Shown here one piece after another: positions 1 through 64,000 of a stretch of DNA of 64,000 nt. A model generated the notes under the pieces. The model saw only the letters and a list, made by a program, of their open reading frames with translations. It was not told where the DNA came from and ran no database searches. Both the position numbers and the translations under genes were made by a program. Every line of letters starts with the position of its first letter. Positions within the stretch are counted from its first letter, which is position 1. Where the stretch lies: positions 64,973 through 128,972 of the forward strand of contig CAVSXV010000004.1 in NCBI GenBank assembly GCA_963731995.1. Direction: 5' to 3'. This stretch comes from an uncultured Chloroflexia bacterium (GTDB taxonomy: Bacteria; Chloroflexota; Limnocylindria; Limnocylindrales; CSP1-4).

Positions 1-458
1 GCTGGGCGGCCCTGACCGATGTCCCGCTGCCGGGTGCCGAGCTGGGCCTCTCGGCCGAGGCGCTCGCACGCATGCTGGCCGTGCCCGGCTGTGTCGCCTT
101 CAGTGCGCTCGCCGAGGACGGCCCGGTCGCGATGGCGGTGGTCTACGTCAGCGGTGACGACGCCCACCTGCACGCAGTGACCAGCTCAGCGCTGGGCGAG
201 CAGCTGGGCGCTCGCTATGCCTTGGTACAGACGATGGTCGAGGACATGGCCGGCCGTGGGCTGCGCTTCCTCGACCTCGGCAGCGCCGATGCCGACCCGG
301 CCTTCATGGGCGGTTGGACCGAGATCTCCCGGCCCTCGTTCGGCTGCGGTCGGGTCATCGACCGTGTCGCCTACGAGCAGCTGACGGCGGCCGTGGCGAC
401 GACCGGCAGCGGGGCCTTCCCGGCCTACCGCGACCGAGCGGCTAGACTCGCGCCATGA
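1..458 (+). CDS. C-terminal part of an acetyltransferase-like (GNAT/FemAB-type) protein; 5' end lies outside the window
   Basis: The frame of ORF 72..458 stays open back to nt 3 (WAALTDVPLPGAELGLSAEALARMLAVPG...), so the gene starts upstream of the window. Its TGA stop (456-458) overlaps the rmlB ATG (ATGA). The family call rests only on weak resemblance. Confidence 0.3.
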   Translation, partial: WAALTDVPLPGAELGLSAEALARMLAVPGCVAFSALAEDGPVAMAVVYVSGDDAHLHAVTSSALGEQLGARYALVQTMVEDMAGRGLRFLDLGSADADPAFMGGWTEISRPSFGCGRVIDRVAYEQLTAAVATTGSGAFPAYRDRAARLAP

Positions 459-1501
459 GGATCCTTGTCACCGGCGGAGCCGGGTTCATCGGCTCGACCT
501 TCGTCCGTCGGCGCCTCGCCGACACCGCCGACAGCATCATCGTCGTGGACAAGCTGACCTACGCCGGCAATCCCGCCAACCTGGCCGGCCTGGCCGAGGA
601 CCGGGCCACGCGCGATCGGTACCGTTTCGTGCAGGCGGACATCGCTGATGAGCCCCGCATGTCGGAGCTGGCCGCCGAGGCCGACGCCATCGTCAACTTC
701 GCCGCCGAATCGCACGTCGATCGCTCCATCCTCGAGCCGACCGCCTTCCTGCACACCGGTGTCATGGGCGTGTACGCCCTGCTCGAGGCGGCACTGCAGC
801 AGTCGCGGGCACGGGACGGCGCCTTCCGCCTGCTGCAGGTCTCGACCGACGAGGTGTATGGCCCGGTGCCCGCAGGGCTCTCGGTGGAGTCCGACCCCAT
901 CCGTCCGACCTCGCCCTACAGTGCGGCCAAGGCCGCCGGCGAACACCTCGTGGCGGCCTACCACGAGACGCATGGCCTCGACACGGTCATCACCCGGGGG
1001 GCCAACACCTACGGCCCCAACCAGTACCCCGAGAAGCTCATCCCGCTGTTCGTGACCAACGCCCTCGACGACGAGCCGCTGCCGATGTACGGCGACGGCA
1101 TGCAGCGGCGGGACTGGCTCTACGTGGCCGACCACGCCGAAGGCATCAGCGTCGCGCTCGACCGTGGGCAGGCCGGTGCCGCCTACAACGTCTCCGGCGA
1201 CGGCGTGGAGCGGCCCAATCGTGCGGTCACCGAGGCCATCCTCGAACACCTGGGCAAGCCCTGGTCGCTGGTGCGCACCGTGCCCGACCGACCCGGTCAC
1301 GATCGCCGCTATGCGCTCGATGGTTCACGGCTGCGAGCCCTCGGGTGGGCGCCGGCGACGACCTTCGAGGCGGGCATCGCGCAGACCATCGACTGGTACG
1401 CGGCCAACCGCGAGTGGTGGGAGCCCATCAAGTCCGGGGACTGGGATGACTACTACCGTGAGCAATACGCCTGGCGCCTGGAGCAGTCGAAGGACGCCTG
1501 A
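455..1501 (+). CDS. rmlB: dTDP-glucose 4,6-dehydratase
   Basis: Intact 348-aa ORF. It has the Rossmann motif 'MRILVTGGAGFIGS', 'DKLTYAGN', the catalytic 'YSAAKAA' (YxxxK) and the RmlB-typical C-terminus 'DWYAANREWWEPIKSG'. Confidence 0.95.
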   Translation: MRILVTGGAGFIGSTFVRRRLADTADSIIVVDKLTYAGNPANLAGLAEDRATRDRYRFVQADIADEPRMSELAAEADAIVNFAAESHVDRSILEPTAFLHTGVMGVYALLEAALQQSRARDGAFRLLQVSTDEVYGPVPAGLSVESDPIRPTSPYSAAKAAGEHLVAAYHETHGLDTVITRGANTYGPNQYPEKLIPLFVTNALDDEPLPMYGDGMQRRDWLYVADHAEGISVALDRGQAGAAYNVSGDGVERPNRAVTEAILEHLGKPWSLVRTVPDRPGHDRRYALDGSRLRALGWAPATTFEAGIAQTIDWYAANREWWEPIKSGDWDDYYREQYAWRLEQSKDA

Positions 1502-1635
1502 CGGGTCCGGCGCTCACGCGTGACTCGGCCATGACGCGCTAGACTTCGGCAGCGCGCAGCATCGGCCGGGATGGCCCCAGTGGCACCGCTTGCGGATGCG
1601 CCCCGATACGACCACCACCGGAGAACCGTCTACGC

Positions 1636-3440
1636 ATGACCTCGAAGACAGCGCCACCGAAGGAGTCCCTCCGCGACCGCATCTCCCACCGCCTTTCGAC
1701 GGGCAAGCGACGGCCGCCACATCGACCCTGAGGCGCAGCACACCCGGAACATCAACTGGATCTTCTACGGGCTCATCGTGGTCATCGTGGTGGTCATCGT
1801 GGGCGGGCTCGCTCTATGGCTTCTGGGAGAGCAACCTGAAGCCGGTCGCCTCGGTCGACGGCACGGACATCACGCGCAGCCAGCTGGACGATCGCAAGAA
1901 GCTCGAGGACTTCCGGGCATCCCGCCTGCAGGCCCAGACGACGACCGCCCTGGCCGCCGGCGACATCGATGCCGACCTCGCGAGCACCCGCCTGGCGCTC
2001 GCGGACTCCCTGCGACCCGGCACCGACGACGTCGTGGCTACGGAGCTGGTGGACCTCGTCTTCAAGGAGCAGCTCGCGGCTCAGGAAGGCGTGGAGCTGA
2101 GCGAGGGGGAGCTGGAAGCCGCGGTCGCGGCTGACGGCACCGTCTCCGAGTCGCGCCACGTTGACGCGGTCTTCGTCATCACTGCCGAGCAGGAAGCCGG
2201 TGGCGGCCGCGACCGACGCGGGCATCGCCGACGCCCGCGAGCGCGCCGCGCGCGTGGCCGAGGGGCTCGCTGCCGGCGAAGACGCCACACAGCTGGCCGA
2301 GACCTACGGTCCCGCCAGCACCGACTCGGCCTGGATCACCGCCGAGGCCGACATCGGCAGCGCCGAGTGGGCCGCTGCCGATCTACGCCGCCGAGGAGGG
2401 CAGCGTGGCCGAGATCGTCGAGGCTCCCACCGGCGAGCAGCTGGTGGCGCTGGTCTCACGAGGTGGTCCCCGCGACGCCCGACCCCGGCTTCATCGAGGC
2501 CGTCAACAGCGCTGTCGGCGAGGATGTCCACCGCCGCAACGTCGAGCTCGAGACGCTCGCGGACAAGCTCGAGCAGCACGATCACCGACGAGGCCCTGGC
2601 CAAGCGAATACGACCAGGTGCTGCTGGGCGAGATCTTCGTCGAGCGCAACCCCGTCACCAGCGATGACAGCGCCGGCGAGGCGCGTGCCAGCCACATCCT
2701 CTACCAGCCCGAGACCCCGCTCGACGCGGAGGGCAATCCCACCGCCGTCGCCGACCTGCCGGCCGACGATCCGGCCTGGGACGCCGCCGAGGCCGAGGCG
2801 CAGGCTGCCTTCGACGAGCTCTCCGCGATCGAAGACCCTGATGAGCGCGCCGCTGCCTTCGCCGAGCGCGCCATCGCCGAGAGCGACGGCCCCAGTGCCC
2901 CGCAGGGTGGCGACCTCGGCTGGTTCCCGCGCGAGGGCGTGATGGTCAGCGAGTTCACTGACGCCATCTGGGAGAACGTCGATCCCGCAGCCGGCGACAT
3001 CCTGGGTCCGGTTCGCACCGAGTTCGGCTGGCATGTCATCGAGTTCGAGGGGTTCCGCTCCTCGCTCGACGTGCGTGTCGGCGAGGTCGAGGGGGCGTTG
3101 GCCGCCGAGGGTGCCGACTTCGACGCGGTCGCGGCCGAGTACTCCGACGACCCGGCCGCCGCTGACGGCCCTGTCAGCTCGTGGAAGGTGCTCGAACAGC
3201 TGTCCGAGAGCCTCAGGCTCGAGCTGGAGGCGATGGAGATCGGTGACACCACCGGCGGCATCGACGAGGGCGACGGCTACTACTTCTACCAGCTGCAGGA
3301 CGAGGACGGTCCGCCCGCTCGATGAGGAGGATGCGGCGCTGGTCGCCGAGAACGCCTTCTTCGACTGGTACGACCTGCTCTACTACGACGCCGAGGACGC
3401 GGGTCGCATCAGCATCGACGACTCCCTCTACGGGAACTAG
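1636..3440 (+). pseudogene. Membrane-anchored PpiC/parvulin-type peptidyl-prolyl isomerase (SurA/PrsA-like), with many frame disruptions
   Basis: Frame-hopping reconstruction. ATG 1636 gives 'MTSKTAPPKESL'. A TM segment 'NWIFYGLIVVIVVVIVGG' follows. The parvulin core is 'GGDLGWFPREGVMVSEFTDAIW...GPVRTEFGWHVIEFEGF' (frame of ORF 2405..3325). The tail is 'DWYDLLYYDAEDAGRISIDDSLYGN*' (frame of ORF 3033..3440). About 8 frame changes are needed. Confidence 0.7.
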
Positions 3441-5152
<1,712 letters not shown>

Positions 5153-5156
<4 letters not shown>

Positions 5157-5899
5157 GCATCACAGGTGGGGCGCGCTTCCGCCTCGACGGACGGACGCCG
5201 GGCCAGATGCGCCCGGTGAACGTGCAGATGGACGTGCAGAAGTGGGCGACCGCCTCGCTCATCTGGCAACAGGGCGACACGCACGTGCTCTGCTCGGCCA
5301 CGGTCGAGGACCGCATCCCGCCGTTCCTGCGCGGCAAGGGCGTCGGCTGGGTTACCGCCGAATACGCGATGTTGCCGACGGCGACCTCCGAGCGCATGCA
5401 GCGCGAGTCGGTGAAGGGCAAGCTCGGGGGCCGCACCTACGAGATCCAGCGGCTCATCGGCCGGTCCCTGCGTGGCGTGGTGAACACCTCGGCCATGGGT
5501 GAGCGCACGGTGACCATCGACTGCGACGTCATCCAGGCCGACGGCGGCACCCGCTGTGCCTCGATCACCGGCGGCTACGTGGCGCTGGTGCTGGCCCTGC
5601 GCAAGGCCGGGCTCGAGCGGGCGATCGTGAGCAAGATCGCGGCCATCTCGGTCGGCTTCGTGGACGGCCAGGGCCTGCTCGACCTGGAGTACCGCGAGGA
5701 CAGCAGCGCGGAGGTCGACTTCAACGTCATCGGCACCGATGCCGGCACCTACGTGGAGCTGCAGGGCACCGCCGAGGGCAAGCCCTTCAGCCGGGCCCAG
5801 ACGACCGAGCTGCTGGACCTCGCCGATGGCGGGCTCAAGAAGCTCTTCGACATCCAGGATGCGGTGCTCGCCGGAGAGGCGGCCAAGGCCAAGCCATGA
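5153..5899 (+). CDS. rph: Ribonuclease PH
   Basis: Intact. Diagnostic strings are '[13 protein letters not shown]', '[21 protein letters not shown]', '[16 protein letters not shown]' and '[12 protein letters not shown]'. ATG 5153 overlaps the mazG stop (ATGA). Confidence 0.95.
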
Positions 5900-6510
5900 C
5901 GCGGCGGCTGCTGCTGGCCTCGCGTTCGCGCCACAAGGTCGCCGAGCTCGGGGAGCTGCTCGGCCTCGACGATGTCGTGCTGGTCACGCCCGACGAGGTC
6001 GGTGTCGAGGGCGAGCCGGTCGAGGATGCCGAGTCCTTCGAGGGCAACGCCCGCATCAAGGTCCGCTACTACGCCCAGCGCTCGGGACTGCCGACGCTCG
6101 CCGATGACTCCGGTTTGGAGGTCGACGCGCTCGCTGGCGCGCCCGGTGTCTACACCAAGCGCTACGCTGGTCCCGAGGCCACCGACGAGGACAACAACAG
6201 CAAGCTGCTCGGGGAGCTCGAAGGGTTGCCCGCCGAACAGCGCGGTGCCCGCTACCAGTGCGTGTTGGCCTTCCTCGATCCGTCGGTCGGGGGCGATCCG
6301 GTCTGCCGGGACGGTTCCTTCGAGGGCCGCATCGCGATCGAACGGCGAGGCAGCGGCGGCTTCGGCTACGACCCTATCTTCGAGCCGGCCGGCGAGGCGC
6401 CGGGCGGCCGGACGGTCGGGCAGATGAGCAGCGAGGAGAAGCACCGGCTGTCGCATCGCGGCCAGGCCGCACGTGCGATGGCCGAGTACCTCGAAGGGGA
6501 GGGCTGGTAG
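5896..6510 (+). CDS. rdgB: Non-canonical purine NTP pyrophosphatase (RdgB/HAM1 family)
   Basis: Intact 204-aa ORF with '[24 protein letters not shown]' and '[13 protein letters not shown]'. It sits in the conserved rph-rdgB adjacency. Confidence 0.9.
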
Positions 6511-7446
6511 ATGTGGAGCGAGCCGCGACCACGGGTGGTCATCGCCGGTGAGGCGCTGATCGATCTCATCATCGGGCGAGACGGTTCGGTCACACCCGCA
6601 GCCGGGGGTGGACAGTACAACGCCGCTCGTGCCCTGGCCCGCCTCGGTGGCGATGTCGAGTTCCTGGGCCGGCTCGGCGACGACTGGTTCGGCAGGCTGC
6701 TGCGCAGGAAGCTGGAGGAGGACGGCGTGGGCACCTCGCTGGTCGTCGACACCGCTGACCCCACCACGCTCGTGCTCGCGGAGATCGACCAGGCCGGCGC
6801 CGCGCACTACCACTGGTACATCGAGCGGACGACCGTGCCGGGGTTGGAGCTCGACGATGCCCTGGCGGCCTTGTCGCCGGCGCCCGATGCGCTCCACGTG
6901 GGCACGCTGGGCCTGGCCATGGAGCCCATCGCCGACTCGCTCGCGGCACTCGTGGCGCAGGTGCCCGAGTCGACGTTCGTGATGGTCGACCCCAACTGCC
7001 GGCCCACCGCGACGCCTGACTTCGAGCGCTACCAGGCGCGCATGCGCCGAGTCATCGAGCGTGCCGACGTGGTCAAGGGCAGTGACGAGGACTTCGAGTA
7101 CCTCGCCCTCGCCGAGACGCCGGAGGCGACGGCCCGGCTGTTGCTGGAGCAGGGCGTGGGTGCCGTGCTGGTGACCCAGGGCGCTGACCCGGCGCGCGGC
7201 TTCTGCGCCGGCGGCGAGGTCTCCGTGCCGGTGCCGACGGTGCAGGTGTCAGACACGGTCGGGGCCGGGGACACCTTCGGTGGCTCGTTCCTGGCCTATT
7301 GGCTGGAGCACGGGTTGGGGCGCCGGGAGCTCGACGACGCCCACCTGCTGGAGGACGCGATGACGTTCGCGGCGCGGGCCGCGGCCATCAACTGCACGCG
7401 GGCCGGAGCCGAGCCTCCCACCCGCGAGGAGATGGGCCTCGGCTGA
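6511..7446 (+). CDS. PfkB-family carbohydrate kinase (fructokinase-like)
   Basis: Intact 311-aa ORF. The N-terminal 'VVIAGEALIDLI' and C-terminal 'DTVGAGDTFGGSFL' are the PfkB signatures. Confidence 0.8.
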   Translation: MWSEPRPRVVIAGEALIDLIIGRDGSVTPAAGGGQYNAARALARLGGDVEFLGRLGDDWFGRLLRRKLEEDGVGTSLVVDTADPTTLVLAEIDQAGAAHYHWYIERTTVPGLELDDALAALSPAPDALHVGTLGLAMEPIADSLAALVAQVPESTFVMVDPNCRPTATPDFERYQARMRRVIERADVVKGSDEDFEYLALAETPEATARLLLEQGVGAVLVTQGADPARGFCAGGEVSVPVPTVQVSDTVGAGDTFGGSFLAYWLEHGLGRRELDDAHLLEDAMTFAARAAAINCTRAGAEPPTREEMGLG

Positions 7447-7542
7447 GGGACCGGACGCCGTCCCTGAGGCCGATGGGACATCGGTGGTCACCGGCCGCAG
7501 CGTGGGCGCAGGTGGGCGGCAACGCTGCCGGCTGCGGGTGGA

Positions 7543-7599
7543 GACCTGTGTTCGGGGTAGCGACCTGTGTTCGGGGTAGCGACCCGTGTTCGGGGTGGT
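7543..7599. repeat. Three tandem copies of a 19-bp unit (gacctgtgttcggggtagc) in non-coding DNA
   Basis: Read directly. Copies 7543-7561 and 7562-7580 are identical. Copy 7581-7599 has 2 substitutions (gacccgtgttcggggtggt). The repeat lies in the ~720-bp gene-free spacer between the PfkB-kinase gene and the LacI-family gene. Confidence 0.9.
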
Positions 7600-8003
7600 G
7601 TCTGGGCGTGTGACCGACCCTGCGCGGCGTCCGGTGGATTCCCGCATCGCGGTAGCCCTGATGGCGGATCGCCGGGCCACCGTCGGCCGGTGCAACTGAT
7701 CAAATGGTCCGTGTGGTGGCCTTAGCCACCTGTGAGGCACCGAACCAGGTCGTTCGGCTCGTGTGAGGCCGTCCGATATGCCCCGGCATGCTTGGATCGG
7801 CCTCCGGCGGACCATGAAGCGACGTGGGAACACGCCGGCGACGGCAATGGATCTGGCGAGCGCCACCCAGTGGGCCATCTGACCAGGTACAGAGCGGCCA
7901 CACCTACTCGTCCGCGGCCCGAAACCGGAGCGCTAGCACCCCTCGATTTTGGCGGTCCCAGCCGTCGGTAGGGGGTTGACAAAGCCGAAATCTGGTGCAA
8001 TGT

Positions 8004-8022
8004 ATCGATTTACTGAAACGAT
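8004..8022. promoter_or_regulatory. Imperfect palindrome, candidate LacI-family operator; a TTGACA hexamer lies at 7976-7981
   Basis: 'atcgatttactgaaacgat' is self-complementary at 14 of 19 positions (ATCGaTTtA-c-TgAAaCGAT). It is locally AT-rich and sits ~150 nt upstream of the LacI-family start. I could not find a convincing -10 hexamer. Confidence 0.3.
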
Positions 8023-8168
8023 TGAGTTGGGGACGGCGTGGACCAGGGAGGGTTTCGCCGGACTCGATCGTCAAGGAGGAGACGGGAATTGACCGAGGAT
8101 CGCTCGGTCGCGCCGGGGGAGGTGCAGGCCGCAGGCTCTCGACAGCGCCACGCCGTCGTCCTGCGCGC

Positions 8169-9212
8169 ATGTCAGACGTGGCCATGGCGGCCGGCGTCTC
8201 TACCACCACGGTCTCCCTCGTGCTCAGCGGCAAGGCCGGCGGCTCCATCCCCGATGTCACCAAGGAGCGCGTCTTCGAGGCCAGCCGTGCCCTGGGCTAC
8301 CGCACCAACGCGGTCGCGCGCAACCTGCGCCGCCAGTCGAGCGAGACCATCGGGCTGATCAGTGACACCATCGCCTCCACGCCGTACGGCGGGCTCATGG
8401 TCCGCGGCGCCGACCAGGTCGCCGCTGCCGCGGGCATGACGCTGATGATCATCAACACCGAGCGCGACCCGGACGTCGAGGCACGCGCCATCGATTCGTT
8501 GCTGGCTCGCCAGGTCGATGGGCTCATCTACGCCACGATGTGGCATCAGATCGTCGCTCCGCCCGCGGAGCTCCGCGAGATCCCGTCGGTCCTGCTCGAC
8601 GCTCGATCCGAGGGTCCGCTCGACTCGTGGGTGATACCGGACGAGGAGCTCGGTGGCTACACCGCCACGAGCCATCTCATCGAGCACGGCCACCGACGGA
8701 TCGGCTACATCCACGAAGAGAACTTCTATCCCGCGCAGCCAGAGCGCTTCGCCGGCTACCGCCGTGCTCTCGAGGAACACGGTCTCGAGTTCGATCCGGG
8801 ACTCGTGGCCGCGGACATGAACGATCCCTTCGGTGGGACCGCCGCCGCGGCGCGTCTCCTCGAGCTCGCCCAGCCGCCGACCGCTATCCAGTGCTACACC
8901 GACCGCATGGCCATGGGCGCCTACCGCGCCATCCGCCACGCTGGGCTCTCCATTCCCCGCGATATCTCTGTCATCGGGTTCGACAACCAGGACCAGATCG
9001 CGCCCTGGCTCGATCCGCCGCTCACGACCATGCAGCTGCCCCATGAAGCCATGGGTCGGTGGGCCGTCGAGCACCTACTTCGTGTCCTCAGCGGTGAGGC
9101 CGAAGGACCACGTCAGCAGCGGCTCGAATGTCCGCTCGTGGTCCGTGATTCGGTCGCACCGCCCCGCAACGGGGCGGGAGTGCCGCCCCGTCCCACGCGG
9201 GGGACGTCGTGA
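8169..9212 (+). CDS. LacI-family transcriptional regulator
   Basis: The HTH 'MSDVAMAAGVSTTTVSLVLSGK' starts at ATG 8169. The sugar-binding domain is 'GLISDTIASTPYGG...DGLIYATMWH...RIGYIHEE...ISVIGFDNQD'. The ORF-track start at 7995 is probably too far upstream. Confidence 0.9.
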   Translation: MSDVAMAAGVSTTTVSLVLSGKAGGSIPDVTKERVFEASRALGYRTNAVARNLRRQSSETIGLISDTIASTPYGGLMVRGADQVAAAAGMTLMIINTERDPDVEARAIDSLLARQVDGLIYATMWHQIVAPPAELREIPSVLLDARSEGPLDSWVIPDEELGGYTATSHLIEHGHRRIGYIHEENFYPAQPERFAGYRRALEEHGLEFDPGLVAADMNDPFGGTAAAARLLELAQPPTAIQCYTDRMAMGAYRAIRHAGLSIPRDISVIGFDNQDQIAPWLDPPLTTMQLPHEAMGRWAVEHLLRVLSGEAEGPRQQRLECPLVVRDSVAPPRNGAGVPPRPTRGTS

Positions 9213-9267
9213 ACGCCTACGCCCCACGGCGGTCACGGATGGCTAGCACGGGGCAAGGAGGAAGCAT

Positions 9268-10584
9268 ATGGCCTTCAGTTCTGCCAGACGCCGCAGCGCG
9301 ACCCTGGCAATCGCCGCTCTGTCGGCAGCTCTGGTCTTCCCGACCGTTGCTGCCGCCCAGGACGGAGACAAGAAGATGATCGACATGTGGACACACTCGG
9401 CGGGCAACCCGGCCGAGCTGGCGGTCTACGACCAGATCATCGCGGACTTCAATGCTTCACAGGATGAATACGAGGTCGGGTACACCTCGTTCCCACAGGC
9501 GGACTACAACACGTCCGTGATCAGCGCCTCCCAGGGCGGGCTTCCATGCCTCCTCGATGTCGATGGTCCGGTGACGCCAAGCTGGGCGTGGTCGAACATC
9601 CTGCAGCCGCTCGATATCTCCCAGGAGGTCGTCGACACCATCCTGCCGAGTGCCACCGGCTACTGGAACGGCGACCTGTACTCGATCGGGTACTGGGACG
9701 CCGCGGTTGCCAACTACGCTCGCAAGTCGGTGTTGGAAGCCAACGGGATCCGTATCCCCACACTCGACGAGCCCTGGACGCTCGATGAGTTCGACGCGGC
9801 GCTGGAGACCCTCCAGGCCACGGGCGACTTCGACTATGCCTGGGACATCGGCATGCGGGACCAGGGTGAGTGGTATCCCTACGCCTTCTCGCCGTTCCTG
9901 CAGTCGTTCGGCGGCGACCTCATCAACCGTGACGATTACCTGACGGCCGAGGGCGTCCTCAACGGGCCGGAAGCGGTCGCCTTCGGCGAGTGGTTCCAGA
10001 GCCTGTTCGAGCGCAATCTCGTACCCGGTCCGTCCCAGACGCAGGCCGAGGCCGAGGCCGGCTTCATCGACGGCAGCTATGCCCTCCAGTGGAACGGCAA
10101 CTGGCGCGCCGTGCCGACCATCGACGGCATGGAAGCCAACGGTGAATCCGTCGACGACCTGCTGTTCCTGCCTGCGCCGGACTTCGGCAATGGCCCCAAG
10201 ATCGGCGCTGGTTCGTGGCAGTGGGGCGTGACCCCCGACTGTGAGTATCCCGAGGGGGCGAACGCCTACCTCGAGTTCTCGCTGCAGCCCCAGTACCTGG
10301 CCGCATTCGCCAACACCACCGGCCTGTTCCCGGCCAGCGCGGGCGCGCTCGAGCTGACCGACATGTACCAGCCGGGCGGCCCGCTGGAGGTCTTCTTCGA
10401 CCTCTCCGAAGCGCAGTCGCTCATCCGTCCGCCCACGCCGGCGTACAACAACATCTCCCAGAGCTTCACAACGGCACTGCTCAACATCGCCAACGGTGCT
10501 GACGTGCAGGACACGCTCGACGCGGCGGTCGACGAGATCGAGGCCGACATCGAGGCCAACGGAGGCTACGGCTTCTCCGAGTAA
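9268..10584 (+). CDS. ABC transporter extracellular sugar-binding protein
   Basis: Intact 438-aa ORF. RBS aaggagg lies 10 nt upstream. The signal peptide is 'MAFSSARRRSATLAIAALSAALVFPTVAAAQ' (no lipobox Cys). The size and composition fit family-1 solute-binding proteins, and two permease genes follow. Confidence 0.85.
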   Translation: MAFSSARRRSATLAIAALSAALVFPTVAAAQDGDKKMIDMWTHSAGNPAELAVYDQIIADFNASQDEYEVGYTSFPQADYNTSVISASQGGLPCLLDVDGPVTPSWAWSNILQPLDISQEVVDTILPSATGYWNGDLYSIGYWDAAVANYARKSVLEANGIRIPTLDEPWTLDEFDAALETLQATGDFDYAWDIGMRDQGEWYPYAFSPFLQSFGGDLINRDDYLTAEGVLNGPEAVAFGEWFQSLFERNLVPGPSQTQAEAEAGFIDGSYALQWNGNWRAVPTIDGMEANGESVDDLLFLPAPDFGNGPKIGAGSWQWGVTPDCEYPEGANAYLEFSLQPQYLAAFANTTGLFPASAGALELTDMYQPGGPLEVFFDLSEAQSLIRPPTPAYNNISQSFTTALLNIANGADVQDTLDAAVDEIEADIEANGGYGFSE

Positions 10585-10681
10585 TCAACGGTCCCAGCCG
10601 GCCAGGGCCACCAGGTCCTGGCCGGCGGGGACACCACCCACGATGTCGACGATCGTGAACACGAGGACCAGCTGATGACCG

Positions 10682-11785
10682 TTGCATCTCGCAGCGCCAA
10701 GCCCGCCAAGCGGCGGCGGTAAGGTCACCTACAAGGGTGAGAGTCGTACCGCCTGGCTCATGGCCGGCCCGGCCATGTTCCTGCTGGCCCTCTTCCTCAT
10801 CGCTCCGTTCATGCTGGCCTTCGTCCTCTCCTTCACCAACCAGCGGCTGGTCTCGCCCAATCCCACCGAGTTCGTCGGCCTCGACAACTACCGGCGCCTG
10901 TTGACCGTGCAGGTGCTGACGCTGGAGCCACTGGTGAACGAGGCCGGTGCGCCGATCCTCGACGAAGACGGCAAGTTCACCTACGAGCGGGTCCGCACCT
11001 ACACCCGCGACAACCCCGACTATCCGCAGTACGACGGACTGCAGCCGTGGCGCACGTTCGAGATCGGGGACACCCAGGTGGTGATCCTCGCCGGTGACGC
11101 CACGTTCCTCACGGCCCTCATCAACACCTTCGTCTTCGCCCTGTTCATCGTGCCGATCCAGGCCGGCCTGGCGTTGGGCTTGGCCCTGCTCATCAACAAA
11201 CGGGTCCGGGGCGTGAACCTCTTCCGCAGTGTCTACTTCATACCGGTCGTCATCTCGATGGTCGTGGTCTCCATCCTGTGGTCCCTGCTGTATTCACAGA
11301 ACGGGCTGGTGAACCAGATGCTCGGGACCGTGACCCTCGGGGCCTTCCCGAGGCTGGACTGGCTGGGTGACCCCGGCACCGCGCTCCCGGCCATCATGTT
11401 CATGTCCGTGTGGCAGGGCGTGGGCTTCCAGATGGTCATCTGGCTGGCGGGACTCCAGACCATCCCCTATGTGCTCTACGAGGCCGCCCAGCTCGACGGT
11501 GCCGGTCGCTGGAACCAGTTCCGGCATGTGACCTGGCCGGGCTTGCGCAACACGGCCATCTTCATCTTCATCGTCATCACCATCCAGGCGTTCGCGCTCT
11601 TCACCCAGATCGACGTGATGACCCAGGGTGGACCGCTCGATGCGACCCAGACGGTCATCTACCAGGCGGTCGTGGACGGCTTCCAGCGCTTGGATATCTC
11701 ATACGGCTCGACGATCGCGGTCGTGTTCTTCGCCATGGTGCTGGTCGTCTCACTGATCCAGCGCTGGCTCACGAGGGAGCGTTGA
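10682..11785 (+). CDS. ABC sugar transporter permease (MalF/UgpA-like)
   Basis: The EAA-loop region is 'YEAAQLDGAGRWNQFRHVTWPGLRN', with multiple TM segments. The true start is uncertain (TTG 10682 or GTG 10724). Confidence 0.85.
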   Translation: MHLAAPSPPSGGGKVTYKGESRTAWLMAGPAMFLLALFLIAPFMLAFVLSFTNQRLVSPNPTEFVGLDNYRRLLTVQVLTLEPLVNEAGAPILDEDGKFTYERVRTYTRDNPDYPQYDGLQPWRTFEIGDTQVVILAGDATFLTALINTFVFALFIVPIQAGLALGLALLINKRVRGVNLFRSVYFIPVVISMVVVSILWSLLYSQNGLVNQMLGTVTLGAFPRLDWLGDPGTALPAIMFMSVWQGVGFQMVIWLAGLQTIPYVLYEAAQLDGAGRWNQFRHVTWPGLRNTAIFIFIVITIQAFALFTQIDVMTQGGPLDATQTVIYQAVVDGFQRLDISYGSTIAVVFFAMVLVVSLIQRWLTRER

Positions 11786-11786
11786 C

Positions 11787-12728
11787 ATGACTGACCACGC
11801 CAAGGCCACGACCGCCCCCATCGTCGAGATCGAGGACGAAGAGCCAGGCGGATCTTCCGGTCCGGACTGGAACCTCGTGGGGCGCTATGCCCTGATGATC
11901 TTCCTCGGCTTCATCTTCCTGTTCCCGGTCGTCTACATGCTCGTGTCATCGTTGAAGCCGGACGCGCAGATCGTGGCGGACACGAATTCCGTGCGCGCCT
12001 TCCTGCCGGTCGGTGACATCTCGCTTGACAACTACAGTGACATGCTCGATCGAGTCCCCGCGGGCCGGTTCCTGTTCAACTCGATGCTCATCTCCGGGGT
12101 GACCGTGGTGCTGGGCCTGTTCATCAACAGCATGGCCGGGTTCGCCATCGCACGGATGCGCTGGCGAGGACAAGCCCTCGTGCTGACGATCGTCATCGCC
12201 ACGCTGATCGTGCCCTTCGAGACCATCGCCATCCCGCTGCTGTTCATGGTCAGCCGGTTCCCCAACATCATCTTCGACGGTGCCTTCCCCGAGCTCACCA
12301 CGGGCTGGCTCAACACGTATCACGTGCAGATCCTGCCCTTCGCGGCGAACGCCTTCTCCATCTTCCTCTTCGTGCAGTTCTTCAAGTCGCTGCCGGTAGA
12401 GCTGGATGAGGCCGCGCGCATCGACGGGGCGGGCTTCTTCAGCATCTACCGGCGCGTCATCATGCCGCTGTCGGGTCCGGTCCTCGCGACGGTGGCCATC
12501 CTGACCTTCCTGCCCATCTGGAACTCCTACCTCTGGCCCTTGATGGTGACGCAGACCGAGGACGCCCGACCCGTGATGGTCGGCGTCTCCTTCTTCTTCC
12601 AGATCAACACCGCGTGGGGCGAGATGATGGCCTACCTCTCGATCATCACCATCCCGGTGCTGATCCTGTTCCTGGCCTTGCAGCGGACCTTCGTCGAGTC
12701 GATCGCGGCGAGCGGCGTCAAGGGGTAG
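11787..12728 (+). CDS. ABC sugar transporter permease (MalG/UgpE-like)
   Basis: The EAA loop is 'DEAARIDGAGFFSIYRRVIMPLSGP', and there are 6 predicted TM stretches. It starts 2 nt after the previous stop. Confidence 0.85.
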   Translation: MTDHAKATTAPIVEIEDEEPGGSSGPDWNLVGRYALMIFLGFIFLFPVVYMLVSSLKPDAQIVADTNSVRAFLPVGDISLDNYSDMLDRVPAGRFLFNSMLISGVTVVLGLFINSMAGFAIARMRWRGQALVLTIVIATLIVPFETIAIPLLFMVSRFPNIIFDGAFPELTTGWLNTYHVQILPFAANAFSIFLFVQFFKSLPVELDEAARIDGAGFFSIYRRVIMPLSGPVLATVAILTFLPIWNSYLWPLMVTQTEDARPVMVGVSFFFQINTAWGEMMAYLSIITIPVLILFLALQRTFVESIAASGVKG

Positions 12729-12731
12729 GCG

Positions 12732-13712
12732 GTGTCATTTCGTCTCGACGCGGAATGGGTCTGGGACTCATGGTTCGCCGATGATGGCCACGAGTTCCAC
12801 CTCTTCTACCTGCACGCACCGCGGTCGCTGGGCGACCAGCTGCTGCGGCACGTCCATGCCAGCATCGGACATGCGGTCTCGACCGACTTGCGTGACTGGC
12901 GCGTCATGCCGGAGGCCCTGGTGCCGGGACCGGCGGGCGCCTGGGATGACGTCGCTACCTGGACGGGCTCGACCATCCGCCATGGTGAGACCTGGTACAT
13001 GTTCTACACCGGCGTCTCCACCGCTGAGCAGGGCCTGGTCCAACGGATCGGGCTGGCCACGTCGCCAGACCTGGTGACGTGGACCAAGCACGCGGCCAAC
13101 CCGCTCTTCGAGGCCGATCCGCGCTGGTACGAGCAGCTCGATCTGCGTGCCTGGCACGATCAGGCGTGGCGCGACCCATGGGTCCTGCCTGACCCGAACG
13201 GTGACGGATTCCACGCGCTCATCTGCGCCCGGTCGGCCGACGGTGGGCCAGGCGGCGCTCCCGCTGATGCGCGGGGAGTCATCGGCCACGCCTGGTCGCG
13301 GGACCTGGTCGAGTGGGAGTGCCGGCCGCCGCTGTCGACGCCCGGCGAGTTCGGCCATCTCGAGGTGCCCCAGGTGGAGATCATCGAGGGCACCCCGGTG
13401 TTGCTGTTCTCGACCGGTAGGGCGCAGTTCTCCGCGTCCCGGCGCGAGCGCCTGCCCGACGAACCCAGCGGCACCTTCGTGGCCATCGGCGAGTCGTTGC
13501 TGGGGCCCTGGGACATCGCCGGTGCACGTGTGATGCCGGTCCGGGACCTGTACTCCGCCCGTCTGGTGCGCGACCGGGCAGGGGAGTGGCAGGTCATCGG
13601 ATTCCTTGACGGCAGCGGGCATGGCGATTTCGTGGGTGAGCTCATCGACCCCGTGCCCTTCAGGGAGCTGGGGCTCACGCCCGGGCGCTCGCCGTGCCCC
13701 CCGAGGCGGTGA
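12732..13712 (+). CDS. GH-J clan (GH32/GH68-like) beta-fructosidase-type glycoside hydrolase
   Basis: Intact 326-aa ORF (GTG start). The nucleophile block 'EWVWDSWFADDG', the 'WRDPWVLPD' (RDP) block and 'GHLEVPQV' (acid/base Glu) follow the five-bladed propeller fructosidase pattern. Confidence 0.65.
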   Translation: MSFRLDAEWVWDSWFADDGHEFHLFYLHAPRSLGDQLLRHVHASIGHAVSTDLRDWRVMPEALVPGPAGAWDDVATWTGSTIRHGETWYMFYTGVSTAEQGLVQRIGLATSPDLVTWTKHAANPLFEADPRWYEQLDLRAWHDQAWRDPWVLPDPNGDGFHALICARSADGGPGGAPADARGVIGHAWSRDLVEWECRPPLSTPGEFGHLEVPQVEIIEGTPVLLFSTGRAQFSASRRERLPDEPSGTFVAIGESLLGPWDIAGARVMPVRDLYSARLVRDRAGEWQVIGFLDGSGHGDFVGELIDPVPFRELGLTPGRSPCPPRR

Positions 13713-13723
13713 CTGGTCGAGTG

Positions 13724-15194
13724 ATGGACGAGCGCAAGGATCCCGACGAGTTGCGTCCCGGCCCGCAGCTGCTGACCTACCCCGATTTGCTGGGTGGAAG
13801 CCTGCGCTCCATCCGTGCGCTGCTCGACGGGCCGCTGGACGGGCTGTTCGGCGGGATCCACATCCTGCCGCCGTTCCCGTCGTCGGCTGATCGTGGCTTT
13901 GCCCCGCTCGACGTATCGAGAGATCGACCCGCGCTTTGGCAGCTGGGAAGACATCCGCGAGATCGCGGCGAACCACGACGTGTTGCTCGATCTGATGGTC
14001 AACCACATCTCGCGCCAGAGTGCCGAGTTCCGGGACTTCGAGCGGCACGGGCGACGTTCCCCGCACGCCGACCTGTTCATCACCATCGACAAGGTCTGGC
14101 CGGACGGGCAACCTGTCGCCGCCGACGTCGCGCGCATCTTTCTGCGCAAGCCCGATGCGCCATTCTCCACGGTGACCATCGGCGACACCGGGGAGCGAGA
14201 GACGGTCTGGACCTCCTTCGGTACGCGAGACTGGTCGGAGCAGATGGATCTCGACCTGCGCTCACCATCGACCCGCCGCCTGATCGCCGAGTGGCTCGGC
14301 TACTTCGCGGACCAGGGCGTTCGCATCGTGCGTCTGGACGCCGTCGGCTACGTGGTCAAGAGGCCAGGCACCAGCTGCTTCATGGTCGAGCCGGAGATCT
14401 GGGAGGTCTTCGAATGGCTGGTCGGCGTCGCTGCCGGCCTGGGCCTCGTGATCCTCCCCGAGGTCCACGATGTCTACGCCACGCACGAGAAGCTCAGCGC
14501 CCGCGGCTACTGGACCTACGACTTCGTCCTCCCCGGCCTGCTGCTGCAGGCGTTGGAGACCGCTGAGGTTTCTCGATTGGCGACCCATCTGGCAGGCTCG
14601 CCCGAGCGGCAGTTCACCACGCTCGACTGCCATGACGGCATCCCCGTTCGCCCCGATCTCGACAGCATCCTCGAGCCGGCCGAGATGCTCGACCTGGCCG
14701 ATCTCGTGATCTCGCGAGGCGGGAACGTCAACCGGGTCCTCTCGAGCAGCCATGCTCACGGTGTCGACGTCCATCAGCTCAACTGCACGTACTACTCGGC
14801 CCTCGGCGGTGATGACGACCGCTACGTCGCCGCCCGCGCCATCCAGCTCTTTGCCCGTGGCGTTCCGCAGCTGTACTACGTGGGTCTGCTCGCCGGGGAG
14901 AACGACGACGCAGCTGTGGAGCAGACCGGAGAGGGTCGCGCCATCAATCGCCACGACTACACCACGGCTGAGATCGATGCGGCGCTGGAGCGGCCCGTCG
15001 TCCGCCGCATCCTCGAGCTTGCGCGCCTGCGTGCGACCCATCCGGCTTTCGGCGGAGACCTCGACGTCAGCGAGACGGGTCCCGGATCGCTCCGCCTCAG
15101 GTGGTCACGGGCCGACGACGTGTGTGAGCTCAACGTGGATCTCGCGAACGGCCCGGCCGTCGTCTCGGTCGCGGCCACGGGCATGGCCGTATAG
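13724..15194 (+). pseudogene. Sucrose phosphorylase-type GH13 enzyme, one frame disruption near 13914
   Basis: 'LLTYPDLLGGSLRSIRALLDGPLDGLFGGIHILPPFPSSADRGFAPLD' (ORF 13694 frame) continues as 'YREIDPRFGSWEDIREIAANHDVLLDLMVNHIS...VRLDAVGYVVK...LPEVHD' (ORF 13794..15194 frame). Confidence 0.8.
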
Positions 15195-15253
15195 ACACGC
15201 GCTTCGCTGATCAACCGCCAAGGTGTCCTGGTGGTGCCAGACTGCGCTGATCG

Positions 15254-16430
15254 ATGAGCGATCCCTTCGGTTCCGGCCAGTCCTTCCGCGATGTCGTGGT
15301 CGTGCCCTATTCCGACCTGCTCGACCGCTGGCGTGACGGCGAGATCCACCGGGGTGGGCCCATCTGGCCCGACTGGGAGGCGCAGGTCGGCGCACGCCAC
15401 GGGCGTGGCGGACGGCCGATCGATATCCGCCCGGCGGACCCGAGGGGCCGATCGCGGCGCCGGGCCGATGGCCTGGGGCGGGGCCATCGTGGACGCCTTC
15501 GGGCACCAGGTGGCCGACTTCTCCGCGCGACTCCTCGCGACCGTGCGGCGCGACCGGACCTGCCCATCGCCTTCGCCTCGCGGCCGGACCTCGGCTACGC
15601 GGACCTCGCGGCCGCACCCGGCTATTTCCGAGCCATCCTCGAGTGGCTCGGTGTGACGCCCGAGCGTGTCCGCATCATCACGGCACCGACCCGCGTCAGG
15701 GAGCTGTTCGTGGCGCCACAGGCGGAGCAGCTCAGCGGCCCTGGCCCCGAGGCCGGCTACCTCGACGCCCTCGATGCGCTCGCGGATGAACGCTCGGGCC
15801 CGCGGGTCGCGACCCGGCTTGCTCTACGTCTCGCGCGCCGCGATGGAGGCGCGCTTCGCCGGCGAGCCGTACCTCGAGGCGGTGCTGGGCGCCGCCGGGG
15901 TCCGTGTCCTGCGACCCGAGACGCTGCCGCTCGCCGCGCAGCTGCGAGCACTACCGTGCGGCGGCCGACATCGTCTTCGCGGAGGGATCGGCGCTGCACG
16001 CCCTCCAGCTGCTGGGGCACGTCGGCGCCGAGTCGGCGTGCTCGAACGGCGACCGGGCACCCGCCTTGCCGAAGCCAACCTCCGGCCCCGCGTACGCGAC
16101 CTCGCCTACGAGGAGGTCGCCACCGGGCTCGTCCACGGCATCCTGCCGACCGGTCGACCGGCGTTGCCGAAGGGCCTGTCGGTGGCCGACCCGGGCGGCT
16201 GTTCGAGGCCTTCGCCCGCCGCGGGGTGGACCTGGGTCCGAGTGGGACGCACGGCCTGGGAGGGGCCCGCGACGCCGACGTGCTGCGCTGGGTGCGAGAC
16301 GCAGGCCGAGGAGCCCGGGCACCTCGGCGTCGGTTCGGCCGAGCTCCATCCTCGAGGGGCTGGCCGACGCTGGCCTGGGCCACCTCGTCGACGAGGCGTC
16401 CGCCCGACTCGAGCCGTTGCGAGCGCACTC
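15254..16430 (+). pseudogene. GT61/DUF563-like glycosyltransferase (capsule-biosynthesis type), multiply frame-disrupted; 3' boundary uncertain
   Basis: Pieces in three frames: 'MAWGGAIVDAFGHQVADFSARLL', 'GYFRAILEWLGVTPERVRIITAPTRVRELFV', 'GLLYVSRAAMEARFAGEPYLEAVLGAAGVRVLRPETLPLAAQL' and 'AAADIVFAEGSALHALQLLG'. The 510-aa ORF 15254..16786 is a mosaic of real and out-of-frame sequence. Confidence 0.5.
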
Positions 16431-17115
16431 GCCGTGCCTCGGAGGGCGCGCGACGCGGGCCGCCCGACGCTGCTGTTCATCGCACATGCCGCGCTCGGGC
16501 GGCGGTGCCGTTCGGGAGCGTGCTGGAGCAGGTGATCCCGGAAGGGGAGCGGGGATCGGTCTATGAAGGTACGGCGCTCGATGCGGGCACGTTCGCCCAG
16601 CTGCCCGAGCCGCAGCGAGCCGCACTCTCGGTCGTGGTGGGCGACTTCGCCTATGGCTTCCACGAGCACATCCCGGGGCCGTGCCCGCTACGCGGTGATG
16701 CTGCGCCACCCGGTCAGCCGCATCCTCTCGCTCTACCGTGCGGCCGGCATGCCGGGTCCGTCGCTCGAGTCGTGGGTCTTCGATGACGCGACGTGTAGAG
16801 GCGGACAACGCCATGGTGCGCGCCATCTCGGTCGACCGGACGTGCCCTTCGGCGCCTGCACCGAAGACATGCTCGAGGAAGCCATCACCCACATCGAGGC
16901 ACATTTCGACGCAGTCCTCGTGCGCGGCAACATGAGTCGGAGCGCGGTCGTGCTAGGTCGGGCCTTGGGGTTGACCCTGCCCACACTGCCGATCGTAAAC
17001 GCCGACCCGGCCGGGGAGGACGCGTTCGACCTAGCCCAAGCCCGTGCGCAGACGACTGCGCCAGCTCAATGCCTTGGACGTCGCCCTCTTCCGCCGATAC
17101 AGCGAGGGCTTCTGA
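16430..17115 (+). pseudogene. Sulfotransferase (paralog 1), multiply frame-disrupted; start approximate
   Basis: 'PTLLFIAHMPRSGGGAV' is a PAPS 5'-phosphosulfate loop equivalent. 'ARYAVMLRHPVSRILSLY' is an RxPxxRxxS 3'-phosphate motif. The remainder reads 'VPFGACTEDMLEEAITHIEAHFDAVLV...LPIVNA' and ends 'FRRYSEGF*' with the stop at 17113-17115. It is paralogous to the genes at 34046 and 34881. Confidence 0.55.
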
Positions 17116-17136
17116 CATCCAGCGTCCTGTCTCCTG

Positions 17137-18168
17137 CTACCTGAGGCGGCCCTTGAACCTCGCCGAGTTGGCCACGATGCGATACGCCCGCACGGCAGAA
17201 CCGTTGCGCGGCATCGCCAGCCGCCAATCGGGGTGCGCAACGGCGCGGTGGGGTTCGTCGGTGTCGAGGTACAGGATGGCCTTGACCCTGGGGAACCGCT
17301 TGAACACGTTGTTGTAGCCGCGCTTGATCCACGCCGCCTTGTTGCCGCCCTTGTGGTTGGAGCCCACCTCGGCGAGGAAGATCGGCTTCCTGGTGAACTT
17401 CCGCGCCAGGGACACGACCCGGCTGACCTTCGTGGGCAGAGCCGTCCAATCTCGCTTCCCTTCGGAACCCGAGATCCCATAGTTCATGATCGTCGCGCCG
17501 ACGTAGTCCACGACCTTGTCGCCCGGATACGACTTGCTCTTGGGCAGGAAGTTGCTCCACAGGAAGAGCGTGTACTTGCGTGCTCCCTCCTGGCGAAAGA
17601 TCTTGTCGATGTGTCGCCAGGCCTTCTTGTAGTTCCTGACCGTGTTGCCATTGTTACCGATGGACCATGGAAACCAGTGGCCGGTCGCCTCATGCGCGAA
17701 GCGCACCACGACCTTGCGCCCGCCGTTCGCCCTGGCCGCGCTCTTGAGGTCGCGGGCCCACTGTCGGATGTAGGCGTCATGTTTCCCGACCGCGATGCGC
17801 TTGTAGCTCGTGTACTTGGGGCTTGCGGGGTGTGCCGGATCGAGAGGCTGCCACCAGATGACCGGGGTGATGCGCTTCTTGAGCAGGGCCTTGGCGACGT
17901 CCAGTGGAAATGCGCAATTCCCCTGATCGCGATGGAGCCGGCACGGCTGCCTCGGCTGCCCCAGTTGCTCCACAGGCCCCACAGTCCGGGCCGCTGTCCG
18001 CCCATCATGTCGATGTGCTCCTGCAGGACGGCGAGGTCGGAACCTCGCGGGTCGGAGATGCCGATCGTGATCCGGTCGCGTGCCGCGACCGGGACGGCCG
18101 CGACCAGCAGCGCCATGACGATGAGGATGGGGATGAGGAGAGATCTGGACGGACGATGGGCCCTCGAT
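17137..18168 (-). pseudogene. Secreted GH26-like glycoside hydrolase (paralog 1), one frame disruption near 17965; start approximate
   Basis: ORF 17137..17982 contains 'VVVRFAHEATGHWFPWS' and 'IFLAEVGSN', the two catalytic-Glu blocks of GH26. The N-terminus 'LLIPILIVMALLVAAVPVAARDRITIGISDP...LWGLWSNWGS' is in the frame of ORF 17484..18857. It is collinear with the intact paralog at 19873..20895. Confidence 0.6.
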
Positions 18169-18295
18169 TTCAGCGTGTGCGGCGTGAGCCGCGCAGGATG
18201 GTTGGGTGGCCTGTAGTCAGGATAGTGGCAGACCGACGGACTATCGGCATCCCGGACGATTGGCCCGTACGGCCACGGTACCGTCTCGTCTTGAG

Positions 18296-19150
18296 CTAGC
18301 TCCCAAGGTACTCGGCGAGCGCGTCCTGCCACGGACGCAGCCCGACGCCGGCGGCGCCTGCCTTGGTCGTGTCCAGCACGCCCCACAGCGGCGGGTCGGA
18401 AGCGCGCTCGAACTCGGCCATGCGCGGTGGGCTGGAGCGCGTGTCCCGGCCGGCGGACATCGAGCACGGCCTGGGCCCAATCGAGACGTGAGGCGAAGCC
18501 CTCGTTGACCAGGTGGAAGACCCCGCCGCTGGTCGGTTCGGTCAGCCCCAAGATGGCACGTGCAAGGTCGAGCGCGTAGGTGGGACAACCGAACTCGTCG
18601 CTGACCACCGAGAGCGGTACTGCAGCCTGTCCGCGGCCGCGGTGATCTTGTCGGGGAAGTCGCGCCCGGCGGCCCGAAAGCCAGGCCGTCCGCACGATCC
18701 ACAGGCCGCGGCTCCGCCGAAGGCTGCCAGCGCTGCCTGCTCTCCGGCGAGCTTGCTCGCGCGTATGCGGTTGCCGCGGGTTCGTGGCTTCGTCCTCGAG
18801 TACGGCTGGCCGTCGTCGCGATCGCCGTCCGAAGACCTCGTTGGTGGAGACCAGCACCAGGCCGGCTCCACCTCACGGCAGGCCGCGCGATCGCGCCCAC
18901 GGCTTCGCCGTTGCGGCGGAGCGCCACCTCCGGCTCACGCGCAGCCTGGTCGACCGCGGTCATGGCTGCGGTATGGATGACCAATCGCGGCTCGGTCGGC
19001 GCACGAGCGCTGCCCCGGTGGCGGGCTCATCCAGGTCCAGCTCGGGCTGGTCCCAGCCGTCGATGGGTCCGGCGGCGCGGCACGCAGTGCTTGTCCCAGA
19101 CGCCCCTTGTCGCCGGAGATCGAGATCCCGGGTTGCGACAGGTCGATCAT
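18296..19150 (-). pseudogene. rmlD: dTDP-4-dehydrorhamnose reductase, multiply frame-disrupted
   Basis: Fragments in three minus-strand frames: 'MIDLSQPGISISGDKGRLGQAL', 'VIHTAAMTAVDQAAREPEVALRRNGEAV', 'LVSTNEVFDGDRDDGQPY...ASKLAGEQAA', 'GGVFHLVNEGFASRLDWAQAVL' and the end 'ALAEYLGS*'. Confidence 0.75.
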
Positions 19151-19160
19151 CGGTGGCGCC

Positions 19161-19745
19161 TCAGCTCCAGTCCTCGTAGCGGAAGTGCTGGGCTTCAGGG
19201 CGCGCCAGCCATCCCTCGAGTGATTGCGCGGGGCGATCGCGGCGCGAGAGGAGGGGCTCCTCCACCGGCCACTCGATGCCGATCTCGGGATCGTCCCAGG
19301 CGATGCCGGATTCGGCATCCGGGCCGTACTACCGGTGGTGAGGTACTCGACGTCAGCGACGTCCGAGAGGGCACAGAAGCCGCGCGCGAAGCAGGCGGTG
19401 CCCACAACTGCAGGTGGTTCTCGTCGTTGGCCACGATCGACTCGTATCGGCCCAGGGTGGGCGAGCCGGGGCGGATATCGACGGCCACGATGAAGGCTTC
19501 ACCACGGGCCACGCGCATGAGCTTGCCCATCGGCGGCTGCCACTGGAAGTGCAGCCCGCGGGTCACACCCTCGCGCTGCGGCTGTGGTTGAGCTGCACGA
19601 ACGCGCTGGGCAGCCCGAGATGGGCGTGCTCGGCGAACAGATCCGCCCGGAAGACCTCCATGAAGAAGCCGCGCTCGTCCTGGAAGGTCTCATGCTCCAC
19701 AATGAGCACCTCTGGGATGGAGGTGCCACGGACAGTGAGCTTCAT
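19161..19745 (-). pseudogene. rmlC: dTDP-4-dehydrorhamnose 3,5-epimerase, multiply frame-disrupted
   Basis: 'MKLTVRGTSIPEVLIVEHETFQDERGFFMEVFRADLF...FVQLNHSRS' comes first. 'RGLHFQWQPPMGKLMRVARGEAFIVAVDIRPGSPTLG' follows, then 'FARGFCALSDVADVEYLTTG', and the end is 'HFRYEDWS*'. Confidence 0.8.
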
Positions 19746-19770
19746 GTCATCTCCATCTCGGTCGTCAACT

Positions 19771-19802
19771 CACAAGGGTGGACCTTCAGGTCCACCTTTG
19801 TG
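19771..19802 (-). terminator. Strong hairpin between the GH26 paralog 2 stop and the rmlC start (candidate intrinsic terminator or RNA-processing stem)
   Basis: cacaagggtggacc-ttca-ggtccacctttgtg forms a 14-bp stem. It has one G-T pair on the plus strand, which is an A-C mismatch in minus-strand RNA. There is no U tract. It lies 70 nt after the upstream minus-strand stop and 26 nt before the rmlC ATG. Confidence 0.4.
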
Positions 19803-19872
19803 GCCCCCTGGAATCTGAACGCGGGGCCCTGCGAGGACCCCACGAAACGGTAGCGGATGACGGTTGGCCTCG

Positions 19873-20895
19873 CTACTTGGGGATGTGCCCCTTGAAGGCC
19901 CTTCGCTTGGCGATGTTGGCGTAGGCCTGGAGCGCCGAGCCGTTGGACGGCAGGTCCAATCGCCAACTCGGGTGCTTCTGTGCGATGACCGCTTCGGTGT
20001 CGAGGTACAGGATGGCCTGGACTCGAGGCTGGCTCCGGTAGGTCTTCATGTAGCCCTTCCTGATCCATGCAGCCTTGTTGCCGCCCTGGTAGTTTGACGC
20101 GACTTCCGAGAGCATGATCGGCCGCTTGCTGAACTGCTTGGCCAGCTTGACCGACCGGTTGACGAGGCCGGGCATCTCACGCCACCTGTTGCGCTTGCCT
20201 GCCTGCTTGCCGAAGTTGAGGATGGTCACGCCCACGTAGTCCACGTAGCGATCACCCGGGTAGGCGCCCTTGCGCGGAAGGTAGTTGCTCCACACGAACT
20301 TGACATGCCTGATCGCGCCGACGGCCTTGAACTGCTTGTGGATGTGGCGCCAAGCCTTCTTGAAGCTGGCTGCGGAGTTGTTCCAGTTCTGGAGCGACCA
20401 CGGGAACCACCGGCCGGTGGCCTCGTGCGCGAAGCGGACCACGATCGGGCGGTTGTTATGGTCCTGAGAGACCGCCTTCAGGTTCCTGGCCCACTGTCGG
20501 ATGTACTTGTCGTGCTTCCCGGACGCGATGGTCGGATAGCTCGACCAGATCTTGTGGCTGTTGGGAGTGTCGTCCGTCGGCTGCCACCAGACCACGGGCG
20601 TGATACCCATGTCCATGAGCCGGTCAGCCTCAGCTCTGGGGAAGAAGCAGTTGCCCCGGCCTTCGATGCAGTTGTTCACGCCCGTGCCATCGCGGCCGCC
20701 CCAGTTGCTCCAGAGCGACCACATCGCAGGCTTGTAGCCCGGGAGGTACTGCCCGACCTCTGCCATGTGCTGCTCGACGGTCCGCCTGGGATCTGAGGCA
20801 CCGATGGCGATCTTGCTTCGGGCTGCGGTCGGCACGGCGGTGAAGAGGACCGCGAGCGCGACGAGCAGCGAGATGGTGGTGAATGAGCGGCGCAA
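19873..20895 (-). CDS. Secreted GH26-like glycoside hydrolase (paralog 2)
   Basis: Intact 340-aa ORF. It has a TTG start with RBS aggaggga upstream and the signal peptide 'MRRSFTTISLLVALAVLFTAVPTAARS'. The catalytic blocks are 'IVVRFAHEATGRWFPWS' and 'IMLSEVASN'. Confidence 0.7.
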   Translation of the reverse strand: MRRSFTTISLLVALAVLFTAVPTAARSKIAIGASDPRRTVEQHMAEVGQYLPGYKPAMWSLWSNWGGRDGTGVNNCIEGRGNCFFPRAEADRLMDMGITPVVWWQPTDDTPNSHKIWSSYPTIASGKHDKYIRQWARNLKAVSQDHNNRPIVVRFAHEATGRWFPWSLQNWNNSAASFKKAWRHIHKQFKAVGAIRHVKFVWSNYLPRKGAYPGDRYVDYVGVTILNFGKQAGKRNRWREMPGLVNRSVKLAKQFSKRPIMLSEVASNYQGGNKAAWIRKGYMKTYRSQPRVQAILYLDTEAVIAQKHPSWRLDLPSNGSALQAYANIAKRRAFKGHIPK

Positions 20896-21324
20896 GGCTT
20901 GTGCTCCCTCCTGTTGCGATGGTCACGGCGCCACCGTCGCGAGACGCGAAGGCCGCTGGCTACAGCGGGATGCTACTACGACAACTTGTCGTATGTCCAT
21001 ACCCGATGTCTCCGCCGGATGCGGCGTGGACGATGGTCCAACTTCGCTCGACGACGACCGCCGCAACGTACCATGCTCTCGCTCTTTAGGCCCACTTGAA
21101 CTTCGTGCGCCGGGTTTGGCCCCAGCCGACCCGGTTGCACGAGCGCTCGCCACGCAGCGACACCGATGGTAGGCTTCGCCTTCATTGCCCGTGCGGGCGG
21201 GATCGCAGATGCCGTGCGTACTGACGAAGCAGGATGGAGACGAAGGGGTTCGCGTGCGCGACACCGAGCGGGCCTGCGCGGCTCACGCCTTCGGGCTGAG
21301 TCCTGTCGCAGGCAGGATGGCCGC

Positions 21325-22722
21325 ATGATCCGCCGCCACGGCGGGATGTTGCGGGCGCTGCTCATGCTCACCGACGGCGCGCTGGCAGTTGCCATGAGCC
21401 TGGCCCTCTACCAGGGCCTGGCGCACCCCGACACCTCGCTGGGCCCCTTCCTCGACGCCTTCTGGGCGCGGGCCCTGGTCTATGGCCTCGCCTGGGTCGG
21501 GCTCCTCTACATCAACGGCGCATATCGACTGCGTGCCCACTGGACCCTCGCATCCGAAGCTCGCTCCGTGGTCCGGGCCACGTTCTGGCTATCGCTGCTC
21601 GGTATCAGCGTGCTGTGGCTCTCGGCTGCCGATCGCGCTGCCAGCGGCTGGGTCCTGCTTCTCTTCCCGTTGCAGGGTGTGCTGGCCATCATCATCCGGG
21701 CGGCGGTTCGGTCGACGTTCATGTACATGCGCCGCCAGGGCTACAACGTTCGCAACCTGCTCATCGTCGGGACCGGCACCGAGGCCACGGACTTCGGGCA
21801 GCTGGTGCGCGAACATAGCATTCTCGGCGTGCAGGTCGTGGGTTACCTCGGCGACGCGACGCCGGCCGGTGTGCCGCAGAGCCAGTACTGGGGCCCGTTC
21901 TCCGACCTGCCCCGGGTCCTCAATGACCGAGTGGTGGACGAGGTGGCGATCTGTGTCCGTGACGATCAATGGCCGGACGTCGAGCCACTCGCCCAGTTGG
22001 CGCACGAGCAGGGGAAGCTGATCCGTGTGCCGCTTCAGGTACCGAGACTGCTCTCGTCGGATCGCACTCTCGAGGAGCTCGACGGGCAGGCGGTACTGTC
22101 ATACGCCTACGGCCCCGACGAGCTCGTGGGTCCCGCGCTCAAGCGTGCCTTCGACATCGCCGCTTCCGCTACGGCCCTGGTGCTGCTCTCGCCGCTCATC
22201 CTGGGCATCGCGGCCGTGCTTCGGATCCGGCAGGGACCCGGGGTGATCTTCCGTCAGCAGCGGATCGGCCTGCATGGTCGGCCGTTCACCATCCTCAAGT
22301 ATCGTACGATGGTCGCGGACGCCGAGGAGCGCTACTCGGAGGTCGCTGGCCGGAGCCATACGAGCGGCGCCGCCTTCAAGCTGGTGGGTGACCCACGTGT
22401 CACCCCGGTAGGGAAGTGGCTCCGCCGCTATAGTCTCGACGAGTTGCCCCAGTTCGTGAACGTCCTGAAGGGCGAGATGAGTATCGTAGGCCCCAGACCA
22501 GCACCGCCTCGCGAGGTTGAGGAGTACGACATATGGCACCGACGCCGCCTCTCGATGAAGCCGGGCATCACCGGCCTCTGGCAGATCACCTCCAGACTGG
22601 ACGAGGACTTCGATCACCGGGCAGAGCTCGATCTGGCCTACATCGACCGATGGTCGATCTGGCTCGACGCGTCGATCGTGCTCAGGACCATCCCGGCCGT
22701 CCTGCGGAAGCCGGGACATTGA
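21325..22722 (+). CDS. Polyprenyl-phosphate glycosyl-1-phosphate transferase (WbaP/EpsB-type priming sugar transferase)
   Basis: N-terminal TM bundle, then a Rossmann-like segment 'NLLIVGTGTEATDFGQLV'. The C-terminal bacterial sugar-transferase domain is 'FDIAASATALVLLSPLILGIA...RIGLHGRPFTILKYRTM...SLDELPQFVNVLKGEMSIVGPRP...KPGITGLWQI'. The start is chosen at ATG 21325 (RBS agga 8 nt upstream). Confidence 0.85.
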   Translation: MIRRHGGMLRALLMLTDGALAVAMSLALYQGLAHPDTSLGPFLDAFWARALVYGLAWVGLLYINGAYRLRAHWTLASEARSVVRATFWLSLLGISVLWLSAADRAASGWVLLLFPLQGVLAIIIRAAVRSTFMYMRRQGYNVRNLLIVGTGTEATDFGQLVREHSILGVQVVGYLGDATPAGVPQSQYWGPFSDLPRVLNDRVVDEVAICVRDDQWPDVEPLAQLAHEQGKLIRVPLQVPRLLSSDRTLEELDGQAVLSYAYGPDELVGPALKRAFDIAASATALVLLSPLILGIAAVLRIRQGPGVIFRQQRIGLHGRPFTILKYRTMVADAEERYSEVAGRSHTSGAAFKLVGDPRVTPVGKWLRRYSLDELPQFVNVLKGEMSIVGPRPAPPREVEEYDIWHRRRLSMKPGITGLWQITSRLDEDFDHRAELDLAYIDRWSIWLDASIVLRTIPAVLRKPGH

Positions 22723-24197
22723 GGCGCAGCCTTCGGCCACTCATCGCGCTGGGCCTCCTGGTCGCGCTGGTGGTGCCCGTCTCGGTCGGCGCCGTGATCG
22801 ACCCTTCGTCCGGAGACGGAGCTGTCGTCGTCTTCGACAATCCGAAGCCGACCCCAAAGCCGGACTCGGGATCGGCCTCTGGCCCCGACCAGACGCCCAA
22901 GCCCACACCCAAGGCGACGAAGGCACCCAACAAGAAGCCCCAGCGCACGCCGAAGCCCACGCCCAAGCCCACGCCCAAGCCGATCTGGGTCACCTCTCCG
23001 GTGGCTGCGGCATTCGTCCCGTCGACCACCACGCTGGTGATCGGGGTCAACGGTGACCCTGCTATCCGCGCTCCGCTCCAGATCGCCCTCGACAATGACT
23101 TCCTCGAGAAGGCCGGCTTCACCTCGGTGAACCTGGTCGAGACCGACGACCCCATCGCCGACCTGCAGGCGGGCGATCTGCAGTTCGCCGTGGTCGATGC
23201 GATCGAAGCGGCCACCGCGTTCGCTGACGATCCCACGCTCCAGGTCGTCGCCGGCTACCAGAACTATGGCGGCGAAGATGGCGCGTACGGTGGGACGGTG
23301 CTCGTCGCGGCGCCCGGCCTCGTGGCCGACGAGCCTTCGACCGTCGCGGCCCTCACGCGCGGGTACGTCCGTGGACTCAAGAAGATGGCCAAGGCCGCCG
23401 GCAAGGACCTGTCGGCATTGGTCACGCCCTTCGCGCCCTTCAACGGTGGCTTCGGCTCGCGTTCGGACGGGGGTGGCCTCGGCCAGCTCTCGACGTACCT
23501 CAGCGAGGCGGCCTCGATGTCGACGTGGAGGCGCTGGTTTCGGAACACACGCTCAACCTGAGCCAGGCGTGGCTCGACATCTCTCCCAACCCGGTCACCA
23601 ACCTGGCCGGTGTGCCTGCCGTCAAGTCCATCACGGTGGCGCTGCCCGGTGGCGGGCCCAGCCCCATCGTGCTCGCAGACAAGTCCGGCTACTTCAAGTC
23701 CGCCGGGATCGGCAACGTCGAGATCAGTGACATCGAGGAGCCACTGCTGGCCTGCTCCAGGGTGAGCTCGACTTCGCCGTCATCGATCAGCTCGACGCGG
23801 TGGACGGCGCCATGCAGGGCTTGCCCCTGGTGGCGATCGCCGGTCACCGGAACTACGCCGCCGACGGCGAGTACGGCGGCGACCTGATCGCGGTCTCCAG
23901 GACTTCCTCGACCAGAATGGTGCGACCGTGAGGCCTTCCTGACCGCCTACGTGCGGGCCTTGCGCGACATCGAGGACTCCACCGAGTCCCTGTCTATGGT
24001 CCGTTCGATGGCGGGTTCGGGGACCGGGCCGAGGATTCCGGGTTGGCCGAGCTAGCGCGCTCGCGACCGAGGAGCTCGGCTCCGATGCCGACATCGGCGC
24101 CGTCGTCGATCCCACAGCGGTGCAGCGAGCCCAGACGTGGTGGGGCATCCCAGCCAATCCTGCCATCAACCCGGCGCGCCGACACGAGGAGGAGTAG
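22719..24197 (+). pseudogene. Secreted/anchored protein with a Pro-Thr-Lys-rich linker and two tandem periplasmic-binding-fold (SsuA/NMT1-like) repeats, frame-disrupted
   Basis: A candidate TTG start overlaps the WbaP-like stop. The TM segment is 'LIALGLLVALVVPV'. The low-complexity stretch 'KPTPKPDSGSASGPDQTPKPTPKATKAPNKKPQRTPKPTPKPTPKP' is at ~22852-22985. There is an internal duplication: 'DLQAGDLQFAVVDAIEAATAF...VVAGYQNYGGEDGAYGG' versus 'LLQGELDFAVIDQLDAVDGAMQGLPLVAIAGHRNYAADGEYGG'. The gene ends 'NPARRHEEE*' (stop 24195-24197). Confidence 0.45.
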
Positions 24198-24200
24198 CTG

Positions 24201-25085
24201 GTGCGCACTCGAATCCCCAGGCGGTCTCATCGCCATATTCCTGAGTGGCCTGCTGGTCATCGTGGGCGCCCTGCCCGTGATGGGCTACCAGCTCCCGATC
24301 AGGGCCAGGGTGTTCCTGTCAGGGCCCTCGGTAGTCAGGTGCGATCAGTCGGCGAAGATCGTCGCCAGGGTGATCGATATCCGCACGAAGAAGCCCGTCA
24401 GGGGCCAGCGCGTCAAATGGTCCTTCGCGGCCCGGCAGAGCGGCAAGGATCGTCTCAGCCCGCGGGTGACCACCACCAACAGCCAGGGCATCGCCCGCAC
24501 CCGGGTCAGTTCGGACCCAAGGCTGGCCAGCGTGTCATCAAGGCCAATAGCGGCAACGCCACGCCGGTCATCCGCATCCGATGTGCCGGCGGACTGCCCC
24601 TGACCTCGGTGCTGCCCGCCGGACGACTTCGACGAGCAGCCGCTCGCGGCCCTCAGCGAGCACGTCGAACCGCCCCCTGAAGCTCACCGTTCGCGCTGCC
24701 GGTAGCCAACATCCGGATGCCCCGCCTCGGCATCGACCTGCCAGTCCTCGAAGGCGACGGCTACCGCGCCCCTGACGACGCGGTCGCGCACTTCCCTGAT
24801 ACCGCCTGGCCCGGGGACGGCTCGAATACGTTCATCTACGCCCACGCCCGCGAAGGCAGTTCCTCGAGCTGTGGGACGCGCACCGGCGACCTGGTCGAGA
24901 TGGACATGGCCGACGGCATCTCGGCCGACTACCGCGTGACCGAGATCCATCCCGTCGTCGAATGGGATGCGCTCGAGTACGTGGCGTCGACCGACACCGA
25001 GATCCTCACGCTCCAGACATGTCTGGACTATGCGGAGACCTCTCCCCGCTTCGTGGTGATCGCGGAACGAATCCCGCCGACGTGA
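24201..25085 (+). pseudogene. Sortase-family transpeptidase with an N-terminal TM and an Ig-like segment, frame-disrupted
   Basis: 'LIAIFLSGLLVIVGALPVMGY' is the TM segment. 'VRCDQSAKIVARVIDIRTKKPVRGQRVKWSFAA...TTTNSQGIARTRV' is Big-like. The sortase core is 'MPRLGIDLPVLEGDG...FIYAHAREG...EILTLQTCLDY...RFVVIAERI', which carries the TLxTC Cys, a His and an Arg. Confidence 0.65.
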
Positions 25086-25091
25086 TCGCGC

Positions 25092-27112
25092 GTGACGGGC
25101 TACCCCCCGCCACCGCCGTCCCACCGCGACCGGCGACGGATCCAGCGGGGGCCGTCGGCGTCGTGGTCTGGGCTGTCTGCCGACAGCGCTCATCGCGGCC
25201 GTCGTGTGGCCGTGTCCGTCGGGCTCGTCGGCACGATCGGTGCTGCTCGGTACCTGCCGCTGGTCGACGACGTCCGGATGGTCCGCGACAGTGCGCGTGA
25301 CGCTTTCCGATCGCTTCAAGCAGCTCGAGCCTGCGGACCTGGACCGGACCGCGGTCGAAGACCTCCAGGCAGATTGCGGGCCTCGAGCGACACCTTGAGC
25401 CGTTGCGGGCGGCGCTCGACGACCCCTTGGCAGGCGCCGAGGTCGTGCCTCAGGTGGCCACACAGCTCGACGCGGCAGGTTCGCTGATCGCTGCCGCTGA
25501 TGCCTGGTCGAGGCAGCCGACATCGGGCTGGCCTGGCTGGCGAGGTGGTGACCATGCGCGAGGCCAACGCCGCCAGCGAGGACTACGAGCTCATGGCCGG
25601 ACTGGTCGAACTCATCGCCACGTCGGGTGACGAGGTCGATCGCTGGAGCAGCTCGTCTGACGCAGAGGGACACCTCGACGCCATCGATGACGACGCCGCA
25701 GCGCAGATCCGTGAGGCGCGCGACCTCATGGCTGGCCCGCTCGAGACCTACCGACCGCTGCTTGAGCAGTACCGCGAGCTCGACGACCTCGTCCCCGAGC
25801 TCATGGGCTGGGGAGGCGAGAAGCGATACCTGGTGCTGGCTCAGAACCCCGCGGAGCTGCGGCCGGCCGGTGGCTACACCGGAACCGTCGGGCTCATCGA
25901 CGGTGACGGACGGATCGCTGGTCGACAGCAGTTCGTCAACGTCTATGACCTTGACCTCCCGAAGGGCCTGCCCTTCATCAAGCCACCGGAGGAGCTGACC
26001 GAGAACCTGCTCGCACCCGACGAGAAGGGCAACCCGCAGTCCTGGCGACTGGCGGACGCGACATGGTCGGCGGACTTCCCGACCGGCGCGGCGACGGCCG
26101 CTGAGTTCTACGCCATCGAGACGGACGGCGTCGAGGTCGATGGAGTCATCGCCTTGACGACCTACGCCCTCGACCGTCTGCTCGAGGTGGTGGGTCCGGT
26201 GGACGTGCCGGCCTACGACGTCATGGTCGAGCCCGGCGACGTGACGCTGACCCTGCTGGGGGCCACTCGCGGAGCGCCCGGCGACCTCAAGGGCCGCAAG
26301 GACGTGCTCGACGCACTGGCCCGCGAGGTGACGCAGCGGCTGACGTCACTGCCGCCGGACCAGTGGGGCTCGACGGTCGAAGCGCTCGAGGACATCGGCC
26401 GGGAGAAGATGGCGATGATCTGGCTGGCGGACGATGAGGCCCAGCAAGTGGTCGTCGACAGCGGCTGGGCGGGCAGGTGCGCCAGGATCCGGGCGACTAC
26501 CTCTACGTGGTGGAGTCGAACGTCGCGCCGACATCCAAGTACAACCTCGTGGTCGATCGCTCCGACTCGCTCGTGGTCCAGCTCGACGAGGAAGGGAATG
26601 CCCTCAACAGCCTGCGTCTCGATTGGGAGAACCACGCGGACGAAGAAGGCGAGCCGTATCGAGACCCTGCGCGAGTCCTCGGAGAACGAGGATGGCTGGT
26701 ACGGCGCATACACCCGCGTCCTGGTGCCCACGGGCGGCGAGCTCGTCAACCGTGCGCGGCGAGACGAGTTCGGCTCCATCGGTTGGGCCGATCGGGAGAG
26801 GAAGAGGCCGGTCGGCAGAGCTACGGCAACTACGTGCTGATGACCCCGGGCGAGTCCACGCTGAGCTACCTGTGGTCGGTGCCGGAGCGTGGCGGTGGAG
26901 ACAGATGCAGGCTGGGAGTACCGGCTGGTGATCCAGAAGCAGCCCGGCGCGCGTCCATTCCCGACGTCGGTTCGAATCAACCTGCCCGATGGTGCTGTCG
27001 TCGCCGAAGCCACCGAGGGGCGACGGTGGATGGCGACCGCGTCCGCTACGAAGCTGACCTGGACAAGGACATCGAGTTGCGCGTGCTCTACCAGCTCGCG
27101 GCCGCAGACTAG
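25092..27112 (+). pseudogene. DUF4012-domain envelope protein, heavily frame-disrupted
   Basis: The hallmark string 'RYLVLAQNPAELRPAGGYTGTVGLI' is in ORF 25500..26840. The N-terminal TM and coiled regions and the C-terminal 'YLYVVESNVAPTSKYNLVV...YRLVIQKQPGARPFPTSVRINLPDG...VLYQLAAAD*' are spread over all three frames (~8 switches). Confidence 0.65.
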
Positions 27113-27132
27113 GCCTCGGGCCTGGTGGAGGA

Positions 27133-27852
27133 CTAGTCTTCGTCGGCAGCCATGGTGGCCGCTTCGAGCAGTGACTCGATCGTGCCCGCATCGTGCCACC
27201 GACCCTCGTAGTGGCGGGTGAAGAGCCCACCGTCGTCGATGTAGTGGTTGAGCACGTCGGTGATCTCGAACTCTCCTCGGCCCGAAGGGCTGAGGTGCTT
27301 GATCACGCCGAAGGCGTCGGGTCGGAGGAAGTAGACCCCGATCGGGATCGAGTCGCTCTTGGGTGCCTCGGGCTTCTCCTCGAACCCGACGACCTGGCCC
27401 TGCTCATCGAACTCGGCGACGCCGAAGCGCGTCGGGTCATCCACGTGGTACAGCAAGGTGCCCGCACCCCATGGTCCGGCCTCGAACTCGGAGGCGACGT
27501 CAGCGAGCGCGTCACCTCGCAGGATGTTGTCGCCGAGGACCACGCAGAAGGCCTCGTCGCCGACGAACTCACGGACCAGGCCGATGGCATGGGCGATGCC
27601 CAGCGAGTCGCGCTGGTAGCGGTAGCTCAGGTCCAGCCCGAAGTCCTGCCCATCGGAGAGCAGCTCCACGATGTCGCCGATGCTGCGCCCTCCGAGGATG
27701 ACCATGACCTCGTCGATGCCCATCCCGGCCAGCGTCTGCAGCGGGAAGTAGATCATCGGCCGGTCGTGGACCGGCAGCAGGTGCTTGTTGGTGACCAGCG
27801 TCAGCGGATGCAGGCGTGAGCCCGTTCCGCCAGCCAGGACGACCCCTTTCAT
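27133..27852 (-). CDS. rmlA: Glucose-1-phosphate thymidylyltransferase (short-form sugar nucleotidyltransferase)
   Basis: Intact 239-aa ORF with 'MKGVVLAGGTGSRLHPLTLVTNKHLLPV', 'GIAHAIGL', 'VVLGDNIL' and 'EKPEAPKSDSIPIGVYF'. Confidence 0.85.
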   Translation of the reverse strand: MKGVVLAGGTGSRLHPLTLVTNKHLLPVHDRPMIYFPLQTLAGMGIDEVMVILGGRSIGDIVELLSDGQDFGLDLSYRYQRDSLGIAHAIGLVREFVGDEAFCVVLGDNILRGDALADVASEFEAGPWGAGTLLYHVDDPTRFGVAEFDEQGQVVGFEEKPEAPKSDSIPIGVYFLRPDAFGVIKHLSPSGRGEFEITDVLNHYIDDGGLFTRHYEGRWHDAGTIESLLEAATMAADED

Positions 27853-27969
27853 GTGCCGGACCTTCCTCCCTGGTAGATGTGCCTGCGAACCTTACCAAGC
27901 ACAGGCGCCATACTGTCGGCTACAGCCGTATCGCCGTGAGCAAGGACAGGGAGGCCGGACCGCCGTTCG

Positions 27970-28920
27970 ATGAGTGCCACGTCCAGGACGCTGCTGGAGC
28001 CCACCAGGCCGGGGCGTTCCCAGGTCGATGTCACCATCGTCGTGGTCGACTACCGGAACCCTGAGCTGCTTGGCCGATGCCTGGCCCACCTGTTCGCGTC
28101 AGAGGCGACGCCGTCAGACGTGGTGGTCGTCAACGTCGACCCGGTCACGGAGCTCCGACTTCCAGCGTCGCTGACCGATAACGTCGATGGGCCGCGGCTG
28201 CATGTGACCACAACCACCGACAACCCGGGCTACGCGGCCGCGTGTAATCGCGGGGCAGCTGGCGTCGAGACCGAATGGATCCTGTTCCTCAACTCCGACG
28301 TCTTGCTGGAGCGGGAGACGCTGGGACGGGTCTTGGCGGAAGCGGCGGGCGACCCAGCCATCGGCATCGTGACCCCGCGCCTGGACCGACCAGACGGCAG
28401 CCTCGACCACGCCTGTCATCGAGGCATCCCGACCCCGCTCGACTCGATCTGGTACAAGACTGGGATCGACCGGCTGCGGCCAGGATCGAGGCGCTTCGGC
28501 CGCTACCGCATGACGTGGCTCGATCCCCGCGAGGTGCATGACGTCGAGGCCTGCACGGGCGCGTTTCTGCTCATTCGGCGTGAGGCGCTCGAGGCGGTCG
28601 ATGGCTGGGACGAGCGCTACTGGTTCTACGCGGAAGATCTCGACCTGTGCCTCCGTGTGACCCAGGCCGGCTGGCGCGTGCGCTATGTGGGCACCGCCTC
28701 GGCCGTGCACCTGAAGGGTGTCTCGAGCCACCTGCGCCGGCCTGACGACGAACTCGATGAGGAGCAGCGCCAGACTCGACGACGGGTGCAACGCGCGATC
28801 GTGGAGTCACATCAGCGCTTCTATCACGAGCACCTCGAAGCCGACACCGCGCGTCCCCTGCGACCGCTGGTGGAAGCGATGTTCGCCCTGCAGCGTCGGG
28901 TCGCCGAGCGGGTGCGATGA
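27970..28920 (+). CDS. GT2-family glycosyltransferase (rhamnosyltransferase-like)
   Basis: Intact 316-aa ORF with 'VTIVVVDYRNPELLGRCLAHL', 'NPGYAAACNRGAA' and 'ILFLNSDVLLE' (DxD-type). The late block is 'CTGAFLLIRREALEAVDGWDERYWFYAEDLDLCLR'. Confidence 0.8.
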   Translation: MSATSRTLLEPTRPGRSQVDVTIVVVDYRNPELLGRCLAHLFASEATPSDVVVVNVDPVTELRLPASLTDNVDGPRLHVTTTTDNPGYAAACNRGAAGVETEWILFLNSDVLLERETLGRVLAEAAGDPAIGIVTPRLDRPDGSLDHACHRGIPTPLDSIWYKTGIDRLRPGSRRFGRYRMTWLDPREVHDVEACTGAFLLIRREALEAVDGWDERYWFYAEDLDLCLRVTQAGWRVRYVGTASAVHLKGVSSHLRRPDDELDEEQRQTRRRVQRAIVESHQRFYHEHLEADTARPLRPLVEAMFALQRRVAERVR

Positions 28921-31900
28921 GCGACCGAAGAGCGCCGGCGGTGACCATCTCGCTGGTCACCTGGAACGGCTTGCGCTGGCTGCCCGGGTGCCTCGACTCG
29001 GTCGCCGCCCAGACGCTGGACGACTACGAGCTGCTCGTGCTGGACAACGGCTCGGACGACGGCAGCAGCGACTGGCTCGAGGAGCGGGCTGCCACCGACG
29101 AGCGCATCACCTTCGTCCGCTCGGCGACCAACCTGGGTTACGCGCGGGGCCACAACCGCAATATCGAAGCTGCCCGTGGCGAGGCGGTGCTGCTCCTGAA
29201 CCAGGACGTGGAACTTGCGCCCGGCTTCCTGGCCGCGACCGTCTCCGCCCTCGCCGATCACCCCGAGGCCGGCTCCGTGCAGGCCCGGCTGCGCCGGTTG
29301 TCCGCTGCGGGCGAGCGCATCGATGTCATCGACACCACCGGCCTCGGTATGCAGCGCGACCGGCGGGTGGTGAGTCGCGGGCAGCTGACGCAGGACGCCC
29401 CCGGACGGTGGGACACAGCCGGTCCGGTCTGGGGTGTCGACGGCGCGGCCCCGGTCTATCGACGTGCCGCGCTCGAGTCGTCCCGCCTGCCGCGGACCGC
29501 GGGCGGCCAGGAGGTGCTCGACGAGGACTTCTTCAGCTACAAGGAGGACGTCGACCTCGCGTGGCGGCTACGACGTCTGGGCTGGACTGCCTGGTACGAG
29601 CCCACGGCGATCGCCTGGCATGCTCGCGGTGGAGGCGACACCGGAGCGACCGGCTGGCGCGCCGTCGTCCGGGCCAACATGTCCAATCCGCCCCATGTGC
29701 GAGCGCTCTCGTGGCGCAACCACCGCCTGATGCAGCTGAAGAACGAGGAGCCGAGGGCGTTCCTGCGCGACCTGCCCTGGATCGCCCGGCGTGAGCTGCA
29801 GGCGTGGGTCTTCATGCTGGTGGCCGACCCACGCCGCCTGGCGGCGGTCCCCGAGCTCCTGCGGGGAATGCCGGCCGCGAGACGCAAGCGTCGCGCGCTG
29901 GCCGCACGGTCGCTCGGGACGACCCATCCCGGAGCGCGCCCGCGCAGTGCCGCGTCGTCGGCGAGGCTGGCGTCGCGGCTGCGGGTCACCAACTTCGGAC
30001 GGGCGACCGCACACCTGCGCCGGCGGGGTCCCCGCGCCACCGTCGAGCGTGTCGTCGACGAGCTGCGCGAGCAGGTCTGGGTCGCTCGCCACGGTTCTGG
30101 TGCGGTCGACGGCATCCACCAGAACGGGGCAGGCGCGATCTCGGCCAGGCTCGACCGTCCACGCTTCGATGGCTACGAGGGCTCGCCGTTCCTGGGCCTG
30201 CTCGGCTGGGCGTATGCCAGGGCTGGGATCGCCTCCGTGGACGTCTATCTCGATGGCCAGCGGGTGGGTGCGGCGACGATCGGTCGAGCACGTCCGGATG
30301 TCACCTCTGCCTGGAAGCATCTCGACGAGGCCGAGATCGAAGGTTTCAGCGCGGTGATCGGGCTCGACGGGGTCGCGGCAGGCCCCCGACTGGTCTCGGT
30401 CGTGATCCGCGATGGTGCCGGCCACGTACGCATCCTCAGTCGCCGGTTCCGGCGCCTCGATGCGGTGGCCGAGTACGCACGCATCGCCGAGCGTGCTGAG
30501 GCGGGAGGGGCTTCCGGAGCGATCGTTGCTCCGGCTGGAAGGTCGGCCGACGATCGTGTGGTCCACTTGGTCGTGTTCGACCGCGAAGACGGCGACCTGC
30601 AAGCGACGCTGCGGTCCATCGCCCGACAGACTGCCCAGGACGTGGCGTTGCGTCATCGTCGCGACCGAGGCGTCCGCCGAAGCCGTCCAGGCGGTGGGTC
30701 GCGAATCCCTGGGATCCGGGGTCGACCATCGCTGGTCGGTGGTCACGGACCGGTCTCGGGTGCTTCCAGAGACGGTGGAACCACATGAGCTGGTCGGGTT
30801 CCTGCGGGCGGGTGAGACGCTCGCCCCGTCTGCGCTCGCCGAGCTATCGGCCGTCGCCGGCGTGGACGCCGGAACCGTCTATGCCGACCACGACTCGGTG
30901 GACAGCGAGGGCGTTCATCGAGACCCCTGGTTCGTGCCCGACTGGTCCCCGGAACGGCTCCTGTCGCAGGACTACATCGGAGGTGCGTTCCTCGTTCGCG
31001 ATGGAGCGGAGCTTCGCGCCGCGTTGGCGCGACCGGTGGCCGACTTCGGGAGCGACGCCTGGCGCTACGGACTGCTGCTCGAGATGGGTACCTCGGCGAG
31101 TGAGGTGCGTCACGTCCCTCGCGTGCTCTGGTCGCGGCCGAGCACGGACGTGCGGGATGCGGCGGCCGAGGCCCAGGTCGTTCGAGCTGAGTTCGAGCGG
31201 CGAGGGGTGCCAGTGCCCGAGATCGCCACGCGCGAAGGCGACAGCGGCCCGGTCCGCTCGATCCTGCGCGCGACTGCCCGACACGAGGCCCACCGTCTCG
31301 ATCATCGTGCCGACCACCGGCCGCCGGGAGCTGGTGGCCGATCTCCTCGGCCTGCTCGACGAACGGACGGCCTACGAACCCAGGGAGGTCGTGGTCCTCG
31401 ACAACAGCCGCGGCCGGAACCCCGACGGCATCGCGCTGCTCGCGGAAGCGGGCGTGACGCTGGTGGAGTGTGATGAGCCGTTCAACTGGGCTCGTCTCAG
31501 CAATATCGGGGCCGCACGGGCGAGCGGCGAGCTGCTGCTGTTCCTCAACGACGACATGCACGCTGACGACCGCGGCTGGCTCGACGCGCTGGTGCAGCTG
31601 GCACTCGAGCCGGACGTCGGCGCCGTGGGGCCGCTGCTCCTCTATCCGGATGGCACGATCCAGCACGCCGGCATCTTCCTCGTGGGGCACGGGGGCGGAG
31701 CCGCTCACCTCTTGCAGGGACTCGATCCGGCGGATGATCTCTATCTCGACCTCCAGCACCTGACACGCGAGGTGAGCGCGGTGACCGGCGCCTGCCTGCT
31801 GGTGCGTCGCGAGGCGTTCGAAGAGGTCGGCGGCTTCGACGAGCGCTTCCGGGTGAGTGGCAACGACGTGGACCTCTGTCTCCGCCTCAACGCATCCGGC

Positions 31901-32113
31901 CGCCGAGTCCTGTGGACGCCGCAGAGCGTGCTCTTCCACGAAGAGGGACGATCACGACGGGGGGTCGACTACCTCGGCGACGAAGGGCGCTTGTGGGAGC
32001 GTTGGGGCGACCTGCTGGCGTCGGGCGATCGCTACTACAACCCCAACCTCTCCGAGGACCGGGTCGACTGCGACCTTGACTGGTCGCGCTTGTTCCGAAG
32101 CGGCGGGCGCTAG
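28917..32113 (+). pseudogene. Very large (~1065 aa) multidomain glycosyltransferase with three GT2-type modules; two frame disruptions (~30640, ~31290)
   Basis: Module 1: 'VTISLVTWNGLRWLPGCLDSVAAQT...LVLDNGSDDGS...NLGYARGHN...LLLNQDVEL' (ORF 28917..30788). Middle module: 'VHLVVFDREDGDLQATLRSIARQT...VYADHDSVDSEG...YIGGAFLVRDG' (frame of ORF 30412). Module 3: 'VSIIVPTTGRRELVADLL...VVVLDNS...LLFLNDDMH...VTGACLLVRREAFEEVGGFDERF...NDVDLCLRL' (ORF 30785..32113). Confidence 0.7.
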
Positions 32114-33070
32114 CCGCTCCAGCGTCGCCCGACTCCGCGTCTCGCCTTTCGCTTCACCTCTTCGGGCTCCGGCTCTGGCACGCCCTTCACGATCTCGCTC
32201 TCGTAGAAGTCCACCGCATCGTCGGCCGTGCCCGAATACTGGACCCTGCCCCCGTCGAGGACGATGGCGTTGTCGCACAGCTCGCGCACGATATGGAGGC
32301 CATGGCCCACGTAGACCACGGTGCGGCCGTCCTTGAGCCGGTCCTTCATGAACTTGGTGGCCTTGGCCTGGAAGGCTGCGTCGCCGACCGAGAGGACCTC
32401 GTCGATGAGCATGATCTCAGCTGGCAGGAACGCCGCCACGCTGAACGCAAGGCGAGCGTACATGCCGCTCGAGTAGTTGCGGACCGGTTGGTCGAGGTAG
32501 CGACCGACCTCGGCGAAGTCCACGATGTCATCGAAGCGTTCCTGGACCTCCGCCGCGCTCATGCCCAGGATGGCGCCGCTGAGGGCGACGTTGTCACGAC
32601 CGGTCAGCATGGGGTGGAAGCCAGCTCCGACCTGGAGCAGGGGTGCTACGCGGCCGTGGATCAGCGCGTTGCCCTCGGTCGGCGCCGTCACTCGGGCCAG
32701 CAGCTTCAGCAGCGTGGTCTTGCCGTGGTTAATATTTTTTGGAAGTTTGTATTGATTTGGAGCAGAGGCGCGACCCGCCGTAGATCTAGGCGCTGCCCTC
32801 TGTCGGCGCCGTCACCCGAGCCAGCAGCTTGAGCAGCGTGGTCTTGCCGAGCCGTTGCGTCCGACGATGCCGAAGATCTGACCGCGCTCGACCTTCAGGT
32901 CCACGCCGCGAACAGCCCACACGATCCGTTCTTCCTTGGTCTGCGTTCCTGGGCTTGCGCGAAAGCACGCCGCCCATCTTGTCCATGAGGGCGCCATGCG
33001 CTGGTCGCCGTGCCAGGCGGAATGACTTGCCCAGGCCCTCCGCCTCGACCGCGACGTTGTCTGCGCTCAC
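32110..33070 (-). pseudogene. wzt: Polysaccharide ABC exporter ATP-binding protein (Wzt/TagH-type), split by a degraded tandem duplication and frame disruptions
   Basis: GTG 33070 gives 'VSADNVAVEAEGLGKSFRL...VWAVRGVDLKVERGQIFGIVGRNG(S)GKTTLLKLLARVTAPTEGSA*'. After the insert, ORF 32110..32691 reads '...TAPTEGNALIHGRVAPLLQVGAGFHPMLTGRDN...YSSGMYARLAFSVA...EIMLIDEVLSVGD...VYVGHG', which contains the Q-loop, ABC signature, Walker B and H-loop. Confidence 0.85.
32671..32848. repeat. 54-bp near-identical direct repeats (32671-32724 and 32795-32848) flanking a 70-bp segment with an extremely AT-rich core, inside wzt
   Basis: Read directly. The two 54-mers differ at 4 positions. Stretch 32729-32760 (ttaatattttttggaagtttgtattgatttgg) has 7 G and 0 C in 32 nt. 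See the findings for the alignment. Confidence 0.9.
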
Positions 33071-33071
33071 G

Positions 33072-33920
33072 TCACTCGCCCATCCAGTCGGCGAAGAGCG
33101 GCTCCCGTCGACGGAAGAACACGAAGCCCACCACGAGCAGGATGATCGCGACTGACCCCCCGAGGAACCATGCCTCGAGCGGCGGGGCTGGCGTCCGCGT
33201 GAAGGCCCACCTGACCGAATCGATGACAGACCGCGAGCGGATTGAGGTAGTAGAACGTGCGGACGTCCGCCGGGATCAACATCGTGGGGTAGATGATCGG
33301 CGACACCCAGAACCAGGCCTGGGTGATCAGCGGCACCAGGATGTCCATGTCGCGGTACTGCACCGAGGTCGCAGCGAAGAGCATCGAGACACCGACCGAG
33401 GTGGCGTACATGATGAGCACGGCGAACGGGAGCGAGAGCAGCCCGATACCTGGGGCGATCCCGTAGACGACCAGCAGCACCAGCAACGCGACGACCATGA
33501 AGCACGAGGTCGACAAGGCTGGCGAGGTTGATCGATAGCGGGAAGTACAACCGGGGCAGGTAGATCCGCTGCACGAGCGCGCCGTTGGCCAGCACGCTGC
33601 TGCCTCCTTCACCGATGTTCTTGCTGAAGATGCGCCAGACGACCCATGCCGGGAAGAGGAAGACCGCGAAGGGCAGGTCTTGTCGCGAGCCGCGATCGAG
33701 GATGAGCCCCATGAAGACGCTGACGATGAGGACAAGAAAGAGCGGCTGCAGGACGACCCAGGCGATGCCCAGGACCGTCGACGAGTAGCGCACCTTGATG
33801 ACACGTTGGGACAGCACCCAGAGGATGCGGCGGGTCTTCCAGAGCTCGCCGAAGCCCAGGATGGGCCACTTCAGCGGGCTCGATGTGCGTAGGACTGAAC
33901 TCGGTGGTCGAGTCGATCAT
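33072..33920 (-). pseudogene. wzm: Polysaccharide ABC exporter permease (Wzm, ABC-2 type), frame-disrupted
   Basis: 'MIDSTTEF' is followed, after frame shifts, by 'KWPILGFGELWKTRRILWVLSQRVIKVRYSSTVLGIAWVVLQPLFLVLIVSVFMGLIL'. Later pieces are 'FAATSVQYRDMDILVPLITQAWFWVSPIIYP...TFYYLNPLA' and the end 'FADWMGE*'. The stop at 33072-33074 overlaps the wzt GTG. Confidence 0.8.
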
Positions 33921-34045
33921 CCTCACTTTGATGGACGTGCTACGGAAGTTGGTCGCGAAGCGCGAGCGCGCCGAAGGGCTTCGCTGCCTGCGGTGATCCG
34001 AGCGTCTGATCGACATCGAGATAGAGCATAGCGGTCGATGGCTCC

Positions 34046-34868
34046 ATGGGTCGGCGCCGGTATGCTTCGGGTATGAAGTGGTGGACACGCTGGGGACAGG
34101 CCGAACGACCGAGCCACGACTGGACGCTCCTGTTCATGCACATCCCCAAGACCGCCGGGTCAACCATGCGCGACGCACTCGCGCAAGGTCTATCGGCCGG
34201 CGAGCGGCTCTTCCTCTACGACGCCGCCGACCTCAAGGGGCCGTCCAGCCGGACCGGTATCACGGACCTTCCACGAAGCCAGCGGGCACTGCCTGCGGTT
34301 CGTGATGGGTCACTTCTACTACGGCCTGCACAGCGACGTCCCGCGACCCACTCGCTACGCGACGATGGTCCGGGATCCCGGTCGAATCGCGTGGTGTCGC
34401 ACTACTATCACTATCGCGCCATGGCGAGCTGCCGTCGGGGAGTCGAGCCTGCCCTGGAGCAGCGCCGGATCATCGAGGGTGGGCTGTCCCTGGAGAAATG
34501 GGTCTTCGACTTGCAGGCGACACAGACGGACAATCAGATGGTCCGCCAGTAGTCTCGGGCGAAACGTCGTATCGTTCGGGAGCTGCCCCGGATGACTTGC
34601 TGACCGAGGCGCTCTTGCACGTAGACGAACACTTCGTGCAGGTACTCGTCCATGGAGCGTATGGAGGAGTCCCTGGAGGCGCCTGAGCTCGAGCTTGGGT
34701 GTTGCTCTCCGGACTCCTCCAAGCGCAATGCTAATGCCTCGAGGGCTGCGCTGAGGACGTCGACCCTCCGGGTCCTCGCGAGGATTCGCGACCTCAATCG
34801 TCTGGACGCAGCGTTCTACACAGCGCATGGCCGAGCGCCTTCAAGACGCGGCATGGACATCCAATTGA
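34046..34868 (+). pseudogene. Sulfotransferase (paralog 2), frame-disrupted
   Basis: 'WTLLFMHIPKTAGSTMRDAL' is the PAPS-binding PKTxGS/T loop. The rest reads 'GHFYYGLHSDVPRPTRYATMVRDPGRI', 'VVSHYYHY', 'GGLSLEKWVFDLQATQTDNQMVRQ' and 'RIRDLNRLDAAFY'. Pieces lie in three frames. Confidence 0.65.
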
Positions 34869-34880
34869 GCGCCGAGCCCG

Positions 34881-35728
34881 ATGTCCGACAGAACGAGTGC
34901 CGATGTCGGCGACGACACTCTCGTGTTCATGCACTGGCCAAGACCGGCGGGACCGCGCTGCGCTCCTCCCTGAGGCAGGCGTTTCCGCCTGAGGTCAGCG
35001 CCTTCGTCTATGGCTCAGGGGACTTGGAGGGTTCTCTGACTCCCGGGCAATTCGCAGGCCCTCGAGCGCGAGTCACTCCAGCGCCTCAGGCTGGTCATGG
35101 GGCACTTCCCGTATGGTCTTCACCAAGAAGATCGATCGGCCCTGCAAGTATGCGACGTTGGTTCGTGATCCAGTGGACCGAGTGGTGTCGTTGTACTACC
35201 ACTTCCGCAACCTTCCGGGAGTCCGCTTCGGCAGCAGAGGCCACCGTGAACGTTGGCGACTGCGCTGGAGGAGGATCTCCCTGGAGGACTGGGTCTTTGG
35301 CGAGAAGCGAATCGCGACAGACAATCTCATGATCCGACACGTGGCAGGGGGCGGACCCATCCCGTTCGGCGCGTGCACGGAAGACCTCTTCGATCGAGCG
35401 ATGGAGAACGTGGAGCGAGACTTCGCTGCTCTCCTGGTGACCGAGGACATGGTTGGCAGCACCTTGGTGTTGCAGCCGGATCGTCGGCCGAGACCTCCCA
35501 ACGGTCAGCCGGGTCAACACGAATCCCAAGCGACCGGCCCTGGAGGAGATTCACCCTGCCACGGTGGCGCGCATTCGGGAACTGAACCACTTGGACGTTC
35601 AATTCCACGAGGCCGCGCTCGACTGGCTGAAGCGGGCTTCCTCATCCCGGACGGCATACCTTGGCAAATCTTCGAGGCCTGAGCGTGAGCAGGCTGCATG
35701 GAGACTCTCCTGGGGCAAGGGGCGCTGA
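34881..35728 (+). pseudogene. Sulfotransferase (paralog 3), frame-disrupted; 3' end uncertain
   Basis: ATG 34881 gives 'MSDRTSADVGDDTLVF'. It is followed by 'HALAKTGGTALRSSLRQAFP', 'KYATLVRDPVDRVVSLYYHF' (RDPxxRxxS), 'ISLEDWVFGEKRIATDNLMIRHV', 'PFGACTEDLFDRAMENVERDFAALLV' and 'VNTNPKRP...IRELNHLDVQFHEAAL'. Confidence 0.65.
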
Positions 35729-35758
35729 CGTAGTCGAAATCCTCCTGCCGGGTTCTGC

Positions 35759-37770
35759 ATGAACAAAGAGTCTGCGCGTGAACTCGTGCGCCTCGCGCCG
35801 CTGTCCTTTCCAAGGTCGTCCGACCCTCTGGTTTCTATCGTCATCCCCGTGTTCAACAAGTGGCGACTGACCTACGAATGCCTGCGAACCCTCCGAGCCG
35901 CGCGTACCGAGGTGGCATACGAGGTCATCATCGTGGATGATGCGTCTTCCGATGCGACCCAGGCTCTCCTGGCTCAGGTCGACGGGATCACGGTCGCGAC
36001 TCAGACGGAGAATGGCGGCTTCCTCCGCGCGTGCGGAGCTGGCGCGCGTCGGGCTAGTGGCGCATACCTCGGCTTCCTGAACAACGACTGTGAGCCCACT
36101 GATGGCTGGCTTGACGAGGCCATCAGTGTGTTCCTTAGCTTCCCCGATGTGGGCCTCGTGGGCTCCAAGCTCGTGTACGCAGATGGACGGCTTCAAGAGG
36201 CAGGCGGCATCGTATGGTCCACCGGTGATCCGTTCAACTACGGATCGCGGGATGGACCCCGACGAACCGGAATTCTTATACACACGGCAGGCTGACTATG
36301 TAAGTGGTGCCGCGATGATCATCGACCGCGAGGTCTGGCGAACGGTGGGTGGCTTCAGCAGAGAATTCGCGCCCGCCTACTTCGAAGACACGGACTTGGC
36401 CTTCAAGGTGCGTTTAGCTGGTTCGAGGGTCGTATACGCCCCGCACTCGGTCGTGGTCCACCACGAAGGCATGACTGGTGGCACGGACACGAGCACCGGC
36501 ATGAAGCGGTACCAGGAGCTCAACGAACCACTCTTCAAGGCCAAGTGGGCGGACGCCTTCGCGCGCCAGCCGCCGTTCGGCCTTTGGCAACGCCTGGCTG
36601 CCGATCATTGGACTGGGAATGGACGAGCCCTGATGGTGGCGAGTTCGATTCCGAGCGCCGCTGACTACTCACACGGTCATCAAGCTATCCAGGAAGCACG
36701 GATCCTCCAGTCCCTGGGCTACTCAGTCACATGGGCTGCCGTGTCGTCAGCTGCGTCCAGCGCACGGATAGGCGATTCTCAGCGGATAGGGTGGAGGTGC
36801 TCGCCCAGCCGCACCTCAAGGGCCTGCTGCGTCTCCTCGCTGAGCGTGGGCCCGAGCTCGATGTTGTCCTATTCGTGGACTCCTCAGTTCCCGACGGGAT
36901 AGCGGAACACGTGCGTCGGCTGGCTACGCGAGCGAAGCTACTAGGCTGGTTTGCGCTCGGGGACATCGAAATGAACACTCGCGCCGCGCTGGGCCCTTCG
37001 AGTGGCGAGCGGAGTAGTGACCTCGATGACGCATCTCATGTCCAGGCTGCCGGAGTCGACCTCCTTCTCTCGCGCGCTGACCAAGAGCGCGAGCTGTCAG
37101 TCGCAGTACCCCACTCCCCACCCGTCGCCCTGGTGCCGTAGTCGTGGATCTGCCATCACATCGACCCACGCCGCACGGCCGTCGCGGTATGGCCTTCATC
37201 GGAGAAGGCGCTCAACCCGCTGACCGAGCGGCCGTGGAGTTCTTGTCAGAGCGAGCGGGGCCGCTATTGCGCGAACGTGGCCAGTCGCTCGAGCTGACGG
37301 TCTTTGGCGCGGGTTGGGAGCAAATCGCCGACTCGCTGTCAGACGACCCAGGGCTGACTTTCGTGAGCGACGGGAGCCGCTTGCAGGATATCTGTGACGA
37401 GTCCTGCCTCATGGTCGTCCTTGCTGGCGCCGGCCATGGTTGGTCGCCTGCCATCGCGGTCGCTGCCTCACGGGGCCTGCCCTGGGTGTTGCTGGCACCT
37501 CCGGGTGGAGCCGAGGGTCGGACCTTGGGTGACAACGACCTCGTAGCTCAGACACCGGATAATCTTGTCGCCCATCTCGCGAGGTTGAGTTCCGACAACG
37601 ACCTGTGGCAGCAGGCGTCGGAGGCTTCACAACGGCTTGCCGAACATCACTACGGGTTCGAGCAGGGCAGAGCCCGATGGCGCCACACACTCGAGATGGC
37701 CGGTGTGACCGGCATAGCGGCCAAGGACCCGATGGTGTCAAGCGCGGGCGTCCCGAGGCGGGCATCGTAG
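35759..37770 (+). pseudogene. Bifunctional-looking GT2 (N-terminal) plus GT4/GT1-like (C-terminal) glycosyltransferase, with frame disruptions and an in-frame TAG at 37139-37141
   Basis: GT2 part: 'LVSIVIPVFNKWRLTYECLRTL...VIIVDDASSD...ENGGFLRACGAGA...LGFLNNDCEP...YVSGAAMIIDREVWRTVGGFSREFAPAYFEDTDLAFKVRL'. C-terminal half: 'RALMVASSIPSAADYSHGHQAIQEARILQSLGYSVTW' and 'RRGMAFIGEGAQPADRAAVEFL...LELTVFGAGW'. Confidence 0.6.
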
Positions 37771-37800
37771 CGGTACCACGTCGGGCAGCTACCGCCAACG

Positions 37801-39859
37801 TTGGCGATGCTACCCTCTGGTCCATGTTCGCCGATCCCATCGGTCCTCTGTGCACCGGTGCGCAGAGTGGGAGTCATTCGCAGGCTCTGGCCAATGGGCG
37901 ACGATGCTGTACTTGGCAGGCGACCGCTGATGCGTGATCGTCCGCCGACCGCGAGTGCCGACCATGCGGTACCGATCGACGCCGAGCAGCTCCGCGACGG
38001 CATGCTTCGGCTGCGGGCAGAACTTGACGATATCCAGCGCGAGTCCAAGCTGGAGATTCGGGAGTTGGAGGCTGCACTTGCGTCGCGACAGGCCGCATCC
38101 CGATACTCAGTGTCAGCGGCCTTGCGACGTCAGGTACGACACGCTTGGGCCAGTGTTGGACGGGCGGTCCTTCGAGTAGTTCCGCAACCCCTCGTGGCGA
38201 TCCTATGGCACAACCCGCTGTTCGATCGGTCTTGGTACCTCACTCGGTACCCTGATGTGGACCAGCGTGGCACTGGTGCAGAGCGCCACTACCGACGACA
38301 CGGATCAGCTGAGGGCCGCAATCCGAATGCCTACTTCGACACTCGCTGGTATCTATCCCGCTATCGAGATGTGGCCGCAGGCAAATTGAACCCCCTCGAC
38401 CATTACCACTACTACGGATCTGCCGAGGGTCGCGATCCGGGCCCGCGCTTCGACACGGACTTGGTATGTGGAGCGATATCCGGATGTCCTTGCGTCCGGC
38501 CTCGATCCATCCTTCACTTCCTCCGCATTGGAGAAGCGGAAGGTCGAGCTCCGCACGGTAGGTCAGCCCGCCACGCTTCAGGGGAGTCCGCGGATCCGAA
38601 CCCATCTCCGATGCATGGCGTCGTACAGCGCACTCTCGTTCGCGACGTCGGTTGCCGCTAGCCAGCGAGGTGTTCGGCGAGATTCCAGGATCACCCGGTT
38701 GCGCTCGTCGTCGATGGCAAGTACCCGGCCCCCGACCGGGATGCCGGCTCGGTGCTCACCGCACAGTACATTCGATTGCTTCAATCCCTCGACTACCACG
38801 TTGTCTTCGTCAGTGCTGCCCCTGACCGGGGACATGGAGGGTACAAGGATGCCCTCCGCTCGACTGGGGTGACTACCCTGGACGCAGGAACTGGCCGCGA
38901 ACGGATCTCATCGAATTCTTGCGTCGCGAAGGCCACCAAATCGACGTGGCCCTTCTTTCTCGTGTGTCGGCGGGCGGCCTGCTCATCGATGACGTCACCT
39001 TCTTCTGCAGGCATGCGAAGACCGTCTTCCTCACTCAGGATCTGATTTCCTGCGAGAGCGGCGACTGGCCGAGTTGGCCGGCGATCGACCGGGCATGTAC
39101 GCTGCTGCCAGCCTTCAGGAGCTCGAGGTCCATGTGGCTCGCCGCCTGGCCAGCGCCACGATCGTTGTCTCCAGTGTCGAACGAGACCTTCTCGCATCGC
39201 TGGCGCCCGGGGCTCGCGTGTACTGGTGTCCGCTGATCCAGGATGCAGTTGGGAGGTCAATTGACTTCGAGTCGAGGTCGGGCGTCGCATTCGTCGGCGG
39301 CTTCCAGCACCCGCCCAACCTGGATGCAGTCGAGTACTTCCTCGACGACGTCTGGCCCGCGATACGCCAGAGATTGCCGCATGCGAACTTCTACGCAATC
39401 GGTCCCGACCTGCCTGCCAACTCAGCCTGCGACCAGACGAGGGCTTCGTGACCGTAGGCCACGTGGAAGACCTGACCCCCTGGCTTGAGCAGGTGCGCGT
39501 CACCGTCGCACCGATGCGGTACGGCGCCGGCATGAAGGGAAAGGTGCTCTCAAGCATGGCCCTCGGTGTGCCGTGTGTCGCATCGAAGGTGGCTGCTGAG
39601 GGGATGGATCCTGCCTTGACGGGCATTGTCGTGGCTGAGAGTGCAGCGGCATTTCGTGGACGAGGTGGTTCGTGTTCACGAAGACCAGGAGGCGTGGCGG
39701 CGACTGGGGGACACAGGGCTTCGCTGGATCGACACACACACCTCCACCCGCAAAGCTCAAGAGAGGCTCCGGCTGATCCTCCGCGATGTCGGGGCGCCGC
39801 TCCCCGGTGCTACGGTGGACACTCCGACTCGGGGGTCTAGGTTGGGCAGCGCTGAATGA
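37801..39859 (+). pseudogene. Coiled-coil / triple 'FDxxWYxxxYPDV' repeat / GT4-like glycosyltransferase fusion, frame-disrupted; start uncertain
   Basis: The coiled coil is 'LRLRAELDDIQRESKLEIRELEAALASRQ'. The repeats lie at 38221-38553: 'LFDRSWYLTRYPDVDQRG..ERHYRRHGSAEGRNPNAYFDTRWYLSRYRDVAAGKLNPLDHYHYYGSAEGRDPGPRFDTD(W)YVERYPDVLASGLDP'. GT4-like part: 'TAQYIRLLQSLDYHVVFVSA', 'RSGVAFVGGFQHPPNLDAVEYFLDDVWPAI' and 'VRVTVAPMRYGAGMKGKVLSSMALGVPCVAS'. Confidence 0.55.
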
Positions 39860-40790
39860 TCGCTTTCAATCGGGATCTGTAGGCGCAGCACCATCGCCTA
39901 CGCCGTTACCCTCCATGAGACGTTCTCAAGACAGCATCCGGATGCCACGTTTTATGTCGTGCTCATGGACGGTGGCGAGGGCATCGATGTCGCGGCGTTC
40001 CCGTTCACGGTCCTGTCGGTCGGTGAGATCGGGTTGCCCGATCCCGACAGGGTCACTGCGCGTTCTACGCGACAGAGCTCGCAAGCATCGTTAAGCCGTT
40101 CACCTTCCAGCTGCTGTTCGATCGACACCCAGGCTCGGCCGTGCTCTACCTCGACCCGGACATCTACGTAGTCTCGCGGTTCGACGAACTCATCGGGATG
40201 CTCGAGGACGGTGTTGGCTGCGTGCTTACTCCATCCATCACCGAGCCAGCGGAGCACGCTGAGTTCGATGACTCGCAGATCTTTCATTTGGGTATCTACA
40301 ATCCCGGCTTCTACTGTTTGTCTGACACGCCTGAAGTCCGGCGGATCACGTGGTGGTGGGCCCGGCGGCTGATGAGTGGCTCTGCCCGCAGCCCCGAGGC
40401 AGACCTGGTCGTCGACCGCGAGTGGACAGACATGTTCCCGGCCCTCATCGAGAGCTGCAGCCTCCTAAGACATCCTGGCTACAGTGTTGGGTACTGGAAC
40501 CTGCCCCAACGACGACTTCGACGCGCGGTGACCAGTGGGACGTCAACGGTGAGCCGCTTAGATTCTTCCAATTCAGCGGGAGCCGCGTTGAGGATGATGC
40601 GGTGTTTACCAGCCACAGCAGACTTCTGGACGCTCGCAACGTAGGGCAGCAGCCGATCTGCTGGCCGAGTATCGGCGCATGGTCATCGGTAATGCCCATA
40701 GCTACTTCAGGACTATTTCGGAGGCGCGCGTGTTGGGCGAGAAGCCCACCACATCTTCTGCTGGTGGGTGGGTCCGAGGAACGCCGCCGC
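39856..40790 (+). pseudogene. GT-A-fold nucleotide-sugar transferase (DxD type, family not recognised), frame-disrupted; 3' boundary uncertain, possibly fused to the next gene
   Basis: ATG 39856 overlaps the previous stop (ATGA). Diagnostic pieces are 'FYATELASIVKPFTFQLLFDRHPGSAVLYLDPDIYVVSRFDELIGML', 'GIYNPGFYCL', 'VVDREWTDMFPALI', 'RHPGYSVGYWNLPQRRL' and 'WDVNGEPLRFFQFSG'. Confidence 0.45.
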
Positions 40791-40919
40791 TGACTGTGCC
40801 GCATCTTTCTGTGACAGCGTGGCATGCGCGCGCCGAATACACAGCGTGGTTGGCTAGTGCCTCGGAAACCGTAGAGGAGCGATCGGCCATAGTCAGCCAG
40901 CACTCCGGTCGAGGACACG

Positions 40920-41661
40920 TTTCACCTGGATGGCTTCTGTGTCGTCTGCGGTTCGGAGCAGTCATTCAGAACGAGCGGCCTGCATGCAAATCGGCTCAGG
41001 GAGCACGGACGCGTCGTCCGAACTGGCGTGAGAACCTGGTGTGCGTCACATGCGGCTTCATCAATCGCCAACGCGCCGCCTATCACCTGTTGCGACAGGA
41101 GACCAGCCGAAGTCGTCATCAAAGATATACCTGACTGAGTTCGTGACCGACTTCTACCGGCTGGTTTCGCAGGAGTACCCGCTAGCCGTTGGCAGCGAAT
41201 ATCTCGGGCCTGACGTGATGGGCGGCACATCGTATGTCGACGGAGTGCCGCACGAGAACTGCAGGCGCTCTCCTATGAGGATGCCTCGTTCCACATGACT
41301 AGTCTCGCTGGACGTGCTCGAACACGTGCCCAATGAGACCCTGGCATTCTCTGAGATGGCACGGACGCTTCGATCCGGTGGAATGCTGCTCATGACGGCA
41401 CCCACAGACATCGCACGTAGTGACAACTTGGTACGGGCCTTCATGTCATCCTCGGGTAAGGTCACCCATCTCATGGAACCGGAGTATCACGGCAACCCGA
41501 TGGATCCTAAAGGTGGATCCCTCTGTTACCGATGGTACGGCTGGCAGGTTCTCGACCAGTTGCGTGAAGCCGGGTTCAGCAGCGCTGCGATCATGACCTA
41601 CTGGTCGGAGCGCTTCCGGTACTTCGGAGACCCACAGATCGCGATTCTTGCTACCCGCTGA
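40920..41661 (+). pseudogene. Class I SAM-dependent methyltransferase with an N-terminal double CxxC zinc-ribbon, frame-disrupted; start uncertain
   Basis: The zinc-ribbon pieces are 'FHLDGFCVVCGSEQSF' and 'NWRENLVCVTCGFINRQRAAYHLL'. The methyltransferase part reads 'IYLTEFVTDFYRLVSQEYPLAVGSEYLG', 'VSLDVLEHVPNETLAFSEMARTLRSGGMLLMTAP' and 'YRWYGWQVLDQLREAGFSSAAIMTYW'. Confidence 0.6.
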
Positions 41662-41790
41662 CCGGGAGGGATATCTGTCGCACCAGTGCCTCGGCTCATC
41701 CGCTAGCTACGAGAGCCAGCCTGGGTTTCGTTGGCCAGGTGGAGGTCCCTGCTAGGAGCCACAAGCTCCCCACCGCACGGCCATGCGTCC

Positions 41791-44405
41791 TTAGTCCCTC
41801 GAGGTCTGCTCGCGTCCATGGAGCGAGACGTGTTGACCGTGCACACGCTGTCGCTCCACGCCAGACTTGAACCTCGGCGCTGGTCGCCGTACTTGGAGAG
41901 ATCGCCCAGAGGAATTGGTCCTGGGCTCAGTGCCCGGCACGACCAGTTGCCACTCCAGCCCGACCTGCGCGTCGCTGCTACCCCAAGAAATCGCCAAGAT
42001 CAGTCGGTCGTCCGGTTCATCGCAACGCGCATGGGCGACGAGCAGGTAAGGAGATGAAGCGTCGACGGGCACTGAGTACTGCAGCGCGTCACCCGCCTGT
42101 AACTCGACATCCTCTCGAAGGACCGGTGCGCCTTCACCGGGCCTAGGAGGAGCCTCGGTGAGCGGCGCCGATTGTGACCAGAGAGGTCGAATCGTCGAAG
42201 CCCCATCGATCAGCCGGGTCGTCGTGTAGCTCGAAGAGGTATGCATTGTCGGCGGCATACACAATCTTGGTGTGGTCTCGCAGGAACGCCAACGACAGCA
42301 ACGGTGAGCGCCACGCGTCGACATCTGTTGTATCACGATCCCACACGAAATACGACGCGCCATTGATGCGGATGTTGCTCAAGACCTGCTCTGTGGTGCC
42401 ATCAGCGATCGGGACTGATAGTCCACGCACCATCGCTTCACTGAAGATTTGCGGGATGTCGCGATGTCCAACCCACGCAAGCACCTTGCCAGGGCCGACG
42501 AAAGCGCTCGACCGATCCAAGACCCTGTAACCGTTCACATTTGCCGCGAGGAGTTCGTCCCTGTCGACTTCGCCCGTGAAGAATTGGGGCGACATGCGGA
42601 AGAGCCAATTCGTCATCGAAAGCATGGGAGTGATAGCGAGGCCAACTACCAGGAGGCCGACGAGTGGTATGGCCAAGAAACGGCGCTCGACACTAGCTGT
42701 CGACAACTTGATCAATAGGCTAGCCATCCCTGCGCCGATAAGGGCGCTGGTCAGTGCCAGAAGCGGTATCGCGTATCGGAAGTACTGAGCGCTGACTGCC
42801 CACCCCAGATACGCGACGATTGCAGCAACAGCGATGAAGGCGCTGCTGCGCGTCTCGGCGCGAATACGGCCAATGGAAGCAACATCAGCAACAGGATCCC
42901 GATATTGCCCGCTCCGCCTTCGTTGAACAGGCTGCCCTGAAATGTCGCCGCCCAGGGAAGTGTCAGGATACTCAGCGGACTGCGCCCGACGCCGAACTCG
43001 GCCAGGTTGCCGATGCCGCTCGAAGACCCTGGCTCCAAGAGAGGACCGAGTGCACCCAGCGCGTAGTCGAGGCCCAGGATGGAGCCTGTTCGTTGGAACA
43101 CCCAGACGATCCAAGGAAGTGCCAGAAGCGCACCCACAGAGAAGGTGGCGACCTGTCGAACTCTCCGGCCCAGACTCCAGCCTTCGCGGCCTACGACTGC
43201 GAGGGCGATCACAAGTCCAGCGACCGCGGTGGCGCTGACAACCTTGGAGACGTACGCGAAACTGGCGAGCGCACCTCCGAGGACCAGCATCGGGCGTCGG
43301 CCGGTCCGTTGCCAAAGGAGGACCGCGATCGCCCGCGCTGCAACAGACAACGGCCCGCGATACAGGTCAACATATGCGTGGCCAAGTTCCCACTGGACGA
43401 TGGGAATTGCAGCGAACACGGTACCCGCGAGCAAGGCCGAGGTACGGCCCGCAAGGAGCCAACCCAGCGAGCCGACGCCAACAATCGTCGCGAGGCCCAC
43501 TAGTGAGTGGCTGAGCTTCACACCGATGTCTCCACCTACCGCCCACCCCACGATAGACATCAGCTGAGCGTGAATGGCAGAATTCGGCAGGCGCCCACGT
43601 GATACCTGACGTCGTCCCGTCTGCCACGTCGTCCCTGTCTGCCAAATCTGGCGAGCCAGCGGCAGGTGTACTCTCACCGGATCGCTCATCCACTCGGGTG
43701 AGAGAGCCGTAAGCATCGCGTACCCGATCATTCCGCTGACCACACCCATCACCAGTGCTTCCCAGAGGGGCACAGGACCGTGAGCGACACATCCTGTTCC
43801 CGGCTGGCGTTTGGTGCGACGAAGAGTGACGACGAGAGCCGTGAGGGTTAGTACCACCAGCGTGATGGCGAGTGCTCCGGCATTCAGCTGACCGAGCGAT
43901 CCAAGGACGAGCAGGACCAGGCCGAGAATTGTGTTGCCCGCCGCGAAACAGACAACTGCACGAAGTGGAAATGGGTTCGATGGGGGCATGAGATGACCCA
44001 CCAGTGCCTCACCGACGAGCCATGCGATGACACCGATGCCGAAGACGATAGCCACGGTTACTAGCGAGCCGGTGATAAGGGCTGCTATGACCACGATCAA
44101 TCCCAGCGCCACGGAAGCTGCCGCCAGCGTCGCTCCCGGTCGGATGCGCCAGACGATGAGGGTCAGGCTGGTGCATGCCAGAAGGACCAAGCCTGCGGTC
44201 GCGAACATCGACAGCTTCTCGTCCCACCAGGCTCGTCGCCGCCCGCCCCCCGCCCAGTCAGCATCGGCCTGACTGCGAGATACCAAGCTAGGCGAGCACC
44301 CTTCAGGGCAACGAACCCAATCCAGCCAATAGCGAGGACCGCCAACCCAACTCGCAGTCTGCTCGGAATTGCCGGCGCAGACGCCACGTCATCACTCATA
44401 CACAT
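41791..44405 (-). pseudogene. Large polytopic membrane protein with a C-terminal soluble domain (GT-C-like glycosyltransferase or polymerase candidate), frame-disrupted
   Basis: ORF 42751..44286 (511 aa) is almost entirely hydrophobic helices ('LVLLACTSLTLIVW', 'GLIVVIAALITGSLVTVAIVFGIGVIAWLV', 'GNIGILLLMLLPLAVF' and others). It continues in the frame of ORF 42143..43315 ('FIAVAAIVAYLGWAVSAQYFRYAIPLLAL...' plus a soluble part) and in ORF 41791..42363. The N-terminus 'MSDDVASAPAIPSRLRVGLAVLAIGWIGFVAL' is near 44405. Confidence 0.4.
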
Positions 44406-44919
44406 CCGCTTCGCGTTTGGCATCACCGTGGTGTCGGCAGCCAACGGTCCTGCAGTCTAGGTCGTCCAGTCGCCTTTCACTGCGTGAGTGTCGTCGGTCA
44501 GAGCATAGCGCGAGGGCGTGCTGGTGGAGGCGGAACTGCTCGTCGTGCGGCCGCGATGCCACGAGGTCGAGTGCTGGCTCGAGCAAGTCCGGAAGTACCG
44601 GTCGTCGTGGACCGGGGCGCAGATATGCCGACGGTGCCCACGCGGGTGTCCCAGCGGCGCTAGAGGTAGCCGTTGCGGCGGGCGCTGCGGTGCTCGCGGT
44701 CGCGTGCCTTCCACGGACCCTCGGGAGGTCGCCCGGCTCAGGACCTTGGGATTGAACTCATGCTCGGATAACTATGGACCTCCCCTCACCGCCATCGGGG
44801 GTCGCACCCGCCCGAGGCGCTTGCGACGACCTATCCGCGGATTCCACTGAGCGCCGGGAACTCGGGCGACGCGGAAACCGTTCGCCCTTGGTCGAAGCGG
44901 TGCTAAGTGTCTCCTTTCC

Positions 44920-45971
44920 TCACGGCTCGCGGACCAACCTGCCCACCGCACGGAAGGGCTCCGTGGTGCGCCACGAGGTCGAGTTCTGCATGGCCTCGAT
45001 CTGCGCTCGCAGTCTGTCCTAGCCGTCGGACCAAGTCTTGCTCATGAGCAGAGTGAGAGGCGACCTCGGCACGCAGCGCGTCTGTCTGGTTGGTCTCTTC
45101 AAGCAGCCGCTCCCGAAGCTGGGCCAGTCCCAGGCGAAGCCATCCACGACGTCTACGGTCGCCTTGCGCACACGTCGGCTCCAGCCTTCGCGGTCACGAG
45201 AGATCAGGCTCCACACATGTGCTTGCGGCGCGATCCCATCGGGACACCCGCAGGAGCAGGTCCTCTGGCCACCAGTCGCCATCCGCAGACTCCAGCCAGT
45301 CCGAGAGCGGCGGCGGCCCCCATGTGGGCCCGGTCCTCCAGTGCGCGCGAAAGTGGAGGCATGTGACGGTGGGCTCGTACGCCAGGTTCGCGCCCCGGAC
45401 GGGCCGACGATGCGCCGCCAAAGCGTCAGGTCCCCCGCCTCGGGAACCTCCTCGGGCCAAAAGCCGTAGCGCTCGAGGCAAGTTCTGCGATGGACCACGC
45501 AGGAGGCCGGGATGGAATTGCCCACTTCCATGAACCAGTCGAAGGCGTCGGGCCGCCGCAGGTCCACAGCGAACGGAACGGTCGTGCCGTCGTCGTCGAC
45601 CCACAGCGGTCGGCTGTAGGCCCATTCGACTCCCGGGTCGGTGAACGTCGGCCCATGCGTTCCAGATGGTCAGGAAAGTACAGATCATCGTGGGCCATGA
45701 AGGCCACCAGCTCGCCAGTCGCCTCGCGAAGGGCGAGCGTTGCGGTTGGCGTATCCGAAGTTCGGTGCCTTCGGCAGGTCGAACCAGCGGATCCGCTCGT
45801 CCTCGAACGACTCCACGACCGCCGCGGTGTCGTCCTTGCAGCCGTCGCCGACGACCAGGAACTCGAATCGAGTTCAGTCTGAGCGAGGACCGACTCGATC
45901 GCGAATCCGACGACGTCGGCACGGTCGTGTGTCGGCAGCAGGACGCTGAAGCGCGGGCTCATCAGCTGCAC
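44920..45971 (-). pseudogene. GT2-family glycosyltransferase with a C-terminal coiled-coil tail, frame-disrupted
   Basis: The GT2 start is '[28 protein letters not shown]'. Later pieces are '[27 protein letters not shown]' and 'RRPDAFDWFMEVGNSIPASCVVHRRTCLERYGFWPEE'. The tail reads 'LRERLLEETNQTDALRAEVAS...DRLRAQIEAMQNSTSWRTTEPFRAVGRLVREP*' (stop 44920-44922). Confidence 0.6.
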
Positions 45972-45989
45972 GCCGCGGTCGGACCCGGG

Positions 45990-46536
45990 CTACCAGCCGG
46001 GCGTGTCGCCGAACGAGTACGGGATCAGCGGTGTGTCGAGCGGCAGTCGGTACTTGTCCGGGGCGTCGTGGTCGAACGGCGTGGTCGGGAAGTTGACCAC
46101 GATGCGTCCTCGGTGCCGAGGTTCTTCGACGCGTGCCAGACGAAGGCAGGGATGTTGACGATGAAGTGATCACGGTCGCGAGCACCAGCCTACAGAGGTT
46201 TCCGTTCGTCGCGGAGTCCGGTCGAACGTCGTACAGCACCAGCTCGAGCTCGCCACGGATCAGGTAGTAGCGGTCCTGATGTTCCTTGTGTAGAGCCCAG
46301 CCCTTGGCGTGGCCCGGCCGTTCGGTGAGGTAGTACGCGTAGACCAGTGGGTCCGGATGCCACTCCCAGCGCGCGTCCACGATCTCGGTCAGCGTTCCAC
46401 GGTCATCTGTGTGCGTCGGAGATCGATGGATCGACATGCCATCGAGCAATGGTGCGATCTCGACCCCATCCGGGGTGACCGTCTGCTGGTCGCGGATTGC
46501 GGGACCGAGCGTTCGCTCGAGAAGATCTCGGGACAT
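45990..46536 (-). pseudogene. RmlC-like cupin (sugar-nucleotide epimerase/isomerase family), one or two frame disruptions
   Basis: 'IHRSPTHTDDRGTLTEIVDARWEWHPDPLVYAYYLTERPGHAKGWALHKEHQDRYYLIRGELELVLYDVR' is in ORF 45874..46536. It continues in another frame as 'DHFIVNIPAFVWHASKNLG...PLIPYSFGDTPGW*'. Confidence 0.5.
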
Positions 46537-46784
46537 ATGGACCTCGTCGCTGTCGTCGGCCAGGGAGCGCCCGATGGCCGGGTCTGCTGTTTCCGGTGGC
46601 GCTCACCGTAGCACCGCTCGCGGGGCGGCTCCGCCGCTGTCGCGGCTCGACGCTGGGGGTACAGGCAGCCCCGGACGGATGGTGCCAGAGCGGGGGCCGG
46701 CAATGGGCCAGGACTGGCCCGAGACGAGGATGCGGTAGCGTCTCCGATGTCACACTCGAGCCACCTTGGCCAGGAGGCAAGTTT

Positions 46785-48445
46785 ATGCGCCAGCTCACCC
46801 TGGACTTTGATCAGTAGAGAGGAACAGGGCGGGACGACGTTCGTACTCGGCGTCCATGGAGCACTGCCGGGCAGCGCTGGGTCGGTTCGCCGCGTGAGCT
46901 TCCATCACGACCTGCCGGCTTCGGAGCCGCGTGTCCTCGATGGCTACGTTCTGGCTGTACTTCTGCTGGCGCTCGAACACGTGGACCGGATCGTGGTCAA
47001 GGGTCCGGTCTCGGCGAGGGCCCTCCGCAACGTGCATATCCTCGGTGAGGCCTGGCACTCGTGGCGGCCGGACCGATACCGGCCTGTCGAGATCATCCCC
47101 GAGGCCGTGGTGTCCGAAGCCGAGTGTCGCGCAGCGAGGGATCCGCACCAGCCTGCACGAGCGATCGCGGCCTTCTCCGGCGGAGTCGATGGCACCTTCC
47201 TGGCCCTGCGCCACGCGACCGGGCAGCTAGGCAGGGCCTCGTATCCGCTCGCCGACGTGGTCCTCGTCCAGGGGTTCGACGTCGCCAGGCAGAACACTGC
47301 AGCGTTCGAGGCGCTGCTCGAGCGCACGAAGCCCCTGACCGACTCGCTCGACCTCCGCGTGCACGTCGTGCGAACGGACATCAGGGAGCAGCTCGCACAG
47401 GACTGGGAGCACTCGTTCGGGGCGCAGCTCGCCTGCGTCCTGCACCAGTTTTCGGACCGCTTCGAGTACGGCCTTATCGGAAGCGGTGAGCCCTACAATC
47501 GGCAGCTGCCCGTCTGGGGCTCGACCCCTGCCACGGACTACCTGTTGTCGGGTGGTGCTTTCGACATCGTCCATGAGGGCGCAGGGTATTCGAGGACCGA
47601 GAAAGTGGCAGTGATCGCGGGCAACTCTGTCGCAAGGCGGACGCTCAAGGTCTGTTGGGCAGGCCCAGACCAGGGCCGGAACTGCGGAACGTGCGAGAAG
47701 TGCGTGCGAACGCGGCTGAACTTCCTCGCGGCCGGCGTGCCGGCGCCGGAGTGCTTCGACACACCGTTCGACCCCGGAAGCATCCCCTCGTTGTCAGTGA
47801 CGTCCGAAAATCAGATCGTCGAACTGGAGAGCATCCTCGAGTTCGTCGAGCGCGATGGCCTGAACGATGCGTGGGTAGCGATGTTGCGGGAGCGCGTCAG
47901 GGATCTGCGGGCCGACCATCCGCCAGAACAGACGACACGGCTCGACGCGCCAAGCCAAGAGGCATCCACATCGCCTACCGATCGCTCGAGGCGGCGTCCC
48001 AGGCAGCGGCGGAGTCATCGCCTGATCCGACTGGCCCTCGGGGTCGGTATCCGGCTCGGCTTGCCAAACCCGCTATTCGACGCGGTCTGGTACCAGCGCG
48101 CATACGCGGGCGTGCCGGACGGGCGGTTGCGATCTTGGCGTCACTGGCGGCGCGGGGCTCACGCCGCGATGGACACGACCCCAACGAGTTGTTCGATACG
48201 GATTGGTACCTGAAGACCTATCCCGACGTTCGCGCCTCGGTCTGGACCCGCTCAGTCACTACCTCCTGCATGGCTCTTGGGAGAGCCGGGACCCTGGTCC
48301 CCGATTCGACGTTCGCACCTACCTCGAGCGCTATCCAGACGTGCGCGAGTCGGGCCTGGATCCACTGCTTCACTACCGCCGCTTCGGCAGAGCCGAGGGG
48401 CGCGTGATCACCCCGAGCAGACGTCGCGAGGCCCGGCCGGGCTGA
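46785..48445 (+). pseudogene. QueC-like PP-loop ATPase fused to three 'FDxxWYxxxYPDV' repeats, frame-disrupted; start uncertain
   Basis: The PP-loop is 'RAIAAFSGGVDGTFLALRH'. The Cys cluster is 'LKVCWAGPDQGRNCGTCEKCVRTRLNFL', a CxxCxxC as in QueC-type enzymes. The C-terminal repeats lie at 48076-48403: 'LFDAVWYQRAYAGVPDG', 'LFDTDWYLKTYPDVRASGLDPLSHYLLHGSWESRDPGPRFDVRTYLERYPDVRESGLDPLLHYRRFGRAEGR'. Confidence 0.55.
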
Positions 48446-48586
48446 GTGGCGACGTCGCTGACGCATCCACCACAAGCCGCTGCGGGGTCGTGAGCATCGG
48501 GTTCTCCTCGCGCAGCACTCGCAAACACGATCCGATGCCCCGTATGCTGAGGGCATCGCGGTTCGGATAGCGGTGGGAGGCGAAAG

Positions 48587-49354
48587 GTGGACCTGGGGCT
48601 GAATGGCAAGCGCGCGCTGGTCGGCGGCGGCGCGTCCGGCATCGGCGCCGGGATCGCCGGAGAGCTGGCGGCCGAGGGCGCGCGCATCGTGCTGGCCGCA
48701 CGACCGGCGAGACGCTCGAGGATCGAGGCCGCGCCGCTCGGTGGCGCGTTCGTGGTCGCCGACCTGGCCACGCCCGATGGCCCGGTCGCCGCAGTCGCTG
48801 CGGCGGTCGACCAGCTCGGCGGGCTGGACCTGCTCGTGGTCAACTCCGGCGGCCCGCCTGCGGGGACCTTCGAGACGCTCGGCGAGGAGGAGTGGGAGCG
48901 TGCCATCGACGGCACCCTGCAGTCGGCGCTGCGACTCATCCGCGCCGCACTGCCGCACCTGCGCGAGGGGAGCGATCCAGCCATCGTCATCAACCTCAGC
49001 TCGTCGGTGCGCCAGCCGATCCCGGGCCTGACCACCAGCAACGTCCTCCGCCCCGGCCTTGCCGGGCTGATCAAGAACCTTGGCTTCGAGATCGCGCCGA
49101 TCCGCATCAACGGCGTGGCGCCGGGCCGCTTCGCGACCGACCGCGTCCGCCAGCTCGACAGCGCCCGTGCCGAGTCGACCGGCCAGACCATCGAGGAGGT
49201 CCGCCGGCAGACGGAGGCGACCATCCCGCTCGGCCGCTACGGCGACACCGCCGAGATCGGTCGCGTCGCCGCGTTCCTGCTCTCACCCGCCGCCTCCTAC
49301 GTCACCGGCGCGATCGTGCCCGTGGACGGCGGCATGGTCCGCGCGCTGCCGTGA
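48587..49354 (+). CDS. Short-chain dehydrogenase/reductase (FabG-like)
   Basis: Intact 255-aa ORF (GTG start, RBS gggagg). It has 'KRALVGGGASGIGAGIA', 'LLVVNSGG' and 'INGVAPGRFATDR'. Confidence 0.8.
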   Translation: MDLGLNGKRALVGGGASGIGAGIAGELAAEGARIVLAARPARRSRIEAAPLGGAFVVADLATPDGPVAAVAAAVDQLGGLDLLVVNSGGPPAGTFETLGEEEWERAIDGTLQSALRLIRAALPHLREGSDPAIVINLSSSVRQPIPGLTTSNVLRPGLAGLIKNLGFEIAPIRINGVAPGRFATDRVRQLDSARAESTGQTIEEVRRQTEATIPLGRYGDTAEIGRVAAFLLSPAASYVTGAIVPVDGGMVRALP

Positions 49355-49382
49355 CCGACCATCGAGACCACGAGGGGGACCA

Positions 49383-50292
49383 GTGGAGGGCATCTACAAC
49401 ATCGTGCCGACGCCGTTCGACGAGGCCGGCGCGGTCGACGAGCGCCAGCCTTCGACGGCTCATCGACTTCATCATCGAGCACCGGCGTCGACGGGCTGAC
49501 CATCCTCGGGTTCCTGGGCGAGGCGGCCAAGCTGTCGGAGGCCGAGCGCTCCCAGGTCATCGACGTCACCGTCGGAGGTCGGCCGACGGTCGAGTTCCGG
49601 TCGTGGTCGGCGCCACGGCCGCGGCGCACCGACCCGTGCGTCGCCTACGCGCGTGATGCGGTCGTCGCGGGGCGCGGCCGGCCTGCTCGTCGCGCCCGCC
49701 GCGGATGGACCGGCCCAACGAGGCTGCCGTGCGCGGCCACTACGAGACGCTGGCGGAGGCGGTGGACGTGCCCATCGTGGTGCAGGACTTCCCCGCCAGC
49801 TCCGGGGTGTTCATGACCCCGGCGTTCATCGGCCGGCTGGCGGCCGACGTGCCCTCCTGCGCTATCTCAAGCTGGAGGACGACCCCACGGCCCAGAAGGT
49901 CACGGCCATCCTCGCGGCCAACCCGGACGTGCGCATCTTCGGCGGGCTCGGTGGCAACTTCATGCTCGAGGAGCTCCAGCGCGGCGTCGGTCGGCATGAT
50001 GACCGGCTTCGGCTTCCCGGAGATCCTCGTCTCGATCTACCGAGACTTCCGGGCGGGCGAGATCGAGGCGGCGCGCGACACGTTCTACCGCTACCTGCCG
50101 CTCATCCGCTACGAGAACCAGCCCGGGCTGAACTTGCCGCTGCGCAAGCTCATCTACACGATACGCGGCGCGATGGACCACGCTGAGCCACGACGGCCAT
50201 ATCCGCCGCTCGACGATGTCACCCGGCTCGAGTTGGATGCCCTGATCACGCATCTCGGGTTGCGGACGCCCGGCGGAATCTCATTGGGCTGA
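49383..50292 (+). pseudogene. DapA-family (dihydrodipicolinate synthase / class I aldolase) protein, heavily frame-disrupted
   Basis: 'GIYNIVPTPFDEAGAVDE' comes first, followed by 'LIDFIIEHGVDGLTILGFLGEAAKLSEAERSQVIDV'. Later pieces are 'HYETLAEAVDVPIVVQDFPASSGVFMTPAFIGRLAADVP', 'YLKLEDDPTAQKVTAILAANPDVRIFGGLGGNFMLEELQRG' and 'GFGFPEILVSIYRDFRAGEIEAARDTFYRYLPLIRYE'. Confidence 0.65.
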
Positions 50293-50322
50293 CGGCCTCC
50301 CGCCGACGGGCAGGCGACTGGG

Positions 50323-51553
50323 CTATCTGTGTCGGAGCCTCGCCATCAGGTTGCGATACCACGCAGTCCATCGCCAGATGTGACTGGTCATCACGATGTC
50401 CCGCTCGGCAGCGATGGCGTCTCGCTCAGCCATCGCCCGTCGCGCTCGGCAGCCGCGACATCCCGCTCGGCGATCGCCTGGTCCCGCTCGGCCATCACCG
50501 TATCCCGTTCCGCTGCCGTCGAGTCGCAGAGGTCCTGTAAGGAAACGGATAGCCTGTACCGCGTAACCGACTGGTACCCGTGTGCGCTCTACGGGCATGT
50601 CGGAGGCAACTGGCGCTCGGTTCCTCTGCCTCGCCGATGAGCATCTTGATGGATGGTTCGAGGGCTTCGGCAAGGGCGCCGTCTGGCTCCGTCGTCGGCG
50701 GCATGTTCGAGACTCCCTGCTCGCCGTCGGCCGGGATCGAGTGACTGGCCCAGAAGTCATCGAGCCGCCCCGACTGTTCCATTCGACGCAACATCTGGTT
50801 CTGCCAGCCATGCGAGCGCGGCAGGTGGGAATCGATGAGGGCTTGGCCGTGCCGGGATTTCAGCGCGACCTGCCTCCGGCTCGGCAGAGGTAGATGGGCC
50901 GCCCGGAGCCGGCTCGCCGGCTCATCGATCTCGTGCACTCCTTGGGTGTGCTTGAGGTCGTGGGCGCCAGCCTTGATCCAGCTCGCGCGGTGCCCACGCA
51001 TGATGATCTTGGACTCGAACCGGGCATCGAAGTAGTTCATGTTCCCGCGTTCGATCTCATCGGCCAGGATCTCTCCCGGCACCTCGGCGAAGATATTCGG
51101 TCGCGCCCGATACCGGATCTCGTCGTAGCGAGCAAGGTCGGCATCATCGAAGGTGCTCGGAGCGACCCAGTTGTGCACTTCGTATCTCACGGCGTCTACG
51201 TCGGGGGGCACGTCGGCGAGGATGTCGCGGAGGCCTTGTCCGCGCGGTGCGAGCAGGTACTCATCCGCATCGAACACGTACACCCACTCGTGCTCCGCGA
51301 AGCGACCGACGCGCGCCATCAGTGCCGTCGCTGCTTCCTGGCTGTAGTCGGGGTCATCGAGCCGGTAGACCGACAGACGGCCCGGCCATGCGCGCTCCAG
51401 ATGCCCCAGGCCGGTTGCAGTCTCGTCGGTGCTGGCATGGTCCAGCACCAGCACATGGTCTACGTGGTTCGCCAATGCGTGTGTGATGGCTAGCGCAAGA
51501 CGCGGCCACTCATCGCGTGCCATCACATAGCCGACGATGCGAGACGTGGTCAT
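50323..51553 (-). pseudogene. GT-A-type glycosyltransferase (GT2-like) with a C-terminal 'AERD' heptad coiled-coil tail, one frame disruption in the tail
   Basis: ORF 50495..51553 contains 'IVGYVMARDEWPRLALAITHALANHVDHVLVLDHASTDET' and 'EWVYVFDADEYLL' (DxD). The tail in ORF 50323..50811 and the adjacent frame reads 'AAERD TVMAERD QAIAERD VAAAERD ..AMAERD AIAAERD IVMTSHIWRWTAWYRNLMARLRHR*'. Confidence 0.6.
50395..50520 (-). repeat. Six tandem 21-nt (7-aa, xxxAERD) coding repeats
   Basis: Plus-strand copies of the gtcccgctcggc... motif recur every 21 nt. The minus-strand translation gives the AERD heptads. One copy carries the frame lesion. Confidence 0.7.
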
Positions 51554-52410
51554 GCCTCAATTCGCTCTACGAAGCCCTGTGCAGCGAGCCATTGCTCGTC
51601 GTGCTGCCTCAGCTGGCGATCGAACTCGCCTCGGAACGCGAAGTCCACGTACGAGGAAATCTTGCTGCGCGAAGGATCCACGAAGTGCACGGACTTCCCC
51701 AGCATCAGCGCGCTGACGACCACGTGCAGCCGATCGCTCACGACCACATCGGCGCTCCGTATCCGCTCCAGAAACTCGGCTAGGCTTCTCGTAGTCACGC
51801 TGATGTCGTCGTTCAGAGGTTCTACGGGACGCCAGCCATCCTCCCGAGTCGGCTGTCCTTGTCCGTCCTCAGCGCGATCAGCACCGACCCGCTGATATCC
51901 TCCTGGATCGGGCCGGATCGGGTGACGAGAAGTCCATGGCGTACAGCGCAGCATCCAGCGCAAGGGTGGCTCTGCCGAGTGGCTTGATCCGGTGGTATGA
52001 GTCGACTTCCCGTGCGAACGGGGTAGACGTTTAGCCGCGATAGGACGTCGAGCACCACTGGCACGGAGACGTCGTACGAAGATGGCAGCACCACAACGCG
52101 CTCAAAGGCAGTGGATGCGTCAGCGACGAGGCTGGGGAGCCAGTCGTGCCAGACTGCCGTCCATGCGCCGCTTCCTGGCACGACGAGCGTTCCGCCACGC
52201 CACGTGTCGGGATCTCGAAGCAGTTCGGACATCGGCAGCCTCGTATACGAGACCATGGTGTGTGTCGAGGAGCTGCGCCGTGCCCGCCCAGATCAGATGG
52301 TCGCCGATGTTGCCGTACATCTCGCCGAGGAGATGCACCGGTCCTATCTGTCGCACGAACGAGCAGACCGCATACCCATACAAGCGGGCGCGCTCGCGGA
52401 ACGGGATCAT
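51550..52410 (-). pseudogene. Polysaccharide pyruvyl transferase (CsaB/WcaK family), frame-disrupted
   Basis: 'MIPFRERARLYGYAVCSFVRQIGPVHLLGEMYGNIGDHLIWAGTAQLL' is in ORF 52120..52542. 'GGTLVVPGSGAWTAVWHDWLPSLVADASTAFERVVVLPSSYD' is in ORF 51822..52256. 'IRSADVVVSDRLHVVVSALMLGKSVHFVD' is in ORF 51550..51963. The stop overlaps the next ATG (ATGA). Confidence 0.65.
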
Positions 52411-52594
52411 GGGCGCGGGCTCGCTTGCGCCGGCGAGGCACATCGCGCCGGCGCTCGGGACTGTTGGGCGCCTCGGCAGACATGGCTCAGAGGATAATCG
52501 CTCGATCCGTCGCCGGGCTACGATTGCCCGATGCGACTTCACGACGGGTCCGCTCGGCCATGAGGGCCGTGCACTGGTTCGGCAGGACGATCCG

Positions 52595-53431
52595 ATGCGC
52601 AGCCCGGAAGGTCGCTGCCTGGACAGCCTGCAGCGGGCCCCGGTGGCGCTCTACTCCGAATCGCTGCCGCTGGCCGTGCTCTTCAGCCCCAAGGCCGGGA
52701 CCACGTTCGCGGTGAAGTGGTTCTTCTTCCAGGAGGGTGTCCTCGACGAGGCACTGGCCTACGCGAAGTGGCCCCACCCGTATCGCCAGGAGGTCTTCTA
52801 CCAGCGGCCCGACTACGTCAAGAAGCTGGCTGCGGTCCCGTCGCTCGGCCCCAGGGTCGTCAAGTTCGTGCGCGATCCCTACGACCGGGCCGTGAGCTCC
52901 TACCTGCACTTCTGCGAGCTGTCGCAGCGGGATGACCCGATCCAGGCTCGCGCTGTCCTCGCCGACATCGGTGATCACCTGGGGCGTCGTGTCGGCATCG
53001 AGTCGTCATTCACCTTCCGTGAGTTCGTGAGCTACCTCGCCTCCATCGACCTTCACGTCGCCAATGTGCACTTCCGCACGCAAGTGAGTCCGTGCGAGCG
53101 AGACGGTCTCCTGCAGGAGATGCGCATCGTCAAGATCGAGGAGAGTCGCGACGAGCTGCCACGCCTGGAGGCGGACCTCGGCCTCAAGCCGAGCGACTAC
53201 GAGGAGCTGCGGAGCTCGCCGCACCACACGACCCGCGCGGATCTGCCCGGCTTCTTCGGTGATACGGAATTCGGCCTCGCGCGAGATGTGCCGACGCCGA
53301 GGACGGCGTCGTTCTACGACGAAGCGCTGATCCGCCAGAGTCGGGCGACTGTACGCAGGAGGACTGCGAGGCGTACGGGTACGAGTCCGCCGACCCCGCC
53401 GTCCGCCGACGAGCCAGCTACCGAACCGTAG
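52595..53431 (+). pseudogene. Sulfotransferase (fourth, of a distinct subfamily), probable frame disruption near the 3' end
   Basis: 'LAVLFSPKAGTTFAVKWFF' is the PAPS loop PKxGTT. 'VVKFVRDPYDRAVSSYLHF' is the RDPxxRxxS motif. 'FTFREFVSYLASIDLHVANVHFRTQ' also fits. The long upstream part of ORF 52082..53431 overlaps the pyruvyl transferase on the opposite strand and is probably not translated. The C-terminus may continue in another frame ('GRLYAEDCEAYGYES'). Confidence 0.6.
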
Positions 53432-53537
53432 GGCGCGGGTTGGGTTGGCTGCCCTCAAGGTGGCAGGCGGCAGGGGAGACCTCAACGCCCGCAGACGCCG
53501 ACCGCGATGCCGGTGGCGCTGACCGCGCTCGCCGCGA

Positions 53538-55227
53538 TCATGGCCCGCCTGGGTCAGCGCATCCAGGGCCCCGGTCACGATCGACGAGCTTCTCGTCCGA
53601 CGGAGGCGCTACATCCGCGGCCGCCGCGATCCGGCGTTGCTTGATCCGATCGGCGTCGCCCTCGAACGGTCCGCTGCCCATGGCGAAGGTTTGCACGAGC
53701 GGCTGCATGGCCGCGGGATACTCCTCCAACGCGGTGCGGTAGTCGCGGCTCAGGGACGCGACCCCGTCGCGGATGCGCTCGGCACACTGCCGCCGCCAGG
53801 CCTCGGTGGCCTCGACTCCCTCGTTGAGCTCCAACAGGACGCCGGGGCGCGGCGTCTCCGATTCGTCCGGCAGCACCGCCAGCTGGAAGGAGCGCACCGC
53901 GGCCGCAAGCTCGGGCTCCGCGTACAGGGTGGCCTCCACGTCCTCGGGATAGATGTTGGCGCCCATGATGCTGACGGTCGCGTCCCGGCGCCCGAAGATC
54001 CACACGAACGGGAGGGGCACCGGCTCCGTCCAGGGCAGGGGACCGCGTGGGCCGTACGCCTGCGGGTGTTCGCCCAGCCGGTCCAGCTCGTAGCCATGCT
54101 CGCGAAGGACCTTCTGCACGCGCCGGTAGCGAGCCACGCCACCCTCGTCGTGGACGTTGTAGCGGATGCGCGGTGCCAGCAGGTCGAGGCGGCTGACCGT
54201 GGCCACCACCTCCGAATCGTCGTTGACCTCCAGGAAGTGGATGAGCGGGTTGTACTGGAAGACCATGGGCAGGCGAGAGCGATCGCCGAAGAGCGCGGCG
54301 CGAACCTCCGGATCGGCGCGGGCGATCCGTCGCACGGCCACGCTGACCGGTGTCTCGGCCGCCATGCCGACCTCCAGGTCGGTCGCGCCGTAGCCGGAGT
54401 ACACCGAGGCGAAGCGTTCGAGCAGGTAGTCGCGCAGTCCCTCGGCCATGCCTTCGCCGCCGACGAGCCCGTGGATCTCGTAGTCGCCCCAGGGGAAGCC
54501 GCGGGCATCGCCGACCTCGAGCAGTCGCTTGAGGAACGGTGGGTAGCCACAGATCGTGTAGCGGTAGCGTGGGCCCAGGAGCTGCAGCGTGGAGAAGATC
54601 TTGTCGAGGTCGGGACCGGTGGACTTGACGATCGCCGTGCCGGTTCATGCCTTGCGCGGTGTTGATGCCGGCGGCCCAGGCGCCCATCGAGAAGGCGTTG
54701 ATGGTCACCATCGGGGCATCGCCGAAGATGTAGCGGGCAAAGAAGCCGATGTTGCGATGGGCGATGATCCGCTCCCGCTCGCAGCGGATCCAGTCGTACG
54801 GCCGGCCCGTGGAGCCGCTCGATTCATCGAGGGTCGTGCCCTTGAACGTGAACCTGCCATCGACACAGCGATCCTCGATCGAGAAGCGGTCGATGTACGA
54901 GTGCTTGTCCGTCTCGGGCAGCTCGTGGAGGATCCCCAGCGGCCAGGCTTCATCAGCGTGGAGGCCGCGCTCCCGGATCAGGCGGCCATAGGCGGGCACG
55001 CGACGGATGGCTCGGAAGGCGGCCCGTTCGGCGCGCAGCCGGCCCAGGAACTCGAGCAGGATCGGTGGGCTGTAGGTGAAGAGCGCCTTCAGCCACGCGA
55101 AGCGCAGGCCGAAGAGGCGGAACGTGACGTCGAGCGGGAGCAGCCAGGTCGCACGCAGGACGCCACCCAGCGTGGCCGCGCGGACCGAGCCTCGCTTGGC
55201 TGAGCGACTCAGTGACGTGGAACGCAT
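53538..55227 (-). pseudogene. CapK / coenzyme F390 synthetase-like adenylate-forming enzyme (PaaK family), two frame disruptions
   Basis: The N-terminal half is in ORF 53575..55272: 'YGRLIRERGLHADEAWPLGILHELPETDKHSYIDRF', 'LDESSGSTGRPYDWIR' (AMP-binding Ser/Thr/Gly loop) and 'INAFSMGAWAAG'. The C-terminal half is ORF 53538..54449: 'YGATDLEVGMAAE', 'IRYNVHDEGG' and 'VSIMGANIYPEDVE'. Confidence 0.65.
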
Positions 55228-55319
55228 GACTGGCGACCTCCCGTGACGGCGATCACCTGAGTCTCGACCCAAGACGTGCTCCTGTCATCGGTCAGCGGCT
55301 CAGTGGCCGCCTTATTCGG

Positions 55320-56499
55320 TCATGAGCCGACGGGGATGCGGCCGGCACCGGCCGAGGCCTCCACGCCGAAGACGCTGGCCTCGATGCCGGTGGCGCTGTA
55401 GTACTCCCGCTCGACGTGCTCCGCGAAGTCCTCGAGGCTCCAGCGATCGACGATCGCCACGAGGCAGCCACCGAAGCCGGCACCGGCCTGCCGGCGGGCG
55501 ATGAGGCCGGGGGCGCCGGTCATGGCCTCGTGCATGGCCGTCATCGACGGCGCGCCGATCTCGAACAGCCGGTTCGCACCCAGCCAGGAGGCGTCGAAGA
55601 TGCGGCCCGAGCGCATCCTGATCGCCCGTGCGCAGCGGCTCGGCCAGGTCCAGCACCCGCTGGTTCTCCTCGATGATGAAGCGACAGCGGCGGGCCACGA
55701 CCGGATCCAGCTCCGCCTCGTGCGCCTCGAACAGCTCCAGGCTCACGTCTCGCAGCGCCCTGACGCCCGGGTCGAAGCCGCGCGAAGTGGGCGGCACCGG
55801 CCTCGCACTGCGCCCGCCGCTCGTCGTACTCGGAGCCGGTCAGCTGGCGTGGGGCACGCGTGTCGCAGATGACCACCGCCAGCTCCTCGCTGATGCTCAC
55901 CGGCTCGCTGGTCAGCGCGCGGCAGTCGAGCAGCAGGGCATGCCCGGCCGTGCCCAGCACGGAGGTGTACTGGTCGAGGATCCCGCAGGCCACGCCCACG
56001 AACTCGTTCTCGACCCGCTGGCCCAGCAGCGCCAGCTCGAGCGGCTCGAGCTCCACCCCGCTGACGTGGGCGAAGGCCAGCAGCGCCACCGACTCGATGG
56101 CCGCCGACGACGACAGGCCGCTGCCGAAGGGCACGGTGCTGTGCAGCAGCCCGTCGAAGCCGGCGAGGTCGATCCCATCATCGATGAGCACCTTCGCCGC
56201 ACCACGGACGTAGTCGGTCCAGGGCGCGGCGGGGTCGTGCTCGATATGGTCGAGGCTGAACTCCGCCGAGCCCGGCAGGTTCAGCGTGGCGATGCGGACC
56301 ACGCCGGTCGGACCGCGGTCGGATCGACGATCCAGGTGTCGCGGTCCACGGTCATGGTGGCCACGAAGCCGTCGTTGTAGTCGGTGTGGCTGCCCATCAG
56401 GTCCACGCGACCCGGGGCGCGGAACCAGGCGGTCGGCGCTGCCCCGTACAGCTTGGTGAACTCGAGCGTGAGGGCCTCGACCCGCCGGCTGCGGTCCAT
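55320..56499 (-). pseudogene. galK: Galactokinase (GHMP kinase), frame-disrupted
   Basis: 'MDRSRRVEALTLEFTKLYGAAPTAWFRAPGRVDLMGSHTDYNDGFV' is the galactokinase signature. 'STVPFGSGLSSSAAIESVAL' is GHMP motif II. 'ENEFVGVACGILDQ' follows, and the C-terminus is 'RQAGAGFGGCLVAIV...REYYSATGIEASVFGVEASAGAG'. Confidence 0.8.
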
Positions 56500-56501
56500 G
56501 G

Positions 56502-57521
56502 CTAGGCCAACTCCTCCATGGCCTCCATGAGCGCCTCGATGTTGGCCATCGGGATGTCGCTCATCATCCGGTGCGAGGGCGCCAGCATCAGGCCGGTGCC
56601 GTTCGGCGCCAGGTCGGCCACGCACCGGCGAGCAGCGTCCTTCACCTCCTCGGGCGTGCCGTAGGGGAGGACCGTCTGGGTCGAGACGCCGCCGTAGAAG
56701 GCCAGCTTCCCGCCGAACTCCCGGTGCAGCCAGCGGTGGTCCACGACCTCCGGCTGGACCGGGTTGAGCGCGGTCAGGCCGATCTCCACGAGGTCGGGGA
56801 CGACGGAGGCGATGTCGCCATCGGAGTGCATCATCACCGGCAGGCCGCGGTCGAGGAAGGGCTCGAACAGGCGGGCCAGCCGGGGCTTGACGATCTCGCG
56901 CCAGGTGACCGGGCTGAACAGCGTGCTGACCTGGGCACCGTAGTCGTCGCCGAAGTAGGCACCGTCCACGCCGAGCTCGAGGTAGCGCTCGATGACCACG
57001 AGCCGGATCTCGACGATGCGGTCCATGAGCTCGCCGATGTAGGCGGGATCGAGCGCCAGCTCGAGCAGGGTGTTCTCGAATCCGCGAAGCGACCAGACGC
57101 GCTCGAAGAGGGCCCAGCCGACGTTGGGCACCACGAAGGCGGAGTCGCCCACTTGCTCGCGGACCGCCTTCGCCTCGTCGAGCAGGTGCGGATCGTGCGG
57201 GTCGGGCCAATCGTAGGTGTCGAGATCCCTGTCCTCGGCGAGTGGGGCCACGCGGATGTAGTAGCCCTCTTCGTGGGTGTCGTGGCCGGCGCCCCACCAA
57301 TCGAAGCGGACGGCGCCATCCTCGCTGTAGCGGGGCTCGTACGTCAGGTCGAGGCGCGCGAGGTGGTTGTCGAGCCGCTCCGGCAGGTCGGCCGGATCGA
57401 CCCCGAAGTGCTCCGCCATCGCCTGGCCCATGGAGCCGGTGTAGTTGAACTGCGTCGGCAGGCGGTCGACCTCCTGGTACGTCAATGCCCGCCGCACGCG
57501 CTCGCTCCGGGTCAGCTCCAT
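56502..57521 (-). CDS. Uroporphyrinogen decarboxylase (URO-D) family protein, MtaA/CmuA-like
   Basis: Intact 339-aa ORF. 'ERVRRALTYQEVDRLP', 'GVDGAYFGDDYGAQ', 'MMHSDGDI' and 'LNPVQPE' are typical of the URO-D fold family. Its stop is 2 nt from the galK start. Confidence 0.6.
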   Translation of the reverse strand: MELTRSERVRRALTYQEVDRLPTQFNYTGSMGQAMAEHFGVDPADLPERLDNHLARLDLTYEPRYSEDGAVRFDWWGAGHDTHEEGYYIRVAPLAEDRDLDTYDWPDPHDPHLLDEAKAVREQVGDSAFVVPNVGWALFERVWSLRGFENTLLELALDPAYIGELMDRIVEIRLVVIERYLELGVDGAYFGDDYGAQVSTLFSPVTWREIVKPRLARLFEPFLDRGLPVMMHSDGDIASVVPDLVEIGLTALNPVQPEVVDHRWLHREFGGKLAFYGGVSTQTVLPYGTPEEVKDAARRCVADLAPNGTGLMLAPSHRMMSDIPMANIEALMEAMEELA

Positions 57522-57639
57522 CGATCCTCCTTGTCCGGCCTGGTCTGCCTGCTCGAGACACTACCGATGCTGACCGGGTCGCACACGGCCATCGGCCCTG
57601 CTTTCCGTGTTCTGCCTGGCCGGACGCGACAGGGGCATG

Positions 57640-57660
57640 ATGTGTATTAGGTATACACAT
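57640..57660. promoter_or_regulatory. Perfect inverted repeat ATGTGTAT-N5-ATACACAT in an AT-rich patch just upstream of vapB (candidate antitoxin operator/promoter)
   Basis: Read directly: atgtgtat (57640-57647), taggt, atacacat (57653-57660). It lies 18 nt upstream of ATG 57678. Confidence 0.45.
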
Positions 57661-57677
57661 GTGATAAGTTGTTGCAC

Positions 57678-57950
57678 ATGACCACGCGGATCCACCTGGT
57701 GATCGATGAGCGTGAGCGCGACGCATTCCGCGCCAGGGCCACCGCAGAAGGGCTGTCGTTGTCCGAGTGGCTGCGCGAAGCTGCGCGGGAGCGGCTTGAG
57801 AGCGAACGGCCGCTCGAGATCGCCACGGTCGCTGACCTCGACCGTTTCTTCGCCGAACGGGCAGCGACCGCGTCAGGCGCGGAGCCCGACTGGGAGCAGC
57901 ACCTCGAGGTCATCGACCGCTCCCGGCATGCCGGTCTCGAGGCTCAGTAG
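57678..57950 (+). CDS. vapB: Ribbon-helix-helix antitoxin (VapB/CopG-like)
   Basis: 'MTTRIHLVIDERERDAFRARATAEGLSLSEWLREAARERL' has the RHH pattern. The gene lies directly upstream of a PIN-domain gene. Confidence 0.7.
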   Translation: MTTRIHLVIDERERDAFRARATAEGLSLSEWLREAARERLESERPLEIATVADLDRFFAERAATASGAEPDWEQHLEVIDRSRHAGLEAQ

Positions 57951-57956
57951 CCGGCG

Positions 57957-58350
57957 GTGGGTCCCAGCTTCGTCGACACCAACGTCTTCGTCTACGCCGT
58001 CGGGTCGTCCACACCCGCTGCGCGAGCCGGCCCAGGCCATGTTGCGTGAGCGCCTCGAACGACACGGGCCCATGGCCACGTCGGCAGAAGTGCTGCAGGA
58101 GCTGATGCACCTGTACCTGCCGGTCGGCCGGGACGATGCGCTCGACGCGGCGTTGCGGCTGGCACAGGACCTGACGGTCGCGTGGCCGGTCGAGGCGTCC
58201 GACGTGCTTGCTGCGCGCGACCTCGCGACGGCACATCCCGGGCTCGGCGCTCGCGACCTGCTCCACCTCACGGTCTGCCGTCGGTACGGGGCAGGGGAGC
58301 TGCTGTCCTTCGACCGCGCGCTGGTCGCCGCCTTCGGCTCCCGGAAGTAA
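57957..58350 (+). pseudogene. vapC: PIN-domain toxin (VapC), one frame disruption near 58005
   Basis: GTG 57957 gives 'VGPSFVDTNVFVYAVG', with the first acidic PIN residue. It then shifts to 'RPHPLREPAQAMLRE...SAEVLQELMHLY...ARDLLHLTVCRRYGAGELLSFDRAL' (frame of ORF 57706..58350). Confidence 0.7.
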
Positions 58351-58503
58351 CCGGTGGGGTGACGACGGTACCGGACGATTGGTCGGTGCGTCGCGGTCCG
58401 GCGTAGTTGGTGGCTCTTACATTCGGCGCGCCGGCTGGTAGAACTAGGGAACGACGAGTCCAGCTCGCCGTACCGAGCGGGCATCCAGGGGCCTCTCCAC
58501 CTG

Positions 58504-58797
58504 ATGCACACGGAGTACCAAGCCATGTCCCATACGCACGCCTACCCGTCGCTGCATGCCCGCATCCGCGAGGTGCGCGTGGGCCAGACGACCATCCCGG
58601 CCGGGGAATCATGGACCAGGCCCCCGGTCATCGCGTCATATACCGAGCGCTATCGAGGCACCGAGTACGAGTCCCACCTCGAGGCACCCGCCCCCGACCG
58701 CGAGCCGTTCGTCTCACTGGGTCGGCAGTTCGTGCTGCTGAGCGGCGTCGTCGCAGCCACCGTCACTGCGCTGGCCCTGTCCGTCACGTTGAGCTAA
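58504..58797 (+). CDS. Hypothetical small protein with a C-terminal TM helix
   Basis: 97-aa ORF with strong third-position GC bias. The hydrophobic tail is 'FVLLSGVVAATVTALALSVTL'. No family was recognised. Confidence 0.35.
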   Translation: MHTEYQAMSHTHAYPSLHARIREVRVGQTTIPAGESWTRPPVIASYTERYRGTEYESHLEAPAPDREPFVSLGRQFVLLSGVVAATVTALALSVTLS

Positions 58798-58864
58798 GGC
58801 GCGCCTGAGCCTCTACCCGAGTCTCCAGCGGTCGAACGGCGCCGTCCCGCGTGGAACCCGGGCG

Positions 58865-59650
58865 TTATTGCGCGGGCGGGTTGAGCTGCTCCGCAACCTG
58901 CTCGATCGGCGCCTGGTTCACGGTCACACTGCCTTCCCCAGGACGATCGATGTCGATGATCAACGTGATCACCGCGCCGAGGACGACGATCATGACTCCG
59001 GCCGTGAGCAAGCTGCGGTGTCCTGTGAGGCCGGCTGAGAGCCCGACCATGCCGAGCGTCATCACCGAGCCGATGAAGAGCAGCAACAGGACCGTGTCAG
59101 GCACACGCACGGAGAGTCCGGCGAATGCCCGCTCGCTCGCGACATCGATGGTCGAATTGAGCGCATCGACGTAAAGCGCAAGCAACGGCGAGCCCGGGTC
59201 GCTTATCGCCAACGCCTGTGCGATCGACCACAGCTCGGTGAGGATCTGGTTGGATGCGGCTACCTGCGTACGCGTCTTCGCAAGGTCGTCCGGCGGGACT
59301 CGCAGCGTCGCGTACTCGGCGAGCAGGGTGCGGGACTGGCTGCTGGCCGGCTCCGGCAGGTAGCCCGCGCGCAGGTACGTGGTACCGATGGCGTTGGCCT
59401 CGGCCATCACGAGGGCGCGGCGAGTGTCGTAGCGGTCGGTGGCCATGCCCATGGTGATCGCCAGCAGGAAGGCCATAAGGGCGAGGATCGAGCCCACGAT
59501 CATGCCCGTGGGGCCCTCCTTCTCCTCCGGCGTTCGGTTCTGGTACCAGCGACCGAGGATGTACCCGAGCTCGTAGAGGAGCAGTCCGGAGAGCGCGAAG
59601 AGGACGAAGATCCCGACGATCGGGACGTCTGCGAGCAACTCCTCGAACAT
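58865..59650 (-). CDS. DUF4239-like membrane protein
   Basis: Intact 261-aa ORF. It has two N-terminal TMs ('VPIVGIFVLFALSGLLLY', 'IVGSILALMAFLLAITMGMA'), a central soluble part ('RRALVMAEANAIGTTYLRAGYL') and two C-terminal TMs. Confidence 0.5.
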   Translation of the reverse strand: MFEELLADVPIVGIFVLFALSGLLLYELGYILGRWYQNRTPEEKEGPTGMIVGSILALMAFLLAITMGMATDRYDTRRALVMAEANAIGTTYLRAGYLPEPASSQSRTLLAEYATLRVPPDDLAKTRTQVAASNQILTELWSIAQALAISDPGSPLLALYVDALNSTIDVASERAFAGLSVRVPDTVLLLLFIGSVMTLGMVGLSAGLTGHRSLLTAGVMIVVLGAVITLIIDIDRPGEGSVTVNQAPIEQVAEQLNPPAQ

Positions 59651-59836
59651 CGATGGCTCCCTACGTTCGGTCGTCCGGCCTGGGATGCAAGCCTAGCCCA
59701 CTGGTGGAACCGCCGAAGGGTTCAACCCGCGTCCGTCCGAAGCTTCCCCCGGTCTGGCTCTCTCGCGATCGTCTGGCAGCGGTCCGGGTCGCTGCAGTCG
59801 ACTGGCACGCAGGCTCTCGATCCGACGGTCGACATC

Positions 59837-62200
59837 CTACTGCTGGGCCATCAGCCGGCGCATCGTCGACTCGTCGTCCTCGATGAGCTCGCCGGTCACG
59901 TCGAGCACGACCTCGTGGATCACGCCGGTGAACTGGTACGGAGCCTGGTAGACATCCGGCAGCACAGGAGCGCCGGAGTCGTAGCCGCAGGACAGGCCCT
60001 CGAGCTCGAACATCGCCGGTGTCGTGTGCGGGGCCTCGGCCTGGCCGACCAGTTGGCCATCCACGTATAGCTGCAACCGTCCCGGCGCCCCCTTGCCGAC
60101 GGCGAAGTCGGGCGCTCCCGTGGGTTCGAACTCGAAACGCAGCTTGTGCCGGCCCTCCGGCACCGGGTCGGCGGAGCGGACCGAGAAGAAGTCCCGGGCC
60201 ACATAGTTGAGCCCGTACTCGAGCCGGTCATCCCTGAGGTAGAAGGCGAAGCCACCTGCGGCGCCACCCTGCGCGAGAAGGATGCCCTCGGCTCCGCCCG
60301 CAGGGATGGTCACATCAGCCTCGATGCTGTGGGGCCGATTGACGATCTTGGGGGTGGCCGCCTGCGGGATCGCGCTGAGACCTGGGTAGTACGTGAAGCG
60401 GGATCGCGGGCGAGATGTCATGGGCCGCTCCACCACGAGGCGGCTCTTCACGTCGCCATCGATGGGCAGCACCTGGTACTTGCCAGCTTCCACCCACCAC
60501 TGCGCGATCAGCTCGCGGAGCTTGGCGGGATGCTCGGCCGCGACGTTGGTGGACTCGGTCGGGTCCTCAGTGATATGGAAGAGTTCCCAGCCCTCGGTCT
60601 CGAGTTCATCGAGCTCATCAGGGCCGATGGGCGAGCCGAACGCACGGCCCTTCTTGGCGGCCGTGGTGAAGTCGACTCCGGGCCACGGGCACACCGCTCG
60701 CCAGCCGTCATGATCGATGGCGCGGTGACCGAACATCTCGAAGTACTGCGTGGTGTGCTCGGACAGCGTGGCCGGGTCGTCGAACGATGGTGCGAAGGAG
60801 ACACCTTCGATCGGCGCCTGGGTCACGCCGCGGACGGCGGCCGGCGCGTCGATGCCCAACGCGTCGAGGACCGTCGGCACCATGTCGATGGCGTGCGCGT
60901 ACTGCTCACGGACTTCGCCACGCGCCTCGATACCGGCCGGCCAGGCCATGATGAACGGATCGGTCGAGCCACCTCGGTAGGTCTCGCGCTTCCAGCGCCG
61001 GAAGGGCGTGTCACCGGCCCATGCCCAGCCCCATGGATAGTGGTTGTAGGAGCGCGTGTCGCCGAGCGTATCGATCTTGGCCAGGTTCTCCTCGAGCGAC
61101 TCCGGCGCGTTGTTGAAGAAAAGCATCTCGTTGGCCGAGCCCTGCGGACCACCCTCGGCCGAAGCGCCGTTGTCGCTGATCACCATGGTGATGGTGTTGT
61201 CGAGCTCGCCGATCTGCTCGAGCGCGTCGAGGACCCGTCCGAAGTGGTGGTCGGTGAAGCTGACGAACCCGGCGTAGACCTCCATGAAGCGGGCGTAGAG
61301 CCGCTGCTCCTCTGCTGAGAGCGAACCCCACTCGGGCACATCCGGATCGCGGAAGGGCAGGACCGCGTGCTGGGGCACGATGCCCAGCTCCTTCTGGCGC
61401 GCGAAGACCTTCTCGCGATAGGCGTCCCAGCCATCATCGAAGACACCCTTGTACTTGTCGGCCCACTCCTTGGCCACGTGATGCGGCGCGTGGCCACAGC
61501 CGGTGGCGTAGTACATGAAGAAGGGCTTCTCGGGCGCGTTCACGTGGGCGTCGAGGATCATCTTGATGGCCTGGTCGGCGAGATCCTCACTGAGGTGATA
61601 GCCCTGCTCGGGTGTCTTCGGCGGTTCGACCGCGCGGTTGTCTTCAGTGAGGTCGGGGTACCACTGGTTGGTCTCGCCGCCGAGGAAGCCGTAGAAACGC
61701 TCGAAGCCGCGTCCGACCGGCCAGCGGTGGAAGGGCCCGGCAGGCGTGTTGTCCTCGGCCGGGCTCAGGTGCCACTTGCCGACACAGAACGTGTTGTAGC
61801 CCTCGGCCCGCAGGATCTCACTGAGCATGCCGTTCTCGAAGGGCATGCGCGCGTCGTAGCCGGGATAGCCGGTGGCCGTCTCCATGATCGAGGCGACGCC
61901 GTTGGAGTGATGGTTGCGGCCGGTCAGGATGCACGAACGGGTGGGCGAGCAGAGCGCCGTCGTGTGCATGTTGGAGAACTTCAGACCCATGGCCGCGACG
62001 CGGTCGATGTTGGGTGTCTCGACCAGGCCCCCGAAGGTCGACAGCTGCCCGTAGCCAACGTCGTCAAGCACGAAGAAGAGGACGTTGGGCGCGCCTTCAG
62101 GGGCGCGGGCCGGCTGCGGCCAGGCTGGCGACGAATCGGCCGTCGTCAGGCCGATCCGGCCCGGGAACCGTGAGCCATGGGGATATTCGGTGACCGGCAT
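59837..62200 (-). CDS. Arylsulfatase (type I sulfatase, Cys-type formylglycine site)
   Basis: Intact 787-aa ORF. 'NVLFFVLDDVGYGQLSTFGG' and the sulfatase signature 'ALCSPTRSCILTGRNHHSNG' (C-x-P-x-R) are present, with 'FFMYYATGCGHAPHH' later in the protein. Confidence 0.9.
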   Translation of the reverse strand: MPVTEYPHGSRFPGRIGLTTADSSPAWPQPARAPEGAPNVLFFVLDDVGYGQLSTFGGLVETPNIDRVAAMGLKFSNMHTTALCSPTRSCILTGRNHHSNGVASIMETATGYPGYDARMPFENGMLSEILRAEGYNTFCVGKWHLSPAEDNTPAGPFHRWPVGRGFERFYGFLGGETNQWYPDLTEDNRAVEPPKTPEQGYHLSEDLADQAIKMILDAHVNAPEKPFFMYYATGCGHAPHHVAKEWADKYKGVFDDGWDAYREKVFARQKELGIVPQHAVLPFRDPDVPEWGSLSAEEQRLYARFMEVYAGFVSFTDHHFGRVLDALEQIGELDNTITMVISDNGASAEGGPQGSANEMLFFNNAPESLEENLAKIDTLGDTRSYNHYPWGWAWAGDTPFRRWKRETYRGGSTDPFIMAWPAGIEARGEVREQYAHAIDMVPTVLDALGIDAPAAVRGVTQAPIEGVSFAPSFDDPATLSEHTTQYFEMFGHRAIDHDGWRAVCPWPGVDFTTAAKKGRAFGSPIGPDELDELETEGWELFHITEDPTESTNVAAEHPAKLRELIAQWWVEAGKYQVLPIDGDVKSRLVVERPMTSRPRSRFTYYPGLSAIPQAATPKIVNRPHSIEADVTIPAGGAEGILLAQGGAAGGFAFYLRDDRLEYGLNYVARDFFSVRSADPVPEGRHKLRFEFEPTGAPDFAVGKGAPGRLQLYVDGQLVGQAEAPHTTPAMFELEGLSCGYDSGAPVLPDVYQAPYQFTGVIHEVVLDVTGELIEDDESTMRRLMAQQ

Positions 62201-62473
62201 CGGGCGCTCCTCGGGTGGCAGTGCGTGTCCTCACGGATGGGTGTCTTCACAGTATGCACAGCAGTTCGGTGTGCGGTTCGGGATCGGCCGTCTGGCCAGC
62301 GCCGCACGCCGGTCCAGTTCGATGGTGGCCGAACGAAGTTCACGTCGGCGAGACCGTGTGTATCCCACTGGGGACGGCTAGGATGTCGCGACGCGAGGAT
62401 CGCACCGTGCCGCGGCAGACCACAGTCGGTCGACGGTAGGTTACGAGTCCCATCATCGACTTCGAGGAATTGA

Positions 62474-63229
62474 GTGATGAACAATGACGTTCGGATCGGC
62501 ATCGCCGAAGCCATCGGCACGGCGGTCCTGGTGTTCGGTGGCGCGGGCACCGCGATCTTCGCCACCGGCGGCTTCAACGAGGGCTTGAGCGTCGGAATCC
62601 TCGGGGTCTCGCTCGCGTTCGGGCTCAGCCTCCTGTGTATGGCCTACCTGATCGGCCACATCTCTGGTTGCCACGTCAACCCGGCCGTCACCATCGGCAT
62701 GCTCGCGACCCGCAAGCTCGCTGTCGCGAAGTCAGCGCCGTACTTCATCGGCCAGTTCGTCGGCGGCATCGTCGGTGCGGGCCTCATCGCGCTCATCCTG
62801 ATCGGCACCGACGGCTACATGACGCTGGCCCAGGACTCCGGCTTCGCGTCGAACGGCTACGGTGTCCACTCGCCAGCGGGCTTCGACCTGCTCTCGGTGG
62901 CGGTCCTCGAGGTCGTCACCACCGCCGTGTTCGTTCTGATCGTCCTGGGCACGACGAACGAGCACGGCGTACCGAAGGGTTTCGGCCCCCTCGCCGCCGG
63001 CATCGGACTCACGCTCGTGCACATGGTCTCGATCCCCGTCTCGAACGCGTCGGTCAACCCCGCCCGTTCGCTGGCGACGGCAGTCTTCCAGGGTGACTGG
63101 GCCCTCAGCCAGGTCTGGGTGTTCTTCCTGTTCCCGGCCATCGGGGCGCTGCTTGCCGGCGGGATCTGGCTCTTCATCACCGCCCAGCCGAAGGCGGCCG
63201 CTGAGAGCGGAGGGTCCCGGCCGGCCTGA
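62474..63229 (+). CDS. aqpZ: Aquaporin Z / MIP-family channel
   Basis: Intact. The two NPA boxes are 'HISGCHVNPAVTIG' and 'SVNPARSLATAV'. The start is GTG 62474 or ATG 62477 (RBS gaggaa). Confidence 0.9.
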   Translation: MMNNDVRIGIAEAIGTAVLVFGGAGTAIFATGGFNEGLSVGILGVSLAFGLSLLCMAYLIGHISGCHVNPAVTIGMLATRKLAVAKSAPYFIGQFVGGIVGAGLIALILIGTDGYMTLAQDSGFASNGYGVHSPAGFDLLSVAVLEVVTTAVFVLIVLGTTNEHGVPKGFGPLAAGIGLTLVHMVSIPVSNASVNPARSLATAVFQGDWALSQVWVFFLFPAIGALLAGGIWLFITAQPKAAAESGGSRPA

Positions 63230-63424
63230 GGAGTCTGCGGCGCAGACCCCGGCGCAGTGGGCGCCACAACGGGGCATGTCTGAGGGCGCGCTGAACTCTC
63301 CGATCCCTACCTCGACAGGCGACTATGCTTGTGCCATGCCTCGGCTGGAAGGTGAGCCACTGCCAAGTGCAGAGGCCACGTGCCACGTCGGAACCTGCCG
63401 CTGGCCGTCCGGTGGAGGTTGGTG

Positions 63425-64000
63425 ATGGATCGCCAGTACCTGCAGGGCATGGTGCCCGCTGCGGCGCTCTTGCCGCTCCGCGTGTTCCTCGGGTTCACGT
63501 TCGTCTTCGCAGGGCTCGACAAGCTGCTCGACCCTGCGTTCCTCGACCCGGCGTCATCGAGTGGCATCAATGCTCAGCTCGAGGCGTTCACCCATGTTTC
63601 ACCGCTCGCACCGCTCATCGAGGCGGTAGCGCTACCCGCGCCGTTCGCCGTCGGCTTGCTCATGGCTCTCGGCGAGATCGCAGTCGGGCTCGGGGCTCTC
63701 AGCGGGATCCTCTACCGGATCTCGGCGGCCGGCGGCGCCTTGATCTCGTTGACCTTCCTGCTGACCGCATCCTGGACCGTGCGCCCCTTCTACCTCGGCA
63801 ATGACCTGCCCTACCTGGCCGGCTGGATCACGCTCGCGATCGCCGGTTCGGGCGGCGTGCTCGTCCTCGGACCCTGGCTCGAGCAGAGGCTGGGCCGGCG
63901 CCAACCAGGCGCCGCCGGGAAGCAGGGAGAGCTGGCTCCGGGTGCCGTCGAGTCTCCGGGTCGGCGGCTGTTCCTTGGCGCGCTGGTCCTGGGCGGGGTC
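63425..64000 (+). CDS. DoxX/DoxD-like membrane protein, 3' end outside the window; carries an internal twin-arginine-like motif
   Basis: This gene is not in the ORF track because it has no stop in the window. My own translation from ATG 63425 is 'MDRQYLQGMVPAAALLPLRVFLGFTFVFAGLDKLLDP...GEIAVGLGALSGILYRISAAGGALISLTFLLTASW...AGWITLAIAGSGGVLVLGPW...GRRLFLGALVLGGV'. The frame is open to nt 64000. Confidence 0.55.
   Translation, partial: MDRQYLQGMVPAAALLPLRVFLGFTFVFAGLDKLLDPAFLDPASSSGINAQLEAFTHVSPLAPLIEAVALPAPFAVGLLMALGEIAVGLGALSGILYRISAAGGALISLTFLLTASWTVRPFYLGNDLPYLAGWITLAIAGSGGVLVLGPWLEQRLGRRQPGAAGKQGELAPGAVESPGRRLFLGALVLGGV

Follow-up and report, generated by a model that had tools for sequence, protein, structure and literature searches.

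Gene content of the locus

The 64,000-nucleotide stretch of DNA analysed here (the window) comes from an uncultured Chloroflexia bacterium and carries a large set of genes predicted to serve surface-glycan synthesis. The region 15.2-58.8 kb was divided into 81 protein-like segments (about 33 genes), and Pfam was run on stitched proteins. Family searches support nearly every gene of a preliminary description of the window at its place, only once the reading frames are stitched. The genes for precursor supply, priming and export are:

455..1501, +, rmlB, dTDP-glucose 4,6-dehydratase (Pfam matches; cluster members so named by their sources)
18241..19160, -, rmlD, dTDP-4-dehydrorhamnose reductase, frameshifted (a fragment matches RmlD_sub_bind, E 1e-10)
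19164..19861, -, rmlC, dTDP-sugar 3,5-epimerase, three frames (PF00908 E 5.5e-37, whole profile)
21166..22722, +, WbaP-type polyprenyl-phosphate hexose-1-phosphate transferase, intact, 518 aa (Bac_transf E 4e-66, and CoA_binding_3)
27133..27852, -, rmlA, glucose-1-phosphate thymidylyltransferase, intact (PF00483 E 4e-53; cluster members so named by their sources)
32110..33070, -, wzt, ABC transporter ATPase, frameshifted (ABC_tran match)
33072..34020, -, wzm, ABC-2 permease, three frames (ABC2_membrane match)

These matches agree with the proposed Wzm/Wzt-exported, WbaP-primed glycan pathway, supplied with a dTDP-rhamnose-type precursor and furnished with many predicted decorating enzymes. No scanned segment matches the Wzx or Wzy families. 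The rmlB gene lies 14 kb from the cluster.

The glycosyltransferase genes are:

15254..16400, +, GT61-like (DUF563) glycosyltransferase, three frames (stitched protein: PF04577 E 7e-6, 26.8 bits against a cut-off of 27)
27970..28920, +, GT2 glycosyltransferase, intact, 316 aa (Glyco_tranf_2_3 and Glycos_transf_2)
28917..32113, +, multidomain GT2, about 1065 aa once two shifts, near 30.7 and 31.25 kb, are corrected (Pfam GT2 domains)
35729..37767, +, GT2 domain, then a GT4-like domain, about four frames (Glycos_transf_2 E 7e-23 at 35729-36900)
37771..39837, +, GT4 glycosyltransferase preceded by a coiled-coil/repeat region, split (Glyco_trans_1_4 E 1e-18, about 39.0-39.8 kb)
39860..40700, +, possible GT-A-type transferase, 'DPD' motif (read from the translation only)
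41790..44388, -, GT-C-type membrane glycosyltransferase, about 850 aa, CBM-like domain at the C-terminus, two shifts (homologues and model)
44900..45974, -, GT2, on the strand of the GT-C gene and upstream of it, at least three shifts (Glycos_transf_2 E 2e-19 on the stitched protein)
50495..51556, -, GT2-like (Glyco_tranf_2_4), intact (PF13704 E 1e-13)

At least nine such genes had been claimed; family searches support eight, and the putative GT-A-type gene has no match in Pfam or PDB searches. The GT61-like assignment stands in weakened form, just under the cut-off, and a homologue (58-62% identity) adjoins rmlD in the related locus L006. The multidomain protein, described as a triple GT2 and as a rhamnosyl/methyl-transferase, has the expected length, but Pfam finds two of the three domains (N-terminal and C-terminal) and no methyltransferase domain; its gene contains frame-changing indels at 29903, 30642 and 31274 and is 84-94% identical in L016. 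In the proposed GT2+GT4 fusion the GT2 part is clear, but the GT4-like domain (37.1-37.8 kb) is weak (Glyco_trans_1_4 E 1e-4, below cut-off). Only seven homologues of the GT-C protein were found, the distant ones carrying PF13231 (PMT_2); the model of one of them, P0188 (pLDDT 62, low confidence), matches EmbA/B/C and CBM16/4/22. Elsewhere these homologues have a GT2 gene directly adjacent (and in one case also a GtrA gene), and in two other contigs a methyltransferase gene is found no more than about 2 kb away, in one of them directly adjacent; in the window the GT-C gene lies between a GT2 and a methyltransferase-like gene.

Four sulfotransferases had been reported; they are listed with a gene for sulfate activation:

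3444..3981, +, APS kinase (PAPS supply), split (PF01583 E 4e-16)
16450..17141, +, sulfotransferase-like gene a (3'-PB-like motif RHPVSRILSLYR in the translation; cross-matches)
34046..34830, +, sulfotransferase b, frameshifted (5'-PSB motif 'FMHIPKTAGST' and 'SHYYHY' motif in the translation)
34830..35725, +, sulfotransferase c, frameshifted (VRDPVDRVVSLYYHF motif in the translation; weak Sulfotransfer_1/2 matches)
52595..53431, +, sulfotransferase d, intact (PF03567, Sulfotransfer_2, E 4e-6)

Pfam matches, their own or those of relatives, support b, c and d: intact relatives of b in L003 and L016 match PF06990 (52 bits) and PF03567, c is 65% identical to an L016 copy that matches PF03567, and the L002 orthologue of d (95% identity) matches it at E 1e-8. 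Gene a has no Pfam match of its own, and motifs and cross-matches suggest its assignment, the latter to the sulfotransferases beside wzm in L003 and L016 and to a 73% identical L006 homologue. The APS kinase is possibly linked to these enzymes.

The remaining modification, envelope and flank genes are:

17137..18216, -, secreted GH26 enzyme a (PF02156 E 2e-10)
19873..20922, -, secreted GH26 enzyme b, intact (PF02156 E 8e-14)
22719..24200, +, membrane-anchored protein, Pro/Thr/Lys linker and two SBP-like (NMT1-like) domains, split (weak NMT1 match)
24200..25085, +, sortase-domain membrane protein, split (PF04203 E 2.5e-16)
25488..27060, +, DUF4012 protein, split (PF13196 E 5e-26)
40900..41658, +, Cys-rich segment and SAM methyltransferase-like gene, split (Methyltransf_11 E 1e-3, below cut-off)
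46132..46602, -, cupin, weakly RmlC/FdtA-like (PDB sequence matches 3ejk and 7n67, at E 0.3-0.4 only)
46747..48213, +, DUF6395 protein, QueC-like PP-loop ATPase, intact, 488 aa (homologues carry PF19932)
48587..49354, +, short-chain dehydrogenase/reductase (SDR), intact (adh_short_C2 E 1e-41)
49355..50292, +, DapA/DHDPS-family aldolase, three frames (weak DHDPS match)
51553..52650, -, polysaccharide pyruvyl transferase, split (PF04230 37.9 bits against a cut-off of 25.3, C-terminal part only)
53538..55284, -, PaaK/CapK-like adenylate-forming enzyme, one shift near 54640 (phenylacetate-CoA ligase structures, E 1e-4)
55323..56560, -, galK, four uncompensated 1-nt insertions (GHMP_kinases_N and GalKase_gal_bdg)
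56502..57521, -, URO-D/MtaA-like protein, intact, conserved flank (PF01208 E 4e-24; sub-threshold similarity to the NCBIfam MtaA/CmuA family)

The GT-C-like protein, both GH26 enzymes, the sortase and the DUF4012 protein are supported by family, homologue or model matches, as are the pyruvyl transferase, the CapK-like enzyme (an intact 548-aa orthologue in L006) and the SDR, whose copies in L005, L006 and L015 (70-81% identity) adjoin rmlC in L005 and L015 and rmlA in L006. The aldolase is supported by an intact L006 orthologue (79-94% identity, DHDPS E 1e-41). In the DUF6395 protein the SGGxD motif and a CxxC..C cluster are invariant, the confident model (pLDDT 83) matches QatC best (E 3e-6) and also TilS and ArtA, and some homologues are fused to PS_pyruv_trans; the QueC-like reading is supported. 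The SAM methyltransferase and the extra RmlC-like cupin remain weak assignments.

Broken reading frames

About two thirds of the genes are broken over 2-5 reading frames. These shifts are most likely consensus errors of a Nanopore-only metagenome assembly and not gene decay. The related MAGs (Microflora Danica) are Flye assemblies of Nanopore reads with one Medaka round (PMC12313526), and they are shifted at other sites (rmlA in L016, GH26 and DUF4012 genes in L001). Single-frame copies of rmlC (L003, L005 and L016), wzm (329 aa in L016, 95-100% identity), wzt (278 aa in L016, 100% identity across 203 aa), galK (390 aa in L002) and the SBP-like gene (492 aa in L001, lacking a C-terminal sorting signal) occur in relatives; the L001 sortase-domain gene is also intact (296 aa), and its rmlD orthologue is a called gene with RmlD_sub_bind. 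Housekeeping genes of the flank (PPIase, APS kinase and MazG) are split as well. Two observations speak against assembly error: the shifts are patchy (none in 5.1-13.7 kb or 58.8-64 kb, many in 1.5-5.1 and 15-57 kb), which a uniform error model does not predict, and a 124-nt imperfect duplication of the Walker A region would, if real, break wzt. The fragments of split genes, compared with intact orthologues, are under purifying selection, with dN/dS values (wzt 0, wzm 0-0.15, galK 0.04-0.2, rmlC 0.1-0.2) similar to those of intact genes (wbaP 0.09, URO-D-like gene 0.13). Together with the intact copies and independent shifts of the relatives and the split housekeeping genes, this selection makes assembly error far more likely than decay.

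Conserved core and variable island

The nearest loci all belong to MAGs named uncultured Chloroflexia bacterium isolate MFD..., so that the host is a Chloroflexia MAG and not, as had been supposed, a high-GC Gram-positive-type (actinobacterial) genome. Nor is the region one fixed supercluster: a conserved core is joined to a lower-GC island exchanged between close relatives. The left half (17-36 kb) is the core conserved across related species. L016 has 17.2-33.9 kb in common with the window at 80-100% amino-acid identity, and L003 keeps the same gene order at 50-88% identity; two sulfotransferase genes adjoin wzm in all three and form part of this core. Copies in L001 and L016 are 95-96% identical for the WbaP-type transferase (dN/dS 0.08-0.09) and 92-93% for GH26 enzyme a. 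The right half (36-55 kb) varies; it is a decoration island of the type by which O-antigens diversify, and between 32 and 48 kb GC drops to 0.60-0.66, from 0.68-0.71. L002 has in common with the window a sulfatase, VapBC, the URO-D-like gene (also adjoining galK there), galK and sulfotransferase d, beyond which the island is replaced by quite different sugar genes (FabH-like, AMP-binding, DegT, FdtA and GtrA); the PaaK/CapK-like gene is absent at the corresponding position. The galK gene, counted earlier within the cluster, belongs with the URO-D-like gene to the conserved flank. O-antigen-like and wall-polysaccharide loci usually consist of a core with an exchangeable island, and the stretch is, with good probability, a strain-variable, ABC-transporter-dependent locus for a cell-surface polysaccharide in an uncultured soil Chloroflexia bacterium, its polymer being probably wall-associated.

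Predicted pathway and known systems

In the scheme that we infer, in its sugars, its order of steps and the anchoring of its polymer, RmlA/B/C/D would provide dTDP-L-rhamnose or a related 6-deoxyhexose (the label 'rhamnan' would follow from the rml genes alone), and the WbaP-type transferase would prime synthesis by loading hexose-1-phosphate onto polyprenyl phosphate. The chain would be built by cytoplasmic GT2, GT4 and GT61-like enzymes, including the multidomain GT2, modified in the cytoplasm by PAPS-dependent sulfotransferases, the pyruvyl transferase and the methyltransferase, and exported via Wzm/Wzt; gating of export by a terminal cap is improbable, as Wzt lacks a carbohydrate-binding tail. 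A Gtr-like module may add side branches outside the membrane, the GT2 making a polyprenyl-P-sugar that the GT-C enzyme with its CBM-like domain would transfer, and the two secreted GH26 enzymes may trim or process the polymer. For the DUF6395, PaaK-like, SDR and DapA-like enzymes, any substrate assignment is putative. The window yielded no LCP ligase, no O-antigen-ligase-like gene and no other enzyme for anchoring.

This is an ordinary ABC-transporter-type pathway in which unusually many enzymes are predicted for sulfation, pyruvylation and side chains. To our knowledge, sulfation has seldom been described for bacterial polysaccharides, and its prediction here is the one mildly notable point of the locus. 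The novelty claimed for the combination is reduced, because the sulfotransferase pair is common to relatives, a GT4 cluster of an Anaerolineae MAG combines a sulfotransferase with an LCP gene and an ABC-2 membrane (Wzm-type) gene, and a cluster described from Actinoplanes in 2026 (PMC13390465) has two sulfotransferases, a methyltransferase and a GH26. The suggested analogy with the S-layer-glycan slg locus does not hold in its defining parts: neither an S-layer gene nor a Wzy_C-type oligosaccharyltransferase was found, and the multidomain glycosyltransferase lacks a methyltransferase domain. A better fit is the streptococcal scheme for rhamnose wall polysaccharides, with ABC export followed by GT2 and GT-C decoration outside the membrane.

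Source genome, gene calling and frameshifts

A scan with RmlA over one genome per GTDB species retrieved 15 close loci, all of them from uncultured Chloroflexia MAGs of the Microflora Danica (MFD) long-read project, the best being L016 (93% identity) and L003 (90%), and after these 15 the next matches fall to 46% or less. This places the host in Chloroflexia, and the high-GC Gram-positive-type genome assumed in the preliminary description is not borne out. G+C varies between 60 and 71% across the window. Over much of 15-58 kb neither plain ORF listing nor codon-usage calling trained on clear genes is reliable, and between 33 and 46 kb, where atypical composition is combined with dense frameshifts, codon-usage calling is unusable. 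Genes were called by amino-acid log-odds, trained on clear genes, over every stop-to-stop frame; this scoring gave 81 protein-like segments, with neighbouring same-strand runs lying in different frames, and family searches were done on pseudo-proteins stitched from neighbouring segments of the same strand. Of roughly 33 genes, about 10 lie in a single ORF (the two GH26 genes, wbaP, rmlA, the GT2 gene at 27970, the DUF6395 gene, the SDR gene, GT2_4, sulfotransferase d and the URO-D-like gene). Pfam searches of the stitched proteins recovered almost the entire gene inventory that had been proposed for a rhamnose-based Wzm/Wzt glycan supercluster at 15254-57521; that observation stands, and the interpretation given to it is supported in part. 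Its left boundary, at about 15254, is correct, because housekeeping genes and a separate sugar-uptake operon lie to the left:

1.5-7.4 kb: housekeeping genes
7995-15194: intact LacI / ABC sugar uptake / GH32 / GH13 operon

Taken at face value, the 40-odd frameshifts and the duplication in wzt would be real and the cluster a non-functional relic, whose glycan is no longer made. Splitting affects about two thirds of the genes, galK carries four uncompensated 1-nt insertions relative to the related locus L002, and the 124-nt duplication in wzt alters the frame. The shifts are present in the deposited assembly itself, where the call for the GT-C-like gene is a 485-aa fragment on a contig of 727,275 bp, and ten window ORF products, truncated ones included, are identical to database proteins from this contig; an artificial alteration of the window was rejected for that reason. 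Long flank stretches are free of any shift (5.1-13.7 kb, an 8.6-kb stretch of sugar-uptake genes, and 58.8-64 kb, the final 5 kb of the window). Against decay, dN/dS between the fragments of split genes and their intact orthologues (wzt, 0; wzm, 0-0.15; galK, 0.04-0.2; rmlC, 0.1-0.2) is as low as in the unsplit wbaP (0.09) and URO-D-like (0.13) genes. Relatives at 90% ANI (L001, L016 and L006) differ in their shifts within the same genes: rmlA is intact here and split in L016, GH26 and DUF4012 genes are broken in L001 and rmlC in L006, and among the relatives rmlC, wzm, wzt, galK and the SBP-like, DapA-like and PaaK-like genes are found in a single frame. Essential-type flank genes are split as well, namely those for MazG, a PPIase-like protein (~1.6-3.3 kb) and APS kinase, in a shifted zone at 1500-5150. 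The source assemblies were built from Nanopore reads alone and polished once (PMC12313526), and over 16.7 kb the window and L016 are separated by 57 net frame-changing indels (~3.4 per kb), in genes whose fragments are under purifying selection. Decay of the cluster is thus unlikely, and it is best to regard the frameshifts as a matter of data quality, although neither their patchiness nor the repeat in wzt is explained by this. The latter consists of two direct copies of 73 nt (32653-32725 and 32777-32849, 88% identical and 124 nt apart) that duplicate the Walker A region, which is single-copy in L016, and it resembles a faulty join between two strain variants in the assembly. Annotation calls for caution, since a hypervariable glycan locus in a MAG built from Nanopore reads alone can resemble a pseudogene graveyard.

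Conserved core and variable island

The locus comprises a core (17-36 kb) conserved among related species and a variable island of lower GC (36-55 kb), with the following features:

16450-17141: sulfotransferase a
21166-22722: WbaP-type priming transferase
28917-32113, plus strand: multidomain GT2 protein
32.1-34.0 kb: wzt and wzm
34046-34830: sulfotransferase b
34830-35725: sulfotransferase c
37939-38502: tandem ~35-aa motif in the N-terminal region of a GT4 gene
39.9-40.7 kb: GT-A-like gene
41790-44388, minus strand: GT-C-like gene
45974-44900, same strand and upstream of the GT-C-like gene: GT2
46747-48213, plus strand: DUF6395 gene
52595-53431: sulfotransferase d

Between 17.2 and 33.9 kb, L016 has 88-93% DNA identity and 80-100% protein identity to the window and an identical gene order (GH26, rmlD, rmlC, GH26, wbaP, SBP-like, sortase, DUF4012, rmlA, GT2, multidomain GT2, wzt, wzm). 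This order is kept in L003 at 50-88% identity. A compact and reshuffled version, in which the SDR gene adjoins rmlC, occurs in L004, L005, L015 and L017, and in L006 rmlA adjoins the SDR, DapA-like and PaaK-like genes, with the GT61-like gene and sulfotransferase a also present. L002 has in common with the window everything from the sulfatase to sulfotransferase d, except for the PaaK-like gene, which is missing there. In this same locus (~90-92% DNA identity) the island is replaced at 13269-21020 by other sugar genes, encoding an acetyltransferase, an SDR, FabH-like, AMP-binding and DegT proteins, a GT2, a hexapeptide transferase, FdtA and GtrA. Judged by its gene families, the FdtA, DegT, hexapeptide transferase, FabH-like, AMP-binding and GtrA set is typical of an N-acylated 3-amino-3,6-dideoxyhexose, and with this replacement the site would encode a different type of glycan. 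Taken together, the core shared by the relatives, the replacement in L002 and the lower GC at 32-48 kb give a familiar picture, in which a decoration part that can be exchanged is attached to a conserved backbone part. No tRNA or Rfam feature was found as a boundary at the island edges.

The same data could be read as two or more unrelated pathways lying side by side, a wall-polysaccharide core and a separate island for an exopolysaccharide, a glycolipid or protein glycosylation (with the GT-C-like, DUF6395, pyruvyl transferase, PaaK-like, SDR and DapA-like genes), so that the decoration toolkit would not act on one polymer. The island has its own GC content and is exchanged between relatives, its SDR, DapA-like and PaaK-like genes travel together beside rmlA in L006 without most other island genes, galK and the URO-D-like gene belong to the conserved flank and not to the island, and GT-C enzymes of the PMT_2 type are known to be able to glycosylate proteins. 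This reading is rather doubtful, since the window encodes one export system and one priming transferase only, the SDR and related genes are again found among rml genes in L006, L005 and L015, and a variable island on a conserved core is the normal layout of a single O-antigen or wall-polysaccharide locus (for Rha-CWPS, see the review PMC9574508).

On the right, galK, the URO-D/MtaA-like gene, the VapBC-like pair and the gene for a 787-aa sulfatase are conserved in L002. Features on this side of the window are:

56502-57521, minus strand: URO-D-fold protein
57651-58350, plus strand: VapBC-like pair (NikA-like/RHH antitoxin and PIN toxin)
58865-59650: bestrophin-like gene
59837-62200, minus strand: sulfatase

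The URO-D-fold protein has sub-threshold similarity to MtaA/CmuA methylcobamide methyltransferases, and its gene overlaps the start of galK, with which it is kept in L002. The VapBC-like pair, whose PIN gene appears shifted in the window, is flanked in L002 by the URO-D-like gene and the sulfatase region, and the gap between toxin-antitoxin and sulfatase genes, occupied here by the bestrophin-like gene, holds in L002 (6016-9103) a guanylate-cyclase/AAA_16 gene and a TPR gene. The sulfatase is intact (PF00884, E 4e-65) and occupies the same place in L002; the members of its protein cluster are named arylsulfatase by their sources.

Assembly, export and decoration of the predicted glycan

RmlA, RmlB, RmlC and RmlD are all encoded, rmlC and rmlD being frameshifted and rmlB lying 14 kb outside the cluster. 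The priming transferase (Bac_transf, E 4e-66) is the sole primer found; no Glycos_transf_4 match (MraY/WecA family), as expected of a WecA/GacO-type primer, was obtained. wzm and wzt are encoded together (ABC2_membrane and ABC_tran matches), and both copies are frameshifted in the window; the L016 orthologues are intact (Wzm, 329 aa; Wzt, 278 aa), and over 203 aa this Wzt has the same sequence as the window copy (100% identity). The stitched proteins of 15-58 kb gave no Polysacc_synt or Wzy_C match indicative of Wzx/Wzy, with the caveat that short or badly shifted genes could escape such a search. Since no exporter other than Wzm/Wzt, no primer other than the WbaP-type transferase and no Wzx/Wzy were seen, the chain would be completed at the cytoplasmic face of the membrane and then exported whole. 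A terminal cap is unlikely to gate export, because the L016 Wzt consists of the nucleotide-binding domain and a short charged tail, lacking the C-terminal carbohydrate-binding domain; a WbdD-like terminator was not found in the window either. In the multidomain protein, Pfam and NCBIfam detect GT2 domains only. Several genes match their families weakly: the GT61-like gene falls just below the Pfam cut-off (26.8 bits against 27), the cupin (E 0.3) gives nothing above NCBIfam cut-offs, the methyltransferase is recognized at E 1e-3, and the GT-A-like gene obtained no match in a PDB sequence search. The 492-aa protein adjacent to the sortase was considered as an LPXTG substrate and dropped, because it has no C-terminal sorting signal. 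In the open-access literature DUF4012 appears in three papers only, of which two concern Bifidobacterium longum and one of these its capsular polysaccharide.

Sulfotransferase d matches PF03567 (27.6 bits against a cut-off of 22) and nothing above NCBIfam cut-offs. Copies b and c match weakly in the window, and their intact relatives in L003 and L016 match PF06990 (Gal-3-O_sulfotr, 52 bits) and PF03567 (Sulfotransfer_2, 38 bits); sulfotransferase a was recognized by motif and cross-hits only. The translations show the 5'-PSB and 3'-PB motifs that bind PAPS. Two sulfotransferase genes adjoin wzm in the window, L016 and L003, that is, in three species, suggesting that sulfation is conserved and encoded by the core. 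An APS kinase gene that could be the source of PAPS for the four sulfotransferases lies 11 kb left of the cluster:

3444-3981, plus strand: APS kinase (PF01583, E 4e-16), split over two frames

Being soluble enzymes with cytoplasmic donors, the predicted sulfotransferases, pyruvyl transferase and methyltransferase would act before export. Outside cyanobacteria, bacterial sulfated polysaccharides are considered rare (PMC13390465), reportedly also in the synechan study. Sulfotransferases of the same family as those found here are widespread in environmental bacteria: one lies among GT4 genes with an ABC-2 permease (Wzm-type) and an LCP gene in an Anaerolineae MAG, and another inside a cyanobacterial Wzx/Wzy cluster. 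Sulfated polysaccharides have been called uncommon in bacteria (PMC13390465, 2026), and in the literature searched none is described as an envelope polymer in Chloroflexia. Together with the Anaerolineae case, the wzm/wzt-linked sulfotransferases of soil Chloroflexia raise the possibility that such polymers are commoner in soil bacteria than thought.

The gene described as QueC-like belongs to the PP-loop superfamily and to its QueC-like branch, but the curated QueC models do not match it; no other NCBIfam model scores above its cut-off, and no PDB sequence matches. Precomputed Pfam assignments place a minority of its homologues in DUF6395 (PF19932) and list no family for most, the window protein included. 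In the alignment, S144 and G146 of the SGGxD PP-loop and a cluster of three cysteines (C313/C316/C319) are invariant, and G145 and D148 nearly so. The structural model (pLDDT 82.8) has QatC as its best Foldseek match (E 3e-6), followed by TilS, the nitrile synthetase ArtA, GMP synthetase and Cap9. The family is common in Alphaproteobacteria and metagenomes, and no mention of it was found in the open-access literature. About 8 of its best 120 homologues, including P0004, P0007, P0023, P0033-P0035 and P0120, are fused to a PF04230 pyruvyl transferase domain, a fusion that links the two functionally. In the window, the pyruvyl transferase itself matches PF04230 with 37.9 bits (cut-off 25.3), in an alignment confined to profile positions 234-278 because the gene is split. 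A reasonable guess from these domains is that the DUF6395 protein is an adenylating enzyme that acts on the carboxylate of the pyruvate ketal, and the locus supplies a genomic context for this uncharacterised family. The PaaK/CapK-like gene matches phenylacetate-CoA ligase (PaaK) structures of the PDB with E 1e-4 over ~200 residues, has no Pfam match and scores far below NCBIfam cut-offs. The DapA-like gene is weak in the window, and its intact orthologue in L006 (79-94% identical) matches DHDPS with E 1e-41. The ~35-aa motif '...(W)YL..YPDV...G.NPL.HY...G..EGR.P...FD' of the GT4 gene, which has no Pfam match, is also found at the low-confidence C-terminus of the DUF6395 protein (48269-48442) and in an ORF of L003 (904-2079).

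The GT-C-like protein has 7 homologues (P0186-P0192) among 5.8 billion clustered proteins and nothing above NCBIfam cut-offs, and its distant homologues (27-38% identical) carry PF13231 (PMT_2). A low-confidence model of a full-length homologue (pLDDT 62) matches EmbA/B/C with E 3e-4 but a TM score of 0.26; its C-terminal domain matches CBM16/4/22, and a domain resembling a carbohydrate-binding module, as in Emb arabinosyltransferases, is predicted at the C-terminus. In two other contigs a GT2 gene directly adjoins the GT-C homologue, with GtrA past the GT2 in one, and in both contigs a methyltransferase gene lies at most ~2 kb from the homologue, directly adjoining it in one. By gene order, the GT2 and GT-C-like pair of the window resembles the three-component systems by which sugars are attached outside the membrane.

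As a tentative proposal, these soil Chloroflexia may make a sulfated, pyruvylated, rhamnose-containing wall polysaccharide exported by Wzm/Wzt, with sulfation encoded by the core and the DUF6395 enzyme working on the pyruvate-ketal carboxylate, for example by amidation. If true, it would be a sulfated envelope polymer in Chloroflexia and provide a first function for DUF6395. What makes the locus interesting is that conserved sulfation is predicted for a little-known soil lineage and that DUF6395 gains a genomic context; the known logic of polysaccharide assembly is left unchanged by any of this.

Comparison with known polysaccharide systems

By analogy, the best functional counterpart is the rhamnose-rich wall polysaccharide pathway of streptococci and lactococci. 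The Rha-CWPS of streptococci, lactococci and enterococci (GAC/SCC) have been reviewed (PMC9574508), and GacI/GacL have been described (bioRxiv 10.1101/180810). Common to both are the rml precursor supply, cytoplasmic assembly on a polyprenyl carrier (predicted here), a Wzm/Wzt-type ABC exporter and a conserved backbone part with variable side-chain genes; extracytoplasmic decoration by a GT2 (polyprenyl-P-sugar synthase) and a GT-C has its possible counterpart here in a gene pair known from sequence. In contrast, priming is of the WbaP type here and by a WecA/GacO-type GlcNAc-1-P transferase there, a GacB-type first rhamnosyltransferase was not found here, and the window has neither a GacH-type glycerol-phosphate transferase nor an LCP ligase gene (no LytR_cpsA_psr match), although the latter may sit elsewhere in the genome. 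The sulfotransferases, pyruvyl transferase, DUF6395 protein and PaaK-like enzyme lie outside the streptococcal scheme, and the host is a Chloroflexia bacterium.

The slg locus of Geobacillus stearothermophilus NRS 2004/3a, to which the preliminary description compared this one, reportedly uses WsaP, a WbaP homologue, to prime an ABC-transporter-dependent rhamnan-type glycan, and is said to include the oligosaccharyltransferase WsaB (Wzy_C), a linked S-layer gene and WsaE, with methyltransferase and rhamnosyltransferase domains. As expected of an S-layer protein glycosylation locus of this type, the window encodes a WbaP homologue and Wzm/Wzt, together with rml genes and a multidomain transferase. 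The genes that define slg were not found among the stitched proteins: there is no O-oligosaccharyltransferase equivalent to WsaB, no S-layer structural gene and no WsaE-type fusion, the multidomain transferase being without a detected methyltransferase domain, and the linker-rich 492-aa protein has SBP-like domains. The resemblance is therefore not upheld, and S-layer glycosylation is a highly improbable role for the locus.

The O-antigens of Escherichia coli O8/O9a and of Klebsiella are polymerised in the cytoplasm by multidomain glycosyltransferases and exported by Wzm/Wzt, without Wzx/Wzy. The present locus is like them in its Wzm/Wzt, its multidomain glycosyltransferases and the lack of a detected Wzx/Wzy, and unlike them in having no lipid A-core ligase context, carbohydrate-binding domain in Wzt or WbdD-like terminator.

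The synechan cluster (xss) of Synechocystis reportedly follows a Wzx/Wzy-type route. In Actinoplanes missouriensis, the predicted wps-1 cluster, described as Wzx/Wzy-dependent, combines a methyltransferase and a GH26 enzyme with two sulfotransferases (PMC13390465), which weakens the novelty claimed for the combination of modification genes. As in both clusters, sulfotransferases of Family-2/Gal-3-O and other types are embedded here among glycosyltransferases, and the methyltransferase and GH26 enzyme of wps-1 also have counterparts. Unlike both, the Chloroflexia locus is Wzm/Wzt-dependent, and it has four sulfotransferase genes, with the APS kinase and the sulfatase encoded in the same 64-kb window.

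Follow-up and report, generated by a model that had tools for sequence, protein, structure and literature searches.

The window, by which we mean the whole 64 kb stretch of DNA analysed here, carries a gene cluster that contains rmlA, rmlC and rmlD together with GT2 glycosyltransferases, sulfotransferases and a Bac_transf gene. Encoded on the minus strand are wzm (33072..33922), the gene of an ABC-2 membrane permease, and wzt, which begins with a GTG start codon at 33070 and whose stop codon closes its 3' part (32110..32724). At the Walker A box, wzt is split by an additional 124 nt. Once these are deleted, the repaired Wzt is 98% identical in protein searches to P0001, an intact protein of 278 aa that matches the profile PF00005 (ABC_tran), and 87% identical to P0002 and P0003; the gene adjoining wzt resembles the PF01061 (ABC2_membrane) proteins of the relatives L001 and L002. 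Judged by these profiles, the repaired gene would place an ABC ATPase beside an ABC-2 permease within a glycan gene cluster, which is the arrangement of a Wzm/Wzt ABC transporter.

A repeat search describes the insert as a direct repeat on the plus strand, in which positions 32653-32725 and 32777-32849 are 88% identical over 73 nt at a spacing of 124 nt; in a scan of the whole 64 kb, this repeat with its 124-nt period is the sole short-range one of such kind and size. Its 54-nt cores (32671-32724 and 32795-32848) agree at 50 of 54 positions, and on the minus strand both are translated into GKTTLLKLLARVTAPTEG, with all four differences synonymous and at third codon positions. A sequence-only reading of the window had pointed out the cores, their shared translation and the four silent differences, all of which were reproduced, as were the in-frame TAG at 32786-32788 and the statement that the downstream copy, hereafter copy B, possesses neither a start codon nor the first half of Walker A. 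The longest ORF of copy B (32110-32691) opens only at a GTG inside RVTAP. Tandem repeats of other kinds occur elsewhere in the window: a 19-nt unit (GACCTGTGTTCGGGGTAGC; 2.8 copies, 97% matches) without a clear coding signal is found at 7543-7596, upstream of an ORF at 7995-9212, with a low-GC spot at 7988-8027, and imperfect repeats of 41 nt and 21 nt (77% matches, about 2.3 copies) occupy 50398-50507.

Three-frame translation and alignment to the relatives L001, L002 and L003 delimit the wzt 5' part (32849..33070, minus strand), which opens at the GTG start and breaks off halfway through Walker A, after GIVGRNGS. Its sequence resembles that of L001 (1-3 differences per 30 nt) and has one inserted nucleotide (+1) near 32942; a 1-nt deletion (GGCTC-GGCAAG, 32848/9) closes it and, relative to all three relatives, falls exactly on the 5' edge of the upstream copy; the joint between this upstream part of wzt (U) and the inserted island reads AACGGCTCGGCAAGACC. 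The island begins with a clean part, copy A (32795..32848, minus strand), which encodes GKTTLLKLLARVTAPTEG with the four synonymous differences from copy B. Its middle part (32760..32794, minus strand) opens with an allele encoding S-A-(R>stop)-I-Y, in which the TAG at 32786-32788 is included, and continues, after a second 1-nt deletion that alignment to the relatives places at about 32777, with mixed substitutions, so that 10 of 37 columns (window 32760-32794 plus one gap column) differ from copy B. The island closes with a degenerate tail (32725..32762, minus strand), homologous in register to wzt ...QVGAGFHPMLTG. Damage thus forms a gradient towards the 3' edge of the island, from 4/54 in the clean part through 10/37, with a 1-nt deletion, to 18/34. 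Beyond the joint ATATTAACCACGGCAAGACC lies copy B (32601..32724, minus strand), the authentic wzt continuation, which covers the remaining half of Walker A and reaches the Q-loop region, and from copy B to the stop codon the wzt 3' part (32110..32724, minus strand) encodes a protein 100% identical to P0001, with 0 indels against either L001 or L002. The +1 insertion at 32942 and the -1 deletion at 32848/9 compensate each other and place the N-terminus and the island's GKTT... in one frame, which explains a misleading 343-aa ORF (32786-33817) that fuses wzm-frame and wzt-frame text. Three indels specific to the window, namely the loss of 2 nt at about 33870 and the gain of 1 nt both at about 33502 and at about 33226, distribute the upstream gene wzm over three frames; they recur in comparison with L001, L002 and L003, whose intact Wzm proteins match frames -1, -2 and -3 in succession in tblastn.

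Each of these three relatives has one uninterrupted wzt adjoining an intact wzm, and the alignments of all three to the window break at 32725 and at 32758-63, with overlapping query coordinates. Because the breaks recur in every relative, the extra 124 nt are specific to the window. The alignment of related wzt genes, which the sequence-only reading had put forward as a check, thus returned an uninterrupted single copy in 3/3 cases. Scanning GTDB genomes and JGI metagenomes with P0001 yielded only distant relatives of at most 55% aa identity, and a further related contig found via rmlA, L164, ends 0.5 kb short on the wzt side. As far as comparative sequence evidence goes, the organism's real wzt is most likely a single uninterrupted gene, like the one encoding P0001 in L001.

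The two copies represent different alleles. Copy A reads AGC-GCC-nGG-ATC-TAC, corresponding to S-A-R-I-Y as in L002/L003 and P0002/P0003, whereas copy B has N-A-L-I-H, the allele of L001/P0001. Counted by hand in the alignment, the first 70 nt of copy A differ from L001 by about 19%; copy B, compared over its first 70 nt, is 4.3% from L001, both flanks are 3-5% from it, and wzm and the wzt 5' part stay L001-like up to the repeat edge. Between the copies themselves the divergence is about 12%, with 9 differences in the first 70 nt, and the edge of copy A consists of 17 nt identical to copy B followed by synonymous SNPs. We estimate that four of four differences would be synonymous by chance with a probability of about 0.004, and that four shared states among ten changes would arise with a probability of about 0.01. 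Since the changes in copy A are either synonymous or L002/L003-like, they reflect real polymorphism rather than noise. The allele comparison shows the island to be a piece of another, functional and selectively maintained wzt allele placed between two flanks of one haplotype, and in this respect the earlier suggestion of two diverged functional alleles is upheld.

The same comparison bears on an in-place origin, in which slippage or unequal crossing-over would have duplicated 124 nt in tandem and the product would have decayed neutrally in a pseudogenised exporter locus. The direct head-to-tail arrangement with a period of 124 nt would be expected of such an event, and wzm, wzt and their neighbours do carry frameshifts; however, we regard it as highly improbable. 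Polarised with L002/L003 as outgroups, the window-specific substitutions amount to 9 in 1037 nt of wzm and the wzt 5' part and to 3 in 612 nt of the wzt 3' part, all three of the latter at third codon positions. With about 1% window-specific change in the flanks, an in-place duplicate would be expected to show less than one change in 70 nt, whereas 9 are observed; in other words, copies that arose in place should diverge no more than their flanks, and here about 12% over 73 nt stands against about 1%. Unlike neutral decay, the changes are synonymous or common to other lineages and the substitutions still favour third codon positions; frameshifts also occur outside the exporter locus. Moreover, both edges of the island are anomalous, one with the 1-nt deletion at 32848/9 and the other with the degenerate tail at 32725-32762. 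Slippage or unequal crossing-over makes only one new joint, and the two odd edges are therefore what would be expected of a spliced-in piece. The description of the insert in the sequence-only reading as a tandem duplication with a decaying first copy has to be abandoned, since the excess divergence over the flanks indicates that copy A was not derived from copy B in place.

The 34-nt core of the tail (32726-32759) has a GC content of 23.5% and lies inside the lowest-GC 40-mer of the window. Aligned in register to the genuine wzt continuation, it matches at 16/34 positions, and 15/18 mismatches are A on the sense strand; both this alignment and the AT-richness had been reported from the letters alone and were reproduced. 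Shuffling the tail in a fixed register gives p = 2 × 10⁻⁵ for the likeness to wzt, choosing the best among 11 registers yields p = 3 × 10⁻⁴, and 16/34 matches are reached at only about 3 × 10⁻⁴ of all window positions. As the match exceeds chance, the tail represents the stretch of wzt beyond Walker A in degraded form and is not unrelated filler. Relative to copy B, its sense-strand changes consist of ten G>A, four C>A and one T>A. On the plus strand, 32725-32762 is a run of 38 nt without C (without G on the sense strand), the longest in the window, the next longest being 25 nt; compared with homologous wzt, 12/12 C are lost (10 of them as C>T), 7/12 G are kept, and GGGG is replaced by TTTT. 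This C-depleted tail resembles the outcome of deamination, and it would lie at the 5' end of a plus-strand molecule. No further strand-biased substitution clusters occur in the approximately 12 kb that can be aligned to relatives. Conceivable origins of the tail are basecalling noise at the start of a read, damaged environmental DNA whose deaminated 5' overhang was filled in, or a true deamination footprint at a recombination joint.

Two other compositional extremes were observed in the window. The second-lowest-GC spot (57637-57676) is intergenic, between divergent ORFs, and contains the palindrome TGTGTATTAGGTATACACA, possibly an operator site. A run of 103 nt without T (22881-22983), which contains AAGCCC and ACGCCCAAGCCCAC repeats, encodes a Thr/Pro/Lys-rich linker in a gene that adjoins a sortase and a DUF4012 gene.

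The sense-strand adenines of the tail had raised the possibility of a directed, adenine-biased mutagenic process, which would correspond to DGR-type mutagenesis in which the A-rich copy would serve as template repeat and its partner as variable repeat. A repeat pair of about 124 nt, with A in one copy at 15/18 mismatches of the final 34 nt, would be in keeping with such a system. However, over the first 91 alignment columns copy A has an adenine at 2/14 mismatches and none at the other 12, which violates the adenine-only rule, and the supposed variable copy is the conserved core from Walker A to the Q-loop, protein-identical to its homologues, rather than a ligand-binding tip. What looks like an adenine bias is more aptly expressed as the loss of all C from one strand. 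A six-frame search of the 64 kb for the reverse-transcriptase motif pair LGxxxSQ and YxDD, a motif test weakened by the frameshifts, found no co-located pair. We have accordingly rejected adenine mutagenesis, whose probability we consider negligible.

An ONT ligation adapter (GTATTGCT, a T run and GGTTAA) was also suspected in the AT-rich stretch and set aside, as local alignment against shuffles gave p values of about 0.1-0.3; the ONT adapter sequences used for this alignment were confirmed in a paper. In the corresponding local alignments of ONT, PacBio and Illumina adapters to the tail, p was at least 0.08, with nothing above chance, and searches of plasmid and phage collections with 32722-32800 returned chance matches only (E ≥ 0.6). 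The search for adaptor or vector sequence in the AT-rich segment, which the sequence-only reading had called for, thus produced nothing significant. An adapter or vector at the joint would be a supportive but not an obligatory mark of an artefact.

Broken reading frames are spread along the contig. Pfam searches on three-frame translations find the domains of rmlC and rmlD (17.9-19.9 kb) split between frames; they also show, away from the polysaccharide locus, a DHDPS-family gene (about 49.5 kb) that is broken exactly between positions 64 and 65 of the profile. The large glycosyltransferase (GT2 protein, 28917-32113) is frameshifted at about 30.64 and 31.27 kb, and the sulfotransferases are split as well, both in two genes (34.1-35.6 kb) and in a sulfotransferase-like region at about 16.7 kb. 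For wzm, the wzt 5' part, the sulfotransferases and the glycosyltransferase, the splits were recognised by matching intact proteins of relatives to successive frames of the window; a GC3 frame plot and a codon-usage Viterbi model proved too noisy to count frameshifts, though the Viterbi model recovered the known ones. Frameshifts of the kind expected from consensus error thus occur independently of the locus, in rmlC, rmlD, the DHDPS-family gene, the glycosyltransferase and the sulfotransferases. In wzm and the wzt 5' part, 4-5 window-specific indel events stand against the 9 polarised substitutions (6 at codon position 3), an indel:substitution ratio of about 0.5. To our knowledge, such a ratio is far above that of real bacterial pseudogenes and typical of long-read consensus error. 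Compared with L164, whose genes are intact, the window likewise shows many indel events, with more deletions than insertions, and substitutions mostly at codon position 3. The occurrence of 1-nt indels throughout, combined with the third-position bias of the substitutions, argues for consensus error and not for pseudogenes. L001 has frameshifts of its own, at other places, and related contigs bear the names contig_70521 and contig_42596 in the ENA analyses ERZ25039600 and ERZ25039549, respectively. The window itself is part of a contig of 727,275 bp. A long-read metagenome pipeline described in PMC12313526 consists of metaFlye --nano-hq and one Medaka round. We infer that the window stems from a low-accuracy long-read metagenome assembly of that kind, with a link to Nanopore and Flye that is drawn only from contig naming and error profile.

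The comparison with L164 (ENA ERZ25039549 contig_42596) also revealed a patchwork of identities. It covers window positions 17178-28384, where identity is 99.6% at rmlA and the first GT2 gene (27.9-28.4 kb) and drops to 73-90% between 24.4 and 18 kb. This mosaic suggests either frequent recombination in the cell-wall polysaccharide locus or a strain-mixed consensus.

We propose, with a probability of roughly 70%, that the 124-nt insert is a local assembly artefact, namely the end of a read from another strain that was left unmerged at a strain branch point of a noisy long-read contig. This is supported by the single uninterrupted wzt in 3/3 relatives and by the recovery of 98% identity to P0001 on deletion of the 124 nt. 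The island is foreign to its flanks (about 19% against 3-5% from L001), and both of its edges are anomalous, as for a spliced-in piece. The 1-nt indels in conserved genes across the contig with their high ratio to substitutions, the contig_N naming of relatives in ENA and the frameshifts of L001 itself point in the same direction. Three observations run counter to it: none of the ONT, PacBio and Illumina adapters aligns to the tail better than expected by chance (p about 0.1 at best), the base-specific pattern of the tail on the plus strand (12 C lost, 7/12 G kept, GGGG to TTTT) corresponds to no known generic read-end error profile, and a donor read that contributes only 124 nt would be unusual for an overlap-based assembler. 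An unmerged overlap with a low-quality tail had been one of the options listed in the sequence-only reading; given the contig-wide frameshifts it fits best, although the adapter remnant that could have accompanied it is missing.

In metaFlye-type consensus sequences, an unmerged overlap, a read 'glitch' or the tip of a strain bubble can remain. For the assembly artefact in wzt, we infer the following multistep mis-join of a read end or graph tip, in which (i) the assembler would leave an extra 124 nt in the consensus, derived from a read end or short graph tip of a co-occurring strain with a different wzt allele; (ii) this foreign piece would enter at the Walker A codons common to both strains; (iii) it would contribute about 70 nt of good sequence of the other allele, followed by about 55 nt that degrade towards the end of the molecule; (iv) the contig would restart at the same Walker A position on the sequence of the main strain. 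Polishing with spanning reads of the main strain could not remove an insertion of 124 nt, and the alignment of such reads across the long gap may account for the 1-nt deletion at the edge.

The anatomy of the island, foreign sequence joined homologously at one end and illegitimately at the other, would also fit a genuine recombination scar, and a read mis-join yields the same anatomy. In such a scar, a short wzt fragment of a diverged relative, with a heavily cytosine-deaminated single-stranded end, would have entered the cell by transformation or another kind of transfer and inserted into its homologous counterpart; one end would have been anchored by the identical Walker A and the other joined illegitimately, through homology-facilitated illegitimate recombination or end joining, resulting in a 124-nt insertion that inactivates the exporter ATPase. 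In favour of a scar, the island stems from a true foreign allele and is homologous at one edge (17 nt identical, then synonymous SNPs), its C>T changes cluster on one strand immediately next to the non-homologous joint, as for deamination of ssDNA beside a break, and the populations are mosaic, with identity to L164 ranging from 99.6% to 73% within a few kb. However, we consider a genuine scar unlikely. The indel noise of the contig makes a technical origin much likelier a priori, and the wzt 3' part is undecayed (100% identity to P0001, 0 indels), which would require an extremely recent event. Conversion of every C over 38 nt, together with GGGG to TTTT, exceeds known biological damage, and the alignable 12 kb hold no second example. 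For the recombination scar raised in the sequence-only reading, the anatomy and the mosaicism speak in its favour, and the noise of the contig and the undecayed wzt 3' part weigh against it. The accompanying claim that the junction marks the boundary between a conserved and a variable half of the locus is not supported by the alignments: similarity to L001 persists through wzm, at 93-96% over a further 1.1 kb, and collapses only near 33.9 kb. More doubtful still is a specific form of this scenario, in which a short, damaged, heavily cytosine-deaminated wzt fragment of a relative would have been taken up and spliced into the homologous gene of a soil actinobacterium-like organism, anchored at Walker A, with the kataegis-like C>T cluster marking its single-stranded end; this would make it a natural case in which degraded environmental DNA was integrated.

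The 124-nt insert is a genuine feature of the deposited sequence and most probably not a feature of the organism itself; the split wzt and the other split genes on the contig are most likely consensus errors. The window should not be read as evidence of a broken polysaccharide exporter or of a new mutagenic process, and annotation or pseudogene counts derived from the contig need checking at the level of reads. If the insert were real, it would constitute a rare in-situ record of the illegitimate integration of a short, damaged foreign fragment together with a strand-specific deamination footprint.

The features of the island can be compared with several known systems. With the template/variable pair of a DGR it shares a repeat of about 120 nt in which one segment is adenine-biased; it differs in that no reverse transcriptase was found in the window, mismatches extend beyond adenines, the target would be the core of a conserved ATPase and both copies lie side by side in one gene. 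Homology-facilitated and short-patch illegitimate recombination during natural transformation, with the uptake of short damaged DNA included, have reportedly been described (de Vries and Wackernagel 2002; Harms et al. 2016; Overballe-Petersen et al. 2013). As in homology-facilitated or short-patch illegitimate recombination, the island is a foreign homologous fragment with one identical and one non-homologous edge and leads to a local duplication, whereas its anchor is short, it is known from the assembly alone, and no independent sign of transformability accompanies it.

Strand-coordinated C>T clusters beside rearrangement joints, known as kataegis, result from cytosine deamination of resected ssDNA, and ancient or relic DNA shows C>T damage at its 5' ends. 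The changes in the tail are similarly one-stranded and overwhelmingly C>T; they directly adjoin a breakpoint and become sparser further away. In contrast to both kinds of damage, conversion in the tail is 100% over 38 nt and includes GGGG to TTTT, and no deaminase was identified. The orientation of the tail, at the 5' end of a plus-strand molecule, is easier to reconcile with a 5' overhang that was filled in than with a 3' tail left by resection.

Read artefacts such as mid-read adapters and chimeras have been described (bioRxiv 10.1101/2022.07.07.499093). Compared with long-read assembly errors, that is, an unmerged overlap, a glitch or the tip of a strain bubble, the island is atypical in that it has no adapter remnant and its bad end is base-specific (loss of C) rather than random. 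It nevertheless shares with them the short direct duplication at a single spot, the one poor copy that worsens towards the end of a molecule, the juxtaposition of two haplotypes and the abundance of 1-nt indels.

Follow-up and report, generated by a model that had tools for sequence, protein, structure and literature searches.

A candidate ABC-transporter-dependent envelope-glycan locus with embedded sulfotransferase homologues in an uncultured soil Chloroflexota bacterium

To our knowledge, hardly any polysaccharide sulfotransferase has been characterised outside animals. In the papers we found, bacterial sulfated polysaccharides are treated as essentially cyanobacterial (PMC8205485, PMC13390465). 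In the papers we searched, genetic proof of a bacterial pathway for sulfated EPS exists only for synechan of Synechocystis PCC 6803; its xss cluster encodes two sulfotransferases (STs) of distinct subfamilies, XssA and XssE, among many glycosyltransferases (GTs), and ABC-type clusters bearing STs have been predicted in cyanobacteria (PMC8205485). The EPS cluster wps-1 of the soil monoderm Actinoplanes missouriensis contains two STs of different families (WpsB and WpsH) together with the GH26 protein WpsE, and its sulfated product is still unverified (PMC13390465). Among the other bacterial STs, NodH belongs to PF13469 and Stf0 has been placed in PF00685 (PMC11625862). Our literature search found no report of a sulfated glycan from Chloroflexota.

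Here we describe a 64-kb stretch of DNA from an uncultured soil member of this phylum, referred to below as the window. A reading of the letters of the window (the original prediction) had located four ST homologues, a stand-alone APS kinase gene (cysC) and a sulfatase gene, and all six features were confirmed (Table 1). Its statement that the locus cannot be matched to a described system proved too strong, since the family to which three of the STs belong comprises about 34,000 clusters at 50% identity and polysaccharide clusters with STs, described or predicted, are already on record for cyanobacteria, where some are of the ABC type, and for Actinoplanes (PMC8205485, PMC13390465). We read the window as a large ABC-transporter-dependent envelope-glycan locus with embedded soluble PAPS-dependent carbohydrate O-sulfotransferases, whose sulfated polymer would be exported and whose frameshifts are artefactual, and we assign this reading a probability of roughly 0.6.

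Table 1. Positions in the window (position 1 is its first letter) of the features discussed in the text.
Feature	Position	Strand	Evidence and remarks
rmlB, dTDP-glucose 4,6-dehydratase	446..1498	+	TIGR01181 407.8 bits (cutoff 365); PF16363
cysC, stand-alone APS kinase	3444..3981	+	One frameshift near 3600
GT61-like glycosyltransferase	15300..16350 (approximate)	+	Directly upstream of C; frameshifted; stitched PF04577 24.5 bits, E 3e-5, below gathering
ST gene C	~16430-17115	+	Divergent C-type paralogue
GH26-like glycoside hydrolase, second copy	17170..18000	-	PF02156 42 bits
rmlD	~18300-19250 (approximate)	-	Frameshifted; PF04321 97.7 bits on stitched pieces
rmlC	~19300-19870 (approximate)	-	Frameshifted; PF00908 144.4 bits on stitched pieces
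GH26 glycoside hydrolase	19876..20922	-	PF02156 53.5 bits
Priming polyprenyl-phosphate hexose-1-phosphate transferase	21166..22722	+	TIGR03025 361 bits (cutoff 296); PF02397
RmlA-like sugar-1-phosphate nucleotidyltransferase	27125..27852	-	PF00483 181 bits; TIGR01207 222 bits, below cutoff of 360
Three GT2 glycosyltransferases	27970-28909, 28956-29915, 30603-32096	+	Pfam GT2 families; 2-4 frame changes each (against L001/L002 orthologues)
Wzt, ABC-transporter ATPase	32110..33075 (upstream boundary approximate)	-	PF00005 at 32113-32811
Wzm, ABC-2 permease	33077..33913	-	Divergent from A; 63% identity to intact 282-aa PF01061 protein of L003; 2 frame changes
ST gene A	34046-34868	+	A-type, HS6ST/HS2ST-like; TGA stop at 34866-34868
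ST gene B	34881-35728	+	B-type; ATG start at 34881
GT2 glycosyltransferase	35759-36900	+	PF00535 85.9 bits
GT1 piece	37144-37770	+	PF13692 24 bits, below gathering
WYLxxYPDV-repeat segment	37801-38661	+	Regex scan
GT1 piece	39448-39840	+	PF13692 47 bits
511-aa multi-pass membrane protein	42751-44286		No family match
Glyco_tranf_2_4	50495-51553	-	PF13704 53.4 bits; divergent from D
Polysaccharide pyruvyl transferase	~51550-52480	-	Frameshifted; PF04230 34.4 bits; divergent from D
ST gene D	52595-53431	+	Open ORF; separate Sulfotransfer_2 lineage
Cys-type (formylglycine) sulfatase, 787 aa	59837..62200	-	PF00884 220.7 bits; CSPTRSCILTGR motif

In translation, all four ST genes contain the 5'-PSB loop (PKxGxT, with Lys or Arg) and the 3'-PB motif P-x-x-R-x-x-S. 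The motifs read HIPKTAGST, GHF, VRDP..NRVVS and LNRLD in A, H(W/L)P-KTGGTAL and VRDPVDRVVS in B, HMPRSGGG and LRHPVSRILS in C, and SPKAGTT and VRDPYDRAVS in D. The Arg that C carries in place of Lys in the PSB loop is one of two residues accepted at this position in STs (PMC11625862). The PB motif of A is interrupted by a +2 frame change at ~34382; in B the PSB loop lies on a frameshift junction. Conserved columns of the alignment were H18, K21, T22 and G24 in the PSB loop, R95, D96, P97, R100 and S103 in the PB motif, and H75. Three of the genes had been called clear paralogues sharing the blocks PFGACTED and LN.LD. The paralogy of A, B and C stands, and all three have the C-terminal LNxLD block, which aligned with LNMLD of HS6ST, but PFGACTED is confined to B and C, its counterpart in A being a degenerate YRSGAAPDD.

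The profile of the A/B/C-type family matched HS6ST3 with an E-value of 2e-19 and HS2ST1 with 1e-10. In the HMM search that had been proposed for the corrected proteins, B (PF00685, 30 bits; PF03567, 23.9 bits) and D (PF03567, 27.7 bits) scored above the gathering score of 22, whereas stitched A and C (PF06990, 21 and 15 bits, respectively) remained below the gathering score of 27; intact A-type and B-type orthologues carry PF03567/PF06990 matches. No NCBIfam model matched any of the four proteins. The metagenomic protein P0001 (258 aa) shares 63% identity with B (E 6e-107), and the protein search with stitched B found no match above this identity, intact or otherwise. Frameshift-aware alignments gave 47-48% identity between A and P0035, with no in-frame stops, and 40% between C and P0016. 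The AF2 model of D has a pLDDT of 90.7 and a pTM of 0.88; the best 50 Foldseek matches listed from the PDB were all ST-fold proteins solved with PAP(S), although the matches were weak (best E 7.5e-3, TM 0.42), and a sequence search of D against the PDB found nothing significant. With a dN/dS of 0.155 against its L004 orthologue, D is under purifying selection. In none of the ST proteins did any 19-residue window exceed a KD value of 1.33. Motifs, Pfam matches and profile comparison, together with the fold model of D and the profile match of A, B and C to the solved HS6ST and HS2ST, place all four proteins within the PAPS-sulfotransferase superfamily, as the original prediction held. Judged by their sequences, A, B and C are paralogues of a bacterial family related to the vertebrate heparan-sulfate 6-O- and 2-O-sulfotransferases.

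H75 is conserved in at least 90% of the sequences of a 20-sequence alignment (A1), and the same His, numbered H74, is invariant in an alignment of 13 intact homologues (A4). This His of the GH motif, found in A and B, aligns with His142 of HS2ST, which we take to be the catalytic base. C has GDF in place of GHF, with Asp at the position of the His, and RHP in place of RDP, and lacks an insert of ~19 aa in the alignment. The same peculiarities recur in the N-terminal domain of the fusion protein P0103 (Lys to Arg in the PSB loop, GDF, and loss of the RDP Asp, the motif there being ANP), and another fusion protein, P0102, has Arg at the position of the catalytic His. C belongs to a conserved divergent subtype without the catalytic His. 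It may be a non-catalytic partner or may use a different base.

A locus scan with an 8-sequence alignment returned loci of relatives, the window's own genome not being among the matches; the nearest are Nanopore-only MAGs from Microflora Danica that carry the label "uncultured Chloroflexia". An actinobacterial origin, which GC content and sortase had first suggested, was rejected on the ground that every close syntenic relative has a Chloroflexia label. A tandem ST pair adjoins Wzm in three loci (L001, L002 and L003), and ST pairs are also present in L005, L008 and L009. Two further loci, L007 and L010, contain ST triples, and there a D-type ST adjoins Wzt. All three ST types surround Wzm-Wzt on an unbinned JGI contig (3300056388), where 5.4 kb hold, in this order, a GT61 gene, two ST genes in reverse orientation, and Wzm, Wzt and a D-type ST gene in forward orientation. 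The ST pairs and triples of the relatives are divergent from Wzm-Wzt, and GT61 genes flank the STs there too. Elsewhere, A-B and C-B fusions occur as single chains (P0100, P0102 and P0103), and the A-B fusions suggest that the A and B enzymes work as a pair. The predicted sulfated envelope glycan gains weight from the retention of the ST pair or triple beside Wzm-Wzt and from the contig with all three ST types; four active enzymes, however, would be an over-count, since C, as a conserved divergent subtype, lacks both the catalytic His and the RDP Asp.

The glycan region holding the STs extends over ~40 kb. An ABC-2 permease and an ABC ATPase are found together in this GT-rich locus with a polyprenyl-phosphate priming transferase, and neither Wzx nor Wzy was recognised in the window's Pfam and NCBIfam maps. 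Three points count against the main reading: in the window D lies 17 kb from Wzm/Wzt, C has no catalytic His, and the Pfam scores of stitched A and C are below gathering. The N-terminal Walker A part of Wzt is read in the 32786-33817 ORF, and the protein is short, without a C-terminal carbohydrate-binding extension (its orthologue on the JGI contig has 290 aa). We had considered that a carbohydrate-binding domain of Wzt might recognise a terminal sulfate as the signal for chain termination or export, and rejected this because of the missing extension. Sortase and DUF4012 genes are also present near the STs. The locus had been described as a Wzm/Wzt rhamnan type. Wzm and Wzt are present and the dTDP-L-rhamnose pathway is encoded from RmlA to RmlD, with RmlC and RmlD recognised on frameshift-stitched pieces and RmlA being only RmlA-like, below the NCBIfam cutoffs, and 90% identical to its L001 orthologue.

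In the proposed mechanism, the locus would supply dTDP-rhamnose synthesis, a priming transferase, ~10 glycosyltransferases, Wzm/Wzt, GH26 enzymes and a pyruvyltransferase, and CysC would convert APS to PAPS. PAPS is cytoplasmic, and since the STs have no membrane anchor, sulfation would be expected on the cytoplasmic face. There, the STs would modify distinct hydroxyls of a lipid-linked, fully assembled, rhamnose-containing glycan, after which Wzm/Wzt would export the polyanionic polymer, sulfated and possibly pyruvylated, to the envelope. The sequence data directly show the family membership, the gene order, the conserved module and the error pattern. We infer that a glycan is sulfated; its acceptor sugar and the positions sulfated are likewise predicted from the genes. 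A more specific proposal, which we put forward tentatively and consider somewhat less probable than its negation, is that an uncultured soil Chloroflexota clade uses an ABC-transporter pathway to make an envelope glycan which contains rhamnose, is multiply sulfated and may be pyruvylated, with a conserved A/B pair, further sulfation added by D and the C-type protein as a possible pseudo-enzyme partner. If true, Chloroflexota would gain its first sulfated envelope polymer and its first assigned polysaccharide sulfotransferases.

Whether cysC and the sulfatase gene take part in this system is evenly balanced against the explanation that both are housekeeping genes, serving assimilation and sulfate-ester scavenging, which lie in the same 64 kb by chance, so that there is no "toolkit" beyond the STs. 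The original prediction of a stand-alone APS kinase was borne out: after one frame correction cysC scored 205.9 bits with TIGR00455 (cutoff 138.7), and none of cysD, cysN, sat and cysH is adjacent to it. In the uncorrected sequence, a frame change separates the P-loop GLSGSGKST from the remainder of the protein, and the ORF as it stands covers only positions 52-151 of PF01583. The gene is 30 kb from A/B among unrelated neighbours (PPIase, MazG and RNase PH), but less than 2 kb from rmlB, and a stand-alone APS kinase fits a dedicated PAPS supply only if assimilation runs via APS and not PAPS. Of the nearby Cys-type arylsulfatase that had been proposed, the Cys-type sulfatase is real, with the signature C/S-x-P-x-R-x(4)-T-G present as CSPTRSCILTGR from residue 94, but a link to the glycan locus is unsupported. 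The gene is located 24 kb from A/B; its neighbours are MIP, a bestrophin-like gene and a toxin-antitoxin pair. The protein, having no evident signal peptide, would not meet an exported glycan. Against a purely accidental neighbourhood, D and the intact sulfatase gene are kept in synteny in one relative, L004, where the dN/dS of the latter is 0.086. Among the annotated parts of the window no ATP sulfurylase, PAP phosphatase or FGE was identified.

A second alternative, which we consider unlikely, is that the STs are active on a target other than the exported polysaccharide, perhaps a lipid or glycolipid, a small metabolite or a glycan linked to protein, and that their adjacency to Wzm/Wzt reflects co-regulation or another exported substrate. 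The characterised bacterial STs, such as NodH, Stf0 and KpsS, indeed act mostly on glycolipids or lipo-oligosaccharides (PMC11625862, PMC8205485), and the neighbouring sortase and DUF4012 genes would agree with such a target. Because conservation in STs does not extend to the acceptor-binding regions (PMC11625862), the substrate is unreadable from sequence. However, polysaccharide O-sulfotransferases are the nearest homologues of A, B and C with a solved structure, the module has GTs and Wzm/Wzt around it in every case, across several MAGs and one unbinned contig, and no genes for lipid or polyketide synthesis lie next to the STs, all of which argues against this alternative.

The frame changes in the window bear on whether the genes are alive. 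By eye at least 5 were seen in A, and alignments gave 7-9; B has 4, C has ~7 and cysC has a single one. They fall at 34293, 34382, 34549, 34652, 34677, 34707 and 34821 in A and at 34941, 35055, 35125 and 35477 in B. Motifs that appear in different frames give the minimum counts, while counts of the frameshift-aware aligner are upper bounds, since paired shifts are probably over-called in divergent stretches such as DUF4012. The ORF of D is open, but single-base insertions at 53338, 53357 and 53383 put residues 248-262 out of frame and garble them. Among 17 indel events relative to L004, which is 90% identical, 15 are extra bases on the window side. A GHMP-kinase gene has 3 net frame changes from 4 inserted bases and yet a dN/dS of 0.153, similar to its intact neighbours (0.09-0.16). 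Comparing the MAG L002 with L003, an independent Logan contig, over 3.3 kb shows 7 one-base indels, 6 of them extra bases in the MAG, and aligning the Wzm of L002 to the intact Wzm of L003 revealed three frameshifts in the MAG copy. Which genes are broken, and where, varies from MAG to MAG. The Microflora Danica MAGs were assembled from Nanopore reads only, using Flye and one round of Medaka (PMC12313526). Based on the one-sided indels, the low dN/dS of the frameshifted GHMP kinase and the different break sites in sister MAGs, consensus errors of the insertion type in a Nanopore-only metagenome assembly are the most likely cause of the broken frames of A, B, C and cysC and of the garbling in D.

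The density of the frameshifts is uneven, from zero in the 2.4-kb sulfatase gene to ~1 per 100 bp in A, which is not what uniform error would give. Broken genes cluster in the glycan region (A, B, C, DUF4012, the GT2 genes, Wzm, rmlC and rmlD), the sulfatase, URO-D and sugar-ABC genes being clean, and the product of the broken B ORF, P0052, is present in the deposited proteome (NCBI/ENA), encoded on a 727-kb contig. Nevertheless, true pseudogenisation of the ST genes and of much of the glycan region between 15 and 50 kb, in a decaying locus whose sulfated glycan this strain has lost, is quite improbable, given that corrected A and B have neither in-frame stops nor large deletions despite 4-9 frame changes, that the conserved ST motifs are intact, that the indels are almost all single-base insertions on one side, that the one case which could be checked in an independent assembly contradicts it, and that three +1 insertions within 45 nt restoring the frame of D are hard to explain biologically. 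The apparent death of the genes, which the original prediction had named as refuting if read data confirmed it, probably reflects the assembly and not biology.

If confirmed, the exported sulfated glycan would add another phylum, and the ABC-transporter pathway, to the known range of sulfated envelope polymers. The compact ST-ST/Wzm-Wzt/ST module is conserved in soil Chloroflexota, and its intact orthologues (P0016 and its partner, P0035/P0029, and P0031/P0034/P0081) are concrete candidates for enzymology and for the engineering of sulfated glycans. The window also illustrates that, in Nanopore-only MAGs, dense insertion errors in strain-variable glycan loci can mimic pseudogenisation, and that part of an ORF can be out of frame even where the ORF, like that of D, looks intact.

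In cluster content, the window resembles xss, both being polysaccharide clusters with STs of distinct subfamilies. They belong to different phyla, and xss uses Wzx/Wzy polymerisation, whereas the window has Wzm/Wzt; the sulfation of synechan has been shown chemically and that of the window's glycan is predicted from its genes. By its description, wps-1 is similar in combining GH26, of which the window has two, with STs of differing families, but is Wzx/Wzy-dependent, and its STs carry other InterPro annotations (IPR051135 and IPR037359). NodH, KpsS, LpsS and Stf0 are, like the window's STs, soluble bacterial PAPS-dependent enzymes of envelope glycoconjugates, a role that is predicted for the window. 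Their acceptors are a lipo-oligosaccharide, trehalose and LPS/K-antigen, and their genes do not form tandem pairs next to Wzm/Wzt as A and B do. The vertebrate HS6ST3 (PDB 5t03) and HS2ST1 (PDB 3f5f/4ndz) share with the A/B/C family the 5'-PSB motif H-x-P-K-T-G-G-T, the 3'-PB motif R-D-P-x-x-R-x-x-S and the LNxLD helix, at ~20-25% identity. In contrast to them, the bacterial proteins are soluble, ~256 aa long and without a type-II membrane anchor, their acceptor is certainly not heparan sulfate, and they occur as tandem paralogues or fusions.

The original prediction placed four sulfotransferase (ST) genes (A-D), cysC and a sulfatase in the window, where GC content is high (0.61-0.71), and start and stop codons, translated motifs and HMM matches located all of them at the positions listed below. 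The motifs quoted for these genes were found as well, except that 'PFGACTED' is present in B and C and degenerate in A. The prediction was thus confirmed as an observation, and its interpretation was partly supported.

Sulfation-related genes in the window
Feature	Position	Strand	Remark
ST gene A	34046-34868	+	start and stop codons as originally predicted
ST gene B	34881-35728	+	adjoins A; start and stop codons as originally predicted
ST gene C	~16430-17115		third paralogue
ST-like ORF D	52595-53431		fourth ST
cysC	3444-3981		two frames joined score 206 bits on TIGR00455 (cutoff 139)
Sulfatase, 787 aa	59837-62200	-	PF00884 match; CSPTRSCILTGR present

B, stitched across its frameshifts and used as a query, retrieved some 60 metagenomic proteins, each around 256 aa long (best match 63% identical, E 6e-107), most of which carry PF03567 or PF06990. 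The family profile matched the solved structures of heparan-sulfate 6-O-sulfotransferase (E 2e-19) and 2-O-sulfotransferase (E 1e-10), across the 5'-phosphosulfate-binding (PSB) loop, RDPxxRxxS, a conserved His aligned to HS2ST His142 and the C-terminal LNxLD helix. In the Pfam search B and D passed the gathering scores, and stitched A and C scored below them. D falls in a small PF03567 lineage (~30 homologues) made up entirely of metagenomic sequences; its AF2 model (pLDDT 90.7) was compared with the PDB, and the 50 best matches listed were all sulfotransferase-fold proteins solved with PAP(S), at a distant level of similarity (best E 7.5e-3, TM 0.42). A hydrophobicity scan revealed a hydrophobic anchor in none of the proteins.

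Pfam and NCBIfam searches of the window were used to map the glycan region, which extends from ~15 to 53.5 kb. It begins with a GT61-like gene and C. Next, on the minus strand, come rmlD and rmlC, in this order between a GH26-like gene and a second GH26 gene. A priming phosphotransferase (TIGR03025), a sortase and DUF4012, an RmlA-like gene and three GT2 genes follow. Wzt and Wzm lie next on the minus strand, with A and B divergent from them and more GT2 and GT1 genes downstream; at the end, Glyco_tranf_2_4 and polysaccharide pyruvyltransferase genes are divergent from D. rmlB and cysC stand apart, at 0.4-4 kb. Because these maps contain Wzm/Wzt and the rhamnose pathway, the predicted 'Wzm/Wzt rhamnan-type locus' holds in those two respects; a rhamnan as the product is putative. 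The two GH26 (mannanase-type) genes lie inside the biosynthetic locus, at 17170-18000 (-) and 19876-20922 (-). The variable part of the locus encodes a 511-aa multi-pass membrane protein (42751-44286, -) with no Pfam or NCBIfam match, which could be a polymerase, a ligase or a GT-C-like enzyme. A repeat motif that matches no Pfam family, FDxxWYLxxYPDV...HYxxxGxxEGRxP, occurs in glycosyltransferase-adjacent ORFs at 38221, 38335 and 48192 (+), and also at the N-terminus of the metagenomic fusion P0039, upstream of its ST domain.

Relatives were scanned with one genome per species, and the closest homologues were 43-59% identical. Most of these genomes are MAGs titled 'uncultured Chloroflexia bacterium isolate MFD...'; L009 is an Illumina MAG ('uncultured Anaerolineaceae'). 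L001 (MFD03804.bin.2.50) shows synteny with the window, its DNA being 68-84% identical, and L004 is ~90% identical over 52.5-63 kb. An A-type followed by a B-type ST gene, divergent from Wzm-Wzt, was found in L001, L002 and L008, and the short Logan contig L003 has the ST pair beside Wzm; the ST genes of both L002 and L003 overlap by 4 bp. L005 and L009 have tandem pairs too, around which Wzm/Wzt were not detected, and L007 and L010 carry ST triples plus a D-type ST beside Wzt. On a 5.4-kb JGI contig, GT61, two STs, Wzm, Wzt and a D-type ST are packed together. This conserved module, including the JGI packing, is the strongest evidence that all ST types would serve the exported polymer. For the sulfatase, which is cytoplasmic, the connection to the locus amounts to synteny with D in one relative. 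By synteny with L004, a NikA-like/PIN toxin-antitoxin pair (57600-58300), its PIN gene with one frameshift in the window, lies between URO-D and the sulfatase. L004 lacks a 1.8-kb window segment (53521-55325), which has 46-bp imperfect direct repeats on either side (53476-53521 and 55354-55398, 85% identical) and holds a 368-aa ORF (53541-54644, -) without a Pfam or NCBIfam match; the segment could represent an insertion or a gene specific to this lineage.

Reading the genes through required at least five frame changes in A, at least four in B, about seven in C and one in cysC. Genuine pseudogenisation of the ST genes would account for such damage, but we consider it unlikely; the apparent gene death is probably technical, since the insertions are one-sided, break sites differ among MAGs, an independent assembly disagrees with its MAG counterpart, dN/dS is low and A and B are free of in-frame stops once corrected. 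In 15 of the 17 indel events between the window and L004, it is the window that has the extra bases. Orthologue-guided alignment showed that the broken genes and break sites change from MAG to MAG: DUF4012, unshifted in L001, has 13 shifts in the window and 20 in L002; the ST genes, unshifted in L002, have one shift in L001 and many in L010. Over 3.3 kb, seven one-base indels separate MAG L002 from the independently assembled contig L003; at six of them the MAG has the additional base, and the L002 Wzm copy shows three frameshifts against the intact Wzm of L003. The GHMP-kinase gene of the window has three net frame changes (four inserted bases), yet its dN/dS is 0.153, compared with 0.09-0.16 for its intact neighbours. 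In D, three +1 insertions within 45 nt, after which the frame is restored, replace the family-consensus 'EVGQLYAEDCEAYGY' by 'QSRATVRRRTARRTG'. The relatives' catalogue is Nanopore-only, assembled with Flye and polished by one Medaka round, and its authors report errors associated with Nanopore data in MAGs of lower coverage (PMC12313526).

At 15000-50300 and 53300-58100, frameshifts of the single-base insertion type are widespread but unevenly distributed: they are densely packed in the glycan region, and the sulfatase and URO-D genes have none. Such unevenness would fit a strain-variable glycan island with low or mixed coverage. Since high GC leaves wrong frames open, several 'intact' ORFs, among them an SDR (48587-49354) and D, are partly out of frame. 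Where L002 (7643-8480) aligns to L003 (1-831), the extra bases of the MAG fall at non-homopolymer GC-rich sites (CTG[C]GTC, GCC[G]CTC, GCGG[C]TGC), all within the Wzt/Wzm part and none in the adjoining ST genes, and polishing of mixed strains is one possible cause.

In C a ~19-residue insert is missing, the PSB Lys is replaced by Arg, the catalytic His by Asp (GDF) and the Asp of the RDP motif by His. P0103, a protein of two domains, likewise has the Lys-to-Arg change and GDF in its N-terminal domain, where the RDP Asp is also lost (ANP), and the N-terminal domain of P0102 is more degenerate still. Judged from these sequences, C is a conserved odd subtype, not simply a decayed copy. These substitutions and degenerate domains cast doubt on catalysis by C-type domains, which may partner an active domain. 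Many family members (P0100-P0110, P0101, P0135, P0152) have two ST domains per chain, and as many as 4-5 stretches match in proteins 860-1694 aa long; in some N-terminal domains the PSB Lys and catalytic His are gone. P0100 is an A-type/B-type fusion, an arrangement that favours the idea of joint action by the tandem A and B genes.

In the mechanism we propose, CysC would supply PAPS, soluble STs would sulfate the undecaprenyl-linked glycan at the cytoplasmic face, and Wzm/Wzt would then export the polyanion. As the ABC-transporter pathway builds the whole chain before export, a PAPS-dependent step would have to be cytoplasmic. That A-type and B-type STs persist as separate lineages across MAGs suggests that they sulfate different positions or residues. 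Sulfate as a terminal export signal is unsupported, Wzt being short and without a binding-domain extension.

Few non-animal polysaccharide STs have been characterised, as a review points out (PMC11625862), and in a mat study the two Chloroflexi MAGs yielded no PF13469 STs (PMC9723792). With 33,980 50%-identity clusters at E<=1e-3 and 3,816 at E<=1e-30, the A/B/C-type family is very large, and for this reason the window STs are further members of a known family in a new phylum, worth recording and not surprising. Mechanistically, their closest relatives are animal HS6ST and HS2ST. In organisation, the locus is closest to the cyanobacterial synechan xss cluster, with two STs, Wzx/Wzy and proven sulfation, whose authors already predicted ABC-type ST-bearing clusters in cyanobacteria (PMC8205485), and to Actinoplanes wps-1, with two STs, GH26 and an unverified sulfated product (PMC13390465). 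The GH26 enzyme of wps-1 is WpsE, and the window locus has two GH26 genes.
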